In this document: in pieces, positions 1 to 64,000 of the stretch
Numbering within the stretch: position 1 is the stretch's first letter
How the letters are laid out: each line of letters starts with the position of its first letter
Assembly (NCBI GenBank): GCA_964586235.1
Contig: CAZPIO010000009.1
Span: 36,916 to 100,915 of the forward strand
Reading direction: 5' to 3'
Origin: an uncultured Planctomycetales bacterium
Lineage (GTDB): Bacteria; Planctomycetota; Phycisphaerae; UBA1845; PWPN01
DNA length: 64,000 bases
Program-made: the position numbers and the translations under genes
The notes under the pieces: generated by a model
Database searches by the model: none
What the model saw: the letters and a program-made list of their open reading frames with translations, nothing else
What the model was told of the DNA's origin: nothing

Positions 1-84
1 CTTCCTTCGACATTCGGATTTCGTCATTCGCTCTCGGTCGCTCGGGCTGCTGTGATGTCATCGGGCAGGACCGGCTGGCAGAGA

Positions 85-1791
85 CTACTCCTCGTCCGTG
101 ATCCGCACGACCTTCCGATACCCGGTGATCTCCCGCCCGTCATCGACGGTAATGTCGAAACTCTCGTTGCGTTCACAGGCCTGGTCGACGGCGGCGAGCA
201 GACGCTCCATGAGCCGTCGGTATCTCCGCAAGGGTTCGCTCTTTGTCGGGTCGTTGCCAAGGACGCCAACCCACGGGACATTGTCCAGCGAGGCGATATA
301 ACCGAACGGGATCGCAATTGCCGTGTCGAGCATCGGGCTGTTGGCGAAGATCGAGGGTCGCGGGTGCTCGGCCGCATGCTTGCGAAGGGTCCGGGTCAGC
401 TCCATCTGCTCCACCCACGGCAGGTGATGATCGTGGTCGGAGGTCCAGTACCAGATGTAGCGTGCTCCCATGTCGTAGGCCTGCGTCACCGCCTTCGGCG
501 AGATCGCCGGATCACACTGGCCGTAGATGGCCGTGCCCCAATACTTGCCGAACGGCCGCGTGCCGCCCCGCAGGAATGCATAGTGGTACTTCAGTAGCTG
601 CTCGGGCGTGTGCTTGACATCCTTACCGCCGTACTTCGCGACGGCCTTGTCGAAATCGGCGAGCTGGTAGCGGGCCTCATGAACGATGCCGTTGCACCCG
701 CCGGCCATCTGGTAGAACGCCGTCTCGTATATCGTTTCCCAGACGGGGAAGTCGTACTGGTCGAGCCGCATGTCGCCGATGTTGATGCGCTGGCCGGAAT
801 CCGGCCTCTCCATCGCGTACCGGCCGTAGTGATCGGAGGAGTTGTAAGTGGTCTGGACGCGCTTCACCAGGGCGGTGACCACATCGGAGAAACGCCATGG
901 AGGCTTCTGGTCCTGGATGGCTTTGTCGGCCATCAGCAGGATCGCAGGCTCATCCATGAACATCACCGGCCCGAGATAGTTGCTCCGATACAGATCGGCA
1001 GGATACAGCAGAGGCGGGTCCCCGCTACGGCCGCGGATGTAGAAAACCGGGCGGGCGCGGACAAACCGTTCCTGCTCCGGGGCGACGCAGAAGAGGTTGA
1101 CCCCCGCCTCCAGCATGATGCGGTAATCCTCTTCGACGAAGGGAGTGTATGTGTAGTTCTGGCGGGTTGGCGTTTGCGGAAGACGATGCCCCTCCTTGTC
1201 CTTGAAGTTCCGCCCGGTGCCCACCAGCAGTTCGGGATCGAGGTCCAGAACCTTCGCATTGTCCCAGGTTTTCCAGCGGGCATCCTTACCGGCCGATCGC
1301 AGCGCCAGCACGTGGCCGAGGAGCGTGGCCGTTTCGGGAAGGCCCGCCTGTCGCCCGCTCGCCCAAGCGGCATACGGGACGAAATTGTCCTCAAAGCCGC
1401 CCCAGCCCGGCAGTAGTGCCCACTTGGTGTGGATGTTCCGATAGCCGAGCGTCTCACCGGCGTGAGGCAGCCTGACCAGGTACTCCTTAAAACGGACGGG
1501 CCCATCGCCCTCCGCCAGCGGATTCCGCGAAGTCAGCCCCCGGATCTGCACGAGCGGCGTGGCATCTTTCGCATCATCGCTTTTGCGGATATCAAGCTGC
1601 CACCAGGTGTAGGCGGCGTCCCCCACCTTCTCGATTGGCCCGCAGATGAAGTCCACCGCCCCAACCGGCGGCGGTTTATCCACCCAGCAGGTCAGCATCC
1701 CATAATGCCCGATAGTCCCCGGGGCGGGCGAGGATTCATCGCCAGCGAGGACACCGAGAGCAACCGTTGCCAGCAGAGCTTCGAAGATCAT
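85..1791 (-). CDS. secreted hypothetical protein, function unknown
   Basis: Track ORF 85..1803 (572 aa). GGAGG lies 5 nt upstream of the in-frame ATG at 1791; the alternative ATG is at 1803. The N-terminus MIFEALLATVALGVLAG looks like a signal peptide. I recognise no family motif by eye. Confidence 0.7.
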   Translation of the reverse strand: MIFEALLATVALGVLAGDESSPAPGTIGHYGMLTCWVDKPPPVGAVDFICGPIEKVGDAAYTWWQLDIRKSDDAKDATPLVQIRGLTSRNPLAEGDGPVRFKEYLVRLPHAGETLGYRNIHTKWALLPGWGGFEDNFVPYAAWASGRQAGLPETATLLGHVLALRSAGKDARWKTWDNAKVLDLDPELLVGTGRNFKDKEGHRLPQTPTRQNYTYTPFVEEDYRIMLEAGVNLFCVAPEQERFVRARPVFYIRGRSGDPPLLYPADLYRSNYLGPVMFMDEPAILLMADKAIQDQKPPWRFSDVVTALVKRVQTTYNSSDHYGRYAMERPDSGQRINIGDMRLDQYDFPVWETIYETAFYQMAGGCNGIVHEARYQLADFDKAVAKYGGKDVKHTPEQLLKYHYAFLRGGTRPFGKYWGTAIYGQCDPAISPKAVTQAYDMGARYIWYWTSDHDHHLPWVEQMELTRTLRKHAAEHPRPSIFANSPMLDTAIAIPFGYIASLDNVPWVGVLGNDPTKSEPLRRYRRLMERLLAAVDQACERNESFDITVDDGREITGYRKVVRITDEE

Positions 1792-2195
1792 GATGGCCTC
1801 CATTGCGAGTGTGTCTCAAGGCCAGGGGTAGATGAAGCGTTGCGGACTGCAGCCCGCGTGGATACCCGAGCGATGAGGACGCTCTAACATACCGGACAAC
1901 CGCGACGACCGGAATCCCCGGTTCCCTGAACCCCGCAACGACGCCTCAGCGTCGCCGACACCGCAGGAAAGACGTGACAACGAGCACCAACACTGCCAGG
2001 GTTGACGGCACCAGTACCGCAGCAATCTAGAGCCAGTGGAAGAGCGTCTTGCTGATAGAGCTACTGTTATTCCCGAGGCTAGCCAGATCGATGCCGCCTA
2101 CGGGGACCTCGGTCGCGCAAGCATTTTGTTGAATACGGATCGTTTCTGGAGACAGACTCGGGAGACGATGGTCGCACTCCGCACGCGGTCCTCAT

Positions 2196-2240
2196 GACAC
2201 GGGTTCCCAACCCACGCCGCATGGGCTGAGAACCCGTGTC
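2196..2240. other. perfect 11-bp inverted repeat hairpin downstream of the PEP-CTERM gene
   Basis: GACACGGGTTC (2196-2206) pairs with GAACCCGTGTC (2230-2240) around a 23-nt loop that itself contains CCCA...TGGG. It lies ~100 nt past the stop at 2339. No U-tract follows on either strand, so a terminator role is uncertain. Confidence 0.4.
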
Positions 2241-2338
2241 CCAGGACAAGATGAATAGACTAAGCCCTCATGCCACGCCGCCGGACACGAAACTGTCTTG
2301 CCCGCCCAGCGGCCGTTCCAGGCCAGGGCGACGAGCCC

Positions 2339-3214
2339 TCAGCGACGCCGACCCAACATCGGCACAGCGCCCAGAGCCAACAATATCAAGCTGGCGGGCT
2401 CCGGAACCGGGTTGAAGTCCCAAGGGTTCATCTGGCCAAGGTCGTTGTCGTAAGTGCTGTGGGCGATATACTGGATGTTGCCGTTCCACAAATTGCTGGA
2501 ACCTGCGTCGAACAGCACGATTCCCTTGACCGCGGGTCCAGCGTCGCCGTTGTGACTTGCGGTTCCGCTGACCATTGTGTAGTTGGTCATGATCTGGGTC
2601 CAGTCCGAAGAGGAGCTGCTCCAGTCGGAGCCGTTGCTGTACCAGACGTTCGCGGTTGTTCCAATCCACGAAAGCGCGTACACACGGTAGCCGGTCTGGT
2701 CAACGTTCGGCGGATCCGTATATCCCGAGAGAGTGCCGCCGTCGCCGTCCCTCACTCTCATAGCGCTGCCTCGCAGGGCGACCTGCAAGCCATAGTCGGT
2801 GTCGGTGGAGAAACCGAATATTCCGTTCACACTGCCGCCGCTGATGAACTTGATCTTCGCCATGACAATGCCTCTCGAGTTATCGAAAGACACTGGCGTT
2901 ATAGCAGTCTTCTGATACATGCCGGTGTTGGCATCGTTGATGTTCCAGACATCCGTCGAGCCGTCAGTCGTCGTACTCGAGTAGTCAGCAGCCTTGGGGT
3001 CATTGGTGAGTGTCGTCCACTCAAGGCCGGTCACTTTCGTCATGGGACCGGTGCGACTGGATGTCACCCATGCGGACTGCGAATCTACGGTGGTCAGACT
3101 GCCGGTGCTGTCGGATGCCATGCTTCTCCATGTTCCCTGCGCGGCTGATGCCGTCGCCGCAAATGCCAGGGCCAGCGCGAGAGCAAGCACTACCATTGGG
3201 ACTATCTTTTTCAC
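2339..3214 (-). CDS. PEP-CTERM-anchored secreted protein with a ConA/LamG-like beta-sandwich body
   Basis: GTG start at 3214 with AAGGAGG 6 nt upstream. Signal peptide MKKIVPMVVLALALALAFAATASA. The C-terminus PVPEPASLILLALGAVPMLGRRR has a PEP motif, a TM helix and an Arg cluster, which is the PEP-CTERM sorting signal. The lectin-like fold of the body is inference only. Confidence 0.85.
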   Translation of the reverse strand: MKKIVPMVVLALALALAFAATASAAQGTWRSMASDSTGSLTTVDSQSAWVTSSRTGPMTKVTGLEWTTLTNDPKAADYSSTTTDGSTDVWNINDANTGMYQKTAITPVSFDNSRGIVMAKIKFISGGSVNGIFGFSTDTDYGLQVALRGSAMRVRDGDGGTLSGYTDPPNVDQTGYRVYALSWIGTTANVWYSNGSDWSSSSSDWTQIMTNYTMVSGTASHNGDAGPAVKGIVLFDAGSSNLWNGNIQYIAHSTYDNDLGQMNPWDFNPVPEPASLILLALGAVPMLGRRR

Positions 3215-3923
3215 GTTCCGCCTCCTTCTCTTAAAAAACTCAGAAAAACGGAGATTCGAACATCAGGGCCTCGCAGCGGCGCTGCGAATCAAGCCCAACC
3301 ATGATCAGACAAGAACCACAAGAAATGTTTCGAGATAGAAGAGTGTCATCTTTCTTCGCATTTCCGTCTCCTTTTGAGAGATGTTTCGGACACGGGACCA
3401 GTGACGATCCCACCTGTCCGCGGCCTTTCAGGCCGAGCCTTTCCTGTTTCTCCAAGGGCGCCGATCAATGCAAGCAGGCACCAACCAAAAGCGTCCTTCC
3501 GTTTCTGCTCTCTTCCCCACGAACAGCCAACCTCAACAAATCGCGCGTATCACCCGAGGGTGATGTCGCGGCTCGAAATCAGACCAATGGTGCTTTCGGA
3601 ATCACGTGCGATTCTCCTCCTCGGCCTTCATCATCTGTGGTCCTGGGTCTCGAACGGTGGATGAGAAACCCCGCCACCCTCCTCTTCGCTTGTTCTCCTT
3701 ACGACTGGATGAGTTCAACTGACCACCCAACCGAGCCAGTTGCGAACCGGGCACGTGGACCCGAGTCTTCCGTCATCGTAACGCCAGGCGAGAGGCTCTG
3801 CAAGCGAAAAACGCGCCGCCTTAGTCACTTTGTGTCAGTTCGTCGCAAAATCAGATGATTGAGAAAACATAAGACCTTCAGCAGCAATAGTTTATCAATC
3901 AGAAAGGTATACATAAACGCCAA

Positions 3924-3952
3924 TTGACCACGTCACATCGTGCGACTATCGT
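3924..3952 (+). promoter_or_regulatory. candidate promoter for the 4062 gene
   Basis: TTGACC (3924-3929) is followed by a 17-nt spacer and TATCGT (3947-3952). It sits in an AT-rich patch ~110 nt upstream of ATG 4062. Confidence 0.3.
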
Positions 3953-4061
3953 CTCGTCCCATTGTCCCCTTGTCTCTGTTTCGATAGAATCGGCTGTGGG
4001 AGTCTGAGAGTGCGGCTCGGCCACTGAAAACTACACGCAAGGCATCATCGGAGGAGTCAGG

Positions 4062-7000
4062 ATGTCATTCAGGCCTGCAACCAAGCAGGGCTTCGCCCGC
4101 ATCTCGAGGCTCAGGCTTGGCCGGACGCTCGGGCATCACCCGCCCATGAGAGGAGATTGCCGATCGGGAACCACCCCCCGCTCCGCGCGGCTGCGGCTGT
4201 GGTTCCTCGGCATCCTGTGGGTTTGCCTGATGGCCGGACGGGCCTGGGGCCTGTCGGTCACGACCGTCGACCCGGCGGGTTACCAGGCCGCCGCGCTGGT
4301 TGACGGCAGCGCCTGCTATGTTGACGCCGCAGGCACAATCACCGGCATTCCGCCCGCTCTGGCGGGTGGGACGCTCATCCGCACTCGAGCCGGCGACGCC
4401 TCGAACCCGTCGCTGGCCGTGAGCTTCCAGGTCGACGTCCGTGCCGAGGTATACGTCTGCTATGAGTCCGAAGCCGTGCCGCCGACTTGGCTGTCCTCCT
4501 GGGTCCGCACCGACATGACCGTGGCCGTCAGCGACGGGGCCGCCGCCAGCTACAGCGTCTACGCCCGGCGTTTTGGCGCCGGAGCGGTGCAGCTCTCGCA
4601 CAACCAGGCCGGGGCCATGTACTTCGTCGTGGTCAAGGAATCGCTGCCCATTCTCCCGCGCTGCGGATGGGTGCTGCTCTCCTACGACATGCCCTACCTG
4701 CGCGAAATCATCCGTCAGGCCCCGCTCTACAACGTCAACCATATCCAGCTCTCGCACGACATCCTGATGTACACGCATCAGCCCCTGGAATCGCCCACAC
4801 TGCGGGCCGACCTCAACGAGTTGATCGATCTCGCTCACGCGTACGGGATCACGGATGTGACCGTCTGGACGCATGAGATCGACACGCGCAACATACCCGC
4901 CCAGTGTCTCACTGCCGACGGCCGGGTTGACGGCGACAAACCGGAAGTCTGGGCATGGATTGAGAGCCGCTACAGCCAGCTCTTCACCACCGTCTGTCCC
5001 GAACTGGACGGCGTGGTGGTCACATTCAGCGAAGTGGACAGGGGCTGCGAGGTCTGGAATGCGTGTCTCAAATTCAACGGCTCGGTGGCCGAGGCGGTCA
5101 GGAAGGTGAATGAGGCCATCCAGGCGGCATGCCACGAGCACGACAGGACCTGTTACGCCCGCACTTGGGCTGGCGAATACCAGTTTGACATCCGCGACGC
5201 GATTCAGGACAGCGACGACACGACGACCTGGATGATGAGCAAGAACGTCGGCGGTGCGTCGGGCTGGGACTGGCAGTACATGGACACCCATCTGTCGGTA
5301 CTCGGCACGCTGACGGGCGGATACAACGAGCTGGTCGAGTTCGATCTGTGCGGGGAGTACCTGGGTCGGTCGCAGTACACGTTCGCCATGGCCGCCTATC
5401 TCAAGGAGCATTGGAACTACGCCTATAACTTGGGCGTCCGAGGGGGTATCGTCGCCCGCATCGACCGCGAGGGGGCGTTGACCAACTACACCTCAAACCG
5501 CATCAATCTCTACGCCGCAAGCCGGATCCTGGCCGACCGCAACGCCGACCCCGCCGCGGTCAACCTGGCGTGGTGCCGGCAGTATTTCGCGGCGGATGCG
5601 ACCCAGGACATCGCCGACCACTACGACGATCCCGGCACTTCCGGCGACGATACAAGGCTTCTGACCTGGGAAGCATTCTTCCCCGGTCTGTCGCCGGTGA
5701 CCAACACCCAGGCCCTGGAGATCGGACGCAAAGCCATCGGGCGCCTCGACAAGCACCGGGCGCAACTGGAAATCCAGACCACCCTCGATACCCGCAATCG
5801 CAAAACCGACTACGAGACCCTTCGCAACGGAATCGCGATGACCATCCTCGACCTTGGCGGGTCGGTCCCGGAGGCACTCGGGTTCTCCAACTTCCGGCCG
5901 GCCCGGACCGAGATCCTCAGCCCCAATTGCCTTGTGGATGTGCGTCTGCCCGCCCCCGGCCTGAAACCGAGCACAGCCTCCTGCGAGTATTCTACGAACG
6001 CGGGTGTGACCTGGTCCGCACGGCCCGTCACGTGCAGCGGTTCGAACGGCAGCACGGGTACGGAGACCATCGCGGCGGCGGGCGTTCCGTTCAACCAGCT
6101 CAGCGAAGACCGCAATTTCATCCGGTTCCATGTGGCTGACATGAACGGCGTCGTGTGCGACAGCGGCATGTTGCGAGTGTCCACGGTGCCGCCCGTCGTC
6201 TGGTCAGGCTCCCAGCCGGAGATCAGCCTCTCACTGACGCCGGATTGCACGATCACGGTCGCCACGACCGGCCGGCCGCTGGACCCGGCGACGGCCCGCT
6301 ACCAGTACAGCACGGACGGCGGCCAGAGCTGGATTACGCCTGCAGTCAATTGGGAAGGTCGCTACGAATGCAGCAAGTATCCGTGGGAAGACGGCTGGGC
6401 GGTTGTGGAAGGGCACACCGGCTACGAGTCGGTCAACAACGGGATCCTCACCATCAACGACAACAGCGCTGACGGGAACACGAAGGTCAAGTACGCCCGC
6501 TTCTGGAACGCGGATGCTGAGGCAGGCGCCACCGTCGAAGCCAGGATGCAGTGCCTGTCCGGCGGACACTTTTTCAGCAGCAATCTCCAGTTGGCCGACA
6601 CACTGCACGTGCAGTCGCTTCACCTCAAGGCCAACGGGATCATCGGCCTTTACCCGACGTGGACGCTGGTTCCCGCGAACACGACCGACTGGCACGTCTA
6701 TCGCGTGACCATCCGCGGCACGGACCTCAATGTGTACGTGGATGGCCACCCACGGCCGGTGCTCCCCGCGAACGGCTACTTCCACCAGCCGGCTGACACT
6801 CCCCAACAACTCCTGTTCGGTTCCGGCGCCAGTGCGGGCACGCAGTACATCAACTACGATTACCTGTATTGGTCCACCGCCGGCGCGTTCGCACCGGGTC
6901 CCTGGCAACCGGCCGCATACAGCGGCGGGCCTCGGGGTGGAACCATCACCGCATCCAGTGTGCCGTTCAACCAGCACTCCAACACGCTCAACAGGATCCA

Positions 7001-7286
7001 GTTCAGCATCAACGATGCACAGGGCCACGCCTGGCAGAGCCCTGTGTACAAAGTGCCGATCTCGGATCGGGTGGTCTGGGCCGACTTCGACGGCGACGAA
7101 GACGTGGATCTGGAAGATTTCGGGCATCTGCAACACTGCCTGACCGGGTCCGGCGAGCCCTATCACCCGAATTGCGATGATGCTGACGGCGATACGGACG
7201 GCGATGTGGATCTTGAGGATCTCGCTGCTTTCCAGCAGTGCATTACGGGAGCAAACGTGCCGCCGGATCCGAACTGCGAGAATTGA
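4062..7286 (+). CDS. secreted multidomain protein: CBM-like N-domain, TIM-barrel-like segment, Ig-like modules, LamG-like module, dockerin-like tail
   Basis: ATG 4062 with GGAGGA (4050-4055) 6 nt upstream. A long N-region is followed by the hydrophobic core LWFLGILWVCLMAG. The LamG-like stretch reads ILTINDNSADGNTKVKYARFWNADAEAGATVEARMQC. The C-terminal double EF-hand DFDGDEDVDLEDF...DTDGDVDLEDL...PPDPNCEN spans 7083-7283. Confidence 0.85.
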   Translation: MSFRPATKQGFARISRLRLGRTLGHHPPMRGDCRSGTTPRSARLRLWFLGILWVCLMAGRAWGLSVTTVDPAGYQAAALVDGSACYVDAAGTITGIPPALAGGTLIRTRAGDASNPSLAVSFQVDVRAEVYVCYESEAVPPTWLSSWVRTDMTVAVSDGAAASYSVYARRFGAGAVQLSHNQAGAMYFVVVKESLPILPRCGWVLLSYDMPYLREIIRQAPLYNVNHIQLSHDILMYTHQPLESPTLRADLNELIDLAHAYGITDVTVWTHEIDTRNIPAQCLTADGRVDGDKPEVWAWIESRYSQLFTTVCPELDGVVVTFSEVDRGCEVWNACLKFNGSVAEAVRKVNEAIQAACHEHDRTCYARTWAGEYQFDIRDAIQDSDDTTTWMMSKNVGGASGWDWQYMDTHLSVLGTLTGGYNELVEFDLCGEYLGRSQYTFAMAAYLKEHWNYAYNLGVRGGIVARIDREGALTNYTSNRINLYAASRILADRNADPAAVNLAWCRQYFAADATQDIADHYDDPGTSGDDTRLLTWEAFFPGLSPVTNTQALEIGRKAIGRLDKHRAQLEIQTTLDTRNRKTDYETLRNGIAMTILDLGGSVPEALGFSNFRPARTEILSPNCLVDVRLPAPGLKPSTASCEYSTNAGVTWSARPVTCSGSNGSTGTETIAAAGVPFNQLSEDRNFIRFHVADMNGVVCDSGMLRVSTVPPVVWSGSQPEISLSLTPDCTITVATTGRPLDPATARYQYSTDGGQSWITPAVNWEGRYECSKYPWEDGWAVVEGHTGYESVNNGILTINDNSADGNTKVKYARFWNADAEAGATVEARMQCLSGGHFFSSNLQLADTLHVQSLHLKANGIIGLYPTWTLVPANTTDWHVYRVTIRGTDLNVYVDGHPRPVLPANGYFHQPADTPQQLLFGSGASAGTQYINYDYLYWSTAGAFAPGPWQPAAYSGGPRGGTITASSVPFNQHSNTLNRIQFSINDAQGHAWQSPVYKVPISDRVVWADFDGDEDVDLEDFGHLQHCLTGSGEPYHPNCDDADGDTDGDVDLEDLAAFQQCITGANVPPDPNCEN

Positions 7287-7373
7287 GACCGCCTTCGCCT
7301 CCCGCTCCTGGTCAGCGACTGATCACCGCCCGCCTTGCGGAAGGCTCATTGGTCGGCACAACCGACACCCCTG

Positions 7374-8519
7374 TCAGGCCAAGGCGACGGAACGCCGCTC
7401 CACCAGGTCGACGTCCACGAGCACGTGCTCCGGCTTGACGTCGCCGCTACCACTCTGCAATCGTCGTTCCAGCAAATCGACCGCCTTGAGGCCGATCTCG
7501 TGGACGCGCTGGGCAACGATGGTCAACGGCGGGGTCATCGCCTGGGCAATGTCGGAATCATCGAAACCCACGATCGAGACATCTTCGGGAATCCGCAGGT
7601 GCAGCTCGCGGCAGGCCTCGAACACGCCCCACGCAGTGAAGGCGTTATGGGCGAAGATGGCCGCCGGTCGTGTGGTGTTCCTGAGCACGGGAAGGGCCGC
7701 TTCGTACCCGCCCAGCCAGCGACGACCTTCAAGCGTTCCTCGTGTTGTCAGCCGGCCGTCCGCAAAGACTTTCCATTCTCGCCGGGGCTCCAGGCCCCCA
7801 TCGATCAGGGCCTGCTCGTACCCCCGGATTCTGGCCGCAATCGACGTCGCCCAGGGGGGCTCGGTCACCATGATCACCCGGCGGTGGCCGTGCTCCAACA
7901 GATGCTGTGTCGCCAGGTAGGCCCCCTTCTCGTGATTGGATTCAACCAGATCGACTTTCAGGCCGGGAACGCCGCGATCCAGCAGAACGAACGGATAATG
8001 CGCCAGCTTCATCTTGAAAAGGGCTTCAATGTTGTGATGGACACCCGTCGGCAGGATGACGGCTCCTTGAGCGCCGGAGTTGCCGAGCCGCGAGAGGTTT
8101 CGCGCCTCAAGATCCCGGTCGAAGCGCGAATCGTAAATCTGAAGCCCCCACCCGCGTTCCTGGCAACCCGCTTCGATACCGCGTGCGATACCCGTTTCGA
8201 AAGCTCCGGCAAGATCCAGCGTTACCAGAGCTATGATGACTTGAGCCGCGGCCGGGCGGGCAGGGTAGTTCGGACTCACGAATGCCCCTACCGCCGGCAC
8301 GCTGTACAGGCAGCCCTCACGCTCGAGAATGTGGATCGCAGACCGGATGGTGTTGGTGCTGACCCTGAGTTCGCCGGCCAGGCTGCGAAGGGCAGGCAGC
8401 TTGACGCCCGCCGTCAGACGGCCGTCGGTCATGCGTCGGCGTAGCTCGTCAGTAACCACTCGATAACGCGGCGATTTTGAGCGAATCAGCTTGCCATTGC
8501 CGTTCTCGGCTCTGCTCAT
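7374..8519 (-). CDS. AraR-like chimeric transcriptional regulator (GntR-type HTH plus LacI/PBP1-type sugar-binding domain)
   Basis: The N-terminal winged helix LPALRSLAGELRVSTNTIRSAIHILEREGCLYSVPAVGAFV is GntR-type. The C-terminal core carries LacI-family signatures (RRVIMVTEPPWATSIAARIRGYEQAL and VSIVGFDDSDIAQ). I chose the ATG at 8519 (MSRAENG...); the track ORF starts at a TTG at 8555. Confidence 0.85.
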   Translation of the reverse strand: MSRAENGNGKLIRSKSPRYRVVTDELRRRMTDGRLTAGVKLPALRSLAGELRVSTNTIRSAIHILEREGCLYSVPAVGAFVSPNYPARPAAAQVIIALVTLDLAGAFETGIARGIEAGCQERGWGLQIYDSRFDRDLEARNLSRLGNSGAQGAVILPTGVHHNIEALFKMKLAHYPFVLLDRGVPGLKVDLVESNHEKGAYLATQHLLEHGHRRVIMVTEPPWATSIAARIRGYEQALIDGGLEPRREWKVFADGRLTTRGTLEGRRWLGGYEAALPVLRNTTRPAAIFAHNAFTAWGVFEACRELHLRIPEDVSIVGFDDSDIAQAMTPPLTIVAQRVHEIGLKAVDLLERRLQSGSGDVKPEHVLVDVDLVERRSVALA

Positions 8520-8677
8520 GACGACATTGTATAGTCGCGCGGTGACGTAATGCAAGAAGCTGTGTCAACAGATATCAAGGCCATTTTTCCTTAATACCTT
8601 CTCAAACAATGACTTATGCCATATAAGCCGATCAGGAAAACTATCTCAAAAACACGTCACATTATGACGAATCATTG

Positions 8678-8706
8678 TTGCATCAACCCAGTACGTCTGG
8701 TAGGAT
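8678..8706 (+). promoter_or_regulatory. candidate promoter for the giant-gene cluster
   Basis: TTGCAT (8678-8683) is followed by a 17-nt spacer and TAGGAT (8701-8706). It lies in the AT-rich divergent region between the regulator (start 8519) and the gene starting at 8784. Confidence 0.3.
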
Positions 8707-8783
8707 TACGCTTATGGAGCGGGATAGTCTGCCCCACAGCGGGAGTCAACCTTTCTAATCTGAAACGAAGCGGAGGAACGGAA

Positions 8784-11700
8784 ATGATGACAAAACTGAT
8801 GAGCAGGGGTGTTGGCATTCTGGTGATCGGCCTGGTGCTGGCGAGCCAGCGCGCCAACGCGGACGTGATCTGTTGGGAGTTTGCCGTCCATCCCACCCAG
8901 GAACCGATCCCAATGCTCGGGTTCGCATCAGACACGGCATGGCCTGATCCCGGTGAGCCTCCGTATACCCCCTACGGCGGGACGGTCGCGGGCACCGGTC
9001 TCCAGGGTGACGGGACAGCCATCTTCGCGGACGCCACAACCGAGAGCGCCAACTCGGGTTTCGTCTACGGTCTGACCAGCGGCAGCTTCACCATGGACGT
9101 TCGGGTAAGGGTCTTGGAAAGCGTGAACGAAGGCCCCGGCAAGTCAATGACCGTCAAGAACGACGGTAATCAGCGCGGCATCAAGCTGAACACGGACCGC
9201 ATCGCACTAGTCAACGGCGGCGAAGAGGTCGCAGCCGGGAATGTGGACCTGGCAAGCGCCTTCAAGATCCTCCGGTTCTCGGTGAACTCAACCACGGCGG
9301 CTGTTGACCCCAATATCGTCACGTTCTACGCGTGGGACGCGGGCACCTCAACATGGACCTTGGTGGGGAGCACATCGCTGGGCGGGTCCGGCGGCGGGGG
9401 CCAGGTTCCGTTCCCGGGAGTCGGGATCGGAAGCCTCGCCGGCAGCAGCACCCAGAGCGGCAAATTCATCATTGACTGGGCCCGCGTCAATCCCACCGAG
9501 GCGCTGGGCGACACCGTCGGCCCGATGGGGCCGTGCGAGGCAAAGTGTGAATCCACCGTGACACCGGCTGCTGTCCAAACCGACAGCGGCTGGGTCGGCG
9601 GCCTTCCTGCCACGTATGCCAGCATTGACATGGGTTCACCAGATGTCACCAACGGCTTGACTAACGAGAACACCGTGGGCTCCGACGGCGACACCGCGCC
9701 GGTTGTCGTCGCCGGCCGGCCCTGCCGGATGAACGTCGATCCCGCGACGGACGGCTTCATGTACTTCGCGATTGATGACGACGTGGCCTACCAGGGCAGT
9801 CTGCCTGCGGTGACCATTTCGTTTGACTACTTCGACGAGGGCACCGGAGCCTTCGGGCTGACCTATGATGGGCCGGCTTCCGAATGGACCGACGCCGCGG
9901 GCACCGTTCCTCTCAGTGATACAAAAACCTGGAAGCGAGGCAGCTTCACGCTCACCGACGCGTATTTCGGCAACCGCCAGCACGACGGGTCCGATTTCCG
10001 CATCGCCAGGGGCATGAACGTCCATTTCTACATCGACAACGTCTTTGTCTCTCATGCGCCCGGTCCCGAATTCGACTACTCGATAACTAACTCGGGCGCG
10101 GTCGACATCACCTGGGACGTCATTGAAGCCAACGCCGACGGCACGGCCAACGACTACGCCTGGGTAAGTCTGACCAAGACGCCGGGTGTGCTCGCCCCTG
10201 AGGCCACGGCGCCGGTCAAGGCCGCGGTGGATACCGCCACGCTGGCCGCGGGTACGCACACGACGTACCTGAAATTTACCGACACGTGTACGTTCGCGCC
10301 CTACGCCGAGCCGTTCGACTACGCGGATGCTTCCGTTTTGGCCGGCCAGGGAGGCTGGCTCGGGAGCGGCGAGACTTCTCCATTCATCATTCAGACCGCC
10401 CAGCTCCAGCTTAACGGCGGCGCGGAATCCGGTCTGGCGCATTCCGTTTCCCATTCCGTCGGGCTGGCCGTATATGACGGCGTGTTCTCCGTCAAGGTCA
10501 AGGTGAAGACCGGCGGCGCCTCGGCCGGCCGCGAAGCCAACAACTTCTGGAGACTAGCTGCGTTCGACGCGCAGGGGAATCAGCTCGGCTATTGGCAGGG
10601 AACACCCACCACCGTCAGGGCTAGAAATCCGTTGAATGCCAACCAGGCCTCAGATCCTCAGGCGTTGGCCGCCGACTTCAAGATCATGGAGATGAGAAGC
10701 AATACCGCAACCAAGACCACGGAGTACTATTATGACGGCGCCCTGGTGATCAGCTATCCCTTTAACAACACCAGCGGCCTGGCCTCGATCAGTTTTGAAC
10801 GCATCAATGGGGCCGATACCAGTGCCGCCGAGTACGTCTACTTTGATGATGTGGACGTGAGCGCCATCGAGAAGTACCACCTCCGCCAGATCAGCGTAAA
10901 CGTGGTTGACTGCAGCCTGACCGCGGAGCCCAGGGTTGCCTCGGCGAGCGGGTGCACCGGCACCACAACCCGCAGCTTCGCCCTCATCAATAACGGCGTG
11001 AGCAACCTCACCGAGTTGGCTGTCGAGCAGATCACGAGTGGCGGTGAACCGACCACCTACCCGTGGCTGTCGCTGTCGGTGCCCAGTGCGACCCTCGCAC
11101 CGGGCGAGTCCGCCGAGGTGGTGGCCACCATCGACTGGAACTACGTCAGCATGACCGAGGTCGCTTCACTCCGGTTCAAGGCCACTTGCGGCGGCGCCGA
11201 AATCAGGGACAGCCTCGTCGGCGCCCTGACCGTCACGAAGATGGTTGTGCCTCCCGATCCGGTGATCCTGAGATACAACGGCGATGTGGACCCCCTGGCT
11301 GCGAACTCCGCCGGGCCGGGCTACAACTTCAGCGTCTTTGAGGGTGTTCAGCAAGGAGGCATTGTCGCTGATCCTGATGCGGTCGACGGCTTTGCCTATG
11401 AGATCGACGATGTCTCCACCGCGAAGACGAAGTTCATCAGCGAGCCCCCGGCGGCTTTTGCAGACGGTGCCACCCTGGTCGTTCGCATGAAGAAGCTCGG
11501 CGGCGGCACCTACGACGGCGGTCGTTACGGCAACATCTGGATCCACGCCCCCAACATCGCCACTGAGATCTTCTGGGGAGGGCCGAGTGGCCAGCTTGGC
11601 GACAGGGACCGCGGAATCTGGACCACCCTGACCGCGAGCCAGGGCGCGGATGAAAGCTATCATACCATCCGGGTCACGGCCCAGGACACGGGCGGTTCAA

Positions 11701-12215
11701 CGGGTATCGTCATCAACGTGTATTTTGACGAGAACCCGGTGCCGGTGCTGTCGATCACCAACGCAGAGCCACGCGACCCTCAGGCCGGGTCGCAGGACGG
11801 CTTCGGCTTCGGCACACAAGGCACGGGTAACACCGAGCACGTCTACTTTGATTGCCTGGTTGCTACCACGGCCGGGGCGTTCCCGCCCGACCAGGACATG
11901 GGCTGTCTTGGTGAATCCCTGACCTGCACGGATTCCTGTCACAAACCGTTCGCCGACGTGGACGAAGACACGGATGTGGACCAGGCCGACTTCGCGGTCT
12001 TCCAGCTCTGCTACACGGGCGCGGGTGCGACCTCGATCCCCGGCCCGCCGGATTACCCGGCCTACTGCGTGTGCCTGAATCGGGGCGATGACGACAACGA
12101 CGGAGAACCGAACAACGATACCGACATCGATTCGTTCGACCTGACCGCATTCGAGAACTGCGCAAGCGGACCGGGCGTTCCGGCGAACCCGGACTGCCTC
12201 TCATCGGGAGGCTGA
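8784..12215 (+). CDS. secreted multidomain protein with lectin-like modules, X module and dockerin-like tail
   Basis: ATG 8784 with GGAGGA (8772-8777) 6 nt upstream. Signal peptide MMTKLMSRGVGILVIGLVLASQRANA. X module at 9624-10052 (IDMGSPDV...FMYFAIDDDVAYQG...FDYFDEG...TWKRGSFTLTDAYFGNRQHDGSDFR...FYIDNVFVS). Dockerin-like tail at 11955-12212. Confidence 0.85.
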   Translation: MMTKLMSRGVGILVIGLVLASQRANADVICWEFAVHPTQEPIPMLGFASDTAWPDPGEPPYTPYGGTVAGTGLQGDGTAIFADATTESANSGFVYGLTSGSFTMDVRVRVLESVNEGPGKSMTVKNDGNQRGIKLNTDRIALVNGGEEVAAGNVDLASAFKILRFSVNSTTAAVDPNIVTFYAWDAGTSTWTLVGSTSLGGSGGGGQVPFPGVGIGSLAGSSTQSGKFIIDWARVNPTEALGDTVGPMGPCEAKCESTVTPAAVQTDSGWVGGLPATYASIDMGSPDVTNGLTNENTVGSDGDTAPVVVAGRPCRMNVDPATDGFMYFAIDDDVAYQGSLPAVTISFDYFDEGTGAFGLTYDGPASEWTDAAGTVPLSDTKTWKRGSFTLTDAYFGNRQHDGSDFRIARGMNVHFYIDNVFVSHAPGPEFDYSITNSGAVDITWDVIEANADGTANDYAWVSLTKTPGVLAPEATAPVKAAVDTATLAAGTHTTYLKFTDTCTFAPYAEPFDYADASVLAGQGGWLGSGETSPFIIQTAQLQLNGGAESGLAHSVSHSVGLAVYDGVFSVKVKVKTGGASAGREANNFWRLAAFDAQGNQLGYWQGTPTTVRARNPLNANQASDPQALAADFKIMEMRSNTATKTTEYYYDGALVISYPFNNTSGLASISFERINGADTSAAEYVYFDDVDVSAIEKYHLRQISVNVVDCSLTAEPRVASASGCTGTTTRSFALINNGVSNLTELAVEQITSGGEPTTYPWLSLSVPSATLAPGESAEVVATIDWNYVSMTEVASLRFKATCGGAEIRDSLVGALTVTKMVVPPDPVILRYNGDVDPLAANSAGPGYNFSVFEGVQQGGIVADPDAVDGFAYEIDDVSTAKTKFISEPPAAFADGATLVVRMKKLGGGTYDGGRYGNIWIHAPNIATEIFWGGPSGQLGDRDRGIWTTLTASQGADESYHTIRVTAQDTGGSTGIVINVYFDENPVPVLSITNAEPRDPQAGSQDGFGFGTQGTGNTEHVYFDCLVATTAGAFPPDQDMGCLGESLTCTDSCHKPFADVDEDTDVDQADFAVFQLCYTGAGATSIPGPPDYPAYCVCLNRGDDDNDGEPNNDTDIDSFDLTAFENCASGPGVPANPDCLSSGG

Positions 12216-12395
12216 GCCCGCAGGCGTCGGAGCAACAATCGAGGGATGTGGCGAGTATGTGTCCGCCCGACCCGCGAAAAGAACGAAGGGCAGCCCCCGG
12301 TCAAACCGGGTAAGGCATGGTTCACTCGTCCGTGCAACGGCGAATGATTGAAAACGTGCACGCCAGGATGAACCTGCCTGCCGATTCTCCTCCTT

Positions 12396-12427
12396 CCCCG
12401 GCTTCGTGACGGCCGGGGCTGCCTTTT
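12396..12427 (+). terminator. candidate intrinsic terminator after the 8784..12215 gene
   Basis: A 7-bp stem CCCCGGC (12396-12402) pairs with GCCGGGG (12412-12418) around a 9-nt loop. It is followed by CTGCCTTTTCGCTT. The T-run is short and offset, so support is modest. Confidence 0.4.
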
Positions 12428-12712
12428 CGCTTGCGAGGGCGAGAACACGAGACAGCGGGTGCGACACAGGCTTGAGGCTTTGTCTCGCCCGCTGTCTGTC
12501 GGGCGGGGTCTGCTCGGCGCTGCGCGCCTGTCCCCATTTTCGCGGGCTCAGGCCCTCTGGAGTGCCACGGACCCCGGGTTTGCGCGGTGAAGGTGCACGA
12601 GGGCAGATCAGCCGCCCGCCGCTCCGCCGGCGTGCAGCCGCCGGGAAGGCCACGCTGAGGCGCAGTCCAGATCCGCCGGGCGGGGACAAGTGGGTCGTTG
12701 GACGGTAGCGAT

Positions 12713-14914
12713 ATGAAGGGACGAGGACCCGGCGCAGAGCCGGATTCATCTGGTGTGCTGCGTATGTCCGCGGTTCTCGCGGCATGGGTGATCTTGCTGC
12801 CCACGTCGGCTTGGGTGGGCAACAGCGCCCGGGGAGCGCCTGCCCCGACCATCACCTGGCCGGCCGCGGGGGCGACGTTGGGCTCCGACCGGCCCGACAT
12901 TACCTGGACCAGCGTGCCCATCACCGGCTATGAAGTCCACATCGGTCCGTTTAATGATCCGTCCTATCACCCTTCTCCAACAGACGGCTGGGACTCGGGA
13001 GAGGTAAGCCTGTCCGTGTCCACCAACACCGCCATGTCCGGACCTCTGGCGACCCAGCGGTGGTACTATGTGTTCGCTCGCCTCCGCGACAACGGCGGCT
13101 GGGGGCCCTGGAGTTCACTCGGCCGGAGCTTCTATGTCGCCGGGTGGTTGATCGACGATCCCTCCCCAATCGCCGATCCCGTCGGCTTCCAGTGGCCGCA
13201 TTGCATCTGCTATAACCCGGATCTCAAGGAATATCTGCTGGCCTTTGCCGACCGCCAGCCCAATGTGCAGTCCAGGATCTCGTACTACCTGCTCAACGGC
13301 GACGGGAGCAAGAAAACCGCCACGCTCACCATCACCGACGACGACCATCTCGATGGTGTTCATGAAGCGGGCGTGGTCTACAACAGCCTTCTGAAGCACT
13401 ACTTCCTGGTTTACACCGGGTGGAGGAACGACAATACCCCGCAGTTACGAGATCAACTTCGCGGTCAGCGCGTCCAGCCCGCGACCGGGGCCCCGATCGG
13501 GTCCAGCTATCTGCTCTATGAGAGGGGGGACCTGACCGCCATGGCCGAGCACCGGGTGAGCTACTCGCCGCAGAGCGATGCCTACCTGGTTGTCTGGAAG
13601 CACACCGAGGCGGGCTTCAACATCTGGGCCCTTCGCGTGGATGCGGCAACGGGCCTGGCTGACGGGATCCTCGACCTCACCGCCGCTGAAACCCGATATA
13701 CCGCCTTTCCCGCCGTTGCGTGGAACTCGGCCGACGATGAGTTCCTGGTGACCTTCCAGGTCGATGCCTCCTGCAGTCAAGAGGATCCGACGATCTGTCA
13801 GAGGGACCCCAACTGCGACTGCCTGACCAACACCTGGTGCATCGAGCACGGATGCCCCAATAACGGATGGGACTACTACGGCCAGCGGGTTTCGGCCCAG
13901 AACGGAATGCTGCTTGCGATTGGCGGCAATATACCGCTGGCGACCACCTCCGCTTGGGAATACGACGGTGACATCGTCTATGACAGCGATCTGCACCGGT
14001 ACCTGATGGTCTACGTGGGCGGCTCCGGCGCGACGACCATCTCGGGACAGTTCATTGCCGCGGATGGGACCCCGTCGGGCAGCCGGTTCCCCGTGCTCAG
14101 CTCGCCCTCGAGCGGCGTAGCGGTCAACCTGGGTCAGCTTCCCAGCACCCGCGAGTACGTGGCCGCATGGCAGGATTGCTGCACCACACGCAACTACGCC
14201 CGCAGGATTTCCCAGGTTGGAGCACTTATCGGCGAGCCGTTCAAGACTACCGGGACAATCATTGCCGATGACGACGATGTGCGCTACGGCGGTGGCAACT
14301 GGAAACCGCTTCCCACACCCAACCCATTCACCGACGAGTTCCTGTTCTCCTGGTACTGTAACCGTGATGATGTTTACGTCCGTCGCTACAAGACCTATCC
14401 AAGCCTGGACGTGACCGCCCCCGCCCCGGTGACGAGCTTCACGGCCGTGCCTCAGCATCGCCAGATCAGCTTGAGCTGGACCAATCCCGACACGGCGGAT
14501 TTTCTGGGCACGCTGATCCGCTGCAAGACCGACGGCGTCCCCGCGGACGCGCACGACGGCCTGCCGCTGGTGATCAAGCCGAACACCCCCGGCTCCAGTG
14601 ACAGCTATGTGCATACCGGGCTGGACCGGGCCACGACGTACTACTACGCTGCGTTTTCCTATGACGGCGTGCCCAATCACGGGAGCAACGTGGGCGAGAT
14701 TGCTCGGCCCGCGGCCCCTGCCGACTTCGATCTCGACGGGGACGTGGATCAGGTTGACTTTGGCCTCTTCCAGGGATGCTATTCCGGCTCGGGGGTTGGC
14801 TGCGACCCAGGATGCCGGGAAGCCGATCTGGATTCAGACGGTGATGTGGATCAGGCGGACTTCAGCACATTTCAGCCGTGCATGGGCGGGGCGAATCAGT
14901 CGCCCGGGTGCTGA
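12713..14914 (+). CDS. secreted protein: Fn3-like WDS module, repeat (propeller-like) core, Fn3, dockerin-like tail
   Basis: Track ORF 12698..14914. The ATG at 12713 or 12764 precedes the hydrophobic MSAVLAAWVILLPTSAWVG. The core contains recurring strand motifs (YLLAF, YFLVY, YLVVW, FLVTF, YLMVY, YVAAW, FLFSW). Fn3 at ~14417-14722 (ISLSWTNP...YYYAAFSYD). Tail at 14723-14911. Confidence 0.8.
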   Translation: MKGRGPGAEPDSSGVLRMSAVLAAWVILLPTSAWVGNSARGAPAPTITWPAAGATLGSDRPDITWTSVPITGYEVHIGPFNDPSYHPSPTDGWDSGEVSLSVSTNTAMSGPLATQRWYYVFARLRDNGGWGPWSSLGRSFYVAGWLIDDPSPIADPVGFQWPHCICYNPDLKEYLLAFADRQPNVQSRISYYLLNGDGSKKTATLTITDDDHLDGVHEAGVVYNSLLKHYFLVYTGWRNDNTPQLRDQLRGQRVQPATGAPIGSSYLLYERGDLTAMAEHRVSYSPQSDAYLVVWKHTEAGFNIWALRVDAATGLADGILDLTAAETRYTAFPAVAWNSADDEFLVTFQVDASCSQEDPTICQRDPNCDCLTNTWCIEHGCPNNGWDYYGQRVSAQNGMLLAIGGNIPLATTSAWEYDGDIVYDSDLHRYLMVYVGGSGATTISGQFIAADGTPSGSRFPVLSSPSSGVAVNLGQLPSTREYVAAWQDCCTTRNYARRISQVGALIGEPFKTTGTIIADDDDVRYGGGNWKPLPTPNPFTDEFLFSWYCNRDDVYVRRYKTYPSLDVTAPAPVTSFTAVPQHRQISLSWTNPDTADFLGTLIRCKTDGVPADAHDGLPLVIKPNTPGSSDSYVHTGLDRATTYYYAAFSYDGVPNHGSNVGEIARPAAPADFDLDGDVDQVDFGLFQGCYSGSGVGCDPGCREADLDSDGDVDQADFSTFQPCMGGANQSPGC

Positions 14915-15059
14915 CCGGTGGAAACGGAGGGATGGCGAAGTATGCCTGCGAAATCTGACGAGGCAATCGCCTTGAAAGCCGCGGGAGGGAGGGGAGCCCC
15001 TGTACCAATGCCCCCCAACGACCGGATGTAGTGCAAGGAGAGCATGAAGGAGGCCTGAA

Positions 15060-18000
15060 GTGCGGATCTCTGCCCTTCGGCGTGGCCAACGAGTGATGTT
15101 GGGGGCGATGGCCCTGGTGGTGACCTTGACGGGATCCGCCCCGTTGCAGGCGGTGGGCATCCATCCATCCGGGCGGTACTACACCGATACGGCCGGGAAT
15201 CCTGTATTCCTGATCGGCTACTATGGCTGGGCCGCGGTGCCCGCCGGCTATTTCATCGACCACCCATCCCAGTACGCCGACATGATCACCCGCGGGGCAC
15301 CCTACGGGATCAACTACAGCCGCATCAGCCTGGGCGTCAACCGCTTCACCAGCACGACCAATCCGCCGGTGTATTATGGCTCGCCGACGCCGGTCCCCTT
15401 TCTGTACGTCAATGGCAAGGCTGATCTCAGCCAGTGGGACCCGGTGTTCTGGAACGGCCTGAAGGCCCAGTGCGACCTGGCCCGGGCCAACGGCGTGATC
15501 GTCCACATCGCTTTTTTTGACGGCGTGGAGTTGCGGAGTCAGGGGGGCGCGGCCTACGGCTACAACAACTCGTTCTGGAATCCGAGCAACCACACGTCAT
15601 CCTTCTACCCCACAGGCGACTATTCGGACTGGCCCGGCGCTTTCTATAGACTCAATGAGTTCAACAGCAACACCGGCATCGGCTACTACCAGAGACGCGT
15701 GATCGACAAGACCCTGGCCGAGACCTTCGGCTACGACAACGTCTTCTACGAGGTAGGTAACGAACTGCTCAGCGCCGATCAGAACTGGTACACCGCTGTG
15801 GTCAGTTACGCCCGGTCGCAGACGAACAAACCGGTCACGCAGTGCAGCCATGCATTCAGGGCTGGCGGCATCCAGGGTTACGCCGACCACGTCGGCGACA
15901 CCGCGGCCGAGGTGAAGAGCCACATTGCCGGCTTCGTGGCCACCGCCAACGGTCAGTACCCGACCTGGATCGACCCCGACGGCCCGGCCCTGAGCAACGC
16001 CGATATCCCCGCCAACGAGCTGCGCGCCGCCGCCTGGTACTCATTCACTGGCGGGGCCGCATGCTGGGGCGGATTCACGGTGGATTACTGGCTCGGGGGA
16101 CGGGGCTTCTGGCCGGACACGGTGAACGCCTACAAGCACTTGCAGGACTTCCTCAAGCAGTTGAACGTCCAGTTTGCCCAGATGGTGCCCCACCCTGAAC
16201 TGGTCAGCAACAGCAGCGCCAACTCCTGTCTGGCGTACGTTGGGCACGAATACGTGGCTTACGTTCGCAGCGACGCCGGCGTGACGGTGGACCTGACCGG
16301 CTTGTCGGGCTCGCTGCCGTACTACCTCTACGACCCGAAGAACGACGTGTACAGCAGCCGGCAGACCGTGAGCGGCGGCGGCCAGCGGGTGTTTGCCCGG
16401 CCGGACGGGGCCGCGGACTGGGTCGTGTATATCGGCACGGGCGAGCTGTCGGAGTGCCCTCCGATCAGTCCACCGAGCCCGCTTGGGGCTCAGCAGACCC
16501 TCGGGGACGGCATCGAGCCCGGCATCGCCACCGACGCCCAGGGCAGTATTCACGTCGTCTATATGAACAACGGGACAATCTGGTACCGTCAAGGCGATCC
16601 CGACGCCGTCTTCGACGCCCCTGAACTGATCCCCTCTCCGACAACGGGTCCGGCCCAGTTCAACGCCCCTCATGTAGTCTGCGACGGCAGCAATACCCCC
16701 CACGTGGTCTTCTCGGACGCCTTCTATCCGACCCCGGGGAACTGCTGGTACACCAATCGCATCGGTGGGAGTTGGAAGGCTCCGGTGTCGGCATTCCCCG
16801 GCGTGATCGTCATGTACCCGCGCCTGGCCTTGTGCGGCTCGTATGCCTTCGTAGCAGCCTCGACCGGGACCCCCGAGGGCACCATCGCACGCCTTTCGAA
16901 TCTTGGCGGCACGCCTCATGTAGACCTCACAACCGGCACTTACCTGTTGGCCCCCTACCCGGTCGTCAACTGTGCTGCCAGCCGTCTGTTTGTCGTCGGC
17001 CGCAATTCCGGCAACGGGCACTACCTCCAGGAATACAATTTCAATCTCGCAACGGTCAGCAGCGGCCAGAAGATGACCAATGGCACGCCCAACAAGACCG
17101 CCGAGCCCACTGCCGCGATCATCGACAGCTCCAATGTCGTGCACGCCATCGGCAATTGCGGGGCAACGGGCATTGACCCCGAGACGAACAGCGAACTGTG
17201 GTACAACAACACCCAGCGCATGGGCCTGGGCGAAAACGCCGTCCTCGGTCTCGCCGGTGTGCCCGGGTCCGGCTGGTGGGGTGACAACGTTTATCCCCAC
17301 ATGGTCATGGACATCAACGGCAAGATCTGGCTTGGCTTCCGGGACATCACCACGGGCGAGGGCAAAATCAGCTCCGTCAGCGACGCCGGTTTCACCGAAC
17401 CGATCGTGTTCACCCCGGTTATCACCGACCCTAACAACCCCATCCGGCGGCGGTGGAACTGCCAGGTCGCGCCCGCGCCTACAGGCGGCGTCTATGTCAC
17501 CTGGGATTACGGCAACCAGTGCTACTTCCGGCCGGCCGGGGTGTTCTCACTCTGCGATCTGGCGGTCTCGTTCGACCTCGGCTCTCCCGATGTGGCGAAC
17601 TGCATGACCCATCCGCAGGGCGGCGACGGCGACACGACGCCCGATACCATCGGCGGCCGAAGCTGCCGGCGCAACATCGATCCGAGCCCCCCGCCGGCGC
17701 CCGGCGCTGACTACTACTTCTATTTCACCGTCTGCGACGGGTTTGCCTACCAGGGCAACAGGCCGGAACTCTACATCGCACTCGATTACTACGACTCCAG
17801 CGGTGGGTCGATTTCGCTCGATTACGACTCGAACACGGGCAACGATATTCCGGCCATCTATAAGAACGGCGGCAGCATTACCTTGACCGGCTCGAACACG
17901 TGGAAGAACGCGGTGTTCCACGTCACCGACGCGTATTTCGGCAACCGCCAGAACGGCGGGGCCGACTTCCGCTTCGGCAACGTGGGGAACTGGTTCTACC

Positions 18001-18500
18001 TGGACAACGTGCGGGTTTCAGTCCAGCAGCCGCTGCCACCGGTCATCGCCGAAGTAACGCCGGACCTGCAGACCGCCTATCCAGGGGTCGCATACTCTCA
18101 ACAACTGGCGTTGACCCAGAACTGCCCGAAATCAACCTGGTCGATGGTCCAGGGCCCGCCGGGAATGTACGTCTGCCAGAGCAATGACCGCGTCCTCGGC
18201 TGGACCCCTGCTCCGAGCGACCTGGGCGATCACACCATCGTGGTCCAGGCCTGCAACCCGATCGGCTGCGATACGGTAAGCTGGATCGTACGGGTGCTTT
18301 CCAGCAGGGATTTTGACCTGGACGGCGACGTCGACCAGGAGGACTTCGGCTTCTTCCAGGGCTGCCTCTCGGGCAGCGGTGCCGGCTATACCTCGGGCTG
18401 TGCTCCCGCAGACCTGGAATCGGACGGCGATGTCGATCAGGCTGACTTCAGCCTGTTCTGGCCCTGCATGGCCGGTTCAGAGGGCTTGCCGGGCTGTTGA
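15060..18500 (+). CDS. secreted putative clan GH-A-like glycoside hydrolase with beta-propeller-like middle, X module, Ig-like domain and dockerin-like tail
   Basis: GTG 15060 with GAAGGAGG (15046-15053) 6 nt upstream. Signal peptide ...MLGAMALVVTLTGSAPLQA. The TIM-barrel-type motif VFYEVGNELL supplies an acid/base-like NE. X module 17571-18020, Ig-like domain 18021-18308, tail 18309-18497. Confidence 0.85.
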   Translation: MRISALRRGQRVMLGAMALVVTLTGSAPLQAVGIHPSGRYYTDTAGNPVFLIGYYGWAAVPAGYFIDHPSQYADMITRGAPYGINYSRISLGVNRFTSTTNPPVYYGSPTPVPFLYVNGKADLSQWDPVFWNGLKAQCDLARANGVIVHIAFFDGVELRSQGGAAYGYNNSFWNPSNHTSSFYPTGDYSDWPGAFYRLNEFNSNTGIGYYQRRVIDKTLAETFGYDNVFYEVGNELLSADQNWYTAVVSYARSQTNKPVTQCSHAFRAGGIQGYADHVGDTAAEVKSHIAGFVATANGQYPTWIDPDGPALSNADIPANELRAAAWYSFTGGAACWGGFTVDYWLGGRGFWPDTVNAYKHLQDFLKQLNVQFAQMVPHPELVSNSSANSCLAYVGHEYVAYVRSDAGVTVDLTGLSGSLPYYLYDPKNDVYSSRQTVSGGGQRVFARPDGAADWVVYIGTGELSECPPISPPSPLGAQQTLGDGIEPGIATDAQGSIHVVYMNNGTIWYRQGDPDAVFDAPELIPSPTTGPAQFNAPHVVCDGSNTPHVVFSDAFYPTPGNCWYTNRIGGSWKAPVSAFPGVIVMYPRLALCGSYAFVAASTGTPEGTIARLSNLGGTPHVDLTTGTYLLAPYPVVNCAASRLFVVGRNSGNGHYLQEYNFNLATVSSGQKMTNGTPNKTAEPTAAIIDSSNVVHAIGNCGATGIDPETNSELWYNNTQRMGLGENAVLGLAGVPGSGWWGDNVYPHMVMDINGKIWLGFRDITTGEGKISSVSDAGFTEPIVFTPVITDPNNPIRRRWNCQVAPAPTGGVYVTWDYGNQCYFRPAGVFSLCDLAVSFDLGSPDVANCMTHPQGGDGDTTPDTIGGRSCRRNIDPSPPPAPGADYYFYFTVCDGFAYQGNRPELYIALDYYDSSGGSISLDYDSNTGNDIPAIYKNGGSITLTGSNTWKNAVFHVTDAYFGNRQNGGADFRFGNVGNWFYLDNVRVSVQQPLPPVIAEVTPDLQTAYPGVAYSQQLALTQNCPKSTWSMVQGPPGMYVCQSNDRVLGWTPAPSDLGDHTIVVQACNPIGCDTVSWIVRVLSSRDFDLDGDVDQEDFGFFQGCLSGSGAGYTSGCAPADLESDGDVDQADFSLFWPCMAGSEGLPGC

Positions 18501-18523
18501 GTAACGTCGATAAGGAGTTGCGA

Positions 18524-21500
18524 ATGGGATCTCAAATGAGACGGCATCACAGGCAAGTGACGTGTGTTGGGTTAATCAGCCTGGTGCTGGCCACCGGCGC
18601 GATGGTCCAGGCCGGGGTGGTGCTGGACGATCCGCTGCAGGGTTCCACCAAAGGAATCCAGGATGGTGGGACCTTCGATTCGGGCGGCTGGAGGGTTACA
18701 GGCGATTATGACTCTATCATTTGGCATCTGCCGCACACTGTGAGCAAGGGTGCCGCCGAGTTCTATGTTAAAGGGATAGACTCGAACTATCCGCACAAGA
18801 CGGAGCACTTCCACATGTACGACTACACGTGGTACAACTCCGACTATCAGTACGGCGACCCCGGCTACAGGAACAATCCCTACAAGCATTTCGTCAGGAA
18901 GACCGGAACCGACGATGCGGCCAGAAACGGTTCCTGCGAGATCGTCTACGCCACCCCCCTGGAATGGTTCGAGTTGGACACGGCGGTGTTCTCCTGGTCC
19001 ACGGACACAAACTACAAAGTTCGCATCGAGTGGGGGCCGGAGGGCGACAACACTCGCCTCAAGGTTTTCAGAGACGGCGTCCAGATGCTCAGCGAAGCGA
19101 TCGCAGGCAACTATGTTCCCACCGGACACAGTGTCCGGCTCGGGGCAAGCCCGAGGAGAGCCGGTGAGGGCTCGGAAATCGGTGCCGTATACAGCTATCT
19201 CAAGGTCTGGGATTTGTCGAGTTACGTTCCTGATCCTCCGACGGTGAGTCTTCCGGCGAATGGAGAAACGATCAGGAGCAACCTGGCATTCATCAAATGG
19301 ACGGGCGACAGCCATACTGATTACCAGGTGAGGATCTGTACCGCAGATAACCCCGAGGCAGGCATCATATGGGATTCACAAGAGGTAACCTCCATCCGTG
19401 ACTGGGCATGGACAGGCACCCTGTCCAACCTGGCCAACTACTACGTCTATGTCAGGCTGGGGAACTCCGGGGACTGGAGCGACTGGAGCGCCGCGGGCCG
19501 CTGGTTCCGAGTGGATAATTCATACAATGACTCCAACAACGTGAAAGTCCAGGGCAACAGCCTGAAAGACGGCAACGGACCGTTCCTGGGTTTCGGCTGG
19601 ACCTACATGGCGGCCATGTGGATGTGCAGGAACGACCGGGCGGGATTCCAGAGCGACCTGGATTTCATGAATGACAAGGGTTTCAACTACATGCGGATTC
19701 TGTCGGAGGTGCCCGGAGCCTGCTCGAGCTGCTACTGGTGGGGCCGCAGCATCAACGCGAGCACTTACCAATGCCAGCACGGTGCCTGGGCAAATCCGTG
19801 GTCGGATTACGATCAGCAGCTCAAGGACTGCATCGATATCGCCTACGACCAGTATGGGATCAGAACGGAAGTGACCATTTTCGGCGGCGCCGGCGAGTCA
19901 TTCCCGACATACGCGGCCCGACAGGCACACTGCCAGCGGGTATTGGACAGTCTTGTGGGACGGGAGCACAAGGTGATCCAGATCGAAGTGGCCAACGAGG
20001 CCTGGCAGACGGGTTTCCCCGGTTCGCAGGGCATAGCCGACCTGCGGAGCCTGGCGGCGTATCTCGCGGCCCGCACCTCGATTCCCGTTTCACTCAGCGC
20101 CACCTGCGGGACTAATGATGATCTGCTGACGTTATACAGCGGGAGCGCAGCGGATATCACCACGGAGCATTTCAGCAGGGACCTGGGAACGTCTGAAGGT
20201 CATTGGTATCCGGTACGGGATTGCTGGCGGGTGGGAACGCTGTATCCGACGATAGCGCCGGTCAGCAGCAATGAGCCGATCGGCCCCGGTTCCTCGGTCA
20301 ACAGCGAAGACCATCCGATTCACATCGCCTCGGCCGCCGTTTTCGCCTGGACGGCAAACCTGCCCATGTACGTGTTTCATTCGCGGGCCGGTGTTCGCCG
20401 CGACGTGCCCTTCCAGAACATGGCCGGAGTAAACGAGCTGGTGTACCTGCGGCAGATACTGCCGCCGGACCTGGCCAGTTGGGTCAGAAACGACGGGATC
20501 GAGGGTTCCGCACCGTTTACCGTCTTCTGCAACGGCCAGGCGAACAAGTACTGGACCGATGTAGTTGGAGCCAGCACCGGATGCCACAGGAGCATCGGCG
20601 GGATCAAGGCTGGGGAGTTTGTCTGCTATCCGCAGGGGATACTCGACGGAGGGGTCACCCTGCAGGCCCGACGAAACGTGAGCTTCACCATCTACAATCC
20701 GCTCACGGGTGTAACCGTCGATACCATGACCAGGAACGCCGGTGAGCAGTTCAATCTACCGAAGGGGCCGGAAGCCTACATCATCAAGGGCATCTTCACC
20801 GACATCATCGGACCACCTGACCAAGCCTCCATCGATCTGGGCGACCCCGACGTGCAGGACTGCATGGCCCTGGTCCCGGTCGGCGACGGCGACACGGTCG
20901 TGGCCACGGTCGGCGGCCGGACCTGCCGCAAGAGCGACCAGCCTGACGATGACTATTACTTCTACTTCGCCGTCTGCGATGCCTTCGCCTATGAGGGCAG
21001 CCGGCCGGATCTCTGGATCAGCTTCGACTACTACGACTACGACACCGGCACCATCACCCTGCAGTACGACTCCGTCGCCGGGATCGGTCAGCCTGGCGGG
21101 GATGCCACCCATTACGTAAACGGCGGCAGCGTCACCCTGACCAACAGCAACCCCCCGACCTGGAAGCACGCGAAGTTCCACTTGACCGATGCCGGCTTCA
21201 ACAATGGCCAGAACGGAAACGCCGACTTCCGCCTCGGGAAGCTCTGGGGCCCGTCCTGGCCAGCCAAGCAGCCGTTCTACATCGACAAGGTGTGGGTCAC
21301 GGCCGAGGAACCGGTGCCTCCGGTCATCGACGAAGTGGCTCCCGATCCAAGGATCGTCGCCGTCGGCACCGCGTACACCGAGCCGTTGAGCCTGGCCCAG
21401 GGCACGTTGCCGGTGAGTTGGTCGGTGGTCGAAGGTCCGGCGGGTCTGCAGGTGAGCTCGAGCGGCCTGGTCAGCGGGTGGACACCCGGTATCGCCGACC

Positions 21501-21778
21501 TGGGCGAGCATACGATCACGGTCAAGGCGGAGAACTTCGAGGGCTGGGATCCCGAAACCTGGGTGGTGCAGGTGACCTCCAACAAAGATTTCGACCTCGA
21601 CGGCGACGTGGACCAGGCGGACTTCGGCCTGTTTCAGCGTTGCCTGTCAGGCGACGGAATCGGCTATCCGGACGGCTGTGCCCCCGCTGACCTGAGCGGG
21701 GACGGCGACGTCGATCAAAGCGACTTCAACCTGTTCTGGGCGTGCATGGCCGGCTCCGGCCGGCCGCCAGGGTGTTAA
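18524..21778 (+). CDS. secreted putative clan GH-A-like glycoside hydrolase with LamG-like N-domain, WDS module, X module, Ig-like domain and dockerin-like tail
   Basis: ATG 18524 with AAGGAG (18512-18517) 6 nt upstream; the track ORF starts at a TTG at 18497 that overlaps the previous stop. Signal peptide ...VTCVGLISLVLATGAMVQAG. The motif VIQIEVANEAWQ includes ANE at 19991-19999. WDS module 19229-19516, X module 20831-21301, Ig-like domain 21302-21586, tail 21587-21775. Confidence 0.85.
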   Translation: MGSQMRRHHRQVTCVGLISLVLATGAMVQAGVVLDDPLQGSTKGIQDGGTFDSGGWRVTGDYDSIIWHLPHTVSKGAAEFYVKGIDSNYPHKTEHFHMYDYTWYNSDYQYGDPGYRNNPYKHFVRKTGTDDAARNGSCEIVYATPLEWFELDTAVFSWSTDTNYKVRIEWGPEGDNTRLKVFRDGVQMLSEAIAGNYVPTGHSVRLGASPRRAGEGSEIGAVYSYLKVWDLSSYVPDPPTVSLPANGETIRSNLAFIKWTGDSHTDYQVRICTADNPEAGIIWDSQEVTSIRDWAWTGTLSNLANYYVYVRLGNSGDWSDWSAAGRWFRVDNSYNDSNNVKVQGNSLKDGNGPFLGFGWTYMAAMWMCRNDRAGFQSDLDFMNDKGFNYMRILSEVPGACSSCYWWGRSINASTYQCQHGAWANPWSDYDQQLKDCIDIAYDQYGIRTEVTIFGGAGESFPTYAARQAHCQRVLDSLVGREHKVIQIEVANEAWQTGFPGSQGIADLRSLAAYLAARTSIPVSLSATCGTNDDLLTLYSGSAADITTEHFSRDLGTSEGHWYPVRDCWRVGTLYPTIAPVSSNEPIGPGSSVNSEDHPIHIASAAVFAWTANLPMYVFHSRAGVRRDVPFQNMAGVNELVYLRQILPPDLASWVRNDGIEGSAPFTVFCNGQANKYWTDVVGASTGCHRSIGGIKAGEFVCYPQGILDGGVTLQARRNVSFTIYNPLTGVTVDTMTRNAGEQFNLPKGPEAYIIKGIFTDIIGPPDQASIDLGDPDVQDCMALVPVGDGDTVVATVGGRTCRKSDQPDDDYYFYFAVCDAFAYEGSRPDLWISFDYYDYDTGTITLQYDSVAGIGQPGGDATHYVNGGSVTLTNSNPPTWKHAKFHLTDAGFNNGQNGNADFRLGKLWGPSWPAKQPFYIDKVWVTAEEPVPPVIDEVAPDPRIVAVGTAYTEPLSLAQGTLPVSWSVVEGPAGLQVSSSGLVSGWTPGIADLGEHTITVKAENFEGWDPETWVVQVTSNKDFDLDGDVDQADFGLFQRCLSGDGIGYPDGCAPADLSGDGDVDQSDFNLFWACMAGSGRPPGC

Positions 21779-21851
21779 CATGCGTCAACGATTGGCATCG
21801 GCCGTCATCATGGCTCTTTGTGCGTGTCGCGCGGAGATAGGGAGATCTTTG

Positions 21852-24800
21852 ATGAACAAGTTCTGCTTAACGTCCGCTGGTTTCGCCGTTGTCTTCATTT
21901 CTCTCTTGTTTCCTGCTGTTGTGGGAGCAGCCCCCGTACTGCCTCATGTCTACCATAGCAGCATCAATCTCAGGCCTTACGAGTGCATTGCAGCGCACAA
22001 TGTTACCTACTGGAAGAACAAGATATACATGGGAGGGGCATCAATCTGTGACGACAGAACTGTCTGGCAGATCAATGTGGCCAATCCCGACAACCTTGTA
22101 TGCGAAAGCGGCGCTGGACCCGGCTGCAAAGCGTATGGGGTTAAGGTTGTAGAGGACATTCTCTATGTCGCCAACTGGTCTACAATGATGCGGACTTACA
22201 GCGTTGCAGGCGCTATTACGCAGCTCGGTGAGTATTCCGCTCCCTTTTGGTTTGGTTGGAACATAGACGCCTCAAACAACCGGGCCTACGTTAACGAGGG
22301 TAACGAGACCCAGAGCAAACTGGTTATCATGGACGTCTCGAATCCAGCGTCGCCTAGCGTGATCTCCTATCTCCCTCTCAGCAGGGGCGGCGGGCTGACC
22401 GTCCGTGGCAGCTATGCCTACTTCACGGACGACTACAGGTTCACGATTGCCAACATCTCCGACGAGAACAATCCTTACATCCTGTCAAGCATCGACTTCG
22501 GCCATCTGCTCCTTGGAGGCGTTCAAGTGCGCGGCAACTACGCCTACATGTGCTGGAGCCAGGTTACGGATGGCGGACTGATGGTCTTTGACATTTCGAA
22601 TCCTACCGCGCCAGTACTTAAGGGACAGTTCGCCGGCGAGGGCGCGACTGACATGTGCCTCCTTGGCGATTATGCGTTTTACCCGACTTCCGGCAACGGG
22701 TTCATGACAGTAGACATATCAGATCCGACGAATCCACATGCGGTGGCACAGTCCGAAATCCCCTTCTACGCGCTGGAGCTGTGCGTAACCGGAAATGGGC
22801 GGTATGCCTACGTCGGAAGTCTCGCCGGCGACAACGAGGGATGGCTGAGCTCCTTTGAAGTTCTGGATCAGGATCCGGACAACGCCGGGCCGACCAACTG
22901 GAGCAACTGCTCGCTCAGCGAGGCATCCTGGGATCTTCAGTACGAAGGCGACGCCCTGCCGACGGCGGCCAATCCGGCGTGGACACTCGTCGAGGGCTCG
23001 GATACCTGGGCCGGCGCGTCGGGCGGCATCCTGCGAATCAACGACACCGGAACCTCGCTCGGCGACAAGGTCAAGTGGGCCCGCAGTTGGGATGCCACCA
23101 ACAGTCGCGGCACCACGGTTCTCACCCGGGCAAAATGCGCCTCCTACAGCACCGGGCCTGGCTCGATCTCGTCGCTCGTCAATCTTTCCGTCCGGGACGG
23201 CAAGTACATCGAGGACTTCTCCATCCTCTCCGACCGGATCCGGGCCGTCCGGGCGAGCCAGGAGTACTTCCTGGACGGCACCGCCTGGCATACGTACCGG
23301 ATCACCACCCAGGGTTCTCAGTTCCAGGTGTTCGTTGATGAAGCTTCAGCGGCCGTTCTCACGGCGCCGCTGTTTGTGAGCAAGGATCAGGACCCGGATG
23401 CCCGCTGGGCGCGGGTGTTGATCGGCAGCGGATCGAGTCCCGGCACACAGGACATCTCCTTCGACTATGTCCACTGTTTCTCGAACGGCGCCGTAGGGCC
23501 GAGCACCGTCGTGAACGAGTTCACTCCCACAATCAGCGCGGACGCCGCCGACGTGGCCGGGAAAGGCTCGCTCAGCGGGATCGATCCGGCCACCGCCAGG
23601 GTGCAATGGTCAACCGACGGTGGTCTCACCTGGAATTCGAGCGGCGGCATCCAGTGGCAGTGCCGCTATGAGGCAACTCTGCTGCCATCGGCGTCGACGC
23701 CGAACTGGGATGTGCCCGAGGGCAGCGAGAGTTGGGCCAGCGTCAGTTCCGGCGTACTCCGCGTCAATGACACCAGCACCGCCCCCGGCACGAAGATTAA
23801 GTGGTCGCGCGACTGGAATGCCTCTCCCGCGGTCGGGACGACGGTGGTCGCGCGGGCCCGATGTGCCTCGGTTGGCGGAGACACGACGTTCCTGGGGAAC
23901 ATCTTCGTCGAGGACGGCTCCACCGGCGAACGCTTCAAGATCATGACCGACCGGCTGGTGGCGGCCGAGACAGGGTTGACTTATCTGCTCGACGCAACGC
24001 AATGGCACGTCTACCGGATCACGACGAAGGAAGGGCAGTTCCATGTGTATGTGGATGAGAACCCCGCGCCGGTGCTGGCGGGCGTCCTCGGCATGGCGAC
24101 CTCCAATAACCGCGTCATGTTCGGGAGTGGAGCCAGCGCCGGGACACAGGACATCTACTTCGACTATGTGCGTTATACGGCCCAAGGAGGACTGCCTCCG
24201 GGCCAGGGTGATGGAGGCGGCCCCGTGACGGTGACCTGCGTTCCCAGGAGTCCGCTGGCCCCGCCCGACCGCGCCACCGTGACTGCGTATGACATCCCCT
24301 TCGTCCAGAACTCGCAGGTTCTCAACAGGGTCAGGTTCTCTCTGACTGACCTGGCGGGCAACGTCGGACTGAGCCCGATCTACGCCGTGCGGATCGCAAA
24401 CGCACCGCCCCCGGCTGTGGCCGATCTGGTGGCGGCCTCTGCCGACCGCCAGGTCACGCTCTCGTGGCAGAACCCGTCGTCCGTCGAATTCACCGGCACC
24501 ATGATCCGCTTCAGCACGACTGACTATCCAGCCGGTCCGGCCGACGGAACGCTGCTGGTGGACCGGGCGAATGCGCCCGGCTCGAATGACAGCTACGTCC
24601 ATACCGGACTGACCCGCGGCCAGACATACTACTATTCCGCGTTCGCTCACGACGCCGTCCCTAATTACGCTGTCGCCGCACATGCCAAGGGGAAGGGCTC
24701 TTTTCTGCCCGACCTTGACCTGGACGGCGACGTGGATCAGGAGGATTTCGGCCGTCTGCAGGCTTGCTTCTCCGGCTCCGGGCAAGGCTTCGAGGCCGCA

Positions 24801-24902
24801 TGCGCCGACCTGGATTTCGATACGGACGGCGATGTCGATCAGGACGATTTTGAAGTGTTCAGGGCATGCCTGGCCGGCGCCGATAGTGCGCCGGGTTGTT
24901 GA
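21852..24902 (+). CDS. secreted LVIVD-repeat beta-propeller protein with two LamG-like modules, Fn3 and dockerin-like tail
   Basis: ATG 21852 with GGGAGA 6 nt upstream; the alternative ATG 21780 abuts the previous stop. Signal peptide MNKFCLTSAGFAVVFISLLFPAVVGA. LVIVD-type repeats include KLVIMDVSNPASP, GLMVFDISNPTAP and GFMTVDISDPTNP. The duplicated modules read ILRINDTGTSLGDKVKWARSW... and VLRVNDTSTAPGTKIKWSRDW.... Fn3 at ~24405-24710, tail at 24711-24899. Confidence 0.85.
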   Translation: MNKFCLTSAGFAVVFISLLFPAVVGAAPVLPHVYHSSINLRPYECIAAHNVTYWKNKIYMGGASICDDRTVWQINVANPDNLVCESGAGPGCKAYGVKVVEDILYVANWSTMMRTYSVAGAITQLGEYSAPFWFGWNIDASNNRAYVNEGNETQSKLVIMDVSNPASPSVISYLPLSRGGGLTVRGSYAYFTDDYRFTIANISDENNPYILSSIDFGHLLLGGVQVRGNYAYMCWSQVTDGGLMVFDISNPTAPVLKGQFAGEGATDMCLLGDYAFYPTSGNGFMTVDISDPTNPHAVAQSEIPFYALELCVTGNGRYAYVGSLAGDNEGWLSSFEVLDQDPDNAGPTNWSNCSLSEASWDLQYEGDALPTAANPAWTLVEGSDTWAGASGGILRINDTGTSLGDKVKWARSWDATNSRGTTVLTRAKCASYSTGPGSISSLVNLSVRDGKYIEDFSILSDRIRAVRASQEYFLDGTAWHTYRITTQGSQFQVFVDEASAAVLTAPLFVSKDQDPDARWARVLIGSGSSPGTQDISFDYVHCFSNGAVGPSTVVNEFTPTISADAADVAGKGSLSGIDPATARVQWSTDGGLTWNSSGGIQWQCRYEATLLPSASTPNWDVPEGSESWASVSSGVLRVNDTSTAPGTKIKWSRDWNASPAVGTTVVARARCASVGGDTTFLGNIFVEDGSTGERFKIMTDRLVAAETGLTYLLDATQWHVYRITTKEGQFHVYVDENPAPVLAGVLGMATSNNRVMFGSGASAGTQDIYFDYVRYTAQGGLPPGQGDGGGPVTVTCVPRSPLAPPDRATVTAYDIPFVQNSQVLNRVRFSLTDLAGNVGLSPIYAVRIANAPPPAVADLVAASADRQVTLSWQNPSSVEFTGTMIRFSTTDYPAGPADGTLLVDRANAPGSNDSYVHTGLTRGQTYYYSAFAHDAVPNYAVAAHAKGKGSFLPDLDLDGDVDQEDFGRLQACFSGSGQGFEAACADLDFDTDGDVDQDDFEVFRACLAGADSAPGC

Positions 24903-25031
24903 TCGACTGCCTGAGCGCCCGGAGGATTGCCTCAGGGCCTGCGCGGGGATATCGTTGAAGTTGGCTGGGGCAGCTTTGTGCAAGCCGTCCCGGCTTTGTT
25001 GAGGCACCTGTTTTCATCGAGGGCGATGCAG

Positions 25032-26051
25032 ATGATCGGTCCGAGACGGACAGCTTTCTCACGCATTCATTCGCTTCTGGCCTGTACGTTGACTGGTCTG
25101 GCGATGCCCGGCCTCGGTGGTTGTGCTCCTGATGCCATGACCGGGCATCCGGCCCCGGAGCTCCATCCCGGCGACGAGAGACTCTGCCAATGCCCTCAGT
25201 GGGCGAGGGAAATCGTCCCCGAGTGGGTTAGACCGTATCTGGGAAAGTCGGGAATGCCCGAGCCGTTCCACAGCCAGGACGAACTGATCGGCAAGGAGGT
25301 CACCGGACTCGATCTCTGGCAGGCCAACAATTTCGTCACCTGCCGCGACGAGACCGCGAAGTATCTTTACACGGACTACACGCCCCTCCGTGTCCGCTAC
25401 AAGCCCGGCACCCTGCCGACGTACGAGAAAATCGTGGCCGAACAGACCGCCGGTCTCACAAACGACCGTGACAGGGCGGTGGCCCTGCTGCGGCTCGTCC
25501 CGGAGAAACTCGCGCTTCATCCATGTGTTGTACCCATGGGGCCGGAGATTCCCAAGGACCGCGGCCTCGACGATCAGGCCCTGCTGCGCAGCGGCCGGGG
25601 CTGGTGCAACGAGCAGGCCCGCGTGTTCGTGCGTCTGTGCCAGGTAGCCGGAATCCCGGCCAGGCTGATCCTCCTGTTCTACTCGCCGCCTCCGGGCGGT
25701 CATGTGATCGCCGAGTTCTACGCCGACGGCCGCTGGTCCATGGCCGATGCCAGCTTCCTGTGCGTGTTTCCTGATGCAGACGGCCACCTGATGAGCGCGG
25801 CCGAGTGCCACGGCGCGGGCAAGATGCGGGCCGGCGAAGCCTACTTCCGAAGGCTTCAGGAGATGACCACGTACTCCGACGAGCGAATGGTCGGCGCGAA
25901 GTTTCCGTTACAGCCCGACCAGGCGCAGCGCGACAGGTACGTGGCCCAGCGCGCGGAAAGCATGAGAAAGCAATACCGAACCCAGACTCCCAAGGCGTTG
26001 GCCGATCAACTCTGGGTCTTCGGGGTGATGAATTACCCGCTGCCGGAGTGA
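25032..26051 (+). CDS. transglutaminase-like (Cys-His-Asp core) lipoprotein
   Basis: GAGGG lies 8 nt upstream of ATG 25032; the alternative ATG is 25026 and the track ORF starts at 24927. The lipoprotein-type signal is ...LLACTLTGLAMPGLGGC. The catalytic-core pattern is GRGWCNEQARVF ... GGHVIAEFY ... WSMADAS. Confidence 0.8.
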   Translation: MIGPRRTAFSRIHSLLACTLTGLAMPGLGGCAPDAMTGHPAPELHPGDERLCQCPQWAREIVPEWVRPYLGKSGMPEPFHSQDELIGKEVTGLDLWQANNFVTCRDETAKYLYTDYTPLRVRYKPGTLPTYEKIVAEQTAGLTNDRDRAVALLRLVPEKLALHPCVVPMGPEIPKDRGLDDQALLRSGRGWCNEQARVFVRLCQVAGIPARLILLFYSPPPGGHVIAEFYADGRWSMADASFLCVFPDADGHLMSAAECHGAGKMRAGEAYFRRLQEMTTYSDERMVGAKFPLQPDQAQRDRYVAQRAESMRKQYRTQTPKALADQLWVFGVMNYPLPE

Positions 26052-26214
26052 GCCGGTTCTTCATCGATCGCAGCGAACACCTGCCGGGCCGGGAGTGCAG
26101 CGCGGTCACCGATGAACCACTTTTCGAGAAGCTCGGCTTCGTCATGGAAGGCAACAACGAGGCGGATCTCGGCCGCCAGGAGCGGACGCTCGACTCCGGC
26201 ACCGCCGGGCTTGG

Positions 26215-28566
26215 TCATCGCGATCCAGATGACTGTACAGGACGGGAAAGCGGATGAGCACGCCGAGCAGCGGACTTGCCAGCCTGGAACACAATCGGCC
26301 CGTCGGGCGTGGAGATCGTTGCCTCCGCCAGATCGGCGGCCAGGTCAGTCCGGGGCTCGACGGTGACGCCGCGCGACGTGAGCCGCGCCCCCCAGAGCCG
26401 GTGGCGCAACGAGGACAGATTCGTCACCGTCTTGTTCGCCGAGTGGTCCCCCAGATCCCGGTATTCAGACTTGAGACAGTAGCTCTGCCGCCAGGCGGCA
26501 TGATACTTAGCGTCGTTGGTTCGCATCGCCGCCCAGCCCAGGATCCTGGCCAGATACTCCAGATGCCAGGGCTCCATATTCAAGGAGATGGGAACGCCGT
26601 CCATGCGATAAGTAATGGCATCGCCGGCGTGGCTCGTCTGATAGAGCCATCGAACGCCCTGCCCGTCGCGCACGCGGCAGGCCAGCAGCCAGCGGCAGAA
26701 CGCCAGGGCAGACCGCTCGATCCGGTCATCCGGGGCGAAGGCCAGATAATCGATCATGGCCTCGGTGGCGATGCAGCCCATCCAGGGTTTGACGATGAGA
26801 TTCATGCACGCATGAATACCCACGGTCCCACCCTGATCGGCGAATGAACCGTCGGGAAGCTGCGTGCCGACCAGCCGGTATAGGGCCTCACGCGCCCTGG
26901 CCAGGTCGCCGGGGTCGCCCAGATAACGGTGGAGATAGACCAGTCCGCGGATATAAGCGGCGTCACGCCCGAAGCTCCTTCGAGGCCAGTTGGCCCGATC
27001 CCAGAAGTAGGCCGACTCCGCAACGGAGCGGGCTGTATCCAGCAGATACGGATCACCCGTTTCCAGGTAGGCGGCAACCATGCCCGACACCCGCTGCATC
27101 GGCAGCGATTGCGCGGGCGGATTGTATGAATGCATGCGGACGGCGAAGAGGGCCTTGTCGACGGCCACGTCCGCCAGATGGTAGGCGCTGCGCAGGGCCA
27201 GATCGTAGTCCTGGGGCTCCCCGGTCAGGTAGGCGGCGATGAACTGGGCCTGCGGGGCCTCTCCCTCCCACCCAGGCTCGGGTGACAAGCTTGCGCGCGG
27301 GATGGCCCCATCATCGAAACAGCCGGCGAGATGATTGGCCCGATAATAGCCGATGGCCTTCTCGATGCTCGGGAACGTGTGATCGCGCGCGGGCAACACC
27401 GGGTGCTCGCAAAGGTCCTCCGCCAGGCCATACCACCAGTCCGGCAGGAGATAGACGGCCACATCGGGCTCAACCGGTCCCAGGGAGGCAACCATCCGCA
27501 CGGTGCGGCCCATGCCCTTGGGTATGCGATGATCCTGAGCCCGGCTCAGGTAAGGGCTGCCCGTGCGCAACTCGGCCAGCCTGCCCGCGAGGGCTTCCAC
27601 ACCCTCGTAGGGCTGGTAAACGCATACTTCGCCATCCCGCCAGGCCCGTCCCGGATGCTGCTCGCTCACCAGGTTGCCCGCCGCCCACGAATCGAGCGAG
27701 ACCCGATCCCAATGCCATCGGCGCCGCCCGGTCACCGGCTCGGATTGAGTCGGCCAGTCGCCGCCATCACTGCGGAAACCGATGATCGGCGTCACCCCCT
27801 CCACCACGTCTCCCTCGGTGAAGAATCTTCCATTCACGTGGCGTATGGATAACTCGATAACGCTGTTGGCGTAGCAGCGAGCCAGGATCTCGCCGCGAAC
27901 GTGATTGTGTTTGTGGAGCCAGGGATAGATGGCCCCGTTGTCGGCGGCGAGTTTCGCCTCCTGCGACTCGTGACGCTCCCAGTAAACCGGGATAGTGCCG
28001 GCCGCTCGAACCGTGCGGCACACCGGACCCTCGTCGAGCACCTCCATCGTCACCCACTGCCACCAGTGGCAGGAGCCGTCGACCATCAACCCGACCCGCA
28101 GGCCCAACGTCGCGCCGTCCTGGCTCAGGACCAATTCGCCGACTTCCCAGGGAAGCAGTGTTTCATAGCGTTTGTCGATTACGCTCAGCGTGGCTTCGGG
28201 TCCCCGGTATACACCAAGATCAGGCTGCCCCTGCTTGAATGCCACCTGCTCGCCGGACGCCCCGCACGCGAACAGCAGCACCCGCCGCGGGTCCCGACGG
28301 CCGTCCACCTCGGGCCAGTAGCCGACGGGCTGGACCTGCGTGGGCAGATCCGCGTATACCGGACTGGCGGTCATGCCGCCAAGCAAGGGCAACGACACAC
28401 GCCGAGCTTGAGCATCGGCGGAGCCCATGACCCGGCGGGCATGAAGCTTGCCAATCAGGACTCCGTCCTCAAACGGCCAGCGCGAGGCGTCTTTCCTGGC
28501 GGGCGAACAAGCCATCATGCAGCACGGACACGCCGCCAAGATCGCGAGAAGTGCCAGGCGATGCAT
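26215..28566 (-). CDS. secreted or lipoprotein hypothetical enzyme, beta-sandwich plus (alpha/alpha)6-toroid-like C-terminal half
   Basis: ATG 28566 with GAGGAAA 7 nt upstream. The N-terminus is MHRLALLAILAACPCCMMAC. Helical-repeat stretches such as LLDTARSVAESAYFW and GLVYLHRYLGDPGDLARAREALYRLVGTQLPDGSF resemble six-hairpin glycosidase or lyase folds. The fold assignment is inference only. Confidence 0.75.
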   Translation of the reverse strand: MHRLALLAILAACPCCMMACSPARKDASRWPFEDGVLIGKLHARRVMGSADAQARRVSLPLLGGMTASPVYADLPTQVQPVGYWPEVDGRRDPRRVLLFACGASGEQVAFKQGQPDLGVYRGPEATLSVIDKRYETLLPWEVGELVLSQDGATLGLRVGLMVDGSCHWWQWVTMEVLDEGPVCRTVRAAGTIPVYWERHESQEAKLAADNGAIYPWLHKHNHVRGEILARCYANSVIELSIRHVNGRFFTEGDVVEGVTPIIGFRSDGGDWPTQSEPVTGRRRWHWDRVSLDSWAAGNLVSEQHPGRAWRDGEVCVYQPYEGVEALAGRLAELRTGSPYLSRAQDHRIPKGMGRTVRMVASLGPVEPDVAVYLLPDWWYGLAEDLCEHPVLPARDHTFPSIEKAIGYYRANHLAGCFDDGAIPRASLSPEPGWEGEAPQAQFIAAYLTGEPQDYDLALRSAYHLADVAVDKALFAVRMHSYNPPAQSLPMQRVSGMVAAYLETGDPYLLDTARSVAESAYFWDRANWPRRSFGRDAAYIRGLVYLHRYLGDPGDLARAREALYRLVGTQLPDGSFADQGGTVGIHACMNLIVKPWMGCIATEAMIDYLAFAPDDRIERSALAFCRWLLACRVRDGQGVRWLYQTSHAGDAITYRMDGVPISLNMEPWHLEYLARILGWAAMRTNDAKYHAAWRQSYCLKSEYRDLGDHSANKTVTNLSSLRHRLWGARLTSRGVTVEPRTDLAADLAEATISTPDGPIVFQAGKSAARRAHPLSRPVQSSGSR

Positions 28567-28676
28567 GAGTTGGTTTCCTCAGGATTATCCTTGATCTCAC
28601 TTGGGGTACAATACCCACTGCTTCGGAGTGTACTGTTTTGAGGACTGGCGGACAACGATAACAAAAGGAGCTGACC

Positions 28677-29654
28677 GTGAGCAAACCATGGCTCTGTGTC
28701 GCCACAGGCATCATGATCGCCGCGCTTGCGGGCCTTGCCGGTTGCGCCCACGCGGGCGGAGCAGGATCACCAACCAGGGCAGGCAAGCCGCTGCAATTCA
28801 TCTTCATCACCACGTGCGTCGACGAGGAATTCTTCAGCCCGGTCAAGAAGGGCGTGCGTGACGCGGCCGTTCAGATGGGCGTGCAATGCACATTTACGGG
28901 CACTCCCGAAGTAGACCTCAAGGCCCAGGCCGAGATGGTCCGCGACGCCGTAGCCGCGGGTTGCGACGGGATCGCCTTGAACATCATCGACCCTGTGGCG
29001 TTCGACGACGTGGTGAGCGAGGCCATGGGCAAAGGCATCCCTGTCGTTGCTTTCAACGTCGATGACAACCAGACTCCCAACGCTCGGCTGAGCGGCGTAT
29101 GCCAGGATCTCTACAAGGCCGGCCGTATCGTCGGCGAAAAGGCGGCGGCGTTCATTCCGGACAACAGCAAGATCCTGATGACCGTCCATTCGGACGGCAT
29201 TTCGGCGCTGGAGGACCGCCTTCGGGGCGAGCAGGATGTCTTGAAGGCCAAGGGCGTCACCTGGAAACGAGTCGTCACCGGCATAACGCCCGAGGGGTCG
29301 GCCGAGGTGATCGCCGCAGCCCTCAAAGCCGACCCCGAGATTAAGGTAGTCATCTGCACAGGGCAGGCCGACACCGAGGGAGCGGGGCGTGCTATCGAGA
29401 AGCATTTCGCGGGCAAGGGCTACAAGGCGGCGGGCTTCGATCTGTCGCCCGAGACGCTGAGGCTCATCAAGGCGGGTCACATGCAGTTCACGATCGACCA
29501 GCAGCCTTACATCCAGGGCTATTATCCGGTCATCCAACTGGCCCTGTACTGTCGCTGCGGAATCCGCCCGTCGAATATCGATGCTGGCGCATCCGTCATC
29601 TCCAGGGAGAACGTCGACCAGGTCCTGGCATTGAGCCGGACAGGGTACAGATGA
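28677..29654 (+). CDS. periplasmic sugar-binding lipoprotein (ribose/monosaccharide ABC substrate-binding family), orphan
   Basis: GTG 28677 with AAGGAG (28665-28670) 6 nt upstream. The signal peptide with lipobox is MSKPWLCVATGIMIAALAGLAGC. The PBP type-1 pattern includes FIFITTCVDEEFFSPVKKGVRDAA, GCDGIALNIIDP and IPVVAFNVDD. No permease or ATPase gene is adjacent. Confidence 0.85.
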   Translation: MSKPWLCVATGIMIAALAGLAGCAHAGGAGSPTRAGKPLQFIFITTCVDEEFFSPVKKGVRDAAVQMGVQCTFTGTPEVDLKAQAEMVRDAVAAGCDGIALNIIDPVAFDDVVSEAMGKGIPVVAFNVDDNQTPNARLSGVCQDLYKAGRIVGEKAAAFIPDNSKILMTVHSDGISALEDRLRGEQDVLKAKGVTWKRVVTGITPEGSAEVIAAALKADPEIKVVICTGQADTEGAGRAIEKHFAGKGYKAAGFDLSPETLRLIKAGHMQFTIDQQPYIQGYYPVIQLALYCRCGIRPSNIDAGASVISRENVDQVLALSRTGYR

Positions 29655-29819
29655 AACCTGACGTTCCAGCATGCAGCGCCGGAGAATAGCGCGCCTTGCG
29701 CCGCAGCGGCGACATGGCTATAGAGAGATCCTCAATGAGAAAGTGCTGGATTGCTGCGGTCGCCCTGGGGCTGTGCCCCTGCACGACCTCGGCGGCTGAA
29801 CGCGTCACATACGTCGCAC

Positions 29820-32800
29820 TCATTTCCGTCGGTCCAGGATGTCGACCCTCCCTATGCTAATGGCCTTGCCCTCCGGACCTGACAGCCGGAAGTCGGCATA
29901 GCCCTGCTCGCGATCCTTGAACTTGGCTCGGGGCAGGACGATGGTTTGCGTGTGCCACCCTTTCTCGCCCGTTGTAGTCATGACCACTCTGTGAAACGCC
30001 CCATCACCCGGTCCGTCCAGGTGGGAATCATAATCGATGCTGATTTCCTGAGCCTGGCCGGGATCGTGGTACTCGACGGAGAGGACCACATCCTTGTCGA
30101 TGTCATAGAGGTAGCTCTTCCGAACGTCGTAGTAGATGAACGGGCTGGCCGTTTCGGGCTGGCTGATCATGGCCCACCTGCCGTCGATCTTCTCCGCTCG
30201 CCAGAAGCCGTCCCCCTCCATTCGCGCCGGGGACGTATTCAGGGCCGGCAGTTCCGGGAAGATGAACGCCGAATGCTGCTCGCTGCCGTGCCGAGCCTCC
30301 ACGGTCAAACCGCACCACTCGGCTGACGCGGAGACCTGCTTGAGAACAAACCGGGCCTCGGCCTCTGTTTTGACATTCAATTCCACCTCAGACGGGCTTA
30401 CCTGCAACCCGCCGGACCATGGGATGGGCATCAGCCTCACATTCTTGATCTCGCGCTGCGGGAAGTTGTTCTTGACCGTCACCACGACCGTCGCTGTGCC
30501 GCCCGACTCGCAGACAAGCGTGTAGCTGTCCTTGTACTCGTGTCGCAGCGAGCAACCCCATGGCCGGTCGTCCTCGGCGTCGCAGCGGATCGTCAACTGC
30601 TCCTGCTTCGCGTCGCGCGAGAACGCCAGGCCTCTCTTCAATGCTTCCGGACCGTCTTTCCTGACGTCGAAGACGACCTTTCCACCGTACCATACCTTGC
30701 TCGCGCTCCCGAATTCGCTGTGGAGCACACACCAGGTCTTGTCGCCTGGGGCCAGCGGCCAGGTGAAGTACCCGATGCGACCTTTGTTATCTCCGGCCGC
30801 CTTTTGCAGGTTGACGTGCCCGGCTTTGCGATTGGTCATCGAGTCGATCCAGAACTTGAATGGGCCCGCAGAAGAAGGATCAACTTCAGAGATCTGCACG
30901 GTCTGGCCGCCTGCCATCACCGGATCGTGCCCCGTTTCAATCTTCCGTTCGAACTCGGCCACCTCCTGCGGATTCTTGAACAGCGGGACCGCCACCGCCC
31001 GGCTATAGGTCCGCGACTTGAACGTCGGCGGACCCTTAGCCAAGGCGATGTCCCGATCGACGTCCCTCACGTACTGGGACCACTCGAGCTGGGGATAAAT
31101 GCTCACCTTGGGGAACGTGTACACCCTGCCGCCCAGGTCGACGAGCTCCAACCAGTGCTCTCGAGCCCGGGTCAACGCCGCTATCGCACGCTGCTGAGCG
31201 GCAGCGTCGCCCGTACACCAGTAGTACAGCAGGTCCGTTCCGCCCCGGGTCTTCCCGGCATAATAGCGGGCGAGATGGGCCAGCAGTCGCAGGTCCCATT
31301 GCCAGCTCACGGCCTCCGAGTAGCCGGGCATGCCCGGTTCAGGGACAAGCTGCTTGAGTCCCTCCTCGATCTGTCCGGCGTATCGGTCCAAGGTATCGGC
31401 AACGTCCTCCGGGCTCTGGCGTTTCTCCTCACCGGGCCCTTTCCTTGCCCCGGCCATCAGGTTGCCGACATACTCCGGAATGCCGATAAACTCCTCGTCG
31501 TCGATGGTCCAGTTGAAGATCCACTCGCGGATGTTGTTGAAATTGCCCCGGTAGTCCCCCAGTTCGCGGTAGTTGGGGTTTCTGCCTTTCCCATCCCGGG
31601 CAGTGTTGATGGTCGAGTTCAAGTTGACGCAGGATTCGCCGGCCCAGTCGAAGTTCATGTAGTTCCAGTGGAACGACTCGACGAGCGGCATGATCTTACT
31701 GGCGACGGTCTGGACGTCGCAGAACCTGGGCCCGAACGGCGAACCGAAGCGCGTCGCGAAAACCTGCCGGAAGTGGGAATCGGGCAGGCTCGTGTTGTAC
31801 CCCAGCCTGCCCCACAGCATGAACCGGTACCAGTGTTTCTCGAAATCCTGGGTCCAGGTCTGGTGCCGACGGCCATAGTCGCTGTAGAGCCGGTCCGGCC
31901 CTGGCCGTTCGTACTCCGACCCCATGACGTAACCGGCGATGCCGGGCCCCACGCAATGCTTCGTCAACTCGCGGGCAAACGCGGCATCGCCCCAGCGGAA
32001 CAGATACAAATCATCGTTCCTGAGGTGCCAGAGGATGTCGTAGTTGCGAGGCTTCTGGTCGAGCCAGGCCGGGCCAACAAAGTGCGGCTTCGGGCTGGAG
32101 TACATCGACTCGCCGTTGTACTTGAGATCCAGGTAGACCTTGCCGGGGTAGCGGGCCGCGAACACCTCCTGCATCGGCTTGGGTTCCGATCCCCAGTAGC
32201 GGTGGATGAACTTCTGTGGACCGCGGACTTCAAGGATCGCGGGCACGTAGGTGTCCATCAGCCAGGCCTCGTTCTCGGCCGGCGTGCCGAACATGGCCTC
32301 GCCGGGACAGGTGCCAACGCCGGTGAGGCCGGGATACTCCCTGAGCACCGCCCTGATGGCCTCCCGCATGTAGTCGCGCACGACCGGGGCATCCTGGCCG
32401 GCGGGCTCCAGGTTGTGCTTCCTGGCAAACTTCGGCGGGTAGTGGATATTCCAGGTGATCAGATAGGTCTCCACTCCGTGCCTGGCGGCCTCCGCGAAGA
32501 TGAAGTGAAACGCCTTCTGAAAGCGATCCATCTCCTCGTCGCTCAGCCCGGTCGCCTCGGGGTACTTGGGAACCCTGACCATCCAATGATACGGATGACA
32601 ATGCCAAAGCGTGAAAACGTTGTAGCGGTTGCGGGCCATCATCCGGAACCAGGCCCGCCAGTAGTCGGGCTTGGTAAACCAGTCCCAGTCATCCTTCCAC
32701 TCGGGCGTGATCTCGAGCGTGTCCCAGCCGGGCATGTTGAATTTCAGCGACCGCACAGGCATCGACGGGCTCTCGGTCTTGGCCTTCACATCGCTCAAGG

Positions 32801-33200
32801 CACCTCCCATTTCGATGCTCTCGGCCAGATCCAGTGTGCCGTACATGCCTCCGCGAGCATCGGCGCCCGCGACAAGAATCAGCTTCTCGCCGGGCACGGG
32901 GCAGATTGCGAAGCCTTCTTCCACAAGCTGGATCCCGGCCAATGCCGGGTTCATCTGCCTCATCTGATCCAACAGGCCAACGACCACGGTCCATCCAGTG
33001 GCGGCTGTCACCGGCTCATCGGAAGTCGAGACCAACGGCTGCAGATCGGCAGCCTTCAGGGCGCCGACCAACTCTGAGGTCGCGAACTCCAGAGCAGGAA
33101 CCCTGGCGTCATATCGAACGCTGACCGTTTCTGAGGCAAAGAGCATTCCGGTTTGAACACCGGCCAGCAAGAACACCGTAGATGGACCGATCAGTTTCAT
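29820..33200 (-). CDS. secreted putative glycoside hydrolase with C-terminal X module
   Basis: ATG 33200 with GGAAGGA upstream; the track ORF starts at 33248. Signal peptide MKLIGPSTVFLLAGVQTGMLFA. The N-domain FAICPVPGEKLILVAGADARGGMYGTLDLAE resembles the N-domains of GH20/GH67/GH115-type enzymes (inference). The last 106 aa (29823-30140) align with the X module (FIYYDV...VLSVEYHD...ISIDYDS...GWHTQTIVLPRAKFKDREQGYADFRL). Confidence 0.8.
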   Translation of the reverse strand: MKLIGPSTVFLLAGVQTGMLFASETVSVRYDARVPALEFATSELVGALKAADLQPLVSTSDEPVTAATGWTVVVGLLDQMRQMNPALAGIQLVEEGFAICPVPGEKLILVAGADARGGMYGTLDLAESIEMGGALSDVKAKTESPSMPVRSLKFNMPGWDTLEITPEWKDDWDWFTKPDYWRAWFRMMARNRYNVFTLWHCHPYHWMVRVPKYPEATGLSDEEMDRFQKAFHFIFAEAARHGVETYLITWNIHYPPKFARKHNLEPAGQDAPVVRDYMREAIRAVLREYPGLTGVGTCPGEAMFGTPAENEAWLMDTYVPAILEVRGPQKFIHRYWGSEPKPMQEVFAARYPGKVYLDLKYNGESMYSSPKPHFVGPAWLDQKPRNYDILWHLRNDDLYLFRWGDAAFARELTKHCVGPGIAGYVMGSEYERPGPDRLYSDYGRRHQTWTQDFEKHWYRFMLWGRLGYNTSLPDSHFRQVFATRFGSPFGPRFCDVQTVASKIMPLVESFHWNYMNFDWAGESCVNLNSTINTARDGKGRNPNYRELGDYRGNFNNIREWIFNWTIDDEEFIGIPEYVGNLMAGARKGPGEEKRQSPEDVADTLDRYAGQIEEGLKQLVPEPGMPGYSEAVSWQWDLRLLAHLARYYAGKTRGGTDLLYYWCTGDAAAQQRAIAALTRAREHWLELVDLGGRVYTFPKVSIYPQLEWSQYVRDVDRDIALAKGPPTFKSRTYSRAVAVPLFKNPQEVAEFERKIETGHDPVMAGGQTVQISEVDPSSAGPFKFWIDSMTNRKAGHVNLQKAAGDNKGRIGYFTWPLAPGDKTWCVLHSEFGSASKVWYGGKVVFDVRKDGPEALKRGLAFSRDAKQEQLTIRCDAEDDRPWGCSLRHEYKDSYTLVCESGGTATVVVTVKNNFPQREIKNVRLMPIPWSGGLQVSPSEVELNVKTEAEARFVLKQVSASAEWCGLTVEARHGSEQHSAFIFPELPALNTSPARMEGDGFWRAEKIDGRWAMISQPETASPFIYYDVRKSYLYDIDKDVVLSVEYHDPGQAQEISIDYDSHLDGPGDGAFHRVVMTTTGEKGWHTQTIVLPRAKFKDREQGYADFRLSGPEGKAISIGRVDILDRRK

Positions 33201-33256
33201 GCAGCGATTCCTTCCGTTCTCGTGCCTCCCATGCAAAGCCGACTGCACGCGGCTTA

Positions 33257-33709
33257 CTATCCGACCTTGGGCTCACTGGGCTCCGGCTGCAGCCGCGCAG
33301 AAGCCGAAAACGCCCGCACGTGTGATTTCCAGTTCGATGCGTACCGTCCCACTGGGCAGGCCCTTCTTGTCTTTCCAGACCACCGGCAGAGCCAATCCGT
33401 CGCCCTTGGGTAGTCGTCGTGCAACATCCGAGCAAAGCCGATCAGCAGTCCGCCCCGCGCAATCGTACCGCCGACACTGCAGAACTCCAGTTGCCCCTCA
33501 TCCCGCGGCTCAGGCATCAGCACTCGCCACGGCCGCCGCCAATTCGTGAAGTCGTCGCTGACGCTCGCGCTGACCAGCCGCCGGAAGGCAGTCATCACGG
33601 CTTCGCGCCAGTGCTCGAGCTCATGCCAGGCAAGGCTGATCAGAACGCGCTTCCGGAGGCCGCGACATTCCTCGGCATCAATAAAACTCCACGGCAAACA
33701 GCTTCGCAT
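33257..33709 (-). pseudogene. possible small CDS or gene remnant (unassigned)
   Basis: A 150-aa ORF fills the 430-bp gap between two minus-strand genes. Its first two thirds show GC-rich third codon positions like real genes here. The sequence ...DDFTNWRRPWRVLMPEPRDEGQLEFCSVGGTIARGG... resembles the start of a beta-propeller GH, but the ORF is far too short for one. It overlaps the 3' end of the upstream gene by 32 nt. Confidence 0.3.
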
Positions 33710-35471
33710 GCTTCAACTGGAATCTCAGGATAACCGGCTTGCCCTCGTTCTTGAGCGACGCCTCGCCTTTCCATGTGACGTTCATCGCCAGGCCATCGCC
33801 GATCATATCGTCGGCGTCGGAGAAGCCCCGGCCAGGGATGTCCTCCCCCTGACCGAAACATCGCACGGCCGTCTTGAGGTAGCCCGTCGGCTGGACAGAC
33901 GCATTGAGCCGGATGTGCTCACCCGGCGCGACGACGGCTACGGTCGCAAACGAGCCCTCGTCGTCGCATTGGAGGGCGACCAGTCTGCCCTTGGGCCACG
34001 TGGCCAGCCCGGAAACGCCCTCGACGCCGGGGAACAGCCCCTTGCGCTGCGTGATATCCCGGCCAGGGTACTTGTGTGGGATCGGAACGCCGCTGTAGGT
34101 CATGCACCACTTGTCGCCGGGGTACTCGAGGAGTTCGCCGCTGCAGGTGACAAACGAACCGTCGCGCTCGCCCGGATTGCCCGGTGAAACGACCGGTCCG
34201 CCCGGCACGCGCGACCAGGTCCATCCATCGTTGCTCGACCACAACCAGACAGATCCCGCGTCGCGCTCCAGTTCCCAGAGCCACGGCAGCATGACGTGGT
34301 TGTCCGGCGCATCGGGCAGCGTTGTCTTGCCGTTCGTGTACCAGACGTGACTGGGCGGCGTGTCGGCACCGGTGCTGACGACGACCTCGGGTTTGCTGAA
34401 ATGGCGAAAGTCCTTGCTGACGGACCGGCCGATCGACCGGCGGCCGACGCCGATCCAGACGTCGGAATTGTCGGGAACGTGGCCGGGGGCTCGTTCGTTC
34501 ACCTGCCAGGCTCGGATGTAGGCGACGTACTGCTTTCGATCGACGTCGTAATAGCACGTATTCTGCGTGTCAGCGTGCTGGATTATCAGCGGCTCAGGCA
34601 GCGAGGTCCAATGCAGTCCGTCGGGCGACACCGCACCGAACACCGCGAACACGGCGCGGAAGCCCCCGACGTCCCGCCGGCGGGCCATGGTGTCCGCCTC
34701 GCCGGGGTACTTCTTTTCGAACGCCGCCCATTCCTCATCGGTACAGAGGCCGAGGTAGAACATCTTGTACCGCTCGTCCTTCGAGGACGGATCGACGAAG
34801 ACGCAGCCGCCGTGCCAGCCGCGCGTGGATCCGTTGATGTCCCCGCGAAAGACGATGTTATTGTCGCGGCTGCCGTCGTATTCGATGAGGCCAAGTTCCG
34901 GCATCTCCCATTTCACGCCATCACTGGATTCGGCGTAGGCCATGCACGCGCCGTGCCCCGGCAGGATCTTCTCTTTGGTGCTGTAGGGCTCGGGGTTCGG
35001 CGACGGCCCCACCGTGTACCACGCCTTGTACTTGCCGTTGTCGTAAAGGCTCGCGGCCAGTTGGCCCGGCTGGAAGGGTGCCTTCGTCGCCGGCTGCGCC
35101 ACCAAACGAATGCCTCGCGGCATGTCGATCGGCTCGAAGCGAGCCGGGCGCGTACCGTCGCCCTTGAGCCAGGCCCCGACGTTCTGCTCTCCGGCGCCGG
35201 CAGCCGGGTCCCGCTGAATCCGCCAGGCAAACTGGCCCTGGCGAACGTATTTCCAACTCGCGAAGTAGATGTGCCGGCCCTTGAGTCTCACCGGCTCGCC
35301 GTAGTAGGTCTGACCCCATGCCGCCGGGGCCGTCAGGACCACCGCGATGACCATGAGCCATTGTGCCGGCGCTCTCATCACCTCGCCGCAGGCAAGCCCC
35401 GCCCTTCCCGTGGCGGCCGGTTGCGGAAACGTGCGACGAACTGCGTCCGTCCGTGCGGAGGAACTCGACAT
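33678..35471 (-). CDS. secreted five-bladed-propeller-like GH (GH32/43/130-clan-like) with C-terminal beta-sandwich
   Basis: ATG 35471 has GGGAGG 8 nt upstream. The alternative ATG 35378 lies directly before the signal peptide MRAPAQWLMVIAVVLTAPAAWG. Recurring blade motifs are SSDGVKWEMP, SPDGLHWTSL and SNDGWTWSRV. It is a paralog of the N-terminal half of the gene at 57973. Confidence 0.8.
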   Translation of the reverse strand: MSSSSARTDAVRRTFPQPAATGRAGLACGEVMRAPAQWLMVIAVVLTAPAAWGQTYYGEPVRLKGRHIYFASWKYVRQGQFAWRIQRDPAAGAGEQNVGAWLKGDGTRPARFEPIDMPRGIRLVAQPATKAPFQPGQLAASLYDNGKYKAWYTVGPSPNPEPYSTKEKILPGHGACMAYAESSDGVKWEMPELGLIEYDGSRDNNIVFRGDINGSTRGWHGGCVFVDPSSKDERYKMFYLGLCTDEEWAAFEKKYPGEADTMARRRDVGGFRAVFAVFGAVSPDGLHWTSLPEPLIIQHADTQNTCYYDVDRKQYVAYIRAWQVNERAPGHVPDNSDVWIGVGRRSIGRSVSKDFRHFSKPEVVVSTGADTPPSHVWYTNGKTTLPDAPDNHVMLPWLWELERDAGSVWLWSSNDGWTWSRVPGGPVVSPGNPGERDGSFVTCSGELLEYPGDKWCMTYSGVPIPHKYPGRDITQRKGLFPGVEGVSGLATWPKGRLVALQCDDEGSFATVAVVAPGEHIRLNASVQPTGYLKTAVRCFGQGEDIPGRGFSDADDMIGDGLAMNVTWKGEASLKNEGKPVILRFQLKHAKLFAVEFY

Positions 35472-35473
35472 GC

Positions 35474-36961
35474 CTACGGCCTCCCGGCTCTTGCTTTGGT
35501 GTACATGAGATCGTCGAAGTAGATGATCTGGTAGTTGCCGTCGATGCAAGTGGTGATGATGCCGAAGCGGTTGAAGCGCGCGCCCGCAGCGCGGTGGCCC
35601 TCGCCCAGGTCGAGCCCAGCGGATTTGTCGTCCAGTTCGACCGTGATCCGGCCACGGCCGTCGGCCGCCAGGGGGTCATACCGCAGACTCCAGCGGTGCG
35701 GGCGGCCGTCCGGAAGAATGACCGGCCCTCGACCCTGGGCGTATTCATGCCCGGCCCGGTACGCCGGGCCGAAGAGAAACCCTTCGCTGCTCGGACCCTC
35801 GACCATGACCCCGAGGAAACTCCGGGGGAGGGCCTTGCTCCCGTCGCCGGTGGTCAGGCTGTCCTCGGCGTGGAACCAGCCGAGCAGCACCGTGCTGTCG
35901 GTGATGCCGCGTCTGAGACATACCCTGCCGGACGCGGTGAGGGGCGCGTCGAGCGTCAGCGTCTCCAGCCGATCACCGTAGAAAGCCATCATATGCGGCT
36001 TGAGCGAGTCCCCGCGGAAGATCACGCCCCCCAGTTCACCCGGTGCCCCGCCGGCAAAGCTCGTCGGGCTGTAGCCGAAGTCGAACCGCGGCCGGACGAT
36101 GCAATCCTCGTACCTTCGCCGATTGCCCTGCTGGTCCCAGCCGGGGTCTCGGCTGAAATCCTCAGTCTGGCCGTTGATCGTCACGTCATCCAGAAATGTC
36201 ACCACCCGGTTGTCGGAAGATTTCGTCACGTTGAACAGACCAAATCGGTTGAACTCCGCGCCATCGTGCTTGTGTCCGGGGTCGAGCGGCATCACCACCT
36301 GGTCGCCGTCGAACGCGAATGTCACCGCCCCCTGGCCGTCGCGGGCATCGGGGTCGTAGCTGAACGACCAGCGATGGACACCGGCGATCGGAAACTCCTT
36401 CAGCTTCTTCTTGCCCGTCGCGGCGTCACGAGTGCTCAGGAAATCGCCGCCGGCCCGCCACCGGTCGGTGCAATACTCGATGTGGGCGTGCAGAACGCCG
36501 GTACGCTCATCGCCGCCGCGATCGTCGAGACGCATGGCCAGCGAATTGCGGTTCCGCCAGCCGATCGAGTTGTCAGCATTGAAGAAACCCATCAGGAAGG
36601 CGCCGCCGCCGCGCCGGTCGGGAAAAGCGACCCGGCCTGACGCGCTGAGGCGGTCCTTGAGTGTCAGTGGTCTCGGCAGACGCTGGGCATAGTAGGCCAG
36701 GTCGGCGGCGACCTGGATCGCCCCGCCGATCTCACCGGGCGCCCCGCCGGCGTGGGATGTGCCGGAACTGTAGCCGAAGTCTTGCCACGTAGTCCGGCAC
36801 GGTGTCTTGTCAGTGCGGTTGTTTTGGCCGTCCCAATGGGGATCGGCGCTGAAGTCCTGACGCGCCTGCATCGGATCACCCTCGGCACGGGCGAAACCCC
36901 CCGCCAACAAGACCAGAGCCGCGCTAACGACGGCCGGTCGCCCAGCACAACTCATCCGCAT
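35474..36961 (-). CDS. secreted protein made of two tandem ~220-aa repeats of an unknown domain
   Basis: ATG 36961 with GAGGAG 6 nt upstream. Signal peptide MRMSCAGRPAVVSAALVLLAGGFARA. Repeat 1 (36170-36844) and repeat 2 (35498-36148) share DP-WD-NR...DFGYS...AGGAPGE-GG...LTL...ASGRV...HRWS--YDP-A-DG-G...GH--GA-FNRFG...DD. Confidence 0.75.
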   Translation of the reverse strand: MRMSCAGRPAVVSAALVLLAGGFARAEGDPMQARQDFSADPHWDGQNNRTDKTPCRTTWQDFGYSSGTSHAGGAPGEIGGAIQVAADLAYYAQRLPRPLTLKDRLSASGRVAFPDRRGGGAFLMGFFNADNSIGWRNRNSLAMRLDDRGGDERTGVLHAHIEYCTDRWRAGGDFLSTRDAATGKKKLKEFPIAGVHRWSFSYDPDARDGQGAVTFAFDGDQVVMPLDPGHKHDGAEFNRFGLFNVTKSSDNRVVTFLDDVTINGQTEDFSRDPGWDQQGNRRRYEDCIVRPRFDFGYSPTSFAGGAPGELGGVIFRGDSLKPHMMAFYGDRLETLTLDAPLTASGRVCLRRGITDSTVLLGWFHAEDSLTTGDGSKALPRSFLGVMVEGPSSEGFLFGPAYRAGHEYAQGRGPVILPDGRPHRWSLRYDPLAADGRGRITVELDDKSAGLDLGEGHRAAGARFNRFGIITTCIDGNYQIIYFDDLMYTKARAGRP

Positions 36962-37146
36962 GCGTTTCTCCTCGCTCACACCTGTTTCCGCCTCCCCATT
37001 ATCGTTGTTTCCCTCCACCGATCAACCGCTATGACCCGCCGTTGGCAGGTGTTCGCGCACGGCCGGCGGTCGCCGTGGACGGCCTGGTTGTCCGGCGATC
37101 AGCAGTTGCGCATTTCCGGCGAGTTGGCTGCTTAGAACATGCCCGC

Positions 37147-38778
37147 TTACCCCTCGGCCATGTACGGGTACCGGAAGTCGGTCGGGGGCAGAAACGTCTC
37201 CTTGATCGTCCTGGGCGAGACCCACCGTTCGAGGTTAAGCCAGCTTCCGGCCTTGTCGTTCGTCCCCGACGCCCGGGCCCCGCCGAAGGGCTGCTGGCCC
37301 ACAACCGCGCCCGTCGGCTTGTCGTTGACGTAGAAGTTGCCCGCGGCATGACGAAGCTGGTCCATCGCCTTGACGATCGCCCGCCGGTCGGTACTGAAGA
37401 TTGAGCCGGTCAGGGCATAAGGCGAGGTCCGGTCGCAGAGCACGAGCGTTTCGTCATACTTCGATTCGGGATAGACATGGACCGTCAGCACCGGTCCGAA
37501 GACCTCCTCCTGCATGAGCCTGGACTTGGGATCCTTGCTCAGCACCACGGTCGGCTGGATGAAATAACCCTTCGAGTTGTCGCACTTGCCGCCGGTGAGG
37601 ATCTCCATGTCCGCGTTCGACTTGGCGAATTCGATGTACTCGGTGATGGTCTTGAACGCGTTCGCATCGATGACCGCGCCCATGAAGCTTCGGAAATCGG
37701 CGACGTCGCCCATTCTGATCTCACCGATCTCGCCGAGCAGGCGGTCCTTGACCCTGGGCCAGATCGAATCGGGCACGTAGGTCCGCGAGGCCGCCGAGCA
37801 CTTCTGACCCTGGTACTCGAACGCCCCGCGAACCAGCGCCGCGACCAGCGCGTCCACGTCGGCGCTCGCATGGGCGAAGATGAAATCCTTGCCCCCGGTC
37901 TCACCGACGATGCGCGGATAGGAGTAGTACTTGCGGATGTCCGACCCGACCGCCAGCCAGATGGTCGAAAACACGTAGGTGCTGCCGGTGAAGTGAATTC
38001 CGCCGAGATCCAGGTGGTTCAGGGCCGGCGGGGCCACCACCGGGCCGGGGCCGGGCACCATGTTGATCACGCCCGCCGGCATGCCCGCTTCCTGCAGAAT
38101 CTTCATGATGAAGTATGCCGGCAGTACCGCGCTGGAGGCCGGCTTCCACACGACCGTGTTGCCCATCAGCGCCGGGGCGGTCGGCAGGTTCCCGGCGATC
38201 GACGTGAAGTTGAACGGCGTCAGCGCAAGCACAAAACCCTCCAGCGGCCGGTGCTCCATGTAGTTCATCATGCCCGGCGACGAAAGCGGCTGGTCGCCGT
38301 ACACTTCCTCCATGAAATGCGGGTTGAACCGCCAGAAGTCGATCAGTTCACACGCTGAGTCGATCTCCGCCTGGTGCGGCGTCTTGCTCATGTTCAGCAT
38401 GGTGGCCGCGTTGAGCGTCGCGCGGTATTTGCCCGCCAGCAGGTCCGCGGCCTTGAGCAGGATCACCGCTCGCGCATCCCACGGCATCCGCGACCACTCC
38501 TTCTTGGCGGCGTTGGCCGCGGCAATCGCTTGGTGCACGTGCTGCTCGTCAGCCTTGTGGTACTCGCCGAGCACGTGGTGATGGTCGTGCGGGCACACCA
38601 TCTTCGCAAGGTCGCCGTTGCGAACCTCCTTGCCCCCGATGATCATCGGGACCTCGATTCGCTGGCCGAGCAGCTCACCGAGTTTGGCTTTCAGCGCCGC
38701 CCGTTCCGGCGTGCCGGGAGCATAGCTGCGAATCGGTTCGTTGGCCGGCTGCGGGACCTTGAAAATGCCGTTGAACAT
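37147..38778 (-). CDS. pruA: L-glutamate gamma-semialdehyde (1-pyrroline-5-carboxylate) dehydrogenase
   Basis: ATG 38778 with AAGGAGG 5 nt upstream; the track ORF extends to 38997. The 543-aa aldehyde-dehydrogenase-family protein starts MFNGIFKVPQPANEPIRSYAPGTPERAALKAKL. It carries the ALDH motifs VGETGGKDF and FEYQGQKCSAASR. Confidence 0.9.
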   Translation of the reverse strand: MFNGIFKVPQPANEPIRSYAPGTPERAALKAKLGELLGQRIEVPMIIGGKEVRNGDLAKMVCPHDHHHVLGEYHKADEQHVHQAIAAANAAKKEWSRMPWDARAVILLKAADLLAGKYRATLNAATMLNMSKTPHQAEIDSACELIDFWRFNPHFMEEVYGDQPLSSPGMMNYMEHRPLEGFVLALTPFNFTSIAGNLPTAPALMGNTVVWKPASSAVLPAYFIMKILQEAGMPAGVINMVPGPGPVVAPPALNHLDLGGIHFTGSTYVFSTIWLAVGSDIRKYYSYPRIVGETGGKDFIFAHASADVDALVAALVRGAFEYQGQKCSAASRTYVPDSIWPRVKDRLLGEIGEIRMGDVADFRSFMGAVIDANAFKTITEYIEFAKSNADMEILTGGKCDNSKGYFIQPTVVLSKDPKSRLMQEEVFGPVLTVHVYPESKYDETLVLCDRTSPYALTGSIFSTDRRAIVKAMDQLRHAAGNFYVNDKPTGAVVGQQPFGGARASGTNDKAGSWLNLERWVSPRTIKETFLPPTDFRYPYMAEG

Positions 38779-39068
38779 GACTGCCTCCTTCGGAAAAGAT
38801 GAACTGCGAGAGCGCCCTCGTTGCCAGTATCGCCACCTCTGACGGGAACACCCGTCATGGTCACAAATGACTTGAGCATCGTGCGAGTCCGGCCGAAGCG
38901 AGCATCGCTGCCTCGGCCCCGCCGGCGCGGACCGGAAAAGATGAAGGGCCGTCCGGCGGCAACCGACCACTGATCTGACGGGCGTCATGATAACCACACT
39001 GGTCGGTGCGAGGAAGCCTCAGGCGGGTTACAGCGGCGGCCGGACGATCGGAGGCACAGAGTACGGGT

Positions 39069-39737
39069 TCAGGAGCCGGCCAGGCGGAGAATCTCGCCGA
39101 CCAGACCCTCGATCCCCTCGAACACCTCCGCCGGGCCCTTGCCCAGCATGTAAGCGGGGGTGGTGACCACCCGGTGCGCGGAGTCAACCACGAACGACGT
39201 GCAGGGGCAACTATGGTGCTGGAGGCCCATTTTCTCTATTGCGGCGGCCGTCTGGGAGTCTGTCCCGATCGTCACGCTGGCCGCGAGCCCGCGCTTGCCC
39301 AGGACGCGCGCCAGCATGGCCGGGGCAATGCAGACCGCCCCCACCGGCTTGCCGGCGTCGATCATCTCCCCGACCAGGCGTTCGACCTCGGGATGAACGG
39401 TGCAGCCCGCGCCGTCAACGGCAAACGAGCACAGATTCCTCGCCGCCCCGAGCCCACCCGGAAAGATCAGGGCGTCGACGTCCCGGGCGTGCACATTGGC
39501 GAGGTCCTGGATTTCGCCCCGGGCGATCCGGGCAGCCTCCACCAGGGCGTTGCGGCGCTCGCCCAGGGCCGGCTTGTGCGTCAGGTGGTTGACCACGACG
39601 GCCTGATCCATGTTCGGGGCGCAGCACAGGTATTTGGCCCCGGCCCTGTCCAGGGCCAGCAGCGTCAGCACCGCCTCGTGGATCTCCGAGCCATCGAAAA
39701 CACCGCAACCGGACAGACAAACCGCAACTTTAGCCAT
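39069..39737 (-). CDS. elbB: DJ-1/PfpI-family isoprenoid biosynthesis glyoxalase ElbB
   Basis: ATG 39737 with GGAGG 9 nt upstream. The sequences MAKVAVCLSGCGVFDGSEIHEAVLTLLALDRAGA and ...ALIFPGGLGAARNL...KPVGAVCIAPA are typical of ElbB. Confidence 0.85.
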   Translation of the reverse strand: MAKVAVCLSGCGVFDGSEIHEAVLTLLALDRAGAKYLCCAPNMDQAVVVNHLTHKPALGERRNALVEAARIARGEIQDLANVHARDVDALIFPGGLGAARNLCSFAVDGAGCTVHPEVERLVGEMIDAGKPVGAVCIAPAMLARVLGKRGLAASVTIGTDSQTAAAIEKMGLQHHSCPCTSFVVDSAHRVVTTPAYMLGKGPAEVFEGIEGLVGEILRLAGS

Positions 39738-39838
39738 GGCCTGTTGCCTCCAGCGAACCACAACAGATCGACTATCACGCTCCAACCATCGCGGTTGCGT
39801 TCATTCGCCGCATAAGCCGTGGGCCGCCCGCACAGTTG

Positions 39839-39873
39839 GCTAACAGCTAATAGCTAAGAGCTGTAAGCTTATT
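39839..39873. repeat. heptanucleotide-periodic GCTNNNN x5 element giving stops in all six frames
   Basis: The sequence is GCTAACA GCTAATA GCTAAGA GCTGTAA GCTTATT. TAA occurs at 39841, 39848 and 39855, covering three plus frames. CTA (TAG on the minus strand) occurs at 39840, 39847 and 39854, covering three minus frames. It also contains the 6-bp inverted repeat ACAGCT/AGCTGT. Confidence 0.6.
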
Positions 39874-39874
39874 T

Positions 39875-40982
39875 TTACTTCTTTTTACTGGCCCTCCGGC
39901 GCAGTTCGGCCTCGATGAACATCTGCAGGTCGCCGTCCAGGACGCGTTCGACGTTCCCGGTCTCGACGCCGTTGCGATGATCCTTGACCCGCCGGTCATC
40001 CAGCACGTAGCTGCGAATCTGGTTGCCCCAGGCAACTTCGCCCCTGTCACCGTAAAGGCTCTCCATCTCCTTGTCGCGCTCGGATTGTTTGAGGGTCTCG
40101 ATCTTGGACTGCAGGATCGACAGGGCCATCCGCTTGTTCTGCTGCTGGCTGCGCTCGTTCACGCATTCGACGATGACGTTCGTCGGTATGTGGCGGACAC
40201 GAACGGCGGTGGCCACCTTGTTGACGTTCTGGCCGCCCGCGCCGCTGGACCGCCGGAAGAACACGACGTCCAGTTCTTCCTCCCTCAGTTCAATATCGAG
40301 GTCTTCCAGGACGGGCAGCACGTCCACGGCCGCGAAGCTGGTGTGCCGCCGCTTGTTGGCGTCGAACGGGCTGATGCGCACCAGGCGGTGAACGCCCCGC
40401 TCGCACGACAGGTAGCCCATGGCATAGTAGCCGCTCACCTTCAGGGTGATGCTGCGGATGCCGGCCTCCTCGCCGTCGGTGCGGGCCAGTTCCTCCACCT
40501 TGTAGTTGTTCTCCTCGAAGTAGCGGAGGTACATGCGAAGGAGCATCTCCGCCCAGTCGCAGGCCTCCGTGCCGCCGGCCCCGGCCTGGATGCTGAAGAA
40601 GCAGTCGCAGGCGTCGTTCTTGCCGGACAGCAGCGCCATCAGCTCGACGCGCTCCAGTTGCTGCTGAATCACGCCCAATTCCTTGTCGAGCTCCTCAAAA
40701 GACGCGGCGTCGTTGGCCTCCTTGGCCAGTTCGAGCAGGGCCTCCGCATCCTCGTCCCTGGCCAGCAGCGCCTGGACCGGCTCAACCAGACCCTTGAGGG
40801 CCTTCAATTCGCGCACCACCTCGCGGGCCCGCTCCGGGACATCCCAGAAACCGGGCTTGGCCATGATTTCTTCAAGTTCGGAGAGCCGCCTGATCTTGCC
40901 GGGCAAGTCAAAGAGAGTCCCGTATCGTGATGACACGGGTCGAGAGGTCCTTCAGGGTGCCGGCGGGGTCTTCGTATCGCAT
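39875..40982 (-). CDS. prfB: peptide chain release factor 2, requires programmed +1 frameshift
   Basis: Two overlapping minus-strand frames. Frame 0 runs 40982..40911 (MRYEDPAGTLKDLSTRVITIRDSL) and ends in TGA. The +1 frame continues at 40909..39875 (DLPGKIRRLSELEE...). The protein contains the SPF motif (RISPFD) and the GGQ motif (SGAGGQNVNKV). Confidence 0.9.
40907..40913 (-). other. prfB +1 ribosomal frameshift site CTT TGA C
   Basis: The minus strand reads ...CGG GAC TCT CTT TGA CTT GCC. The slippery CTT is followed by an in-frame TGA and then C, exactly as in the classical RF2 autoregulatory site. Confidence 0.85.
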
Positions 40983-41216
40983 GGTCTGTGTCCTCTCTGC
41001 GGCGTCCGAGCCGCGAGCAAGCTGCTTGACTATACCCCCCGGGCCGGACGGGGACAACTCACCCTGTCCCGGAGCATCCTCAGGGTCCATGACAGCCAAC
41101 GAGTAGGCATGAGGGGACGGATGTCGTAGAATGACCGCGCGCGGCCCCGCGGAGTAGCTGGGCAGGATCAGCCGGGAGGCATCGAGTCCCTCCATCTCCA
41201 GAGACGATCGCGCTCT

Positions 41217-43196
41217 ATGTCTTCAGACCAAACCCACGAGGTCGTGTCCCCCCACCCGGAGCAACGGACTCTTGCGCATTCCGCTTCCCAAACCGCGCAC
41301 CGCAATGGGCCTCAGCTCGGGCGGGCATCGCTGGCCGCGCTGTCGCTCGGCGCGATCGGCGTGGTCTACGGCGACATCGGCACCTCACCCCTCTATGCCC
41401 TGAGGGAGTGCTTCCACCCCCTGTTCGGGGTCGAGGCCGAGCCGCGCAATGTGTTCGGCTTGCTGTCGCTCTTCTTCTGGGCGCTGACCCTGGTGGTGGT
41501 CGTCAAGTACATCGGATTCGTGCTGCGAGCGGACAACCGGGGCGAGGGCGGCGTCCTGTCGCTAATGGCCCTGGCCGTGCCTCAGAGTGCAAAACCGGCA
41601 AGCCTGATGTCCAAGGCGGGGATCGCGATCGGCCTGGGGCTGTTCGGGTCGGCCCTGCTGTTCGCCGAGGGCTTGATCACGCCCGCAATTTCAGTCCTCG
41701 GTGCGGTCGAAGGACTGGGGGTCTCCACCCCGGCGTTCAAACCGTTCCTCGTGCCGATCGCGCTGGTCATCCTGATCGCGCTGTTCCTGGTCCAGAGACA
41801 CGGAACGGGACTCGTGGGGACGATGTTCGGCCCGGTGATGCTGATATGGTTCATTACCATCGCGGCGCTGGGGCTGTGGTGGATCGCGAAAGAGCCCGCC
41901 GTATTGACGGCCGTTAACCCCTGGTATGCCATCCGTCATTTCATCGAGCACGGCTGGCATGGGTTCCTCGTGCTGGGGGCCGTGGTCCTGTGCATCACCG
42001 GGACCGAAGCGTTGTACGCGGATCTGGGCCACTTTGGGCGAAATCCTATTCGGCTGGCGTGGTACACCGTGGTGTTCCCTGCTCTGCTGCTGAACTACTT
42101 CGGGCAGGGCGCCGTGGTAATCCACACACACGGAGATGCGAAGGAGAATCCATTTTACGCGATGGCCACGGGGTACTTGCACTATCCGCTGGTCGTCATC
42201 GCCACGTTGGCGGCCGTCATCGCCTCGCAAGCCCTGATTTCCGGGGCTTTTTCAATCGCCCGACAGGCGGTGCAACTCGGTTACTGTCCCCGGTTGACCG
42301 TGGTGCATACCTCAAGCCGGAAGATCGGCCAGATCTTTGTCCCCGGGATCAATGGCACGCTGATGATCGCCTGCTGCGGGCTGGTGCTGGCTTTCGGGGA
42401 CTCCTCCCGGCTGGCGGCGGCCTACGGCGTCGCCGTCGTCGGGACCATGGCCATCACGTCAATGCTCTTCTTCGCGATGGCCCACCGGCATTGGGGCTGG
42501 AGCCTGCCCAAGGCCGGGGCGCTGGCTGCGGTGTTCCTGGCCATCGATCTGACTTTCCTCACCCCTAATCTGACCAAGCTCTTCCACGGAGGCTGGTTCC
42601 CGCTGTTTGTCGCCGCGGGAGTGTTCGGGCTGATGACGACATGGAAGCGCGGGCGATCACTCCTGGGGGAGTCCCTGGCCAAAGCCCGGTTGCCGCTCGA
42701 CATCTTCCTGCGGAACTTGGCCGGCGCAGCTCAGACCGTTCGCGTACCCGGAACGGCCGTATTCATGACCTCCGATCCGACGGGCACGCCGGTCGTGCTC
42801 ATGCACCATTTCAAGCACAACAAGGTGCTGCATGAACGCGTCATCCTGCTGAGCGTCTCGACGGAGGAGATGCCGACGGTGCCCCCTGCGTCTCGGGCCC
42901 AGGTAAATGACCTGGGGCAGGGATTCTTCCAGGTCAGAGCCGTCTACGGCTACATGCAGACGCCAAGTGTGGCGGACATCTTTCGCTGCTGTGAGCCGGC
43001 CGGCCTGAAAGCGGATCCCGCGCAGGTGAGCTTCTACCTGGGGCGAGAGACCCTGATCACTACACGCAAACCGGGCATGTCGCATTGGCGCAAGACCTTG
43101 TTCTCGCTGATGTCACGCAATGCCCTCTCGGCGGTCGCCTATTTCGGCATCCCGCCCAATCGCGTCGTGGAACTGGGTACGCAGATCGAATTGTGA
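41217..43196 (+). CDS. kup: KUP/HAK/KT potassium uptake transporter
   Basis: A 659-aa polytopic protein with the family signature GVVYGDIGTSPLYALRECF and a C-terminal cytoplasmic domain (...VPGTAVFMTSDPTGTPVVLMHHFKHNKVLHE...). Confidence 0.95.
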   Translation: MSSDQTHEVVSPHPEQRTLAHSASQTAHRNGPQLGRASLAALSLGAIGVVYGDIGTSPLYALRECFHPLFGVEAEPRNVFGLLSLFFWALTLVVVVKYIGFVLRADNRGEGGVLSLMALAVPQSAKPASLMSKAGIAIGLGLFGSALLFAEGLITPAISVLGAVEGLGVSTPAFKPFLVPIALVILIALFLVQRHGTGLVGTMFGPVMLIWFITIAALGLWWIAKEPAVLTAVNPWYAIRHFIEHGWHGFLVLGAVVLCITGTEALYADLGHFGRNPIRLAWYTVVFPALLLNYFGQGAVVIHTHGDAKENPFYAMATGYLHYPLVVIATLAAVIASQALISGAFSIARQAVQLGYCPRLTVVHTSSRKIGQIFVPGINGTLMIACCGLVLAFGDSSRLAAAYGVAVVGTMAITSMLFFAMAHRHWGWSLPKAGALAAVFLAIDLTFLTPNLTKLFHGGWFPLFVAAGVFGLMTTWKRGRSLLGESLAKARLPLDIFLRNLAGAAQTVRVPGTAVFMTSDPTGTPVVLMHHFKHNKVLHERVILLSVSTEEMPTVPPASRAQVNDLGQGFFQVRAVYGYMQTPSVADIFRCCEPAGLKADPAQVSFYLGRETLITTRKPGMSHWRKTLFSLMSRNALSAVAYFGIPPNRVVELGTQIEL

Positions 43197-43258
43197 GGGC
43201 CACCACGGTGCGCTGCACGACCGCAGCATCCGACATCACGGCCGCCGCCCGGCATCGA

Positions 43259-43663
43259 TCAGTAGAACCGGTACTTAATAAGGAAGATCGTGAAGTTGCG
43301 GGCGTTCATCTTGCCCTCGTGGACGCCGGCTACGGTTCGATCCGGGCGGTAGACCACAAAAGTGGGGATGGTCTGGATGCCCAGTTCCTTGGCGAGCTTC
43401 CCGTGAAGAACGTATTCCAGGCGGACGGGCACGAAAGACTTGAGAACGTCCTGGACGTCCGGGTCTTCAAAGACGTCCCTGTCCATCTCTATGCAATCGG
43501 GGCTGGCAACCGAGCTGAACATGACCAGGGCCGGCCGTCGCTCGTTCGCCGCCCTGGACAAACCCGGTTCGAGGCTGCTTTCCCAGCGAACCGGACCACA
43601 GCCGGCCACACAGCCCACCGACGACAGCAGCACCGCACCGACAACTCGCCTGGTGTTGATCAT
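43259..43663 (-). CDS. thioredoxin-fold lipoprotein with SxxC (monothiol) motif
   Basis: Its ATG (43663-43661) overlaps the TGA of the upstream gene as ATGA. The signal peptide with lipobox is MINTRRVVGAVLLSSVGCVAGC. The thioredoxin-like pattern is PALVMFSSVASPDCIEMDRDVF ... IQTIPTFVVY. Confidence 0.7.
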   Translation of the reverse strand: MINTRRVVGAVLLSSVGCVAGCGPVRWESSLEPGLSRAANERRPALVMFSSVASPDCIEMDRDVFEDPDVQDVLKSFVPVRLEYVLHGKLAKELGIQTIPTFVVYRPDRTVAGVHEGKMNARNFTIFLIKYRFY

Positions 43664-44487
43664 GGCAACCTCTCATCGCGCCTTTGACGACCTTTGAACA
43701 CCGCCAACGACTCGATCCCCTGCTGCTTGAGCCTGTCGGCTGCCTCCGCAATGCCCAGGGCGACGTGCTCGGGACGGTGTGCGTCGCTGCCCAGGGTCAT
43801 GGCCCGGCCGCCCAGTTCGGCATAGCGGACAACCACCCAGTCCGCCGGGCAGGGCTCGGGCAAGGACTGGCGCAGCGTGCTGAGGTTGACCTCGGGCACC
43901 AGATCGGCCTCAATGCAGGTGCGGAGAATCTCGTCCACCAGCTCAGCGCAGGAGCGGACGTCAAACTGCTCAAAGTATCGCTGTGTGTAGCGCTTCACCA
44001 GGTCGAGGTGGCCGAGCACGTCGAAGGGTCTGAGCCCCCGCCGCTTGAGATCAAGGACGAAGCGGGCGGCATCCAGGACCGCTTCAAGATACTGCCTTGT
44101 ACCCGTGGCGGCATCGAGGCCGGCCCAGTGGTCCCGCTCGTGCAGAGCTTTGCCCTTGAACCAGTGCACGCTCAGCAGAACCAGATCGAAGCGGTGCGAA
44201 TCCAGGAAGCCGAGGATCTTGTCCATCTGCTCGGGCTGGTAGCAGATCTCGATGCCATGGCCAATGAACAAACGGTCGCCAAAGCGGGCCTGCAGATCTC
44301 TGACCGCCGAGGCGATCGCCTCATAGTCATATCTGCAGAGCGGCCACTCGGTGGGATGACTGTCGAAATGATCGGTGAACGTCACGCCCGCCATCCCGAG
44401 CTCGACGGCACGCCGGACGTTCTCGGCCGGGTCGGATTGAGAGTCGACTGAGAACCAGGTGTGCAGATGCTGATCGTACAAAGCCAA
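43660..44487 (-). CDS. PHP-family histidinol-phosphatase-like hydrolase
   Basis: TTG start at 44487. The N-terminal metal-binding motif is LYDQHLHTWFSVDS. Later PHP motifs include TDHFD, HGIEI, SVHW, GHLD and GSDAH. Confidence 0.75.
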   Translation of the reverse strand: MALYDQHLHTWFSVDSQSDPAENVRRAVELGMAGVTFTDHFDSHPTEWPLCRYDYEAIASAVRDLQARFGDRLFIGHGIEICYQPEQMDKILGFLDSHRFDLVLLSVHWFKGKALHERDHWAGLDAATGTRQYLEAVLDAARFVLDLKRRGLRPFDVLGHLDLVKRYTQRYFEQFDVRSCAELVDEILRTCIEADLVPEVNLSTLRQSLPEPCPADWVVVRYAELGGRAMTLGSDAHRPEHVALGIAEAADRLKQQGIESLAVFKGRQRRDERLP

Positions 44488-44643
44488 GGGTCACCGATCC
44501 TTACACTTCCAGACTCAACGGACAGTCTATCGGCCGACATCGCCCATCACAACCGCAGGCGACGCGCCTTTCACCTCTGAGAGCCTTTCTGCGGCTCCCT
44601 GGAACGCGGAAACGGGAACGATTATACTGCCGGCCATCGAACT

Positions 44644-45609
44644 ATGTGCGCCGAGAACGTCAATACCGTCGAAGACGCCCCGCCGGTAAAGGCGGCGGAC
44701 AAGGATGTCGAGCTGGGCCTCCTGGCTCGCTTCAAGTACGAGCTGGTCCGCGGCTTCCTGTGGGGCTGGGCCCGCTGCTTCTCGCTGCGGGGGTTGTATC
44801 TCCTCGGCGCGGGCTTTGCCTTCTGCGAATGGCTCGTCAACTACAAGCGCCGGCGGCGGTTCCGCCAGCACCTCAAGACCGGCTTCGGCCGGGGTACCCG
44901 CGTCATCGACAAGACCACGGCCCGGCGGGCGTGCCTGCAGCATTTCATCCGGACCCGGTGCGACAAGCTCTTCTACCTGATCTTCGACAAGCTGCCCAGG
45001 GAGAAGATTCTCTCACGGGTGCGCTTCCCGCGAGAAGCCGACCTCGCCGAGGTGGCCGCACGGGGCAAAGGCGTTTACGTCTGCCTGAGCCACATCGGCT
45101 CGCACCACGTGCTGGGCCTGATCATGGCCCTGAAGGGCTTCCGTGTGGCCGGCGTGCGCGACCCCAATGAAGGTGCCCTGCGCCGCTATGTCCGGCTCAA
45201 GTACGAGGACGTCTTCCCCGAGTTCCGGGCCATCCGCGTGCTGTACTCCAACATGTATCCCAGGGACGTGTATCGCTGTTTCCAGGAAGGCTACATCCTC
45301 GGCAGCACCCTGGATATCGGCCGGGAACGCGGGGCTCATCTGCGAATGGTGACCGTGGAGATGTTCGGAAAACCCAGGGACTTCCTGGCCGGGCCGGTGC
45401 AGATCGCGCTGCGATGCAAGGCCCCGATTTACCAGGGTTTCGTCGTCTCCCGTCCCGACTTCTACTTCGACCTGATCCTGAAGGGCCCGCTGATCGAGTC
45501 CGAAGACGCCGCGGATACGCCCGAGACACTGCAGACCATCGTCCAGCGGTACGCGGACAACATCGCCGACCACTTGATCGAGTTTCCAGACCACATCAGC
45601 CGCACCTGA
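44644..45609 (+). CDS. lysophospholipid / lipid A (LpxL-HtrB-like) acyltransferase family protein
   Basis: ATG 44644. The 321-aa protein has an N-terminal membrane-associated helix (LVRGFLWGWARCFSLRGLYLLGAGFAF). Its acyltransferase-like core reads GKGVYVCLSHIGSHHVLG. Specificity is unknown. Confidence 0.65.
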   Translation: MCAENVNTVEDAPPVKAADKDVELGLLARFKYELVRGFLWGWARCFSLRGLYLLGAGFAFCEWLVNYKRRRRFRQHLKTGFGRGTRVIDKTTARRACLQHFIRTRCDKLFYLIFDKLPREKILSRVRFPREADLAEVAARGKGVYVCLSHIGSHHVLGLIMALKGFRVAGVRDPNEGALRRYVRLKYEDVFPEFRAIRVLYSNMYPRDVYRCFQEGYILGSTLDIGRERGAHLRMVTVEMFGKPRDFLAGPVQIALRCKAPIYQGFVVSRPDFYFDLILKGPLIESEDAADTPETLQTIVQRYADNIADHLIEFPDHISRT

Positions 45610-45756
45610 ACTGCGGCCGGCAGGCCTCAGACTCTGAGTGAGAAGCCCCCGGTACCCGGGGTGGTATGGCCAAGTCCGCCGTGGCGGACGCCGCCATGTC
45701 TTGCCGATTAGGAAGCACGATACTCTCAGAACTGTCTATGGCCGTCACAAGGCGCT

Positions 45757-46671
45757 TCACCCGGCCAACATGCGGACGGCGCGGGCGAGGCCGACGGCCT
45801 GACCCCTCTTCTTGACCGCCAGGACGGGGACGTTGCTGCGGCGGATGATCTGTTCGGTCACATTGCCAAGCAGCATGCCGGCGATACCCCGGCGGCCGTG
45901 GGCACCGATGACCAGCAAGTCGGCGGATTCGCCGCCGATCTGTTCGAGGATGACCGGGACCGGCTTGCGGTATAGATCAGGCACGCATCTGATCGTGAGG
46001 TTGGCGCCGGCCGCATCGGTACTATCGCGAAGCTGCTCGCACTCGCGATGAGCCAACTCCCCCATCAAGGCAATCTGCTTCTCGAGCGAGGTCCCGATAT
46101 TCAAATAACCGCTGCGCACCCAGTAGACGTTCAGGCAGACCACCTCGGCACCGCTGGCCGATCCCAACCCGCAGGCCGCCGCCAGGGCGTTACCTGAACA
46201 TTCGGAGTTGCGGACCGGAACCAGGATACGATTCCACTGCGGCGCGGCTCCATCCGGAAACACCAGAACGCAGCAGCGGGCCTTGCTCGCGACTCGGCGG
46301 GAGAAAGCACTCGATTCTTCCTCGCCGGCACGCCGGCCGAGGATGACGAGGTCGACCTCCTTGTGATGGGCGTAGCGGAGAATCTCGGACAGAGGCGAGC
46401 CTCCCACGACGGCACACTGCACTTTCTCGCGGCCATGCCCCTTGAACAGTTCGCTGGCCGTGTTGCGCAAGATGCTGGTTGTGATGCTCTTCCGGGCAAT
46501 GGCTACCCCGTTCACAGTCATCTTGGGGCGCGTCGCGGCCGGACACTGCACGTGGAGTAGATGAACCTCGCGAGCCTCGACCGCACGGGAGACGGCCGAG
46601 GCACAAGCCAGCAGAGCGCCGGCCTTGTCGAGGGTCTCGATACAGACCAGAACGCGCTGGAACTGCTTCAT
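45757..46671 (-). CDS. tandem-domain universal stress protein
   Basis: Two UspA-like halves are present. The first includes VDLVILGRRAGEE...CCVLVFP. The second includes ADLLVIGAHGRRGIAGMLLGNVTEQIIRRSNVPVLAV. Confidence 0.85.
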   Translation of the reverse strand: MKQFQRVLVCIETLDKAGALLACASAVSRAVEAREVHLLHVQCPAATRPKMTVNGVAIARKSITTSILRNTASELFKGHGREKVQCAVVGGSPLSEILRYAHHKEVDLVILGRRAGEEESSAFSRRVASKARCCVLVFPDGAAPQWNRILVPVRNSECSGNALAAACGLGSASGAEVVCLNVYWVRSGYLNIGTSLEKQIALMGELAHRECEQLRDSTDAAGANLTIRCVPDLYRKPVPVILEQIGGESADLLVIGAHGRRGIAGMLLGNVTEQIIRRSNVPVLAVKKRGQAVGLARAVRMLAG

Positions 46672-46752
46672 AGCGTAAGCTCCTCTGTTTGCAGGATTAT
46701 GATCGATGGAAAGTGAGGCAGGGTTTAGTTATGGGCTCTGCGGGGGCGGGAA

Positions 46753-47580
46753 TCAGTCGCCGTTTGACGGATTGTCGTCACCAGACCTCTCGGCCGTGAC
46801 CCGCTTGACCGCATGATTCGCGATCACCCCGATGACGGCGAGGGCAAGAACGGCACCGGCCACCCAGACGATGTAGAGCCATCGCTCATGGGGCATGGCG
46901 AAATCCGTGTGCCGGGCACGGGCACCCAGGTAGACGGCCAGGACGGTACGGGGAGCGATCCCGATCACTGTGCCCACGATGTACACCCATGGCGACACCC
47001 GACAGGCGGCCATGACCAGGTTGGTGATGGCGAACGGCGAATTGTGCGGGATTCTCAGCAGGGTCACGGTCAGCAGGGCCCGGCCGGGACCTGACCGGAT
47101 CAGTGCGTCGTAAACCGCCCGCCATTTGGGCTGCTCATCGATTAGTTTGACGAACCGGTCCCCCGCCCCACGGCGGGCGACAAGATAGCCTATCAGCGAG
47201 GCCCCGGTGATCCCGGCCATGGCGGCCGTGGAGCCCGTGGCCAGCCCGAATGCCCATCCTGCCAGCACCGACTGGGCGTACGTCGGCAACAAGGCCAGCC
47301 CCGCCAGTACTGCAAAGGCGGCTATGAACACCGCCACGCCAAGGCTCCCATGGTCGCGCAGCCAGGCGCCCATCGGGCCCATCGTGCCCAGTACCACGAA
47401 GCCCCCGATCGCCGGCAGGCTGGCCGCGATGATGGCCATGGGACCCATGGGGCCCAGGCGTCGGAACCCGTGCTTGAGGTCCTGGAAGGTGTACGGATCA
47501 CCGGCCTTCCGCCCGGCGTGAGCGACCGGCTCTGACTCGGCTCGCTGAGGCTCGTCAGGGGTGGGAAGCTGCTCGTCCAT
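46753..47580 (-). CDS. TVP38/TMEM64 (SNARE_assoc, DedA-related) membrane protein
   Basis: I chose the ATG at 47580 (MDEQLPTPDEP...); the track ORF extends to 47847. The protein has multiple TM helices and the family-like stretch LLPTYAQSVLAGWAFG. Confidence 0.75.
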   Translation of the reverse strand: MDEQLPTPDEPQRAESEPVAHAGRKAGDPYTFQDLKHGFRRLGPMGPMAIIAASLPAIGGFVVLGTMGPMGAWLRDHGSLGVAVFIAAFAVLAGLALLPTYAQSVLAGWAFGLATGSTAAMAGITGASLIGYLVARRGAGDRFVKLIDEQPKWRAVYDALIRSGPGRALLTVTLLRIPHNSPFAITNLVMAACRVSPWVYIVGTVIGIAPRTVLAVYLGARARHTDFAMPHERWLYIVWVAGAVLALAVIGVIANHAVKRVTAERSGDDNPSNGD

Positions 47581-47747
47581 CCCGTGAGGGTAGACAAGGC
47601 GAGTGGTTCCGTCAATCAGCGCGCCCGTTTGACCCGGATCGCGGACCTGATAACCTTTTTCACCCTTGAGGTCACGATGTCGCGATCGATCAACCGATCT
47701 CAACACGACGGCGCGAGTCGATCCCGCGACAAGGCGAGAACACGATT

Positions 47748-49262
47748 GTGACTGTTTCACAGAGAGGGCTTGCCGGCATGCTACTGATTGGAGCGATCCC
47801 GCCACAGTCAGCCGGGGTGCTTGAGAAGATCCAGGCTGCCCTGTCAACGGCGTCCGATTGGGTCTGGGGACCCTGGCTGCTGATCTTGCTGCTCGGGACG
47901 CATTTATTCCTCACCGTACGGCTGCGGTTCATCCAGCGGTACACCCTCAAGGCGATCCGCCTGTCTCTCGCCCGCAAGCGCGAAGGCAGCGGCGACATCA
48001 GTCACTTCGGGGCCCTGATGACCGCCCTGGCAGCCACCGTCGGGGCGGGCAATATCGTCGGTGTCGCTACCGCCGTGTCGCTCGGCGGGCCCGGGGCCGT
48101 GCTCTGGATGTGGTTGACAGGCGTGTTCGGAATCGCCACCAAGTACGCCGAGGCCGTGCTGGCGGTGAAATACCGCGTGACCACCCCAAATGGCCAGATG
48201 GCCGGCGGCCCGATGTATGCCCTTGAACGAGGCCTGAAACTGCGATGGCTTGCGGTGTTGTTCGCCCTGTTCACAGCTATTGCGGCATTCGGGATCGGCA
48301 ACATGGTGCAGGCTAACGCCGTTTCCGAAATGCTGACCGCACCCATGCATCTGCCGGCCCTTTTCGGTGGACACGAGATCAGTGTGCCCAAGTGGATCAC
48401 GGGCATCATCATGACCGTGTTGACGGGTGTGGTGATCCTCGGAGGGATCAGATCGATTGCCCGGGTGTGCGGGCTTCTGGTTCCGTTCATGGCAGTCTCC
48501 TATTTCGTCGGATGCGTGATCATTCTGGCCATGCGATACGAGACCATTCCGGAAACGGTAAGCCTGATCGTCCGCTGCGCGTTCACGAATGAGGCGGCCA
48601 TCGGCGGCGTTGTCGGCGTCGGCGTCCTCAAGACCATGCGGTACGGCGTGGCTCGCGGGCTGTTCTCAAACGAGTCGGGGCTGGGCAGCGCCCCGATTGT
48701 CGCCGCGGCCGCACAAACCAAGAACCCGGTACGGCAGGCCCTTGTCTCGTCGACGGGCACCTTCTGGGACACGGTGGTCATCTGTCTGATGACCGGTCTG
48801 GTCATCGTCAGTTCCGGGCATTGGCAGGAAGGCATCGAGGGGCCCGCTCTGACCAAGACAGCCTTCACCGCCCTCGGCCGTCTCGGACCGGTGGTCCTGT
48901 CGATGGGTCTGGCGACGTTCGTGTTTTCAACGATTCTCGGGTGGTCCTATTATGGGGAAAAAGCTTGCGAATATCTGCTCGGCAACCGGGCGATCCTGCC
49001 CTACCGCGCCCTGTGGGTCGTCGCGGTCATGATCGGCGCCACCGTTAAGCTCCAGGCGGTCTGGGACTTCGCCGACATCGCCAACGCCCTGATGGCCGTC
49101 CCCAACCTGATCGCCTTGCTGGGACTCAGCGGTGTCATCGTTGCCGAAACAAACAAGTACCTGTGGCAGAACCGTCTCGATGAAGAGGACTCGGTCGAGC
49201 CCGGCGGGCTGCCGGTTCGCCTGGCGGGATCTGCCGACGATCCGCCCACTCCCACCGCCTGA
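47748..49262 (+). CDS. sodium:alanine (amino acid:cation) symporter, AGCS family
   Basis: GTG 47748, or alternatively ATG 47778. Family signatures are GDISHFGALMTALAATVGAGNIVGVATAVSLGGPGAVLWMW and SNESGLGSAPIVAAAAQT. Confidence 0.9.
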   Translation: MTVSQRGLAGMLLIGAIPPQSAGVLEKIQAALSTASDWVWGPWLLILLLGTHLFLTVRLRFIQRYTLKAIRLSLARKREGSGDISHFGALMTALAATVGAGNIVGVATAVSLGGPGAVLWMWLTGVFGIATKYAEAVLAVKYRVTTPNGQMAGGPMYALERGLKLRWLAVLFALFTAIAAFGIGNMVQANAVSEMLTAPMHLPALFGGHEISVPKWITGIIMTVLTGVVILGGIRSIARVCGLLVPFMAVSYFVGCVIILAMRYETIPETVSLIVRCAFTNEAAIGGVVGVGVLKTMRYGVARGLFSNESGLGSAPIVAAAAQTKNPVRQALVSSTGTFWDTVVICLMTGLVIVSSGHWQEGIEGPALTKTAFTALGRLGPVVLSMGLATFVFSTILGWSYYGEKACEYLLGNRAILPYRALWVVAVMIGATVKLQAVWDFADIANALMAVPNLIALLGLSGVIVAETNKYLWQNRLDEEDSVEPGGLPVRLAGSADDPPTPTA

Positions 49263-49535
49263 GGCATGGATCCTCTCGCAGAAGTAAGTCGACCGGCGAG
49301 GGGTGCTTGGTGACGTCCGAGAACCACCGGAAGCAACCCACATCGGCAGTCAGAGGCCGCCGGAGATGGAGAGCCCCCCGGCCAAGGTCGATATCGCCGT
49401 TGACCGCACCGGTGCCGTGAAGGACTCTCGGCCTCGCCGGGTTCGGCCACCCGTTTCCAGAATCCTCGCGTCCGGCCGCCGTGTCAGATGCCCGGATCCG
49501 GGAAACATGATCAGTCACAGCGCGAGTCGGAGGCT

Positions 49536-51581
49536 ATGAAGCATCTCACCGATAGAGAATCCAGACAGTCGCGGCGATCTCCGCTGGCCCTGCTGGTTGA
49601 GGCTGACCAGGGGCATCGACTTCTGATCGAAAAGGCCTTCAGTCGCAGCGACGACCTTCTGAAGCTCAAAACGGTCCTGACGTTGCGGGAGGCCAGGGAA
49701 TACCTCGCGGATCAACGGCCGGACGTCCTGATCGTCGATCCCGATCTTCCGGACGGCGACGGGCGCGAGTTGCTCCCCGAAGACATCGAACAGTCGCCCT
49801 TCCCGATCATCGTTCTGACCGCCCCCAGCGATGAGAAAGCCGCGGTGCCTTCGTTCGTCGCCGGAGCCTCCGACTGCGTCGCGAAAAGCGCGGCCGCTCT
49901 GGAGGCCATGCCGCGGATCGCCTCACGCGTGCTGCACGGATGGCATCAGGTTGAGAGACGCCGGCTGGCTGAAAGCGCCCTTCTTCACGAACGACAGCGT
50001 CTCGCAGGAATCGTCAAAGCGCTGCCTCCGATCGTGGTGGGAATGCAGGCCGATGGCACGATCAACATGGTCAACCCTGCAGGCGAACAGGTTTGCGGGC
50101 ACTCCTCCGGCGAACTCGTGGGGCGCAACTGGTGTCACACTTTCTTCGCCGAACGCGACCGCCTCTGCGCCGAGCAGATGATTCAGGATCTGAAGCGCAG
50201 CGGCCAGCCTGTTGTCCGGGAAACAGCGCTGAAGTGCTGCGGCGGCGGGCAGCGGTTCATCTCCTGGGAACTCATCGGCCTGAGGGAGCGGAGCGGAGCG
50301 GCCGGCGAACTCATCGCCCTGGGCACCGACATCGCCTCCCTCCGACAGACCGAGGCCATGAACCGCATCCAAAGCAGCGCGTTGCAGGCCGTGGCCAATT
50401 GCGTGGTCATCACGGACCGAAACGGCTGCGTGAACTGGGTCAATCCATCCTTCACCCGGATTACGGGCTACTCCCTGGAAGAGGTCGTCGGCAAAAACCT
50501 CCGCATCCTCAAGAGCGGCAAGCACAACAGCGAATTCTACCGCGACCTCTGGGAGAGCATCCTGGCCGGCCGCGTCTGGGAAGGTGTTCTGGTCAACCGC
50601 CGCAAGGACGGCGTTCTCTACGACGACGAGACAACGATCACCCCCGTGCCTGATGAGTCGGGCCAGATCACCCACTTCATCGCCATCAAGCAGGATATCA
50701 CCGAGCGAAGAAAGGCCGAGCGGGCGATGAAGAACTATGCCAAGACGCTGGAGGAGACCGCCCGGGAACTCGCGGAGATCACCTGGATCGCTGAGCAGAC
50801 GCGGGACGAGGCCGAGCGGGCCAACAAGGTCAAGAGCGAGTTTCTGGCCAAGATGTCCCACGAGCTGCGCACGCCGCTGAACTCGATTATCGGCTTCACC
50901 GAGTTGATGATCGACGACAGGCAGGATGTGCCGGGAGCGAAGCGCGCGAACCGTCTCGAGAAGGTGCATCGCAACGCGAAGAATCTCCTGGCCCTCATCA
51001 ACGACATCCTCGACCTGTCCAAGATCGAGGCCGACCGGCTCTCTCTGGACTGGGCCTGGCTCGACGTGCAACGCCTGATCCGGGAATGCGTCGAATCCGC
51101 CCAACCGCTCGTCCGCCCCGACGTCCGGCTGGAGGCGGCGATCGATCCGTCCGTCACCGACACCGCCCAGTGGTACGGCGACGAGGTCCGGCTCCGACAG
51201 TCGCTGACCAATCTCCTCAGCAATGCCGCCAAGTTCACCGAGTCCGGCCGGATCGAGGTCCGCGCCGCAATCGACGAAGGCGTTCTGGTGATCGATGTGG
51301 AAGACACCGGAATCGGCATCGCCCCCGAGAACCTGTCCCGGGTCTTCCGCGAGTTTGAGCAGGTTGACTCCTCCAGCACACGACGGGCAGGCGGAACGGG
51401 CCTCGGACTGGCGATAACGCAACGGTTGTGCAAGCTGATGAAGGGCGAGATATCAGTCAAAAGCCAACTGGGAACAGGCTCCTGCTTTACGATTCGTCTG
51501 CCGCGATTGTCGGAAAGCGATATCAGCGAAGCTGCAGGCACAGACAGTCCAGCTTCAGCAGTATTGAGCGTGCAGTCCTGA
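49536..51581 (+). CDS. cytoplasmic hybrid sensor histidine kinase (REC-PAS-PAS-HisKA-HATPase)
   Basis: ATG 49536. The N-terminal receiver reads ALLVEADQGHRLL...DVLIVDPDLPDGDG. The PAS segments include ITDRNGCVNWVNPSFTRITGYSLEEVVGKN. The H-box is FLAKMSHELRTPLNSIIGF and the G-box is GGTGLGLAI. Confidence 0.9.
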   Translation: MKHLTDRESRQSRRSPLALLVEADQGHRLLIEKAFSRSDDLLKLKTVLTLREAREYLADQRPDVLIVDPDLPDGDGRELLPEDIEQSPFPIIVLTAPSDEKAAVPSFVAGASDCVAKSAAALEAMPRIASRVLHGWHQVERRRLAESALLHERQRLAGIVKALPPIVVGMQADGTINMVNPAGEQVCGHSSGELVGRNWCHTFFAERDRLCAEQMIQDLKRSGQPVVRETALKCCGGGQRFISWELIGLRERSGAAGELIALGTDIASLRQTEAMNRIQSSALQAVANCVVITDRNGCVNWVNPSFTRITGYSLEEVVGKNLRILKSGKHNSEFYRDLWESILAGRVWEGVLVNRRKDGVLYDDETTITPVPDESGQITHFIAIKQDITERRKAERAMKNYAKTLEETARELAEITWIAEQTRDEAERANKVKSEFLAKMSHELRTPLNSIIGFTELMIDDRQDVPGAKRANRLEKVHRNAKNLLALINDILDLSKIEADRLSLDWAWLDVQRLIRECVESAQPLVRPDVRLEAAIDPSVTDTAQWYGDEVRLRQSLTNLLSNAAKFTESGRIEVRAAIDEGVLVIDVEDTGIGIAPENLSRVFREFEQVDSSSTRRAGGTGLGLAITQRLCKLMKGEISVKSQLGTGSCFTIRLPRLSESDISEAAGTDSPASAVLSVQS

Positions 51582-51749
51582 CGCAAGCGTATTATTGGGC
51601 GATCGCGGGCGACCGCGGACACGGCACACCACCGCGATACAACAGACTAGTCAAAGTCATCCCGCCCAGACCCGATTAAACTACCGCAGGGCCGTGCCGC
51701 CATCGGAGGGGGCCGCCAGGCCGACTCATTGGAGATCTTGAGACAGGAT

Positions 51750-52139
51750 ATGAAGAAGATACTCGTCGTCGAGGATACGCAGGACAACTTCGATCTCGTT
51801 GCTGACGCCCTGGGCAGCCTCTACGAGATCAGCCACGCAGAGACGGGTCCTGCGGGCATCACGCAGGCAGCAAGCCTGCATCCCGACCTGATTCTGTTGG
51901 ACATGAGCATCCCGGAGCTGGATGGATGGGAAGTTGCCAGGCGGCTGAGAGCCAACGCGGCGACGGCGGAAATCCCCGTCATCGCCCTGACGGCACATGC
52001 CATGAAAGGCGACCGAGAGCGATGCCTCGATGCCGGCTGCACGGACTACATATCCAAGCCGCTGAGCGTCCGGGAACTGGTCCGACTGGCGGAACGATAC
52101 GCGCCGACAGCGGGAAGCTGTACGACAACACCAGGTTGA
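51750..52139 (+). CDS. single-domain CheY-like response regulator
   Basis: The receiver reads MKKILVVEDTQDNFDLV...PDLILLDMSIPELDGWEV...IPVIALTAHAMKGDRERCLDAGCTDYISKP. The track ORF starts at a TTG at 51729. Confidence 0.9.
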   Translation: MKKILVVEDTQDNFDLVADALGSLYEISHAETGPAGITQAASLHPDLILLDMSIPELDGWEVARRLRANAATAEIPVIALTAHAMKGDRERCLDAGCTDYISKPLSVRELVRLAERYAPTAGSCTTTPG

Positions 52140-52189
52140 GCCGTCGGATGGTGGCCACTGATAGTCGTTGACACAGAGGATGCCTCGGA

Positions 52190-53086
52190 ATGAATGCAGC
52201 CAGCGAAGAAATCGACCTTTCAACGGTCACCATACTCGCAGTGGACGACTTGGAGGACAACCTCGATCTGATCGAGGAGTACCTCGACGGCGTGGTATGG
52301 AGTGTCATCCGCGCGGACTCGGGCGAGGCCTGTATCAGCCAGGCAATCGAGCACAGCCCCGACGCGATTCTCCTGGATCTCATGATGCCAAACATGAACG
52401 GCCTGTCGGTGATCCGCTCAATCCGCGGGATCGAGCGTCTCCGGCACATTCCGATCATTCTGCACACCGCCTACGCCGACCGCGACAACATCATCGCCGC
52501 CCGCAGACTGGGCTGCAATCACATCCTCGCCAAGCCGCTGTCGCGAGAGCGGCTTCTGGCCGAAATCCGGAAGACCTTGGCGGAAAAGCCTCCACCGGCA
52601 AAGAGCGAAGCGTCAACCGAGCAGGAAAACGATGCGAAAACAAAAGACCTGATTGCCGGAGCGCGGGCGGCCAGGCAGATGATCGAAAGCAACGATCGCG
52701 AGAAGGCCGTCTCCAAGATTGAGACCATCGAATGCCTGCAGAACCTGATCCGCGACGACAGTTCCATCGGCCAGCAACTGATCAGGGTGGCCAATTCGCC
52801 CAAGTATATGGGCATCAGACGAATCGAGACGGTCCGAGAAGCGATCGTCCGCATCGGCATGCGAGAGGCGAAAGCCCTCATCAAGAAAGCATCACCTCGA
52901 ATGCTCAAGGGCACCAACTCCGCCTGGACCATCCGGGCACTCGATCTGCTGGAGACCATCACGAGGCTGTTCCCTGAGCGGGCGTCCACCGAGGAGGGAC
53001 TCCTGTCACTGCTGGATGACCTCGCCTCGGGCCCGGTGAGGGATTCGGCACAAACGGTGGTCGACAGGGTAAAAAGCGGCTCGTAG
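52190..53086 (+). CDS. response regulator receiver fused to an HDOD-like domain
   Basis: ATG 52190. The receiver reads ILAVDDLEDNLDL...DAILLDLMMPNMNG...IPIILHTAYAD. The C-terminal part, LQNLIRDDSSIGQQLIRVANSPKYMGIRRIETVREAIVRIGMREAKALI, resembles the HDOD N-terminal helices. Confidence 0.8.
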   Translation: MNAASEEIDLSTVTILAVDDLEDNLDLIEEYLDGVVWSVIRADSGEACISQAIEHSPDAILLDLMMPNMNGLSVIRSIRGIERLRHIPIILHTAYADRDNIIAARRLGCNHILAKPLSRERLLAEIRKTLAEKPPPAKSEASTEQENDAKTKDLIAGARAARQMIESNDREKAVSKIETIECLQNLIRDDSSIGQQLIRVANSPKYMGIRRIETVREAIVRIGMREAKALIKKASPRMLKGTNSAWTIRALDLLETITRLFPERASTEEGLLSLLDDLASGPVRDSAQTVVDRVKSGS

Positions 53087-53190
53087 AAGGCCGGTCGACA
53101 CCGCTCAGCCCTCTTTCAAGACCCTGCACGGACAGGGCCGGCACGCCGGTCTGCCGCCTTACCATCGGGCCGCATCTGCCGCATCGAGAC

Positions 53191-56100
53191 TCAGTAATGG
53201 GCTTCGACCTGAATCGTCTTGCCCGTGGGAGCAAGTCGAATCGTCTCGCGCTTCGGATCAAAATCGGCGTGCGGACGCCCATCCACGGTGACCGACTTCA
53301 TCGGCTTGCCCTCCGGATGCCTCAGGCGCAGCACGATAGCCTTGGGCGCCGATCGCGTCGGAGGCTCAATCTCCGCGCCAATGCGGCCCTGGCTGGGCGC
53401 CGATCTGATCCGGTAACTGACAACACCGAACAGGGTCGGGGCACTCTTCACGCCGATGCTCATGTCGTCCTTGAACCAGTTGCTGGTCACGAAGGGAGCT
53501 AGCCAGAGTTCCTCGCCCCGCTCCGTCACCAGCATGGTCCGCGACTGGTACAGGAAGTAGCCGGTTTCGTGAGTCTTGTTGTAACAGAAGTTCGAGAAGT
53601 GCTCGAAAATCGACAGGCAGGTCCCGTCGATCAGCGAAGCCAGCGTATTGAAATAGCTCCGGACGAACGGCTTGACGTCGTCGCGCAAGGCGCTGATCTC
53701 CGCGTTGCGGCAATAGTACGGCTGCACCTTGGCAAAGCCGCCCATGTCGAACCACTCGGCATGGTTGCGCTCGGCCGGGTACCCGCCCCAGCCATCCGAC
53801 AGGAACTGCACGTCCTCCATGTGATTCATGATCCAATCGACGTCCGGAGCATCGGGCTTCATGACCCCCAGGGCGATCATGTGGTGGCTGCCCAGATCAA
53901 CGTCATAAGCCCAACTGCGGTTGCCATCCTGGCCGGGGTAGTAGTCGGCCATCGGGCCGGGGGTGTAGACCGATCCGGGATAATACGGCACCCAGGTCCC
54001 GTCGCGAAGCGGCACCACCGGAGCCTGTGCCTGCGATTCCTTGAAGGCCCGCACGATCTCGCCACGCAGTTCCTCGGCGGCAGCCACAACCTTGTTGCCG
54101 TCTGGGTGGCCGATGGCCTTAAGGGCCTGCCCCGTTGCCGCCAGACCTGCCCGGAAATAGCTGTTCGCGTAGAAGTAATAGGCATAGGCGTTCCAATCCG
54201 CCTGGACGCCCGGAGGCATGAGGCCGTATTCGGGCAACTTGCGGCTGTCGGTCCTGAGCTTGCGCGTCTTGGCAGGCTGGGCCGTCACCCACTGGCACAG
54301 TCCGGCGGGCTTGTCTACGACCGACTTGAACCATTCGTCGTCGCGGGCCAGTTGCATGTACTCGCCGAGGGCCCACAGGTGCCAGCCATTACCCATCAGC
54401 GTGTAACCCATGGTCATGAAGCCTTCGGGCTTGTAGTGGGTGAAGAAGTACTCAAACGAGCGCCGGGCGAAGTCGTTCTGGCCCCAGTACTGCATGCCGC
54501 GGATCGGTGAGTTGCCCTCGCTGTCGATGGCCACCCAGTAGCGGTCCGACGCGATCCACGGGACGATCAGCCTGCCCTGCTGCTCGTTGCGGGCCGCCAG
54601 CAGCACGTGAACCAGGTTGGCTCTGATCACGTCGGCAATCCACGGGTCTGGAAGATCGATCTGCATGCCTGTAACCAGGATCGCCTCCCAGTAAGCCTTG
54701 AAGCGATCAAAGAGCGCCTCACCGCCAGTAAGCTCCTCTTGTTGATCGGGCGTCATCTGCCATGCGGGCAAGTAGATGTAGCATCGGGCGCTGCCGCCGG
54801 CCGGCAATCGACCGGACAGCGAGACATGCCCCTTGTTGCCGCGGACCTTGCTGCCGGCGAATTCACCGCAATCGAAAACGCCCACAAGCTGTCCCTTGTC
54901 GGTCACAATCGTGCGATTCGAGACCGTCTCGATCGATGGCCGCCTGCTATCATCTTCGCCGCTGGAAAAGAGGAAGGATGCGCCCACCTCGGCCAACTCG
55001 GCCTTGGTGTTCTTCATCGTCAGTTCGACCATGCACAGCGGCTTGGCGTTCAGCCACCGCGGCGCCGTCGGCAGGTTTTCCTTCGCAAACGGCACCACGT
55101 AAATCCGCTGCCGGTACTCGAGGCCGCCAGCCGTTGCGGTAATCACCGGCGCCGGCAGCCAGCCGCCCTCCAGGTGGCGGCTCAGCTTGGGTGCCTCGGT
55201 GAACAGTTCCGTCAGATAGACGGGCTCAGCAGCCTGCCCCTTGCCGATCAGCCGGGCCTCGCACCAGTTACCGGCATCAAAACCCCGACCGTCGCCGGCA
55301 TCGGTCAGTTTCAACGACAGGGTCTGAGCACCGGCCAGAGGTACGCTCACCGGCTTGGGATCGTCGTTTTCCTTCATGACGCCGCTGTCGAACCGCTTTT
55401 CACCGTCCACCAGCACCTGGAACACCACGCTCCCCGGCGCGCCGCCCCCCTGCCACTGGAGACCGACCTCGGCCTCAAACCGTTCGTAGCCCTCGCTCAC
55501 ATCGATCACGATTTCACCCATGGAGTGATGCCCGAGACCTCGCGAGTACTTCTTGTCATGAATCTGCAAGGCCAACGCGCTGGCTGGGTCGGCGTGGGCA
55601 GCCTTGTTCAGGCCCAGGCTGCCCCAGGTCTGCGACTGGCCCAGGATCCGCCGATTCCCGAACATCGGCGTGAACACGCAGTTGGCCGTACGGCCCTTGG
55701 CATCTCTGTCGAAATTGTCGTAATAGAAGATCGTCCCGTTGGGCTCGGTCACGAACTTGGCGTTATCGCAGGCCAGCGAGATCATCATCCGCCCGGCATC
55801 CAGGCTCGAGTTGTAGTGCGTCTTGCTCATGGCCCGCTCGCGGGTCTGGTCGGGCATCTCCCGAACCTGCTCCAGAACGGTCTTCTTCCCCTCGAACTCC
55901 CGCTTGTACTCCTCCATGTTCTTGTCCGCCGGCACCTTGCTGACAAACAGGCCCGCGTGGGCTACGTAAACCGGACCGCGTTCCAGCACGTCGTCCATGG
56001 CCACGGCGAACGAGCCTTCGGGCATGCGAAAACGGATCGAGGTCCGATCCGCCCGCACCTGGCGGGTCGCATCGAGCGAGGCGTGACGAACGGTGAGTTC

Positions 56101-56808
56101 CAGCGCAGATCCCATCTCCCACCACGTCTGAACAACCGGCCTGTTGTTGAGCACGATTTGCCCGTTGTACACTGTCAGATCGGCCTTTCGATCCGGCCTG
56201 GCCGGGTCGCTTTGAACGAGGATTCTCGAAGTGACCATGGGCGACGCCGTGAGGGCCGACAGCCTGGAGACCTTCACCGGCTTGCCGCCCACCGGAAGGA
56301 TCCAGCGTGCTTTCCAGTACAGCTTGCCCGGCTTGGCGATTGTGAAAGTCCAGCTCTTTTCCTTGGTTTCGAGGTTGCCGTCGACAGCGACCCATTTCCC
56401 CTGCCAGAGCGTCGCACCCTCCCAGAACTCGACGACCGGCTGGCCGGCCTGGGATGCCGGTAGATCGGAATCGAGAATGATGCCCAGCGACCGGAGCGGT
56501 CGGCCCTCGAACCACTGCAGGCCGACGCAGGCCTGGCCGTTGGCGGCCGGGGCCACCTGCCGGCAACCTTCCGGGTCGGGAAAAAGGTCAGTCTCCAGGA
56601 ACAGATCCTCGGCCGCGATCTCCTCCAACCGGCTGGCCCGCACCCCGACATCCCGCTGGGGGTCCCAGGTGCAGACGCGGGCGAACGGGGCTGCCTCGAG
56701 CAGATCGCCGGTTTGGTCAGCCGCCCTGGCCGTCTGGGCGGCGACTGACAGTACCAGCAGTACCAAGGATGCAAGAAAGGCCATCGAGATCAGGGCACGG
56801 GTGAACAT
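53191..56808 (-). CDS. secreted giant with NPCBM-like carbohydrate-binding module and (alpha/alpha)6-like C-terminal region
   Basis: I chose the ATG at 56808; the track ORF starts at 56841. Signal peptide MFTRALISMAFLASLVLLVLSVAAQTARA. The NPCBM-like segment at ~55243-55635 reads YSRGLGHHSMGEIVIDVSEGYERFEAEVGLQ...GSVVFQVLVDGEKRFDSGVM...LSLKLTDAGDGRGFDAGNWCEARL. Confidence 0.8.
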   Translation of the reverse strand: MFTRALISMAFLASLVLLVLSVAAQTARAADQTGDLLEAAPFARVCTWDPQRDVGVRASRLEEIAAEDLFLETDLFPDPEGCRQVAPAANGQACVGLQWFEGRPLRSLGIILDSDLPASQAGQPVVEFWEGATLWQGKWVAVDGNLETKEKSWTFTIAKPGKLYWKARWILPVGGKPVKVSRLSALTASPMVTSRILVQSDPARPDRKADLTVYNGQIVLNNRPVVQTWWEMGSALELTVRHASLDATRQVRADRTSIRFRMPEGSFAVAMDDVLERGPVYVAHAGLFVSKVPADKNMEEYKREFEGKKTVLEQVREMPDQTRERAMSKTHYNSSLDAGRMMISLACDNAKFVTEPNGTIFYYDNFDRDAKGRTANCVFTPMFGNRRILGQSQTWGSLGLNKAAHADPASALALQIHDKKYSRGLGHHSMGEIVIDVSEGYERFEAEVGLQWQGGGAPGSVVFQVLVDGEKRFDSGVMKENDDPKPVSVPLAGAQTLSLKLTDAGDGRGFDAGNWCEARLIGKGQAAEPVYLTELFTEAPKLSRHLEGGWLPAPVITATAGGLEYRQRIYVVPFAKENLPTAPRWLNAKPLCMVELTMKNTKAELAEVGASFLFSSGEDDSRRPSIETVSNRTIVTDKGQLVGVFDCGEFAGSKVRGNKGHVSLSGRLPAGGSARCYIYLPAWQMTPDQQEELTGGEALFDRFKAYWEAILVTGMQIDLPDPWIADVIRANLVHVLLAARNEQQGRLIVPWIASDRYWVAIDSEGNSPIRGMQYWGQNDFARRSFEYFFTHYKPEGFMTMGYTLMGNGWHLWALGEYMQLARDDEWFKSVVDKPAGLCQWVTAQPAKTRKLRTDSRKLPEYGLMPPGVQADWNAYAYYFYANSYFRAGLAATGQALKAIGHPDGNKVVAAAEELRGEIVRAFKESQAQAPVVPLRDGTWVPYYPGSVYTPGPMADYYPGQDGNRSWAYDVDLGSHHMIALGVMKPDAPDVDWIMNHMEDVQFLSDGWGGYPAERNHAEWFDMGGFAKVQPYYCRNAEISALRDDVKPFVRSYFNTLASLIDGTCLSIFEHFSNFCYNKTHETGYFLYQSRTMLVTERGEELWLAPFVTSNWFKDDMSIGVKSAPTLFGVVSYRIRSAPSQGRIGAEIEPPTRSAPKAIVLRLRHPEGKPMKSVTVDGRPHADFDPKRETIRLAPTGKTIQVEAHY

Positions 56809-56904
56809 GGTTAGCTCCCCATAGATGAAAAACGCCGACAATACCGACCGAGATAATGCAGAACGGGGTCTGTGTCCAGAGGACGGGTCGGAGGCAGCCG
56901 TTAC

Positions 56905-57057
56905 CGGGCCCGTGACAGTTTAGGCGGCTCTTTCAGAACCCCGAGCGCTAGCGAGCGGGCCTCGGGTCGTGCGACCGCTTCGCGGTCTGGCCCGTCGCTT
57001 GCGCTCCGGGTTCTGAATTGGCCCTGCCTCTACCCCGCCCAAACTGTCACGGACCCG
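56905..57057. repeat. ~150-nt extended imperfect palindrome (long hairpin)
   Basis: Hand pairing gives four nested stems. The outer stem 56905-56927 with 57035-57057 has 21 of 23 pairs. The middle stem 56934-56948 with 57001-57015 has 14 of 15 pairs. The inner stem 56950-56961 with 56989-56999 has 11 pairs and one bulge. The tip GACCGC (56973-56978) pairs with GCGGTC (56982-56987) around the loop TTC. Confidence 0.7.
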
Positions 57058-57060
57058 CCG

Positions 57061-57726
57061 TTACCGCACGGCCATGAGCCTGAACGGCATCAGGAACCAG
57101 AGGGCACCGGTGATGAGTTTCGACGAAGCGCAGGCCGCGATCAGCCTGCGCGACGTGACTGGAACGCCCCACTGCCGCCACCGTCTCCGCACTACCCAGA
57201 ATTGCACAATGGCAACCTCGATCGTTGTCCCGACATAGAAGTGCAGCAAGCCCCAGCGCTCGGCGGCATCCCAGCCAAAGTCTCCGAGAGACCAATACCT
57301 CCCTGCGAGCAACATGCTCACAACGCTCACTCCGTAGCCGATCAGGACCCCCTCCCACCACGAACGGAACCGGCACCAACCAATTCGACCGATGATTGGG
57401 GCGACGATACACATCTCGACCGCGGCTTGGCATCCGCTGACAGCAAAGGGAATGAGAACGAATGCCAATAAGACCAGAAGGAACCAGAATTGGGCGAAGA
57501 TGACCAAGGCACCGATGAACAGCGCCGTCAATACACACGCCGCGATGGCAGAATTACGCCCCTCCCGCCGTTTTCGGATCTCGTCGAAAATCCGCGGGAT
57601 GTCCTCCCACCTGAACTCGAAGCCACACTCGGGGCACCGCGGCAAGGTCAACCCGCGCAGGTTGTACCGGCATCGCGGGCAGGGAAGGTCATGCTGGAGG
57701 CCCTCCGGGCCAGGAGGGTCGAGCAC
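57061..57726 (-). CDS. membrane protein with N-terminal zinc ribbon
   Basis: GTG start at 57726 with no good SD. The zinc ribbon CPRCRYNLRGLTLPRCPECGF is followed by 4-5 hydrophobic helices. Confidence 0.65.
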   Translation of the reverse strand: MLDPPGPEGLQHDLPCPRCRYNLRGLTLPRCPECGFEFRWEDIPRIFDEIRKRREGRNSAIAACVLTALFIGALVIFAQFWFLLVLLAFVLIPFAVSGCQAAVEMCIVAPIIGRIGWCRFRSWWEGVLIGYGVSVVSMLLAGRYWSLGDFGWDAAERWGLLHFYVGTTIEVAIVQFWVVRRRWRQWGVPVTSRRLIAACASSKLITGALWFLMPFRLMAVR

Positions 57727-57972
57727 CTTGAAATCAGGCAGTTCCAGGATCGTGTCCTCCTACCTTATTCTACATCCCTGATTGCGGACTTGTCTCCGAC
57801 AACAGGCCGAACGGATCGATTGTTAGCCGCCGGTACCCCCCGGAAAACGCCCGGTAGACACGCCTGCGGCCATTTTTGTATCATGGATGGGGGTCGCGGA
57901 ATCCGATTCAACCCGGCGGAACAACCGGCTTGGGGCGAAAGGGCGCTGTGGACCTGCCGATCAGGCGAGGGA

Positions 57973-60900
57973 ATGAGCGTGATCCAGCATCTCAAGTGCC
58001 TTCGGACCATCACCGTGGCTGCGGCCGCCCTTTCAAGCATCACGACCGGAACGGCCCTTGCCCAGCGCTCGCTGGGAGACCTCAGCGGCCCCTGGCAACT
58101 GCTCGTCGATGATCATTCCATCGAAGGCAAGACCGCTGTCACCCGCACCTATCACCCCTTCGAAAAATACGCCGGCAACCCTGTCCTGCTGCCCACCGAG
58201 GCATGGGAGGACAGCGTCACCTATATCTACGGCACCGTCCTGCCGGCCGAGGACACCAGCGGATATCGCATGTGGTACCACACCCTGCGTCCCGAGGACA
58301 CCGACAACGACGGCAGCAATATCCTCTACGCTACCAGTCCGGACGGAGTCAACTGGACCAAGCCCAATCTCGGCATCCGGTCCTGGCACGGCTCGACGGC
58401 CAACAACATGATCTTCGTACGGCCAGGCCAGAGCGGCATCACCTCGGTGCTCCACACGCCGTGGAACGCCGATCCCGACCGGCAATACACGCTGATGAAC
58501 TTCGACATCGGCGGCTACTGGGGTGCTTACTCGCCCGATGGTATCCACACATTCGATCTGCCCAACAATCCCGTCATCACCGACGGCGGCGACGTCGGGC
58601 AGTTTATGTGGGACCCGTTCGTGCAGCAGTTCCGCGGTTACGTGAAGCTCAATTCCTATGTCAACGGGCTCAAGCGCCGAAGCGTCGGCCACAGCACGAC
58701 CGCCGCCATCGAGAGCTGGCCGCCGCTGGCCCTCATTCTCGAACCGGACACGTTCGACGACCGCTGGGTCCCGGCCGGCACTGTTCAGCGAACGCACATG
58801 TATGGCATGTCCGTGTTCGCCTACGAATCCATGTATCTCGGCTTCCTCTGGATCTTCCGGGCCACCGACGTTGACGGCTACTACATCGGGCCCGTCTATG
58901 CGGAACTGGTCAGCAGCCGCGATGCAGTGAACTGGAAACGGGAGGAGGGAGACCGCCCTCCCATCCTGCCCCTCGGAGCCCCCGGCCAATGGGATGACGG
59001 ACAGCTCTATACCGCCATCGCCCCGGTCTTCAACGGCAACACGCTGATGGTCTACTACGGAGCCTGTGACAACGTCCACGGCTATGCCACCAAGCTGCTC
59101 AACTGCGCAATCGGTCTGGCGACGCTGCGTAAGGACGGGTTTGTCTCTCTGGATGCCGGGCCGAGCGGTGGAAGCGTCTCGACCAAGAGCCTCGTCGGGG
59201 CATCCGGACCGCTCCACGTCAACTACAAGGCGACAGCCGGCCAGCTCGCGGTCGAGGTCCTCGACAGCAGCGACGCCGTCATCCCCGGTTACAGCGAAAG
59301 CGAATGCATCCCCCTGCAAGGCGACAGCATCGACGAGGTCGTGACCTGGCAGACCCACACTCAAGTGCCCGAGGACCTCGGCCCGATACGCCTGCGGTTC
59401 ATCCTCCAGAACGCTTCGCTCTACTCTTACATGGTCGGGGAGATCGTGGATCCCCCTGCGATCACTCAGCAGCCCCTGGACCGAACCGTGGCGATCGGGG
59501 CAGGCACAACCTTTACGGTCCAGGCCATGGGTACGGCTCCCCTCTCTTACCAATGGCGGAAGAATGATCGAAACCTTGCCGACGGAGGTCACTACTCCGG
59601 CACAGGCACGCCCACCTTGTCCGTAACGGCCACCGACCTGGGCGACGTGGCCATTTACACCTGTGTGGTGTCAAACGCCTACGGGAGCGCGACCTCGGCC
59701 GAGGCAAAGCTCAATATCACCATCGCGCAGTTCAACGGGCTCGGGGCTGTACCCGGAATGACCGGAAGCACCGCAACCGGAATCACCTCCGATGGCTCGA
59801 TCATCTGTGGCACCAGCGGCAGCCAGGCGTTCATCTGGACCGACGGCGGCGGTATCAAAGGTCTCGGCGTCCCCACGGGTGCTTCCACCAGCAGCGCCGC
59901 CGGCGTGGGCCTGCATAACGGATCGGTGGTCGCGGCGGTCAACACCAACACATCGACCTTCAAGGCCAAACGTTGGGTCGGCAATACGCTCGGACAAGGT
60001 GCATTCAGCGATCTTCCGCGTCCGGGCGCGAGCCTGGAATGGACCGCCTCCGGCCTGGGCACCAACAGCACTTCCGAAGTGTGGATCAGCGGCAGCACAG
60101 TCAACGGCGGCGACGGCAACGGCCGGCAGGCTTGCCGCTACCGGCAGAGCACGGGAACAACCGATCTGCCGACTCTGCCCCCCAACGGCCATGACAACTC
60201 CGACTTCCACGCCGTGTCCGACAACGGCCACTTCGGCGGGCAGTATCAGTACCTGGGAACCGCGCCAAGTGGCGGGGCACGCAACGCGATGAAGTACACC
60301 GGCACCTCTTCCTGCCTTCCGCTCAACACCTTGATCGGTTCACCGACCACGAAAAACGAAGCCCTCGTCAAAGCCGTCTCGCGCAACGGCCTCGTCCAGG
60401 GCGGCTGGAGCTACTACATTAACGAACTCATGCTCTACAAGCCGTGCATCTGGATCGGATCGACCGTCCCCACGGCCGTCGGCTTCATACCCGGCGGCGA
60501 CAACGACAACTACGGTGAAATCCTTGCCCTCAGCGGCGACGGCTCGCTCGCCGGTGGCTACAGCCTTTATCACGGCAGCCCCGACGGGCCCAAGGAAGCT
60601 CTGATCTGGGACTCAGCCAACGGCGTCCGGCAACTACAGGGCTGGCTGGCGGCCCAGTACGGCCTGACCTTTACCGGTTGGACGCTGCAGGAGGTCCGCG
60701 GCATCTCTGCCGACGGCCTGATCCTGACCGGCAACGGTCTGCACAACGCCGTCGGCGAGGCATGGGTGCTCAAGCTCGTCCCCTATGCCCCCCCGCCGCC
60801 GACGATCGTGCTGCAGCCGCAATCCCAGAACGTCTGCCCGAACGGCACGGCCGTGCTTCAGATCATCGCGGACGGCCAGGGCCCGATCAGCTACTGGTGG

Positions 60901-61311
60901 CAAAAGGACGGGCAAGGTCTGTATGACAATGGGCACTACACCGGCACGGACTCGCCCATGTTGACCATCACCAATCTGGGCCCGGCAGACGCGGGAGTCT
61001 ACCATTGCGTCGTTACGGCCGGCTTCAACAGCGTTGAATCCGCCGGTGCCACGCTATCGATGTTGCCCGTCGTGCCGGCCGATCTCGACCAGGATTGCGA
61101 CGTGGACCAGGATGACGTGACGACCTTCGAATCCTGCGCCGGCGGCCCGGGCGTTCCGTATCCAGCCGCCTGCTCGCTGCCCTTTGACGGCCACGACCCC
61201 GTAGCCGCCGACTTCGACGCCGACCTCGACGTCGATCAACCCGATTTCGGCCTCCTGCACCGCTGCCTGAGCGGCGAAAACGTGCCGCCCGATCCGAACT
61301 GCGGCGGCTGA
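57973..61311 (+). CDS. secreted GH-like propeller / Ig I-set-like / HAF-repeat-like / dockerin-like multidomain protein
   Basis: ATG 57973. The track ORF start at 57490 overlaps the divergent gene and is rejected. Signal peptide MSVIQHLKCLRTITVAAAALSSITTGTALA. The propeller carries the motifs SPDGVNWTKP, SPDGIHTFD and SRDAVNWKRE. The Ig-like domains lie at ~59452-59717 and ~60790-61062 (LSYQWRKN...AIYTCVVSNAYG; ISYWWQKDG...GVYHCVVTAG). Repeats between them include ITSDGSIICG, AVSDNGHFGG, ALSGDGSLAGG and GISADGLILTG. The tail spans 61081-61308. Confidence 0.85.
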   Translation: MSVIQHLKCLRTITVAAAALSSITTGTALAQRSLGDLSGPWQLLVDDHSIEGKTAVTRTYHPFEKYAGNPVLLPTEAWEDSVTYIYGTVLPAEDTSGYRMWYHTLRPEDTDNDGSNILYATSPDGVNWTKPNLGIRSWHGSTANNMIFVRPGQSGITSVLHTPWNADPDRQYTLMNFDIGGYWGAYSPDGIHTFDLPNNPVITDGGDVGQFMWDPFVQQFRGYVKLNSYVNGLKRRSVGHSTTAAIESWPPLALILEPDTFDDRWVPAGTVQRTHMYGMSVFAYESMYLGFLWIFRATDVDGYYIGPVYAELVSSRDAVNWKREEGDRPPILPLGAPGQWDDGQLYTAIAPVFNGNTLMVYYGACDNVHGYATKLLNCAIGLATLRKDGFVSLDAGPSGGSVSTKSLVGASGPLHVNYKATAGQLAVEVLDSSDAVIPGYSESECIPLQGDSIDEVVTWQTHTQVPEDLGPIRLRFILQNASLYSYMVGEIVDPPAITQQPLDRTVAIGAGTTFTVQAMGTAPLSYQWRKNDRNLADGGHYSGTGTPTLSVTATDLGDVAIYTCVVSNAYGSATSAEAKLNITIAQFNGLGAVPGMTGSTATGITSDGSIICGTSGSQAFIWTDGGGIKGLGVPTGASTSSAAGVGLHNGSVVAAVNTNTSTFKAKRWVGNTLGQGAFSDLPRPGASLEWTASGLGTNSTSEVWISGSTVNGGDGNGRQACRYRQSTGTTDLPTLPPNGHDNSDFHAVSDNGHFGGQYQYLGTAPSGGARNAMKYTGTSSCLPLNTLIGSPTTKNEALVKAVSRNGLVQGGWSYYINELMLYKPCIWIGSTVPTAVGFIPGGDNDNYGEILALSGDGSLAGGYSLYHGSPDGPKEALIWDSANGVRQLQGWLAAQYGLTFTGWTLQEVRGISADGLILTGNGLHNAVGEAWVLKLVPYAPPPPTIVLQPQSQNVCPNGTAVLQIIADGQGPISYWWQKDGQGLYDNGHYTGTDSPMLTITNLGPADAGVYHCVVTAGFNSVESAGATLSMLPVVPADLDQDCDVDQDDVTTFESCAGGPGVPYPAACSLPFDGHDPVAADFDADLDVDQPDFGLLHRCLSGENVPPDPNCGG

Positions 61312-61594
61312 TACTCCTTCAAAGGCCGCTCGATCTGTCGATGCCCTTTGCCTTTCGCCATAACCTACGCTTCTATATAGGGTTACAAGCAGATCGTGGC
61401 TTGCCGGCTCGTCGGGCAGCCTGTTCGCCCCCTTGGTCCATCGCACCAAATCGCCATCGGCCTCCGCAGGTCAGGCCCCCTACCGATGGGACCAAAGTCC
61501 AATTGCACCAACGCCACGCCGGCTCTAGCATCTGGTATAGGTAGCAGTCCCGGAAACCAACCGGGCTAGGCTTAGAAAACGTCAAGAAAGGTTC

Positions 61595-61623
61595 TTGACA
61601 TGAATAAGAATTTACCTTAGTAT
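61595..61623 (+). promoter_or_regulatory. sigma70-like promoter for the PEP-CTERM gene
   Basis: TTGACA (61595-61600) is followed by a 17-nt spacer and TAGTAT (61618-61623). It sits in a locally AT-rich patch ~115 nt upstream of ATG 61740. Confidence 0.45.
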
Positions 61624-61739
61624 GGTTTCATCGGAGGCGCGAGGCGGAGAAGCAGCAAGTCTTCGTTGCTTCCATGGTAATAGCTGCCAGGCGCTCTGCA
61701 AGTTCATGCCGGCGAAAGCCGCAGGAGGAGGATAGCATA

Positions 61740-62561
61740 ATGTCGATACGAGCATCTGCGATACGATTGGTCGTTGCGGGCGGCCTTCTTGCGTGCGGGG
61801 TTGCCGCCCAGGCCACTCCGTTCGTACTCCAGGACCAGAATTCCACCGCCGCCTACGAGACCCAGACGCAAGCTGGGCAGCACTCCTGGATTGTTGACGG
61901 TGTCAACCATCTGAACAAGCAGTGGTTCTGGTATCGTACCGATGCCATGCCCGGGGAGTCCTCAATCGATGCCCTGACACAAGTAGGTGCCGTCGTTACG
62001 GACACGAACCCCTTCACCGATTCGCGGCCGGATACCCTGGCCGTGCTCTACGCCGATCCTGGTCAGCAGTTCCAGATAGAACTGGGCCTGCGGCTGCGCG
62101 GCGCCACGTTCGGAAGCGGAAGTGCGGACATTGCCGAGCAAATCAGCATCAGGAATCTAACCGGCAGCCCGCTCGGGTTCCACTTCTTCCAGTACGTGGA
62201 CTTCGATCTGAACGGCAACCCGCAGGGTGATCTGACTGCTTTTCTCGCGGACAACACGGTTGAACAGAGGAAATTCGGTGGCAGCGTCGTCACGGAGACC
62301 GTGATTACGTCGCGGTCCGACCATCATGAGACTCAACTGGTCCCTATAACCTTGAACAGGTTGAATGACGCGATGCCGACGACCCTGGACGATTCAAATG
62401 CCGCCGGCGCGGCCAACGTAGCCTGGGCCTTCGAGTGGGACGTCACCATCCCCGGCTTCGGTGAATTCCTCATCAGCAAGGACAAGCAGATCACCCCGGA
62501 GCCCGCCACGCTGTCGCTTCTGGCCCTTGGAGGCCTGGTGGCCCTCAGACGCAAACGCTGA
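61740..62561 (+). CDS. PEP-CTERM-anchored secreted protein
   Basis: ATG 61740 preceded by AGGAGGAGGA. Signal peptide MSIRASAIRLVVAGGLLACGVAAQA. The C-terminus ITPEPATLSLLALGGLVALRRKR is a PEP-CTERM signal. Confidence 0.85.
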   Translation: MSIRASAIRLVVAGGLLACGVAAQATPFVLQDQNSTAAYETQTQAGQHSWIVDGVNHLNKQWFWYRTDAMPGESSIDALTQVGAVVTDTNPFTDSRPDTLAVLYADPGQQFQIELGLRLRGATFGSGSADIAEQISIRNLTGSPLGFHFFQYVDFDLNGNPQGDLTAFLADNTVEQRKFGGSVVTETVITSRSDHHETQLVPITLNRLNDAMPTTLDDSNAAGAANVAWAFEWDVTIPGFGEFLISKDKQITPEPATLSLLALGGLVALRRKR

Positions 62562-62602
62562 TAATCGACGGGTAACGCAATACCGGTATTCAATCACTCC
62601 AC

Positions 62603-62640
62603 GAACAGGGCCACCGACTGCCGGTGGCCCTGTTCTTGCG
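62603..62640 (+). terminator. intrinsic terminator downstream of the PEP-CTERM gene
   Basis: A perfect 14-bp GC-rich stem GAACAGGGCCACCG (62603-62616) pairs with CGGTGGCCCTGTTC (62622-62635) around a 5-nt loop. It runs into TTCTTG and lies 42 nt after the stop at 62561. Confidence 0.55.
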
Positions 62641-63162
62641 CGGACGCGGGCCGAAAAGTGTCGGGATGAGTGATTCATCGTGATGGCGTGATGAAGCCCG
62701 CTGACGACATCCGGCCACCCGCCGTGAGGGCACACGGATAGATGGGTACAATGACAACATAAGTGCTCTACAAGGTATTTGCTCGAATTCGACCTCTCGT
62801 GTTAGGGGCGCACCCTTCCTGCCCCCGCCTGACTGACTGCCGCACACCGAAGGCGCAAGCCCGCTCAGGCCTGAAACCTTCCTGCCGGTTTACCCTGGCG
62901 CCCTGTAGTCCAAGCCGGTAAGGACCCTATGTCACGGAGGTTTCACGATCCACAGGCACACGCAAGCCGCGGGACCGGCCGTGCGGTCTGCTTTCCACGC
63001 AATCCTCCGCCCAATCGCCAGGTATCGCGACCACTTGCCGGCAGAAACCCTCGGTTTCGGATGGACGGCGACGAGGTGGAATCGCTATCATGTAGTTTAG
63101 CCCGGAGGGGAGGTCACCGTGTCTTCCCATGTGGTCGATTCCCGCACGAGGACTGCATTTCC

Positions 63163-64000
63163 ATGAACCGGATGTGTTGCCGATCGAGGCGTCGAGGAGA
63201 GGCTCTGTTCTTGGCCGCGGCCGTGCTGGCCGGGGCGTGCGGGCTGCTCGCGCAGCCGGATACCGCCCGGGGGGAACTGGCCTGGGTCTCACCGAACCAC
63301 TATCGGCTGGTGCTTGAAGTGAACCCTCGCGGGGTAACGCGTTCGAACTCCCCCGCCAGCCTCGACGTCGATTTCGTCCAGGCCCTGGCCGACCAGGGCG
63401 GGTCCGGCACGTTCGACGAGAGCACGCTGGAGGTGGTGGCCTACGGCGCCGCCGGGGCACCCGCAGTGTACGACGCCGGCCGCTCCGGATACGAGCAGTA
63501 CCTGCTGCCCTGGCGGGTCGACAAATACTGGGGCGTCAACCGCGTGACACTGAGCTTCGTGATGCCCAGCCAGGCTTACACGCTGTATGCCGTCTACTTC
63601 GACACTGTCGAGTCCGGTCTGGGCCAGCCGCAGCGCTATCACGGCCTGGTCGGCGACGGCGACTTCTTCCGCGAGGGTTTCAAGCGGCGGGAGATCGGTG
63701 CCTGCCATTTCGACTCTTTCTACGATCTTGACGGCGACGGAGACCTGGACCTGTTCAAGGGCGGCGTCGAGGCGTTCGTGTTCTGCTACGAAAACGTCGG
63801 CGGCAACCGTTTCATCGACCGCGGCCGGCTCACCTCCGGCGGCAACCTGCTGATCCTGCCGCGGGCCGACAGCAACCGGGCGTGGATGACGCTGACGTTC
63901 TACGATTGGGACGGCGACGGCGACGGCGACCTGTTCGCCAGTTTCGAGGACGGCACCTACAAAGGACAGATCGCGTACTTGGAGAACACCACCTCGCCCG
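63163..64000 (+). CDS. secreted FG-GAP/VCBS-repeat protein, 3'-truncated by the window edge
   Basis: This ORF is not in the track because it has no stop before the window ends. My own translation from ATG 63163 gives MNRMCCRSRRRGEALFLAAAVLAGACGLLAQP... The frame stays open to 64000. It contains FG-GAP-like Ca-loop repeats (FYDLDGDGDLDLF and FYDWDGDGDGDLF). Confidence 0.75.
   Translation, partial: MNRMCCRSRRRGEALFLAAAVLAGACGLLAQPDTARGELAWVSPNHYRLVLEVNPRGVTRSNSPASLDVDFVQALADQGGSGTFDESTLEVVAYGAAGAPAVYDAGRSGYEQYLLPWRVDKYWGVNRVTLSFVMPSQAYTLYAVYFDTVESGLGQPQRYHGLVGDGDFFREGFKRREIGACHFDSFYDLDGDGDLDLFKGGVEAFVFCYENVGGNRFIDRGRLTSGGNLLILPRADSNRAWMTLTFYDWDGDGDGDLFASFEDGTYKGQIAYLENTTSP

Follow-up and report, generated by a model that had tools for sequence, protein, structure and literature searches.

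The window analysed here, the whole 64-kb stretch of DNA, encodes seven putatively secreted proteins that end in the same self-contained tail of roughly 65 amino acids (Table 1). All seven carry an N-terminal basic stretch followed by a hydrophobic 12-mer with a Kyte-Doolittle mean of 1.77-2.82, above the 1.69 that marks the 95th percentile of windows taken from the interior of these proteins. This heuristic measure agrees with the signal peptides assigned to them in a preliminary description of this DNA. In five of the seven ORFs, the earliest start codon available precedes the start given there; that of gene 6, at 21852, is backed by a 94%-identical orthologue of 1016 residues. Genes 2-6 do form the co-directional, nearly contiguous block described behind a sugar-type regulator, with intergenic gaps of 497, 145, 23 and 73 nt, and the regulator, which is divergent from gene 2, combines GntR and Peripla_BP_3 matches. 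With 733-1146 residues the proteins are large only, not the 'giants' that they had been called. The accompanying label 'exo-enzymes and lectins' is borne out for its second half only: the sole modules supported in the seven bodies are lectin/CBM-like, LVIVD, Ig and fn3-like. The bodies of genes 1, 4 and 7 have no Pfam match at E <= 0.001 apart from the Ig domains further along gene 7, and a PDB sequence search with the N-terminal 480-613 residues of these three proteins returned no relative. Apart from the tail, the one module that recurs in the locus is a jelly roll of CBM type and no cohesin; module A of gene 5 is predicted to be of the CBM6/CBM11/CBM4 type (AF2 model, pLDDT 89). Two PEP-CTERM proteins are also encoded within the window, and the organism thus uses tag-based sorting.

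Table 1. Tailed genes and associated features of the 64-kb window.
Feature	Coordinates	Strand	Length (aa)	Tail	N-terminus	Modules and remarks
Gene 1	4062..7286	+	1074	7083-7283	signal peptide	N-terminal ~600 aa w/o known relative, BNR-like, LamG-like, Cys-dockerin tail
Gene 2	8784..12215 (ORF opens 8616)	+	1143	11955-12212	signal peptide	CBM-like module A (aa 280-423), BACON-like, LamG-like, long-linker Cys-dockerin tail
Gene 3	12713..14914	+	733	14723-14911	signal peptide	fn3-like N-domain, uncharacterised body, fn3-like pre-tail module, Cys-dockerin tail ending in PGC-stop
Gene 4	15060..18500	+	1146	18309-18497	signal peptide	~480-aa N-domain w/o known relative, module A (aa 837-987), Ig-like, Cys-dockerin tail ending in PGC-stop
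Gene 5	18524..21778	+	1084	21587-21775	signal peptide	fn3-like, module A (aa 764-926), He_PIG Ig, Cys-dockerin tail
Gene 6	21852..24902	+	1016	24711-24899	signal peptide	LVIVD beta-propeller repeats, two LamG-like, fn3-like pre-tail module, Cys-dockerin tail ending in PGC-stop
Gene 7	57973..61311 (ORF opens 57490)	+	1112	61081-61308	signal peptide	N-domain, two Ig I-set domains, long-linker Cys-dockerin tail
Regulator	7374..8555	-				GntR family (53 bits) with periplasmic-binding-protein-like sugar-sensor domain (Peripla_BP_3, 117 bits)
Tail-less ORF	33678-35549	-				Paralogous to N-domain of gene 7

A six-frame regular-expression search and an HMM built from the tails both placed the duplicated motif at the seven tail positions of Table 1 and nowhere else in the window, the same sites as first described, and every copy, 63-86 residues in length, is the extreme 3' end of a long plus-strand ORF. 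The tail comprises two tandem F-hand units. In each of them, a 12-residue all-Asp Ca2+ loop (D-x-D-x-D-G-D-V-D-Q-x-D) leads into a short amphipathic helix (F-x-x-F-Q-x-C), followed by a further loop of 10-12 residues that a second Cys closes. The calcium-ligand positions are invariant Asp in the alignment of the seven tails, and among 101 aligned tails Asp at loop positions 1, 3, 5, 7, 9 and 12 is conserved to 96-100% in repeat 1 and 70-100% in repeat 2. Four Cys residues are equally invariant, two per repeat, the first lying three residues past the helix motif and the second 9-18 residues further on, and each is 99-100% conserved in the larger alignment; only the first of each pair had been recorded previously. 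The surface-exposed helix residues Q10, F13, F16 and Q17 are strongly conserved in both repeats. The tail is acidic and helical, lacks a hydrophobic or basic anchor, and has Gly-Cys as its last residues in four of the seven proteins.

The tail is a dockerin rather than a generic EF-hand pair, as its earlier designation 'dockerin-like' had implied. Pfam Dockerin_1 (PF00404) is the top family for all seven tails (14.7-28.1 bits), with gene 5 alone (28.1 bits) passing the gathering threshold of 22.9 bits and the other six scoring 14.7-21.9; it is also matched at E <= 1e-3 by 16 of 58 long tail-bearing relatives. A PDB profile search placed the double-dockerin 8x39 first (E 1e-7) and recovered the classical dockerins 2vn6_B, 5lxv_B, 5nrk_B and 1daq. 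The AF2 model of the gene 5 tail (pLDDT 96.3) shows a helix immediately behind each loop (residues 15-23 and 49-56), and Foldseek matched the predicted tail to 2y3n_B (TMq 0.71/TMt 0.79, rmsd 2.3 A, probability 0.99), as well as to 2ozn_B and 2vn6_B. The phrase 'double EF-hand' captured the duplicated calcium loop-helix but was too loose, since the predicted fold is that of a dockerin and not a calmodulin-type pair. The 12-residue calcium-loop logic is common to both, and CIB1 is a mid-ranking profile match; the tail, however, has no entering helix before each loop. Superposition on calmodulin, troponin C and CIB1 is poor (TM 0.23-0.31), and the 8-14 bits scored by EF-hand_1/5/6/7/8 fall short of their cut-offs of 25-30.

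With the type I dockerins (2vn6_B, 1daq, 2y3n_B) the tail shares a length of ~65 residues, two 12-residue calcium loops each followed by a helix, twofold pseudo-symmetry and a usually C-terminal position on secreted glycan-active proteins. It differs in that its loops are all-Asp (DxDxDGDVDQxD), where type I loops usually read D-x-N-x-D-G-x-I/V-N, in its four invariant Cys, in its Gram-negative planctomycete host and in a near-invariant Gln at loop position 10, where clostridial dockerins have a Ser/Thr or Ala/Leu recognition pair. The nearest NCBIfam model, NF041540 ('GC-type dockerin domain-anchored protein'), is a curated model, 67 positions long, of a dockerin variant at the C-terminus, which its NCBI name presents as an anchoring domain. 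It matches only tails 4 and 5, with scores of 11.8 and 13.1 bits where 29 would be required, and leaves the other five unmatched; these scores indicate a subfamily related to, but separate from, the GC-type dockerin. Most relatives of the tail have C-x-x and not GC at their end. Because it escapes the curated models (only one of the seven tails reaches the Pfam cut-off and none that of NF041540), most members that we saw are labelled 'hypothetical protein', and a dedicated HMM would give better annotation for thousands of proteins.

The four Cys are the most distinctive feature and define a large subfamily found almost only in Planctomycetota (Phycisphaerae) MAGs, with Planctomycetota accounting for 109 of 111 genomic pattern matches among the matches listed; the planctomycete lineage proposed at the outset is borne out. 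Among the same matches, several genomes have 8-13 tail loci each. At 50% identity the family numbers 16,648 clusters at E <= 1e-3 and 6,435 at E <= 1e-10, counts that take in classical dockerins too. The neighbourhoods of tail genes are those of glycan degradation, with sulfatase, GH123, DUF2961 and esterases, and Planctomycetota, Phycisphaerae above all, play a major part in breaking down the complex glycans of algae and sediments.

The tail is present on 24 of 46 close homologues of the gene 6 body, whereas eight have an 'FYRV' module and about 11 an OB-like module, and distant LVIVD homologues end in a T9SS Por_Secre_tail, FlgD_ig, SLH or transmembrane helices. Since other C-terminal modules take the place of the tail in close homologues, and distant ones bear anchors, it probably serves as an anchoring or docking module. 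The same 'choice-of-anchor' pattern, in which homologous bodies from other phyla bear T9SS sorting domains in the tail's place, could instead mark a C-terminal sorting or secretion signal for dedicated export or attachment machinery, like the T9SS CTD or PEP-CTERM/exosortase, that might be removed or covalently processed at the terminal Cys. Such a signal would suit the tagged proteins by the dozen per genome, a feature shared with T9SS, PEP-CTERM and SLH tags, the PEP-CTERM proteins of the window and the location of the motif, which is C-terminal in 137 of 141 motif-bearing ORFs of relatives (at least four Cys in 132) with the last Cys 0-8 residues from the protein end in most. We nevertheless consider it quite improbable. 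Complete four-Cys copies also occur internally or N-terminally in other proteins, which makes the tail a domain and not a terminal signal. It resembles these tags in neither sequence nor fold and has no transmembrane or basic anchor; the predicted well-packed dockerin with canonical calcium sites would be unlike any known sorting signal; and no Pfam or NCBIfam sorting-domain model (PEP-CTERM, T9SS CTD, LPXTG etc.) matches the tails even at E <= 10. Nor does a conserved machinery gene adjoin the tail genes.

A docking module calls for a partner. In agreement with the preliminary description, neither cohesin (PF00963) nor SLH has a match in the about 40 scanned ORFs of the window and no scaffoldin ORF is detectable there, a statement whose scope in the source organism is these 64 kb and not the genome. 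A low-sensitivity search of six-frame ORFs from the window and 113 related, tail-adjacent loci (824 kb) with clostridial cohesins found nothing, and cohesin is absent from the 25 listed of 64 Pfam families matching 58 long tail-bearing proteins. No gene family recurs beside tail genes in more than four of about 26 genomes. The fold and motif of the tail would fit an ordinary cellulosome-type system, in which the seven proteins are subunits and a canonical multi-cohesin scaffoldin with its anchoring protein is encoded elsewhere in the genome, and cohesin proteins are reported from Phycisphaerae (PMC6461901) and in Limihaloglobus sulfuriphilus (PMC11557425). That arrangement is unlikely, given that the searches of the window and the related loci recovered nothing cohesin-like, that the tail is a divergent subfamily mostly under the curated dockerin thresholds, and that the published planctomycete cases have one or two cohesins and no large scaffoldins (PMC6461901, PMC11557425).

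These precedents also show that the novelty first ascribed to the tail in Planctomycetota was overstated: dockerin-bearing planctomycete enzymes, their duplication-driven expansion, a 'planctosome' and a scaffoldin are in print (PMC2838879, PMC5264255, PMC6461901, PMC11557425, PMC6995999). The cohesin-dockerin 'planctosome' proposed in Nemodlikiaceae belongs to the same phylum and class, but is a bioinformatic model for peptidases, whereas the proteins here are lectin/CBM-like (PMC6461901); the two-cohesin scaffoldin is that of L. sulfuriphilus, there termed only a member of the PVC superphylum (PMC11557425). Clostridium perfringens NagH/NagJ (2ozn) provides a dockerin fold outside cellulose degradation, and 2ozn_B is the second-best structural match to the tail. 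For both NagH/NagJ and the planctosome the cognate cohesins have been identified, in contrast to the present tails.

Orphan dockerins with no known partner are common, and a dockerin fold is therefore no proof of cohesin binding; Peer and co-workers are said to have found in 2009 that many non-cellulosomal dockerins have no known cohesin. It is rather unlikely that the tail has no protein receptor at all and is a Ca2+- and disulfide-stabilized module for a non-protein ligand (a cell-envelope or substrate glycan, possibly via calcium bridging) or a mere stabilizer or solubilizer of exoproteins. The lack of a cohesin in any sampled DNA and of a conserved neighbouring partner gene is compatible with this, as is the presence of the tails on proteins rich in lectin/CBM-like modules in glycan-degradation neighbourhoods. 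Against it, the exposed Q10, F13, F16 and Q17, conserved in both repeats, fit a protein interface, homologues exchange the tail for bona fide anchoring modules, and we know of no dockerin with carbohydrate binding.

We lean, at slightly better than even, towards a docking or anchoring tail that would fasten exoproteins to a receptor protein whose gene lies in another part of the genome, in a planctomycete counterpart to the display of proteins by cellulosomes. The proteins would first be exported by Sec, after which oxidation would form two disulfides in the tail; in the simplest pairing, C1-C2 and C3-C4, each repeat has its own. The oxidized tail would bind two Ca2+ ions and then act in docking or anchoring, so that glycan-binding and probably glycan-degrading exoproteins would be tethered to the receptor. 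The likeliest receptor would be a divergent beta-sandwich resembling cohesin, located either on the cell surface or on a scaffold. We give only a modest chance to the more radical version in which the four-Cys dockerin tags proteins for a surface display that is specific to Planctomycetota, uses a non-cohesin receptor and evolved independently of clostridial cellulosomes. If it were true, dozens of glycan-binding and -degrading exoproteins per cell would be docked via a Ca2+- and disulfide-locked module to a new kind of envelope receptor or scaffold, a true 'planctosome'. A dockerin variant so strongly expanded across the phylum, with a signature of its own (all-Asp loops, the conserved Gln and two Cys pairs), would offer a handle for finding the machinery that holds planctomycete exoenzymes at the cell surface and would bear on the long-standing question of the ligands of 'orphan' non-cellulosomal dockerins; a small, disulfide-locked, Ca-dependent docking module could also serve protein engineering. 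Within the locus itself, the GntR regulator with its sugar-sensor domain, divergent from gene 2, points to induction of the five-gene block by a carbohydrate.

Seven long ORFs of the window (62% G+C) encode secreted multi-domain proteins that terminate in a duplicated loop-helix module of 63–86 residues, referred to here as the tail (genes 1–7; see the table). A regular expression for the loop-helix, applied to all six frames, matched only the 3′ ends of these genes, exactly where the preliminary description had placed the tails, and a hidden Markov model built from the seven tails gave not even a weak signal of an eighth copy in any of the frames. The proposed signal peptides are borne out by heuristic criteria: all seven N-termini combine a basic stretch, a hydrophobic core and a cleavage-like site with small residues, and by a heuristic measure the core is in every case clearly more hydrophobic than the background level of its protein. 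Genes 2–6 are indeed co-directional and nearly contiguous (gaps of 23–497 nt), and a regulator with GntR and periplasmic-binding domains is divergent from gene 2. The proteins comprise 733–1146 amino-acid residues and the earlier term 'giants' is therefore an overstatement.

Features of the window discussed in the text (empty cells, no value reported)
Feature	Coordinates	Strand	Description
Gene 1	4062-7286	+	long ORF, translated
Gene 2	8616/8784-12215 (alternative starts)	+	long ORF, translated
Gene 3	12698/12713-14914 (alternative starts)	+	long ORF, translated
Gene 4	15060-18500	+	long ORF, translated
Gene 5	18497/18524-21778 (alternative starts)	+	long ORF, translated
Gene 6	21780/21852-24902 (alternative starts)	+	long ORF, translated
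Gene 7	57490/57973-61311 (alternative starts)	+	long ORF, translated
Module A	9606-10073 (gene 2), 17547-18029 (gene 4), 20801-21313 (gene 5)	+	about 160 residues, no Pfam family
N-terminal regions without Pfam or PDB relatives	4062-5900, 15060-16500, 57973-59500		genes 1, 4 and 7
LamG-like modules			genes 1, 2 and 6
fn3-like modules			genes 3, 5 and 6
LVIVD repeats			gene 6
Ig I-set domains			gene 7
PEP-CTERM protein, first	2339-3214	-	secreted
Regulator	7374-8555	-	GntR/periplasmic-binding domain
Transglutaminase-core gene	24927-26051	+	directly after gene 6
ORF with weaker module A match	29820-33248	-	match at C-terminus
Tail-less paralogue	33678-35549	-	gene 7 N-terminal domain
Two-repeat ORF	35474-37018	-	secreted, 514 residues
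PEP-CTERM protein, second	61674-62561	+	secreted
FG-GAP-like ORF	62875-64000	+	cut by the window end

The tail had been described as a dockerin-like double EF-hand. Dockerin_1 is the top Pfam family for all seven tails (14.7–28.1 bits; only tail 5 exceeds the cut-off of 22.9 bits), and the EF-hand models give much weaker scores. A sequence profile of the tails searched against the PDB returned the C. thermocellum double dockerin 8x39 as the best match (E = 1e-7), followed by CIB1 and then by classical dockerins. The AlphaFold2 model of the tail, based on a 101-sequence alignment (pLDDT 96.3), contains two helices, each straight after a loop, and its top Foldseek matches in the PDB are dockerins, namely 2y3n_B (TMq 0.71, TMt 0.79, r.m.s.d. 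2.3 Å), then the non-cellulosomal NagH dockerin 2ozn_B and then 2vn6_B; the TM scores against calmodulin, troponin and CIB1 are merely 0.23–0.31. The Pfam ranking, the PDB profile and the predicted fold thus uphold the likeness to dockerins, whereas the low TM scores speak against a canonical EF-hand pair, and the tail is predicted to be a dockerin, that is, a pair of F-hands. The four-Cys tail is genuine; the preliminary description placed it correctly and rightly saw it as dockerin-like.

Asp is invariant at the Ca-ligand positions of the seven aligned tails, as are four Cys residues; of the two Cys in each repeat, the motif given earlier included the first and missed the second, which lies 9–18 residues downstream. 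Across 101 tails, Asp occupies loop positions 1, 3, 5, 7, 9 and 12 in 96–100% of sequences in repeat 1 and in 70–100% in repeat 2, position 8 is Val by column statistics, position 10 is Gln (84% in repeat 1, 57% in repeat 2) and each Cys is 99–100% conserved. Both tail halves follow the pattern loop-helix-C-x-[ST]-G-...-C, so that the duplication unit includes the Cys pair; on the simplest reading of the sequences, each repeat would form one disulfide that shuts the loop behind its helix.

A word-indexed profile search with the tail yielded 418 matches; in the best 120 of these the tail is always C-terminal, and nearly all have four or more Cys residues. The few named matches come from MAGs of Planctomycetes or Sedimentisphaerales and mostly bear the label 'hypothetical protein'. 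When 1.84 billion representatives were searched exhaustively with HMMER, 16 648 clusters matched at E ≤ 1e-3 and 6435 did so at E ≤ 1e-10. Since the highest scores belong to classical dockerins in multi-copy arrays, these numbers set a ceiling on the size of the four-Cys subfamily (tails with two Cys per repeat); 100 of 136 newly returned proteins in a list of 150 carry a Cys-type tail within their last 85 residues. Scanning the GTDB species representatives with a degenerate DNA pattern that encodes DGDVDQxDFG gave at least 111 matching stretches, and among the matches listed 109 of 111 lie in Planctomycetota MAGs, mostly Phycisphaerae, with at least 8–13 loci each in several Planctomycetota MAGs. 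At the loci of these listed matches 137 of the 141 ORFs with the motif have it at their C-terminus, 132 contain four or more Cys residues, the final Cys usually stands 0–8 residues before the stop codon, and C-x-x is the most frequent ending of the relatives' tails, PGC-stop of genes 3–6 being a minority form. The complete Planctomycetota MAG chromosome CP070790.1 (bin1449) carries the tail on four consecutive genes, so that the grouping of tail genes is a conserved trait. Examples of MAGs rich in tails are JAKLEZ01, BTUC01 and CAZOIA01. The Omnitrophica match (L098) is a thrombospondin-type-3-like repeat and not a four-Cys tail, and no tail ORF was found at the Acidobacteriaceae match (L099). 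In other proteins, complete four-Cys copies lie inside the chain or at its N-terminus, and thrombospondin type 3 repeats frequently come next. An internal four-Cys dockerin directly precedes such repeats in the relatives P0242, P0246, P0247, P0257 and P0280, a recurrent dockerin-TSP3 architecture.

The seven bodies (the proteins minus their tails) are mosaics of modules common to several of them. The AlphaFold2 model of module A (pLDDT 89) retrieved jelly rolls of the CBM6/11/4/27/30, MAM and Cry domain III types in Foldseek, and its 49 database relatives are named only 'hypothetical protein'; a weaker match ends a reverse-strand ORF. For the N-terminal 480–613 residues of genes 1, 4 and 7, neither a significant Pfam match (E ≤ 0.001) nor a relative among the PDB sequences was found. 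Of the 'exo-enzymes and lectins' proposed initially, the lectin-like part is therefore supported by the shared CBM/LamG-type modules, but the enzyme part is not. Judged by eye, these N-terminal regions are possible candidates for new glycoside-hydrolase-like domains. The N-terminal domain of gene 7 has a tail-less paralogue (24% identity over 470 residues), so that this catalytic-looking domain is present in the window both with and without a dockerin tail. The 58 long tail-bearing relatives contain BACON, TSP_3, beta-helix, CarboxypepD_reg, LamG, DUF642, PKD and lectin domains. The two-repeat ORF, with internal repeats of about 230 residues and no Pfam match, appears ConA/LamG-like by eye.

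The earlier observation that the window lacks a cohesin or SLH anchor holds for about 40 ORFs, and ten unannotated ORFs gave no Cohesin or SLH match at a relaxed E ≤ 5 either. Three PDB-verified clostridial cohesins had no match among the ORFs in all six frames of the window and of 113 related loci (824 kb); a query confined to one family in this way has little power to detect divergent cohesins. Module A, the sole recurrent non-tail module, was rejected as a hidden cohesin (hhalign probability 0.4% against cohesins; no cohesin in the Foldseek top 50). When 550 ORFs next to tail genes in about 26 genomes were clustered for a conserved partner or machinery gene, no family occurred near tail genes in more than four genomes. 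Since no cohesin was found in the window and its relatives' loci, and no neighbour family in more than four genomes, any receptor is unlinked to the tail genes; the statement on cohesins holds for the DNA examined only. An ordinary cohesin scaffoldin encoded elsewhere in the genome is, in our estimation, quite unlikely, and a non-cohesin receptor for the tail would be an unlikely though not negligible solution. The top neighbour families are N_methyl/DUF1559 pilin-like proteins, which are hugely expanded across the phylum in any case, sulfatases, GH123, DUF2961, carbohydrate esterases and an ABC ATPase, and the genomic context of the tail proteins is extracellular glycan processing. The transglutaminase-core protein, which has a lipoprotein-like N-terminus, is encoded at the same position in a 94%-identical relative (JGI 3300027914; L114 5914-6933); a role in tail processing was dropped because the gene, though syntenic in this one close relative, does not recur near tails elsewhere.

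The most informative result on the role of the tail is a 'choice-of-anchor' pattern in homologues of the gene 6 body. Of 46 close ones (44–94% identity), 24 bear the four-Cys tail, eight an FYRV module and about 11 an OB-like module, the two alternative modules being seen among homologues P0134-P0145 and P0122-P0164; LVIVD homologues that are more remote terminate in T9SS Por_Secre_tail, FlgD_ig or SLH domains or transmembrane helices. The tail thus fills the slot of localisation or anchoring modules, and the FYRV and OB-like modules may be further anchoring domains. Both are unannotated and recurrent; the FYRV module is beta-sandwich-like and ends in ...W..V......FYRV, and the OB-like module reads GIKVIT..G.P.V..G.FV.V.GAAG. 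From the dockerin fold, the intact Ca sites and the conserved helix-surface residues (helix positions Q10, F13, F16 and Q17) in both repeats, we consider it somewhat probable that the tail would act as a Ca-dependent, disulfide-locked docking module tethering exoproteins to a receptor encoded elsewhere. A sorting signal for machinery yet to be found is very unlikely, given the internal tail copies and the folded Ca-binding architecture predicted for the tail, and there is a small chance that the tail binds a ligand other than a protein or serves for stabilisation alone.

Five reports show that the general phenomenon is known: a hydrolase with a dockerin in Rhodopirellula baltica (PMC2838879), dockerins expanded by duplication in kelp-associated Planctomycetes (PMC5264255), sulfatases with dockerin tags in Lacipirellula (PMC6995999), a cohesin/dockerin 'planctosome' model for the Phycisphaerae family Nemodlikiaceae (PMC6461901) and a two-cohesin scaffoldin in Limihaloglobus sulfuriphilus, which that paper assigns to the PVC superphylum (PMC11557425). 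The nearest NCBIfam model is NF041540, 'GC-type dockerin domain-anchored protein', and our literature search found no mention of 'GC-type dockerin'; all seven tails fall far under its cut-off and six under that of Pfam, so that curated models miss the four-Cys subfamily. For this four-Cys, all-Asp, Gln-10 subfamily as such, no description was found in the literature.

The FG-GAP-like ORF encodes a signal peptide and DxDGDGDxD repeats, which are Asp-rich Ca-type loops and not a dockerin tail. Canonical PEP-CTERM tags end two secreted proteins, the first closing with ...VPEPASLILLALGAVPMLGRRR and the second with ...TPEPATLSLLALGGLVALRRKR before the stop codon (20.5 bits for the second with the Pfam PEP-CTERM model); exosortase-type sorting is therefore used alongside the dockerin tails.

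Follow-up and report, generated by a model that had tools for sequence, protein, structure and literature searches.

Several families of non-catalytic jelly-roll domains resemble the module described here. Jelly-roll CBMs, such as CBM29 (1wcu), CBM16 (2zex/2zez), CBM4 (1gui/1gu3), CBM22 (4xup), CBM6 (1uy0), CBM61 (2xon), and CBM28 (1uww/3acf), are all-beta, two-sheet domains of ~130–180 aa. Secreted glycoside hydrolases carry them as accessory parts, frequently as tandem copies and beside other CBMs or dockerins. The cleaved-adhesin domains K1, K2, and K3 of Porphyromonas gingivalis Lys-gingipain (4itc, 3km5, and 3m1h) are ~175-aa jelly rolls with Ca2+ sites, repeated as non-catalytic modules of secreted, surface-attached enzymes. 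The Eph receptor ligand-binding domain (LBD) and the meprin MAM domain are eukaryotic, protein-binding jelly rolls. Cohesins share a nine-strand jelly roll of ~150 aa and belong, with the X-Doc modules, to the cellulosome. In Planctomycetes, cohesin/dockerin systems that are not cellulosomal have been proposed (PMC6461901).

Here, we establish the homology, family size, absence from libraries, fold class, and domain context of a module (X module) that occurs in four proteins encoded by a 64,000-nucleotide stretch of DNA from an uncultured Planctomycetales bacterium, hereafter the window.

Four module copies and their host proteins

The first-pass annotation had proposed that four segments of the window share one module, and their homology was found to be real. 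Copies 1–3 were mutually 43–58% identical in pairwise alignment, and an HMM of these three alone recovered copy 4 at E=7e-9 from the six-frame translation of the window. A family HMM made without window sequences found exactly four matches and none further in the same translation, with E values of 3.2e-46, 1.8e-45, and 2.3e-42 for copies 1–3 and 6.3e-23 for copy 4. In copy 3, the loops that follow strands 5 and 8 are longer. Copy 4 retains GDG, GR, YxD, YDS, W, and ADFR. It had been described as the C-terminal 106 aa (29823–30140) of its gene; the C-terminal position in ORF D was confirmed, but the extent is really ~137 aa. Copy 4 is a full module because ~35–40 aa further N-terminal, including the GDG...GR strands, belong to it (Table 1).

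Table 1. Positions of the host ORFs, module copies, and associated domains in the window
Feature	Position	Strand	Description	Basis
Host ORF A	8616..12215	+	Likely true start M57 at 8784	Translation; P0073 (1143 aa) is the same protein from M57
X-module copy 1	9621..10052	+	ORF A aa ~336-479	HMM envelope over full model, 159 bits, E=3.2e-46
Dockerin-like tail, ORF A	11955..12212	+		Regex motif DVDEDTDVDQADFAVF
Host ORF B	15060..18500	+		Translation; homologues P0116, P0179, L013 of like layout
X-module copy 2	17568..18020	+	ORF B aa ~837-987; query for AF2 model	HMM envelope, 160 bits
Dockerin-like tail, ORF B	18309..18497	+	Sequence near ORF C tail	Regex motif DFDLDGDVDQEDFGFF
Host ORF C	18497..21778	+		Translation; homologues of like layout
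X-module copy 3	20828..21301	+	ORF C aa ~778-935	HMM envelope, 152 bits; alignment
Ig-like (He_PIG) domain, ORF C	21338..21544	+	Between module and tail, aa 948-1016	Pfam He_PIG E=1e-3
Dockerin-like double EF-hand tail, ORF C	21584..21730	+	aa 1030-1078	Pfam Dockerin_1 E=2.2e-4; regex motif DFDLDGDVDQADF
Host ORF D	29820..33248	-		Glyco_hydro_67N (Pfam); NCBIfam and PDB matches
X-module copy 4	29835..30245	-	C-terminus of ORF D, divergent	Family HMM 99 bits; E=6.3e-23

All four host proteins begin with a signal peptide. In ORF A, it is followed by an unannotated N-terminal domain, the X module, a BACON-like Ig domain (weak BACON_2 match), further unannotated domains, and a dockerin-like tail. 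ORF B contains a ~480-aa N-terminal domain, a BNR-like region, the X module, an Ig-like domain, and a dockerin-like tail. ORF B itself had no Pfam or PDB match, and its homologues P0116, P0179, and L013 gave weak Collagen_bind_2 matches. ORF C comprises a ~230-aa N-terminal domain, an Ig-like domain, a conserved catalytic-looking domain of ~430 aa, the X module, a He_PIG Ig domain, and a dockerin. ORF D carries a GH67N-like and GH138-like catalytic region and other domains, with the X module as its C-terminus. It matched the NCBIfam alpha-D-galacturonidase model at 2.4e-37, which is under the curated cutoff, and BPa0997 in the PDB (6hze/6hzf) at E=1.5e-22; literature searches returned nothing relevant on BPa0997.

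The module had been said to sit after catalytic-looking domains. This was confirmed for ORF D (GH138-like), but neither Pfam nor PDB searches named a catalytic domain in ORFs A, B, and C. Similarly, the placement directly before an Ig-like domain and a dockerin-like tail, claimed for three proteins, was correct for ORFs B and C (He_PIG type Ig), whereas the tail of ORF A starts ~630 aa downstream of the module and its Ig-like domain. Seven dockerin-tailed proteins were counted in the window using the regex motif.

Family size and absence from sequence libraries

The module family is large. An exhaustive HMM search returned 3,100 protein clusters at 50% identity with E<=1e-3, 1,664 with E<=1e-10, and 294 with E<=1e-30. 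The family became visible only through this search, since a word-indexed homologue search, even with a 51-sequence profile, gave just 23–24 short unnamed metagenome fragments. The organisms with the module were mainly Planctomycetota, together with Acidobacteriota, Armatimonadota, Verrucomicrobiota, Kiritimatiellota, Lentisphaerota, and Chloroflexota; this list is biased towards the subfamily nearest the window because the genome scan worked only through the single pattern DAYF[GA]NRQ (alignment A5). Two to five tandem copies were present in 84 of the 171 retrieved proteins, and P0042, a secreted stand-alone protein, has nothing but two modules besides its signal peptide.

The first-pass annotation could not assign the module to any named CBM or domain family and had suggested a Pfam search, which was run. 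The four copies and 51 diverse instances had no consistent match in Pfam-A at E<=10, and in a vote among the 51 instances no Pfam family was matched by more than one member. Isolated modules gave only noise at this threshold (DUF4097 at 0.13 and GH5_C at 0.23). The existing Pfam CBM families (CBM4_9, CBM_6, CBM9_1, CBM_11, CBM_35, CBM96, and others) were rejected for want of a consistent profile match at E<=10; the sole CBM match on the modules was CBM_11 at E=0.045 in one of the 51 instances, and the CBM9, CBM6, CBM35, and CBM96 matches of the host proteins fall outside the module. No Pfam family was common to 55 host proteins or to 52 host ORFs. NCBIfam had no match on the module, and searches of PDB sequences with single-family (A1) and 51-sequence (A4) profiles yielded 0 matches at E<=10. 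The family is unmodelled in Pfam-A, NCBIfam, and the PDB.

The module could instead be a distant branch of a CBM or DUF family that has already been curated, such as a CAZy CBM family with neither a Pfam model nor a structure; the fold class observed here is that of many CBM families. We regard this as improbable, given that even profile searches of Pfam-A, NCBIfam, and PDB sequences, down to E<=10, found no match. Member proteins, including those from the cluster look-up, are named after their other domains or as 'hypothetical protein', no precomputed Pfam entry exists for the full-length or module-only proteins, and literature searches for a described family found none.

Predicted fold and conserved signature

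The module had also been expected to form a beta-sandwich, and this was borne out by structure prediction and a Foldseek search, both of which had been recommended. The AF2 model of copy 2 was confident and all-beta, with nine strands (pLDDT 95.4 and pTM 0.90). This final model was made from a 51-sequence alignment and replaced a model of pLDDT 74 from a 7-sequence alignment. Foldseek returned only generic jelly-roll neighbours (TM ~0.5), and the matches were all weak, with TM 0.4–0.55 and 11–16% identity.

The best matches were an adhesin domain (gingipain K1/K3) and the Eph LBD, not CBMs. The gingipain K domains were the top PDB matches (E 1.3e-4), with TM 0.43–0.55, rmsd 5–6 A, and 14–15% identity, and no Pfam match connects them with the module. 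The partners of the X module are glycoside hydrolases and sulfatases, unlike the proteases to which the K domains belong. The Eph LBD and meprin MAM matched at E ~3e-4 to 2e-3 and TM ~0.4–0.5; with no sequence relationship and an unrelated context, this likeness is at the fold-class level only. The CBM-type neighbours were CBM29, CBM16, CBM4, CBM22, CBM6, CBM61, CBM28, and a porphyran CBM, and CBM-like modules of phage tails were likewise among the matches. Jelly-roll CBMs matched with a Foldseek probability of ~1.0 and TM 0.36–0.52. However, the module differs from them in its 11–17% identity, in matching no Pfam CBM model at the profile level, and in its signature (YxD, YDS, W, and DAxFxNRQNxGADFR), which occurs in none of those families and is unusually invariant across differing catalytic partners.

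The sequence pattern described in the first-pass annotation agreed with the family signature over 299 instances, in which Y73 (96%), D75 (96%), Y85 (98%), W111 (95%), F123 (95%), D132 (99%), and R134 (95%) were conserved. Asp, Asn, Gln, Arg, and aromatic residues abound in the signature. A putative binding or metal site would comprise the near-invariant D19-G20, Y73-x-D75, Y85-D86, and W111, and would also take in the loop-to-strand segment D120-A-x-F-x-N-R-Q-N-x-G-A-D132-F-R134. Judging from the strand order of the model, most of these residues are likely to gather at a single apex of the sandwich, and the strand alternation suggests that they are surface-exposed. Such a site would likely resemble those of loop-site (type C) CBMs, such as CBM6 and CBM35, and may possibly hold a structural Ca2+. 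Binding residues usually vary within substrate-targeting CBM families. The putative-site residues, in contrast, were 80–99% conserved across GH39, GH99, GH5, GH138-like, and sulfatase partners, which points to a common ligand or to a purely structural or metal site.

Domain context and possible roles

The module is portable, as had been suggested. It was found with many partner domains, as the C-terminal domain, in arrays of as many as five copies, and in the stand-alone secreted protein with two modules. Among the 52 genome-derived host ORFs, GH39 was present in 8, GH99 in 6, Glyco_hydro_cc in 6, sulfatase in 4, GH5 in 3, and CBM96 in 3. The metagenome hosts carried GH99, GH5, CBM9, CBM6, CBM35, and DUF5010. 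The multi-module proteins contained GH99-like or DUF5010 domains, and no such Pfam match overlapped the module. Of the three traits in the general CAZy definition of a CBM, two apply to the module: it is one uninterrupted stretch of sequence in or linked to carbohydrate-active enzymes, and it is a discrete, autonomously folding unit (AF2 model, tandem arrays, C-termini, and P0042). The third trait, carbohydrate binding, is predicted here.

A dockerin-like tail followed the module in 33 of the 73 host ORFs, and none was found in the other 40. The gap between module and tail was 94–146 aa in 22 of the 33 tailed ORFs, leaving room for one Ig-sized domain. Among the metagenome representatives, the tail was detected in 42 of 64 single-module proteins versus 5 of 84 multi-module proteins, with none found in the remaining 79. 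Other C-terminal anchors were a PEP-CTERM-like tail in P0019, read by eye, and T9SS sorting domains in P0028 and P0032.

These tails, together with the nearly invariant signature whatever the catalytic partner and the adhesin domains among the best fold matches, are consistent with a structural or anchoring module. The module would then bind one common ligand, such as an envelope glycan or matrix of the producer itself, or form a rigid Ca2+-stabilised stalk rather than a substrate-targeting CBM, and it would set the distance and orientation between the catalytic domain and the cell-surface anchor. We consider this possible but rather unlikely. A spacer role hardly accounts for arrays of up to five or for stand-alone module proteins. 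In about 10 host ORFs, as well as in ORF D of the window, the module comes last and no anchor follows it, and the spacer role is already filled by the PKD, Ig, and fn3 domains of the same proteins.

The proximity to dockerin-like tails in many proteins also recalls the cellulosomal X-Doc modules and cohesins, and the size and strand count resemble those of a cohesin. On the other hand, an Ig-like domain lies between module and tail, and many occurrences of the module have no dockerin at all. An X-Doc type X module was rejected, since the module does not abut the dockerin (94–146 aa gap in 22 ORFs) and no tail was found in 40 of the 73 host ORFs or in 79 of the 84 multi-module proteins. A protein-binding module, in the extreme case a cohesin-like receptor of the planctomycete dockerin-like tails by which enzymes would be chained or docked in a 'planctosome'-type assembly, seems highly improbable to us. 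It would accommodate the prevalence of tails in single-module proteins and their rarity in multi-module proteins, the seven dockerin-tailed proteins of the window, the proposal of cohesin/dockerin systems for Planctomycetes, and the protein-binding top fold matches (Eph LBD, gingipain adhesin, and MAM). However, cohesin identity was rejected because neither a Pfam Cohesin match nor a cohesin structure among the top 50 Foldseek PDB matches was found. With their GH99-like or DUF5010 domains and CBM9, the multi-module proteins are enzymes, not scaffoldins. In addition, the family extends to phyla and proteins that have no dockerin-like tails, and both phylogeny and the ranking on summed score confound the contrast between single-copy and multi-copy proteins.

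On balance, we lean towards an autonomous, portable, ~145-residue nine-strand jelly-roll family, mostly joined to secreted enzymes that degrade sugars, with a CBM-type non-catalytic role. It probably represents a new kind of accessory module that binds sugars, and the carbohydrate or Ca binding suggested in the first-pass annotation fits the CAZyme context; every testable part of that interpretation was supported. As a glycan-binding module, it would keep the attached enzyme on a polysaccharide or a glycan-coated surface. Tandem copies would add avidity, and attachment to the cell would come from the adjacent Ig domain with dockerin-like, PEP-CTERM-like, or T9SS tails. It seems very doubtful that the target is a surface glycan of the producer or, in the boldest version, the dockerin-like tails themselves, with the module as the missing cohesin equivalent. 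If the tails were the target, Planctomycetota could build surface complexes of secreted glycan-degrading enzymes.

Conceptually, the finding holds no surprise, as accessory modules with a beta-sandwich fold and no characterisation are commonplace. It serves annotation and enzyme discovery in poorly studied but ecologically important phyla, namely Planctomycetota, Acidobacteriota, Verrucomicrobiota, Kiritimatiellota, and Chloroflexota. A name and a characterisation for the family would fill a recurrent blank in CAZyme annotation and could add a CBM family. Furthermore, the ligand of the module would hint at the substrates of the attached enzymes or at their mode of cell-surface retention.

Four copies of one module in the window

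The proposal that four segments of the window share one module, the X module, was confirmed by alignment and by a family HMM built without window sequences, which found exactly four sites (E = 3.2e-46, 1.8e-45, 2.3e-42, and 6.3e-23). In alignment, copies 1 to 3 showed 43-58% mutual identity, and copy 4 was about 24% identical to the others with motifs in common. An HMM of copies 1 to 3, run against all six frames of the window, detected copy 4 at E = 7e-9 and nothing further below E = 0.1. Copy 4, earlier taken as the C-terminal 106 aa of its protein, was homologous as claimed, but it is a complete module, about 137 aa long. Among the aligned window copies, loop length varies after strands 2, 5, and 8.

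All four host proteins, ORFs A to D, carry a signal-peptide-like segment at the N-terminus, as read by eye. The true start of ORF A is likely M57, because P0073, a 1143-aa library protein, matches from that residue onward. In three of the proteins, the module had been described as lying directly before an Ig-like domain and a dockerin-like tail. This order holds in ORFs B and C (Ig-like domain He_PIG), but not in ORF A, where a weak BACON-type Ig directly follows the module and the tail lies about 630 aa further on.

Coordinates of the X-module copies, their host ORFs, and neighboring features in the window
Feature	Position	Strand	Remark
Dockerin-tailed gene	4062-7286	+	first of six consecutive
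GntR-HTH/periplasmic-binding-fold regulator	7374-8555	-	divergent to ORF A
ORF A	8616-12215	+	likely start 8784; second of six
X-module envelope, copy 1	9621-10052		ORF A
Dockerin-tailed gene	12698-14914	+	third of six
ORF B	15060-18500	+	fourth of six
X-module envelope, copy 2	17568-18020		ORF B
ORF C	18497-21778	+	fifth of six
N-terminal ~230-aa domain, after signal peptide	18497-19540	+	ORF C
Central ~430-aa domain	19541-20830	+	ORF C
X-module envelope, copy 3	20828-21301		ORF C
LVIVD-repeat protein, dockerin-like tail	21780-24902	+	sixth of six
Transglutaminase-core protein	24927-26051	+
Periplasmic sugar-binding protein (Peripla_BP_4)	28677-29654	+	adjoins ORF D
ORF D	29820-33248	-
X-module envelope, copy 4	29835-30245		ORF D
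1216-aa protein with NPCBM/NEW2 domain	53191-56841	-
Dockerin-tailed protein	57490-61311		seventh

Family size and absence from curated libraries

When 1.84 billion cluster representatives were searched exhaustively with HMMER, 3,100 proteins matched at E ≤ 1e-3, of which 1,664 reached ≤ 1e-10 and 294 reached ≤ 1e-30. Among 171 retrieved proteins, 87 contained one copy, 37 two, 27 three, 16 four, and 4 five. When species-representative genomes (185,579) were scanned with the single peptide pattern DAYF[GA]NRQ, which biases the result toward the subfamily of the window, 67 loci emerged, the majority in Planctomycetota. The genome of the window itself was not among them, the best match being 64% identical; judging by its nearest relatives, the window probably comes from a Planctomycetota bacterium. 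One planctomycetotal MAG chromosome (CP070790) contains 12 copies, and the cultured Fontivita pretiosa (Phycisphaerae) contains two. The remaining loci belonged to Acidobacteriota, Armatimonadota, Verrucomicrobiota, Pontiella (Kiritimatiellota), Victivallales, and Chloroflexota.

The Pfam-A check suggested for the four segments (24,736 models, newest from 2025) returned only noise at E ≤ 10, and none of its families was matched by more than one of 51 diverse instances scanned singly. No Pfam family was common to 55 metagenome host proteins or to 52 genome host ORFs, and Pfam matches fell outside the module wherever positions were listed. NCBIfam release 20 gave no match on the module, and neither a 4-sequence nor a 51-sequence profile matched any PDB chain sequence at E ≤ 10. 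Module-only proteins from the homologue search had no precomputed Pfam entry and were unnamed or called 'hypothetical protein', while longer members take their names from other domains ('PKD domain-containing', 'cellulose binding domain-containing'). That the family is already curated elsewhere, such as in dbCAN or CAZy, is improbable. The X module is a real and widespread domain family, unannotated but familiar in kind. The overall reading of the first-pass annotation is supported.

Conserved signature and fold

Conservation was computed over 299 distinct instances in the numbering of copy 2. The signature comprised D132 (99%), Y85 (98%), Y73 and D75 (96% each), W111, F123, and R134 (95% each), F133 (90%), Y51-F52 (87-89%), D86 (86%), N125 (84%), D19-G20 (83-85%), D120-A121 (83%), G29 (80%), R33 (79%), D56 and Q127 (78% each), and R126 (76%). 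These residues were retained in the alignment of the divergent copy 4.

The expected beta-sandwich was predicted by AlphaFold2 for copy 2. With a 51-sequence alignment, the model was confident (mean pLDDT 95.4, pTM 0.90) and all-beta, with nine strands and no helix longer than three residues; a 7-sequence alignment gave a pLDDT of only 74. Judging from strand order and hairpin connectivity, Y85/D86 and the loop-to-strand segment D120-R134 would form one apex of the sandwich, and W111, Y73, and D75 would lie at the opposite end. Going by strand alternation, W111, D132, and R134 would point away from the core.

Foldseek against the PDB, also proposed earlier, returned only generic jelly-roll neighbors, all at TM 0.36-0.55, rmsd 4-8 Å, and 9-17% identity. 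These included the gingipain cleaved-adhesin K3/K1 (E = 1.3e-4), the EphA7 ligand-binding domain, CBM29, CBM16, CBM4, CBM22, CBM6, CBM61, CBM28, a porphyran-binding CBM, meprin MAM, and Cry toxin domains. In a viral structure library, the matches were equally weak and fell on phage tail and receptor-binding proteins that contain CBM-like modules. On the predicted model, the fold class is clear and close to no known family.

Host proteins, the window locus, and possible function

Pfam domains in 52 genome host ORFs included GH39 (8), GH99, Glyco_hydro_cc, and Dockerin_1 (6 each), Sulfatase (4), and GH5 and CBM96 (3 each). Metagenome hosts carried GH99, GH5, CBM9, CBM6, CBM35, DUF5010, PKD, fn3, and T9SS sorting domains. 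Multi-module proteins were enzymes; in P0024 and P0025, for example, a GH99-like domain is joined to 3-4 modules. P0042 is a secreted protein of two modules alone. Of 73 genome host ORFs, 33 had a dockerin-like double EF-hand tail after the module, 22 of them with a gap of 94-146 aa and the layout of ORFs B and C; in about 10 ORFs, the module was the C-terminal end, as in ORF D. The tail occurred in 42/64 single-module versus 5/84 multi-module metagenome representatives, a split confounded by phylogeny and summed-score ranking. Homologues with the module at the same position were found for ORF A (P0124/P0122), ORF B (P0116/P0179/L013), and ORF C (P0088/L004/L007/L008); therefore, these host-module combinations are old rather than products of recent local shuffling.

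Small metagenome proteins (P0001-P0008 and P0010; L001 470-1213) of about 210-250 aa consist of one module and a conserved, unannotated C-terminal domain of about 80 aa ending in '...KFFRLRxF', possibly a signal for sorting or anchoring. The L001 contig also has Planctomycetota-type PSCyt/PSD and HXXSHH genes.

The catalytic region of ORF D is GH138-like. Its matches were BPa0997 (PDB 6hze/6hzf), a GH138 enzyme of the alpha-galacturonidase type, at E = 1.5e-22 and, under the curated cutoff, the alpha-D-galacturonidase model of NCBIfam (2.4e-37). ORF B homologues gave weak Pfam matches to Collagen_bind_2, which accompanies the GH140-type barrel. Both GH138 and GH140 act on rhamnogalacturonan-II in Bacteroides. 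On these sequence matches, from ORF D and from 15060-16520 (+) of ORF B, the locus may target a complex pectin-like glycan, and the GntR-HTH regulator and Peripla_BP_4 protein are consistent with a regulated glycan-utilization locus.

ORFs A, B, and C have no recognizable catalytic domain in Pfam or the PDB. The central domain of ORF C is a second strongly conserved domain without annotation, with no Pfam or PDB profile match. It showed 46-53% identity in seven aligned Planctomycetota homologues, including F. pretiosa, all with the X module downstream, and had at least 12 BLAST homologues (45-54%). N152-E153 within 'EVANEAWQ' and the entire 'SNEPIGPG' stretch were invariant in the 8-sequence alignment. 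Both resemble the catalytic motifs of clan GH-A, which makes the domain a candidate for a new family of glycoside hydrolases. The N-terminal domain of ORF C, likewise unannotated, also recurs: at least 12 further proteins that carry the module begin with it, at 40-48% identity. Pfam gave only a weak Ig_Rha78A_N immediately after it.

The module could be a cohesin-like, protein-binding partner of the dockerin-like tails. Seven large secreted window proteins share a Cys-containing double EF-hand tail (D.D.DGDVDQ.DF..F...C), and for some Planctomycetes a 'planctosome' has been put forward (PMC6461901). However, no cohesin was among the top 50 fold matches and the multi-module proteins are enzymes, which makes this reading a long shot. 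No cohesin-type partner was seen within the window, and only three of the seven tailed proteins contain the module.

Somewhat better than even, in our judgment, is the reading of the X module as a new family of non-catalytic, CBM-type accessory modules with putative glycan binding. The putative apex site would possibly be Ca2+-assisted, and tandem copies would supply avidity. The main rival, in which the module binds a single shared ligand or serves in structure or anchoring, draws on a signature that is near-constant across very different catalytic partners, atypical of substrate-tuned CBM families; we consider it unlikely, yet a serious alternative. The X module is conceptually unsurprising; its value lies in annotation and in its candidacy for a new CBM family.
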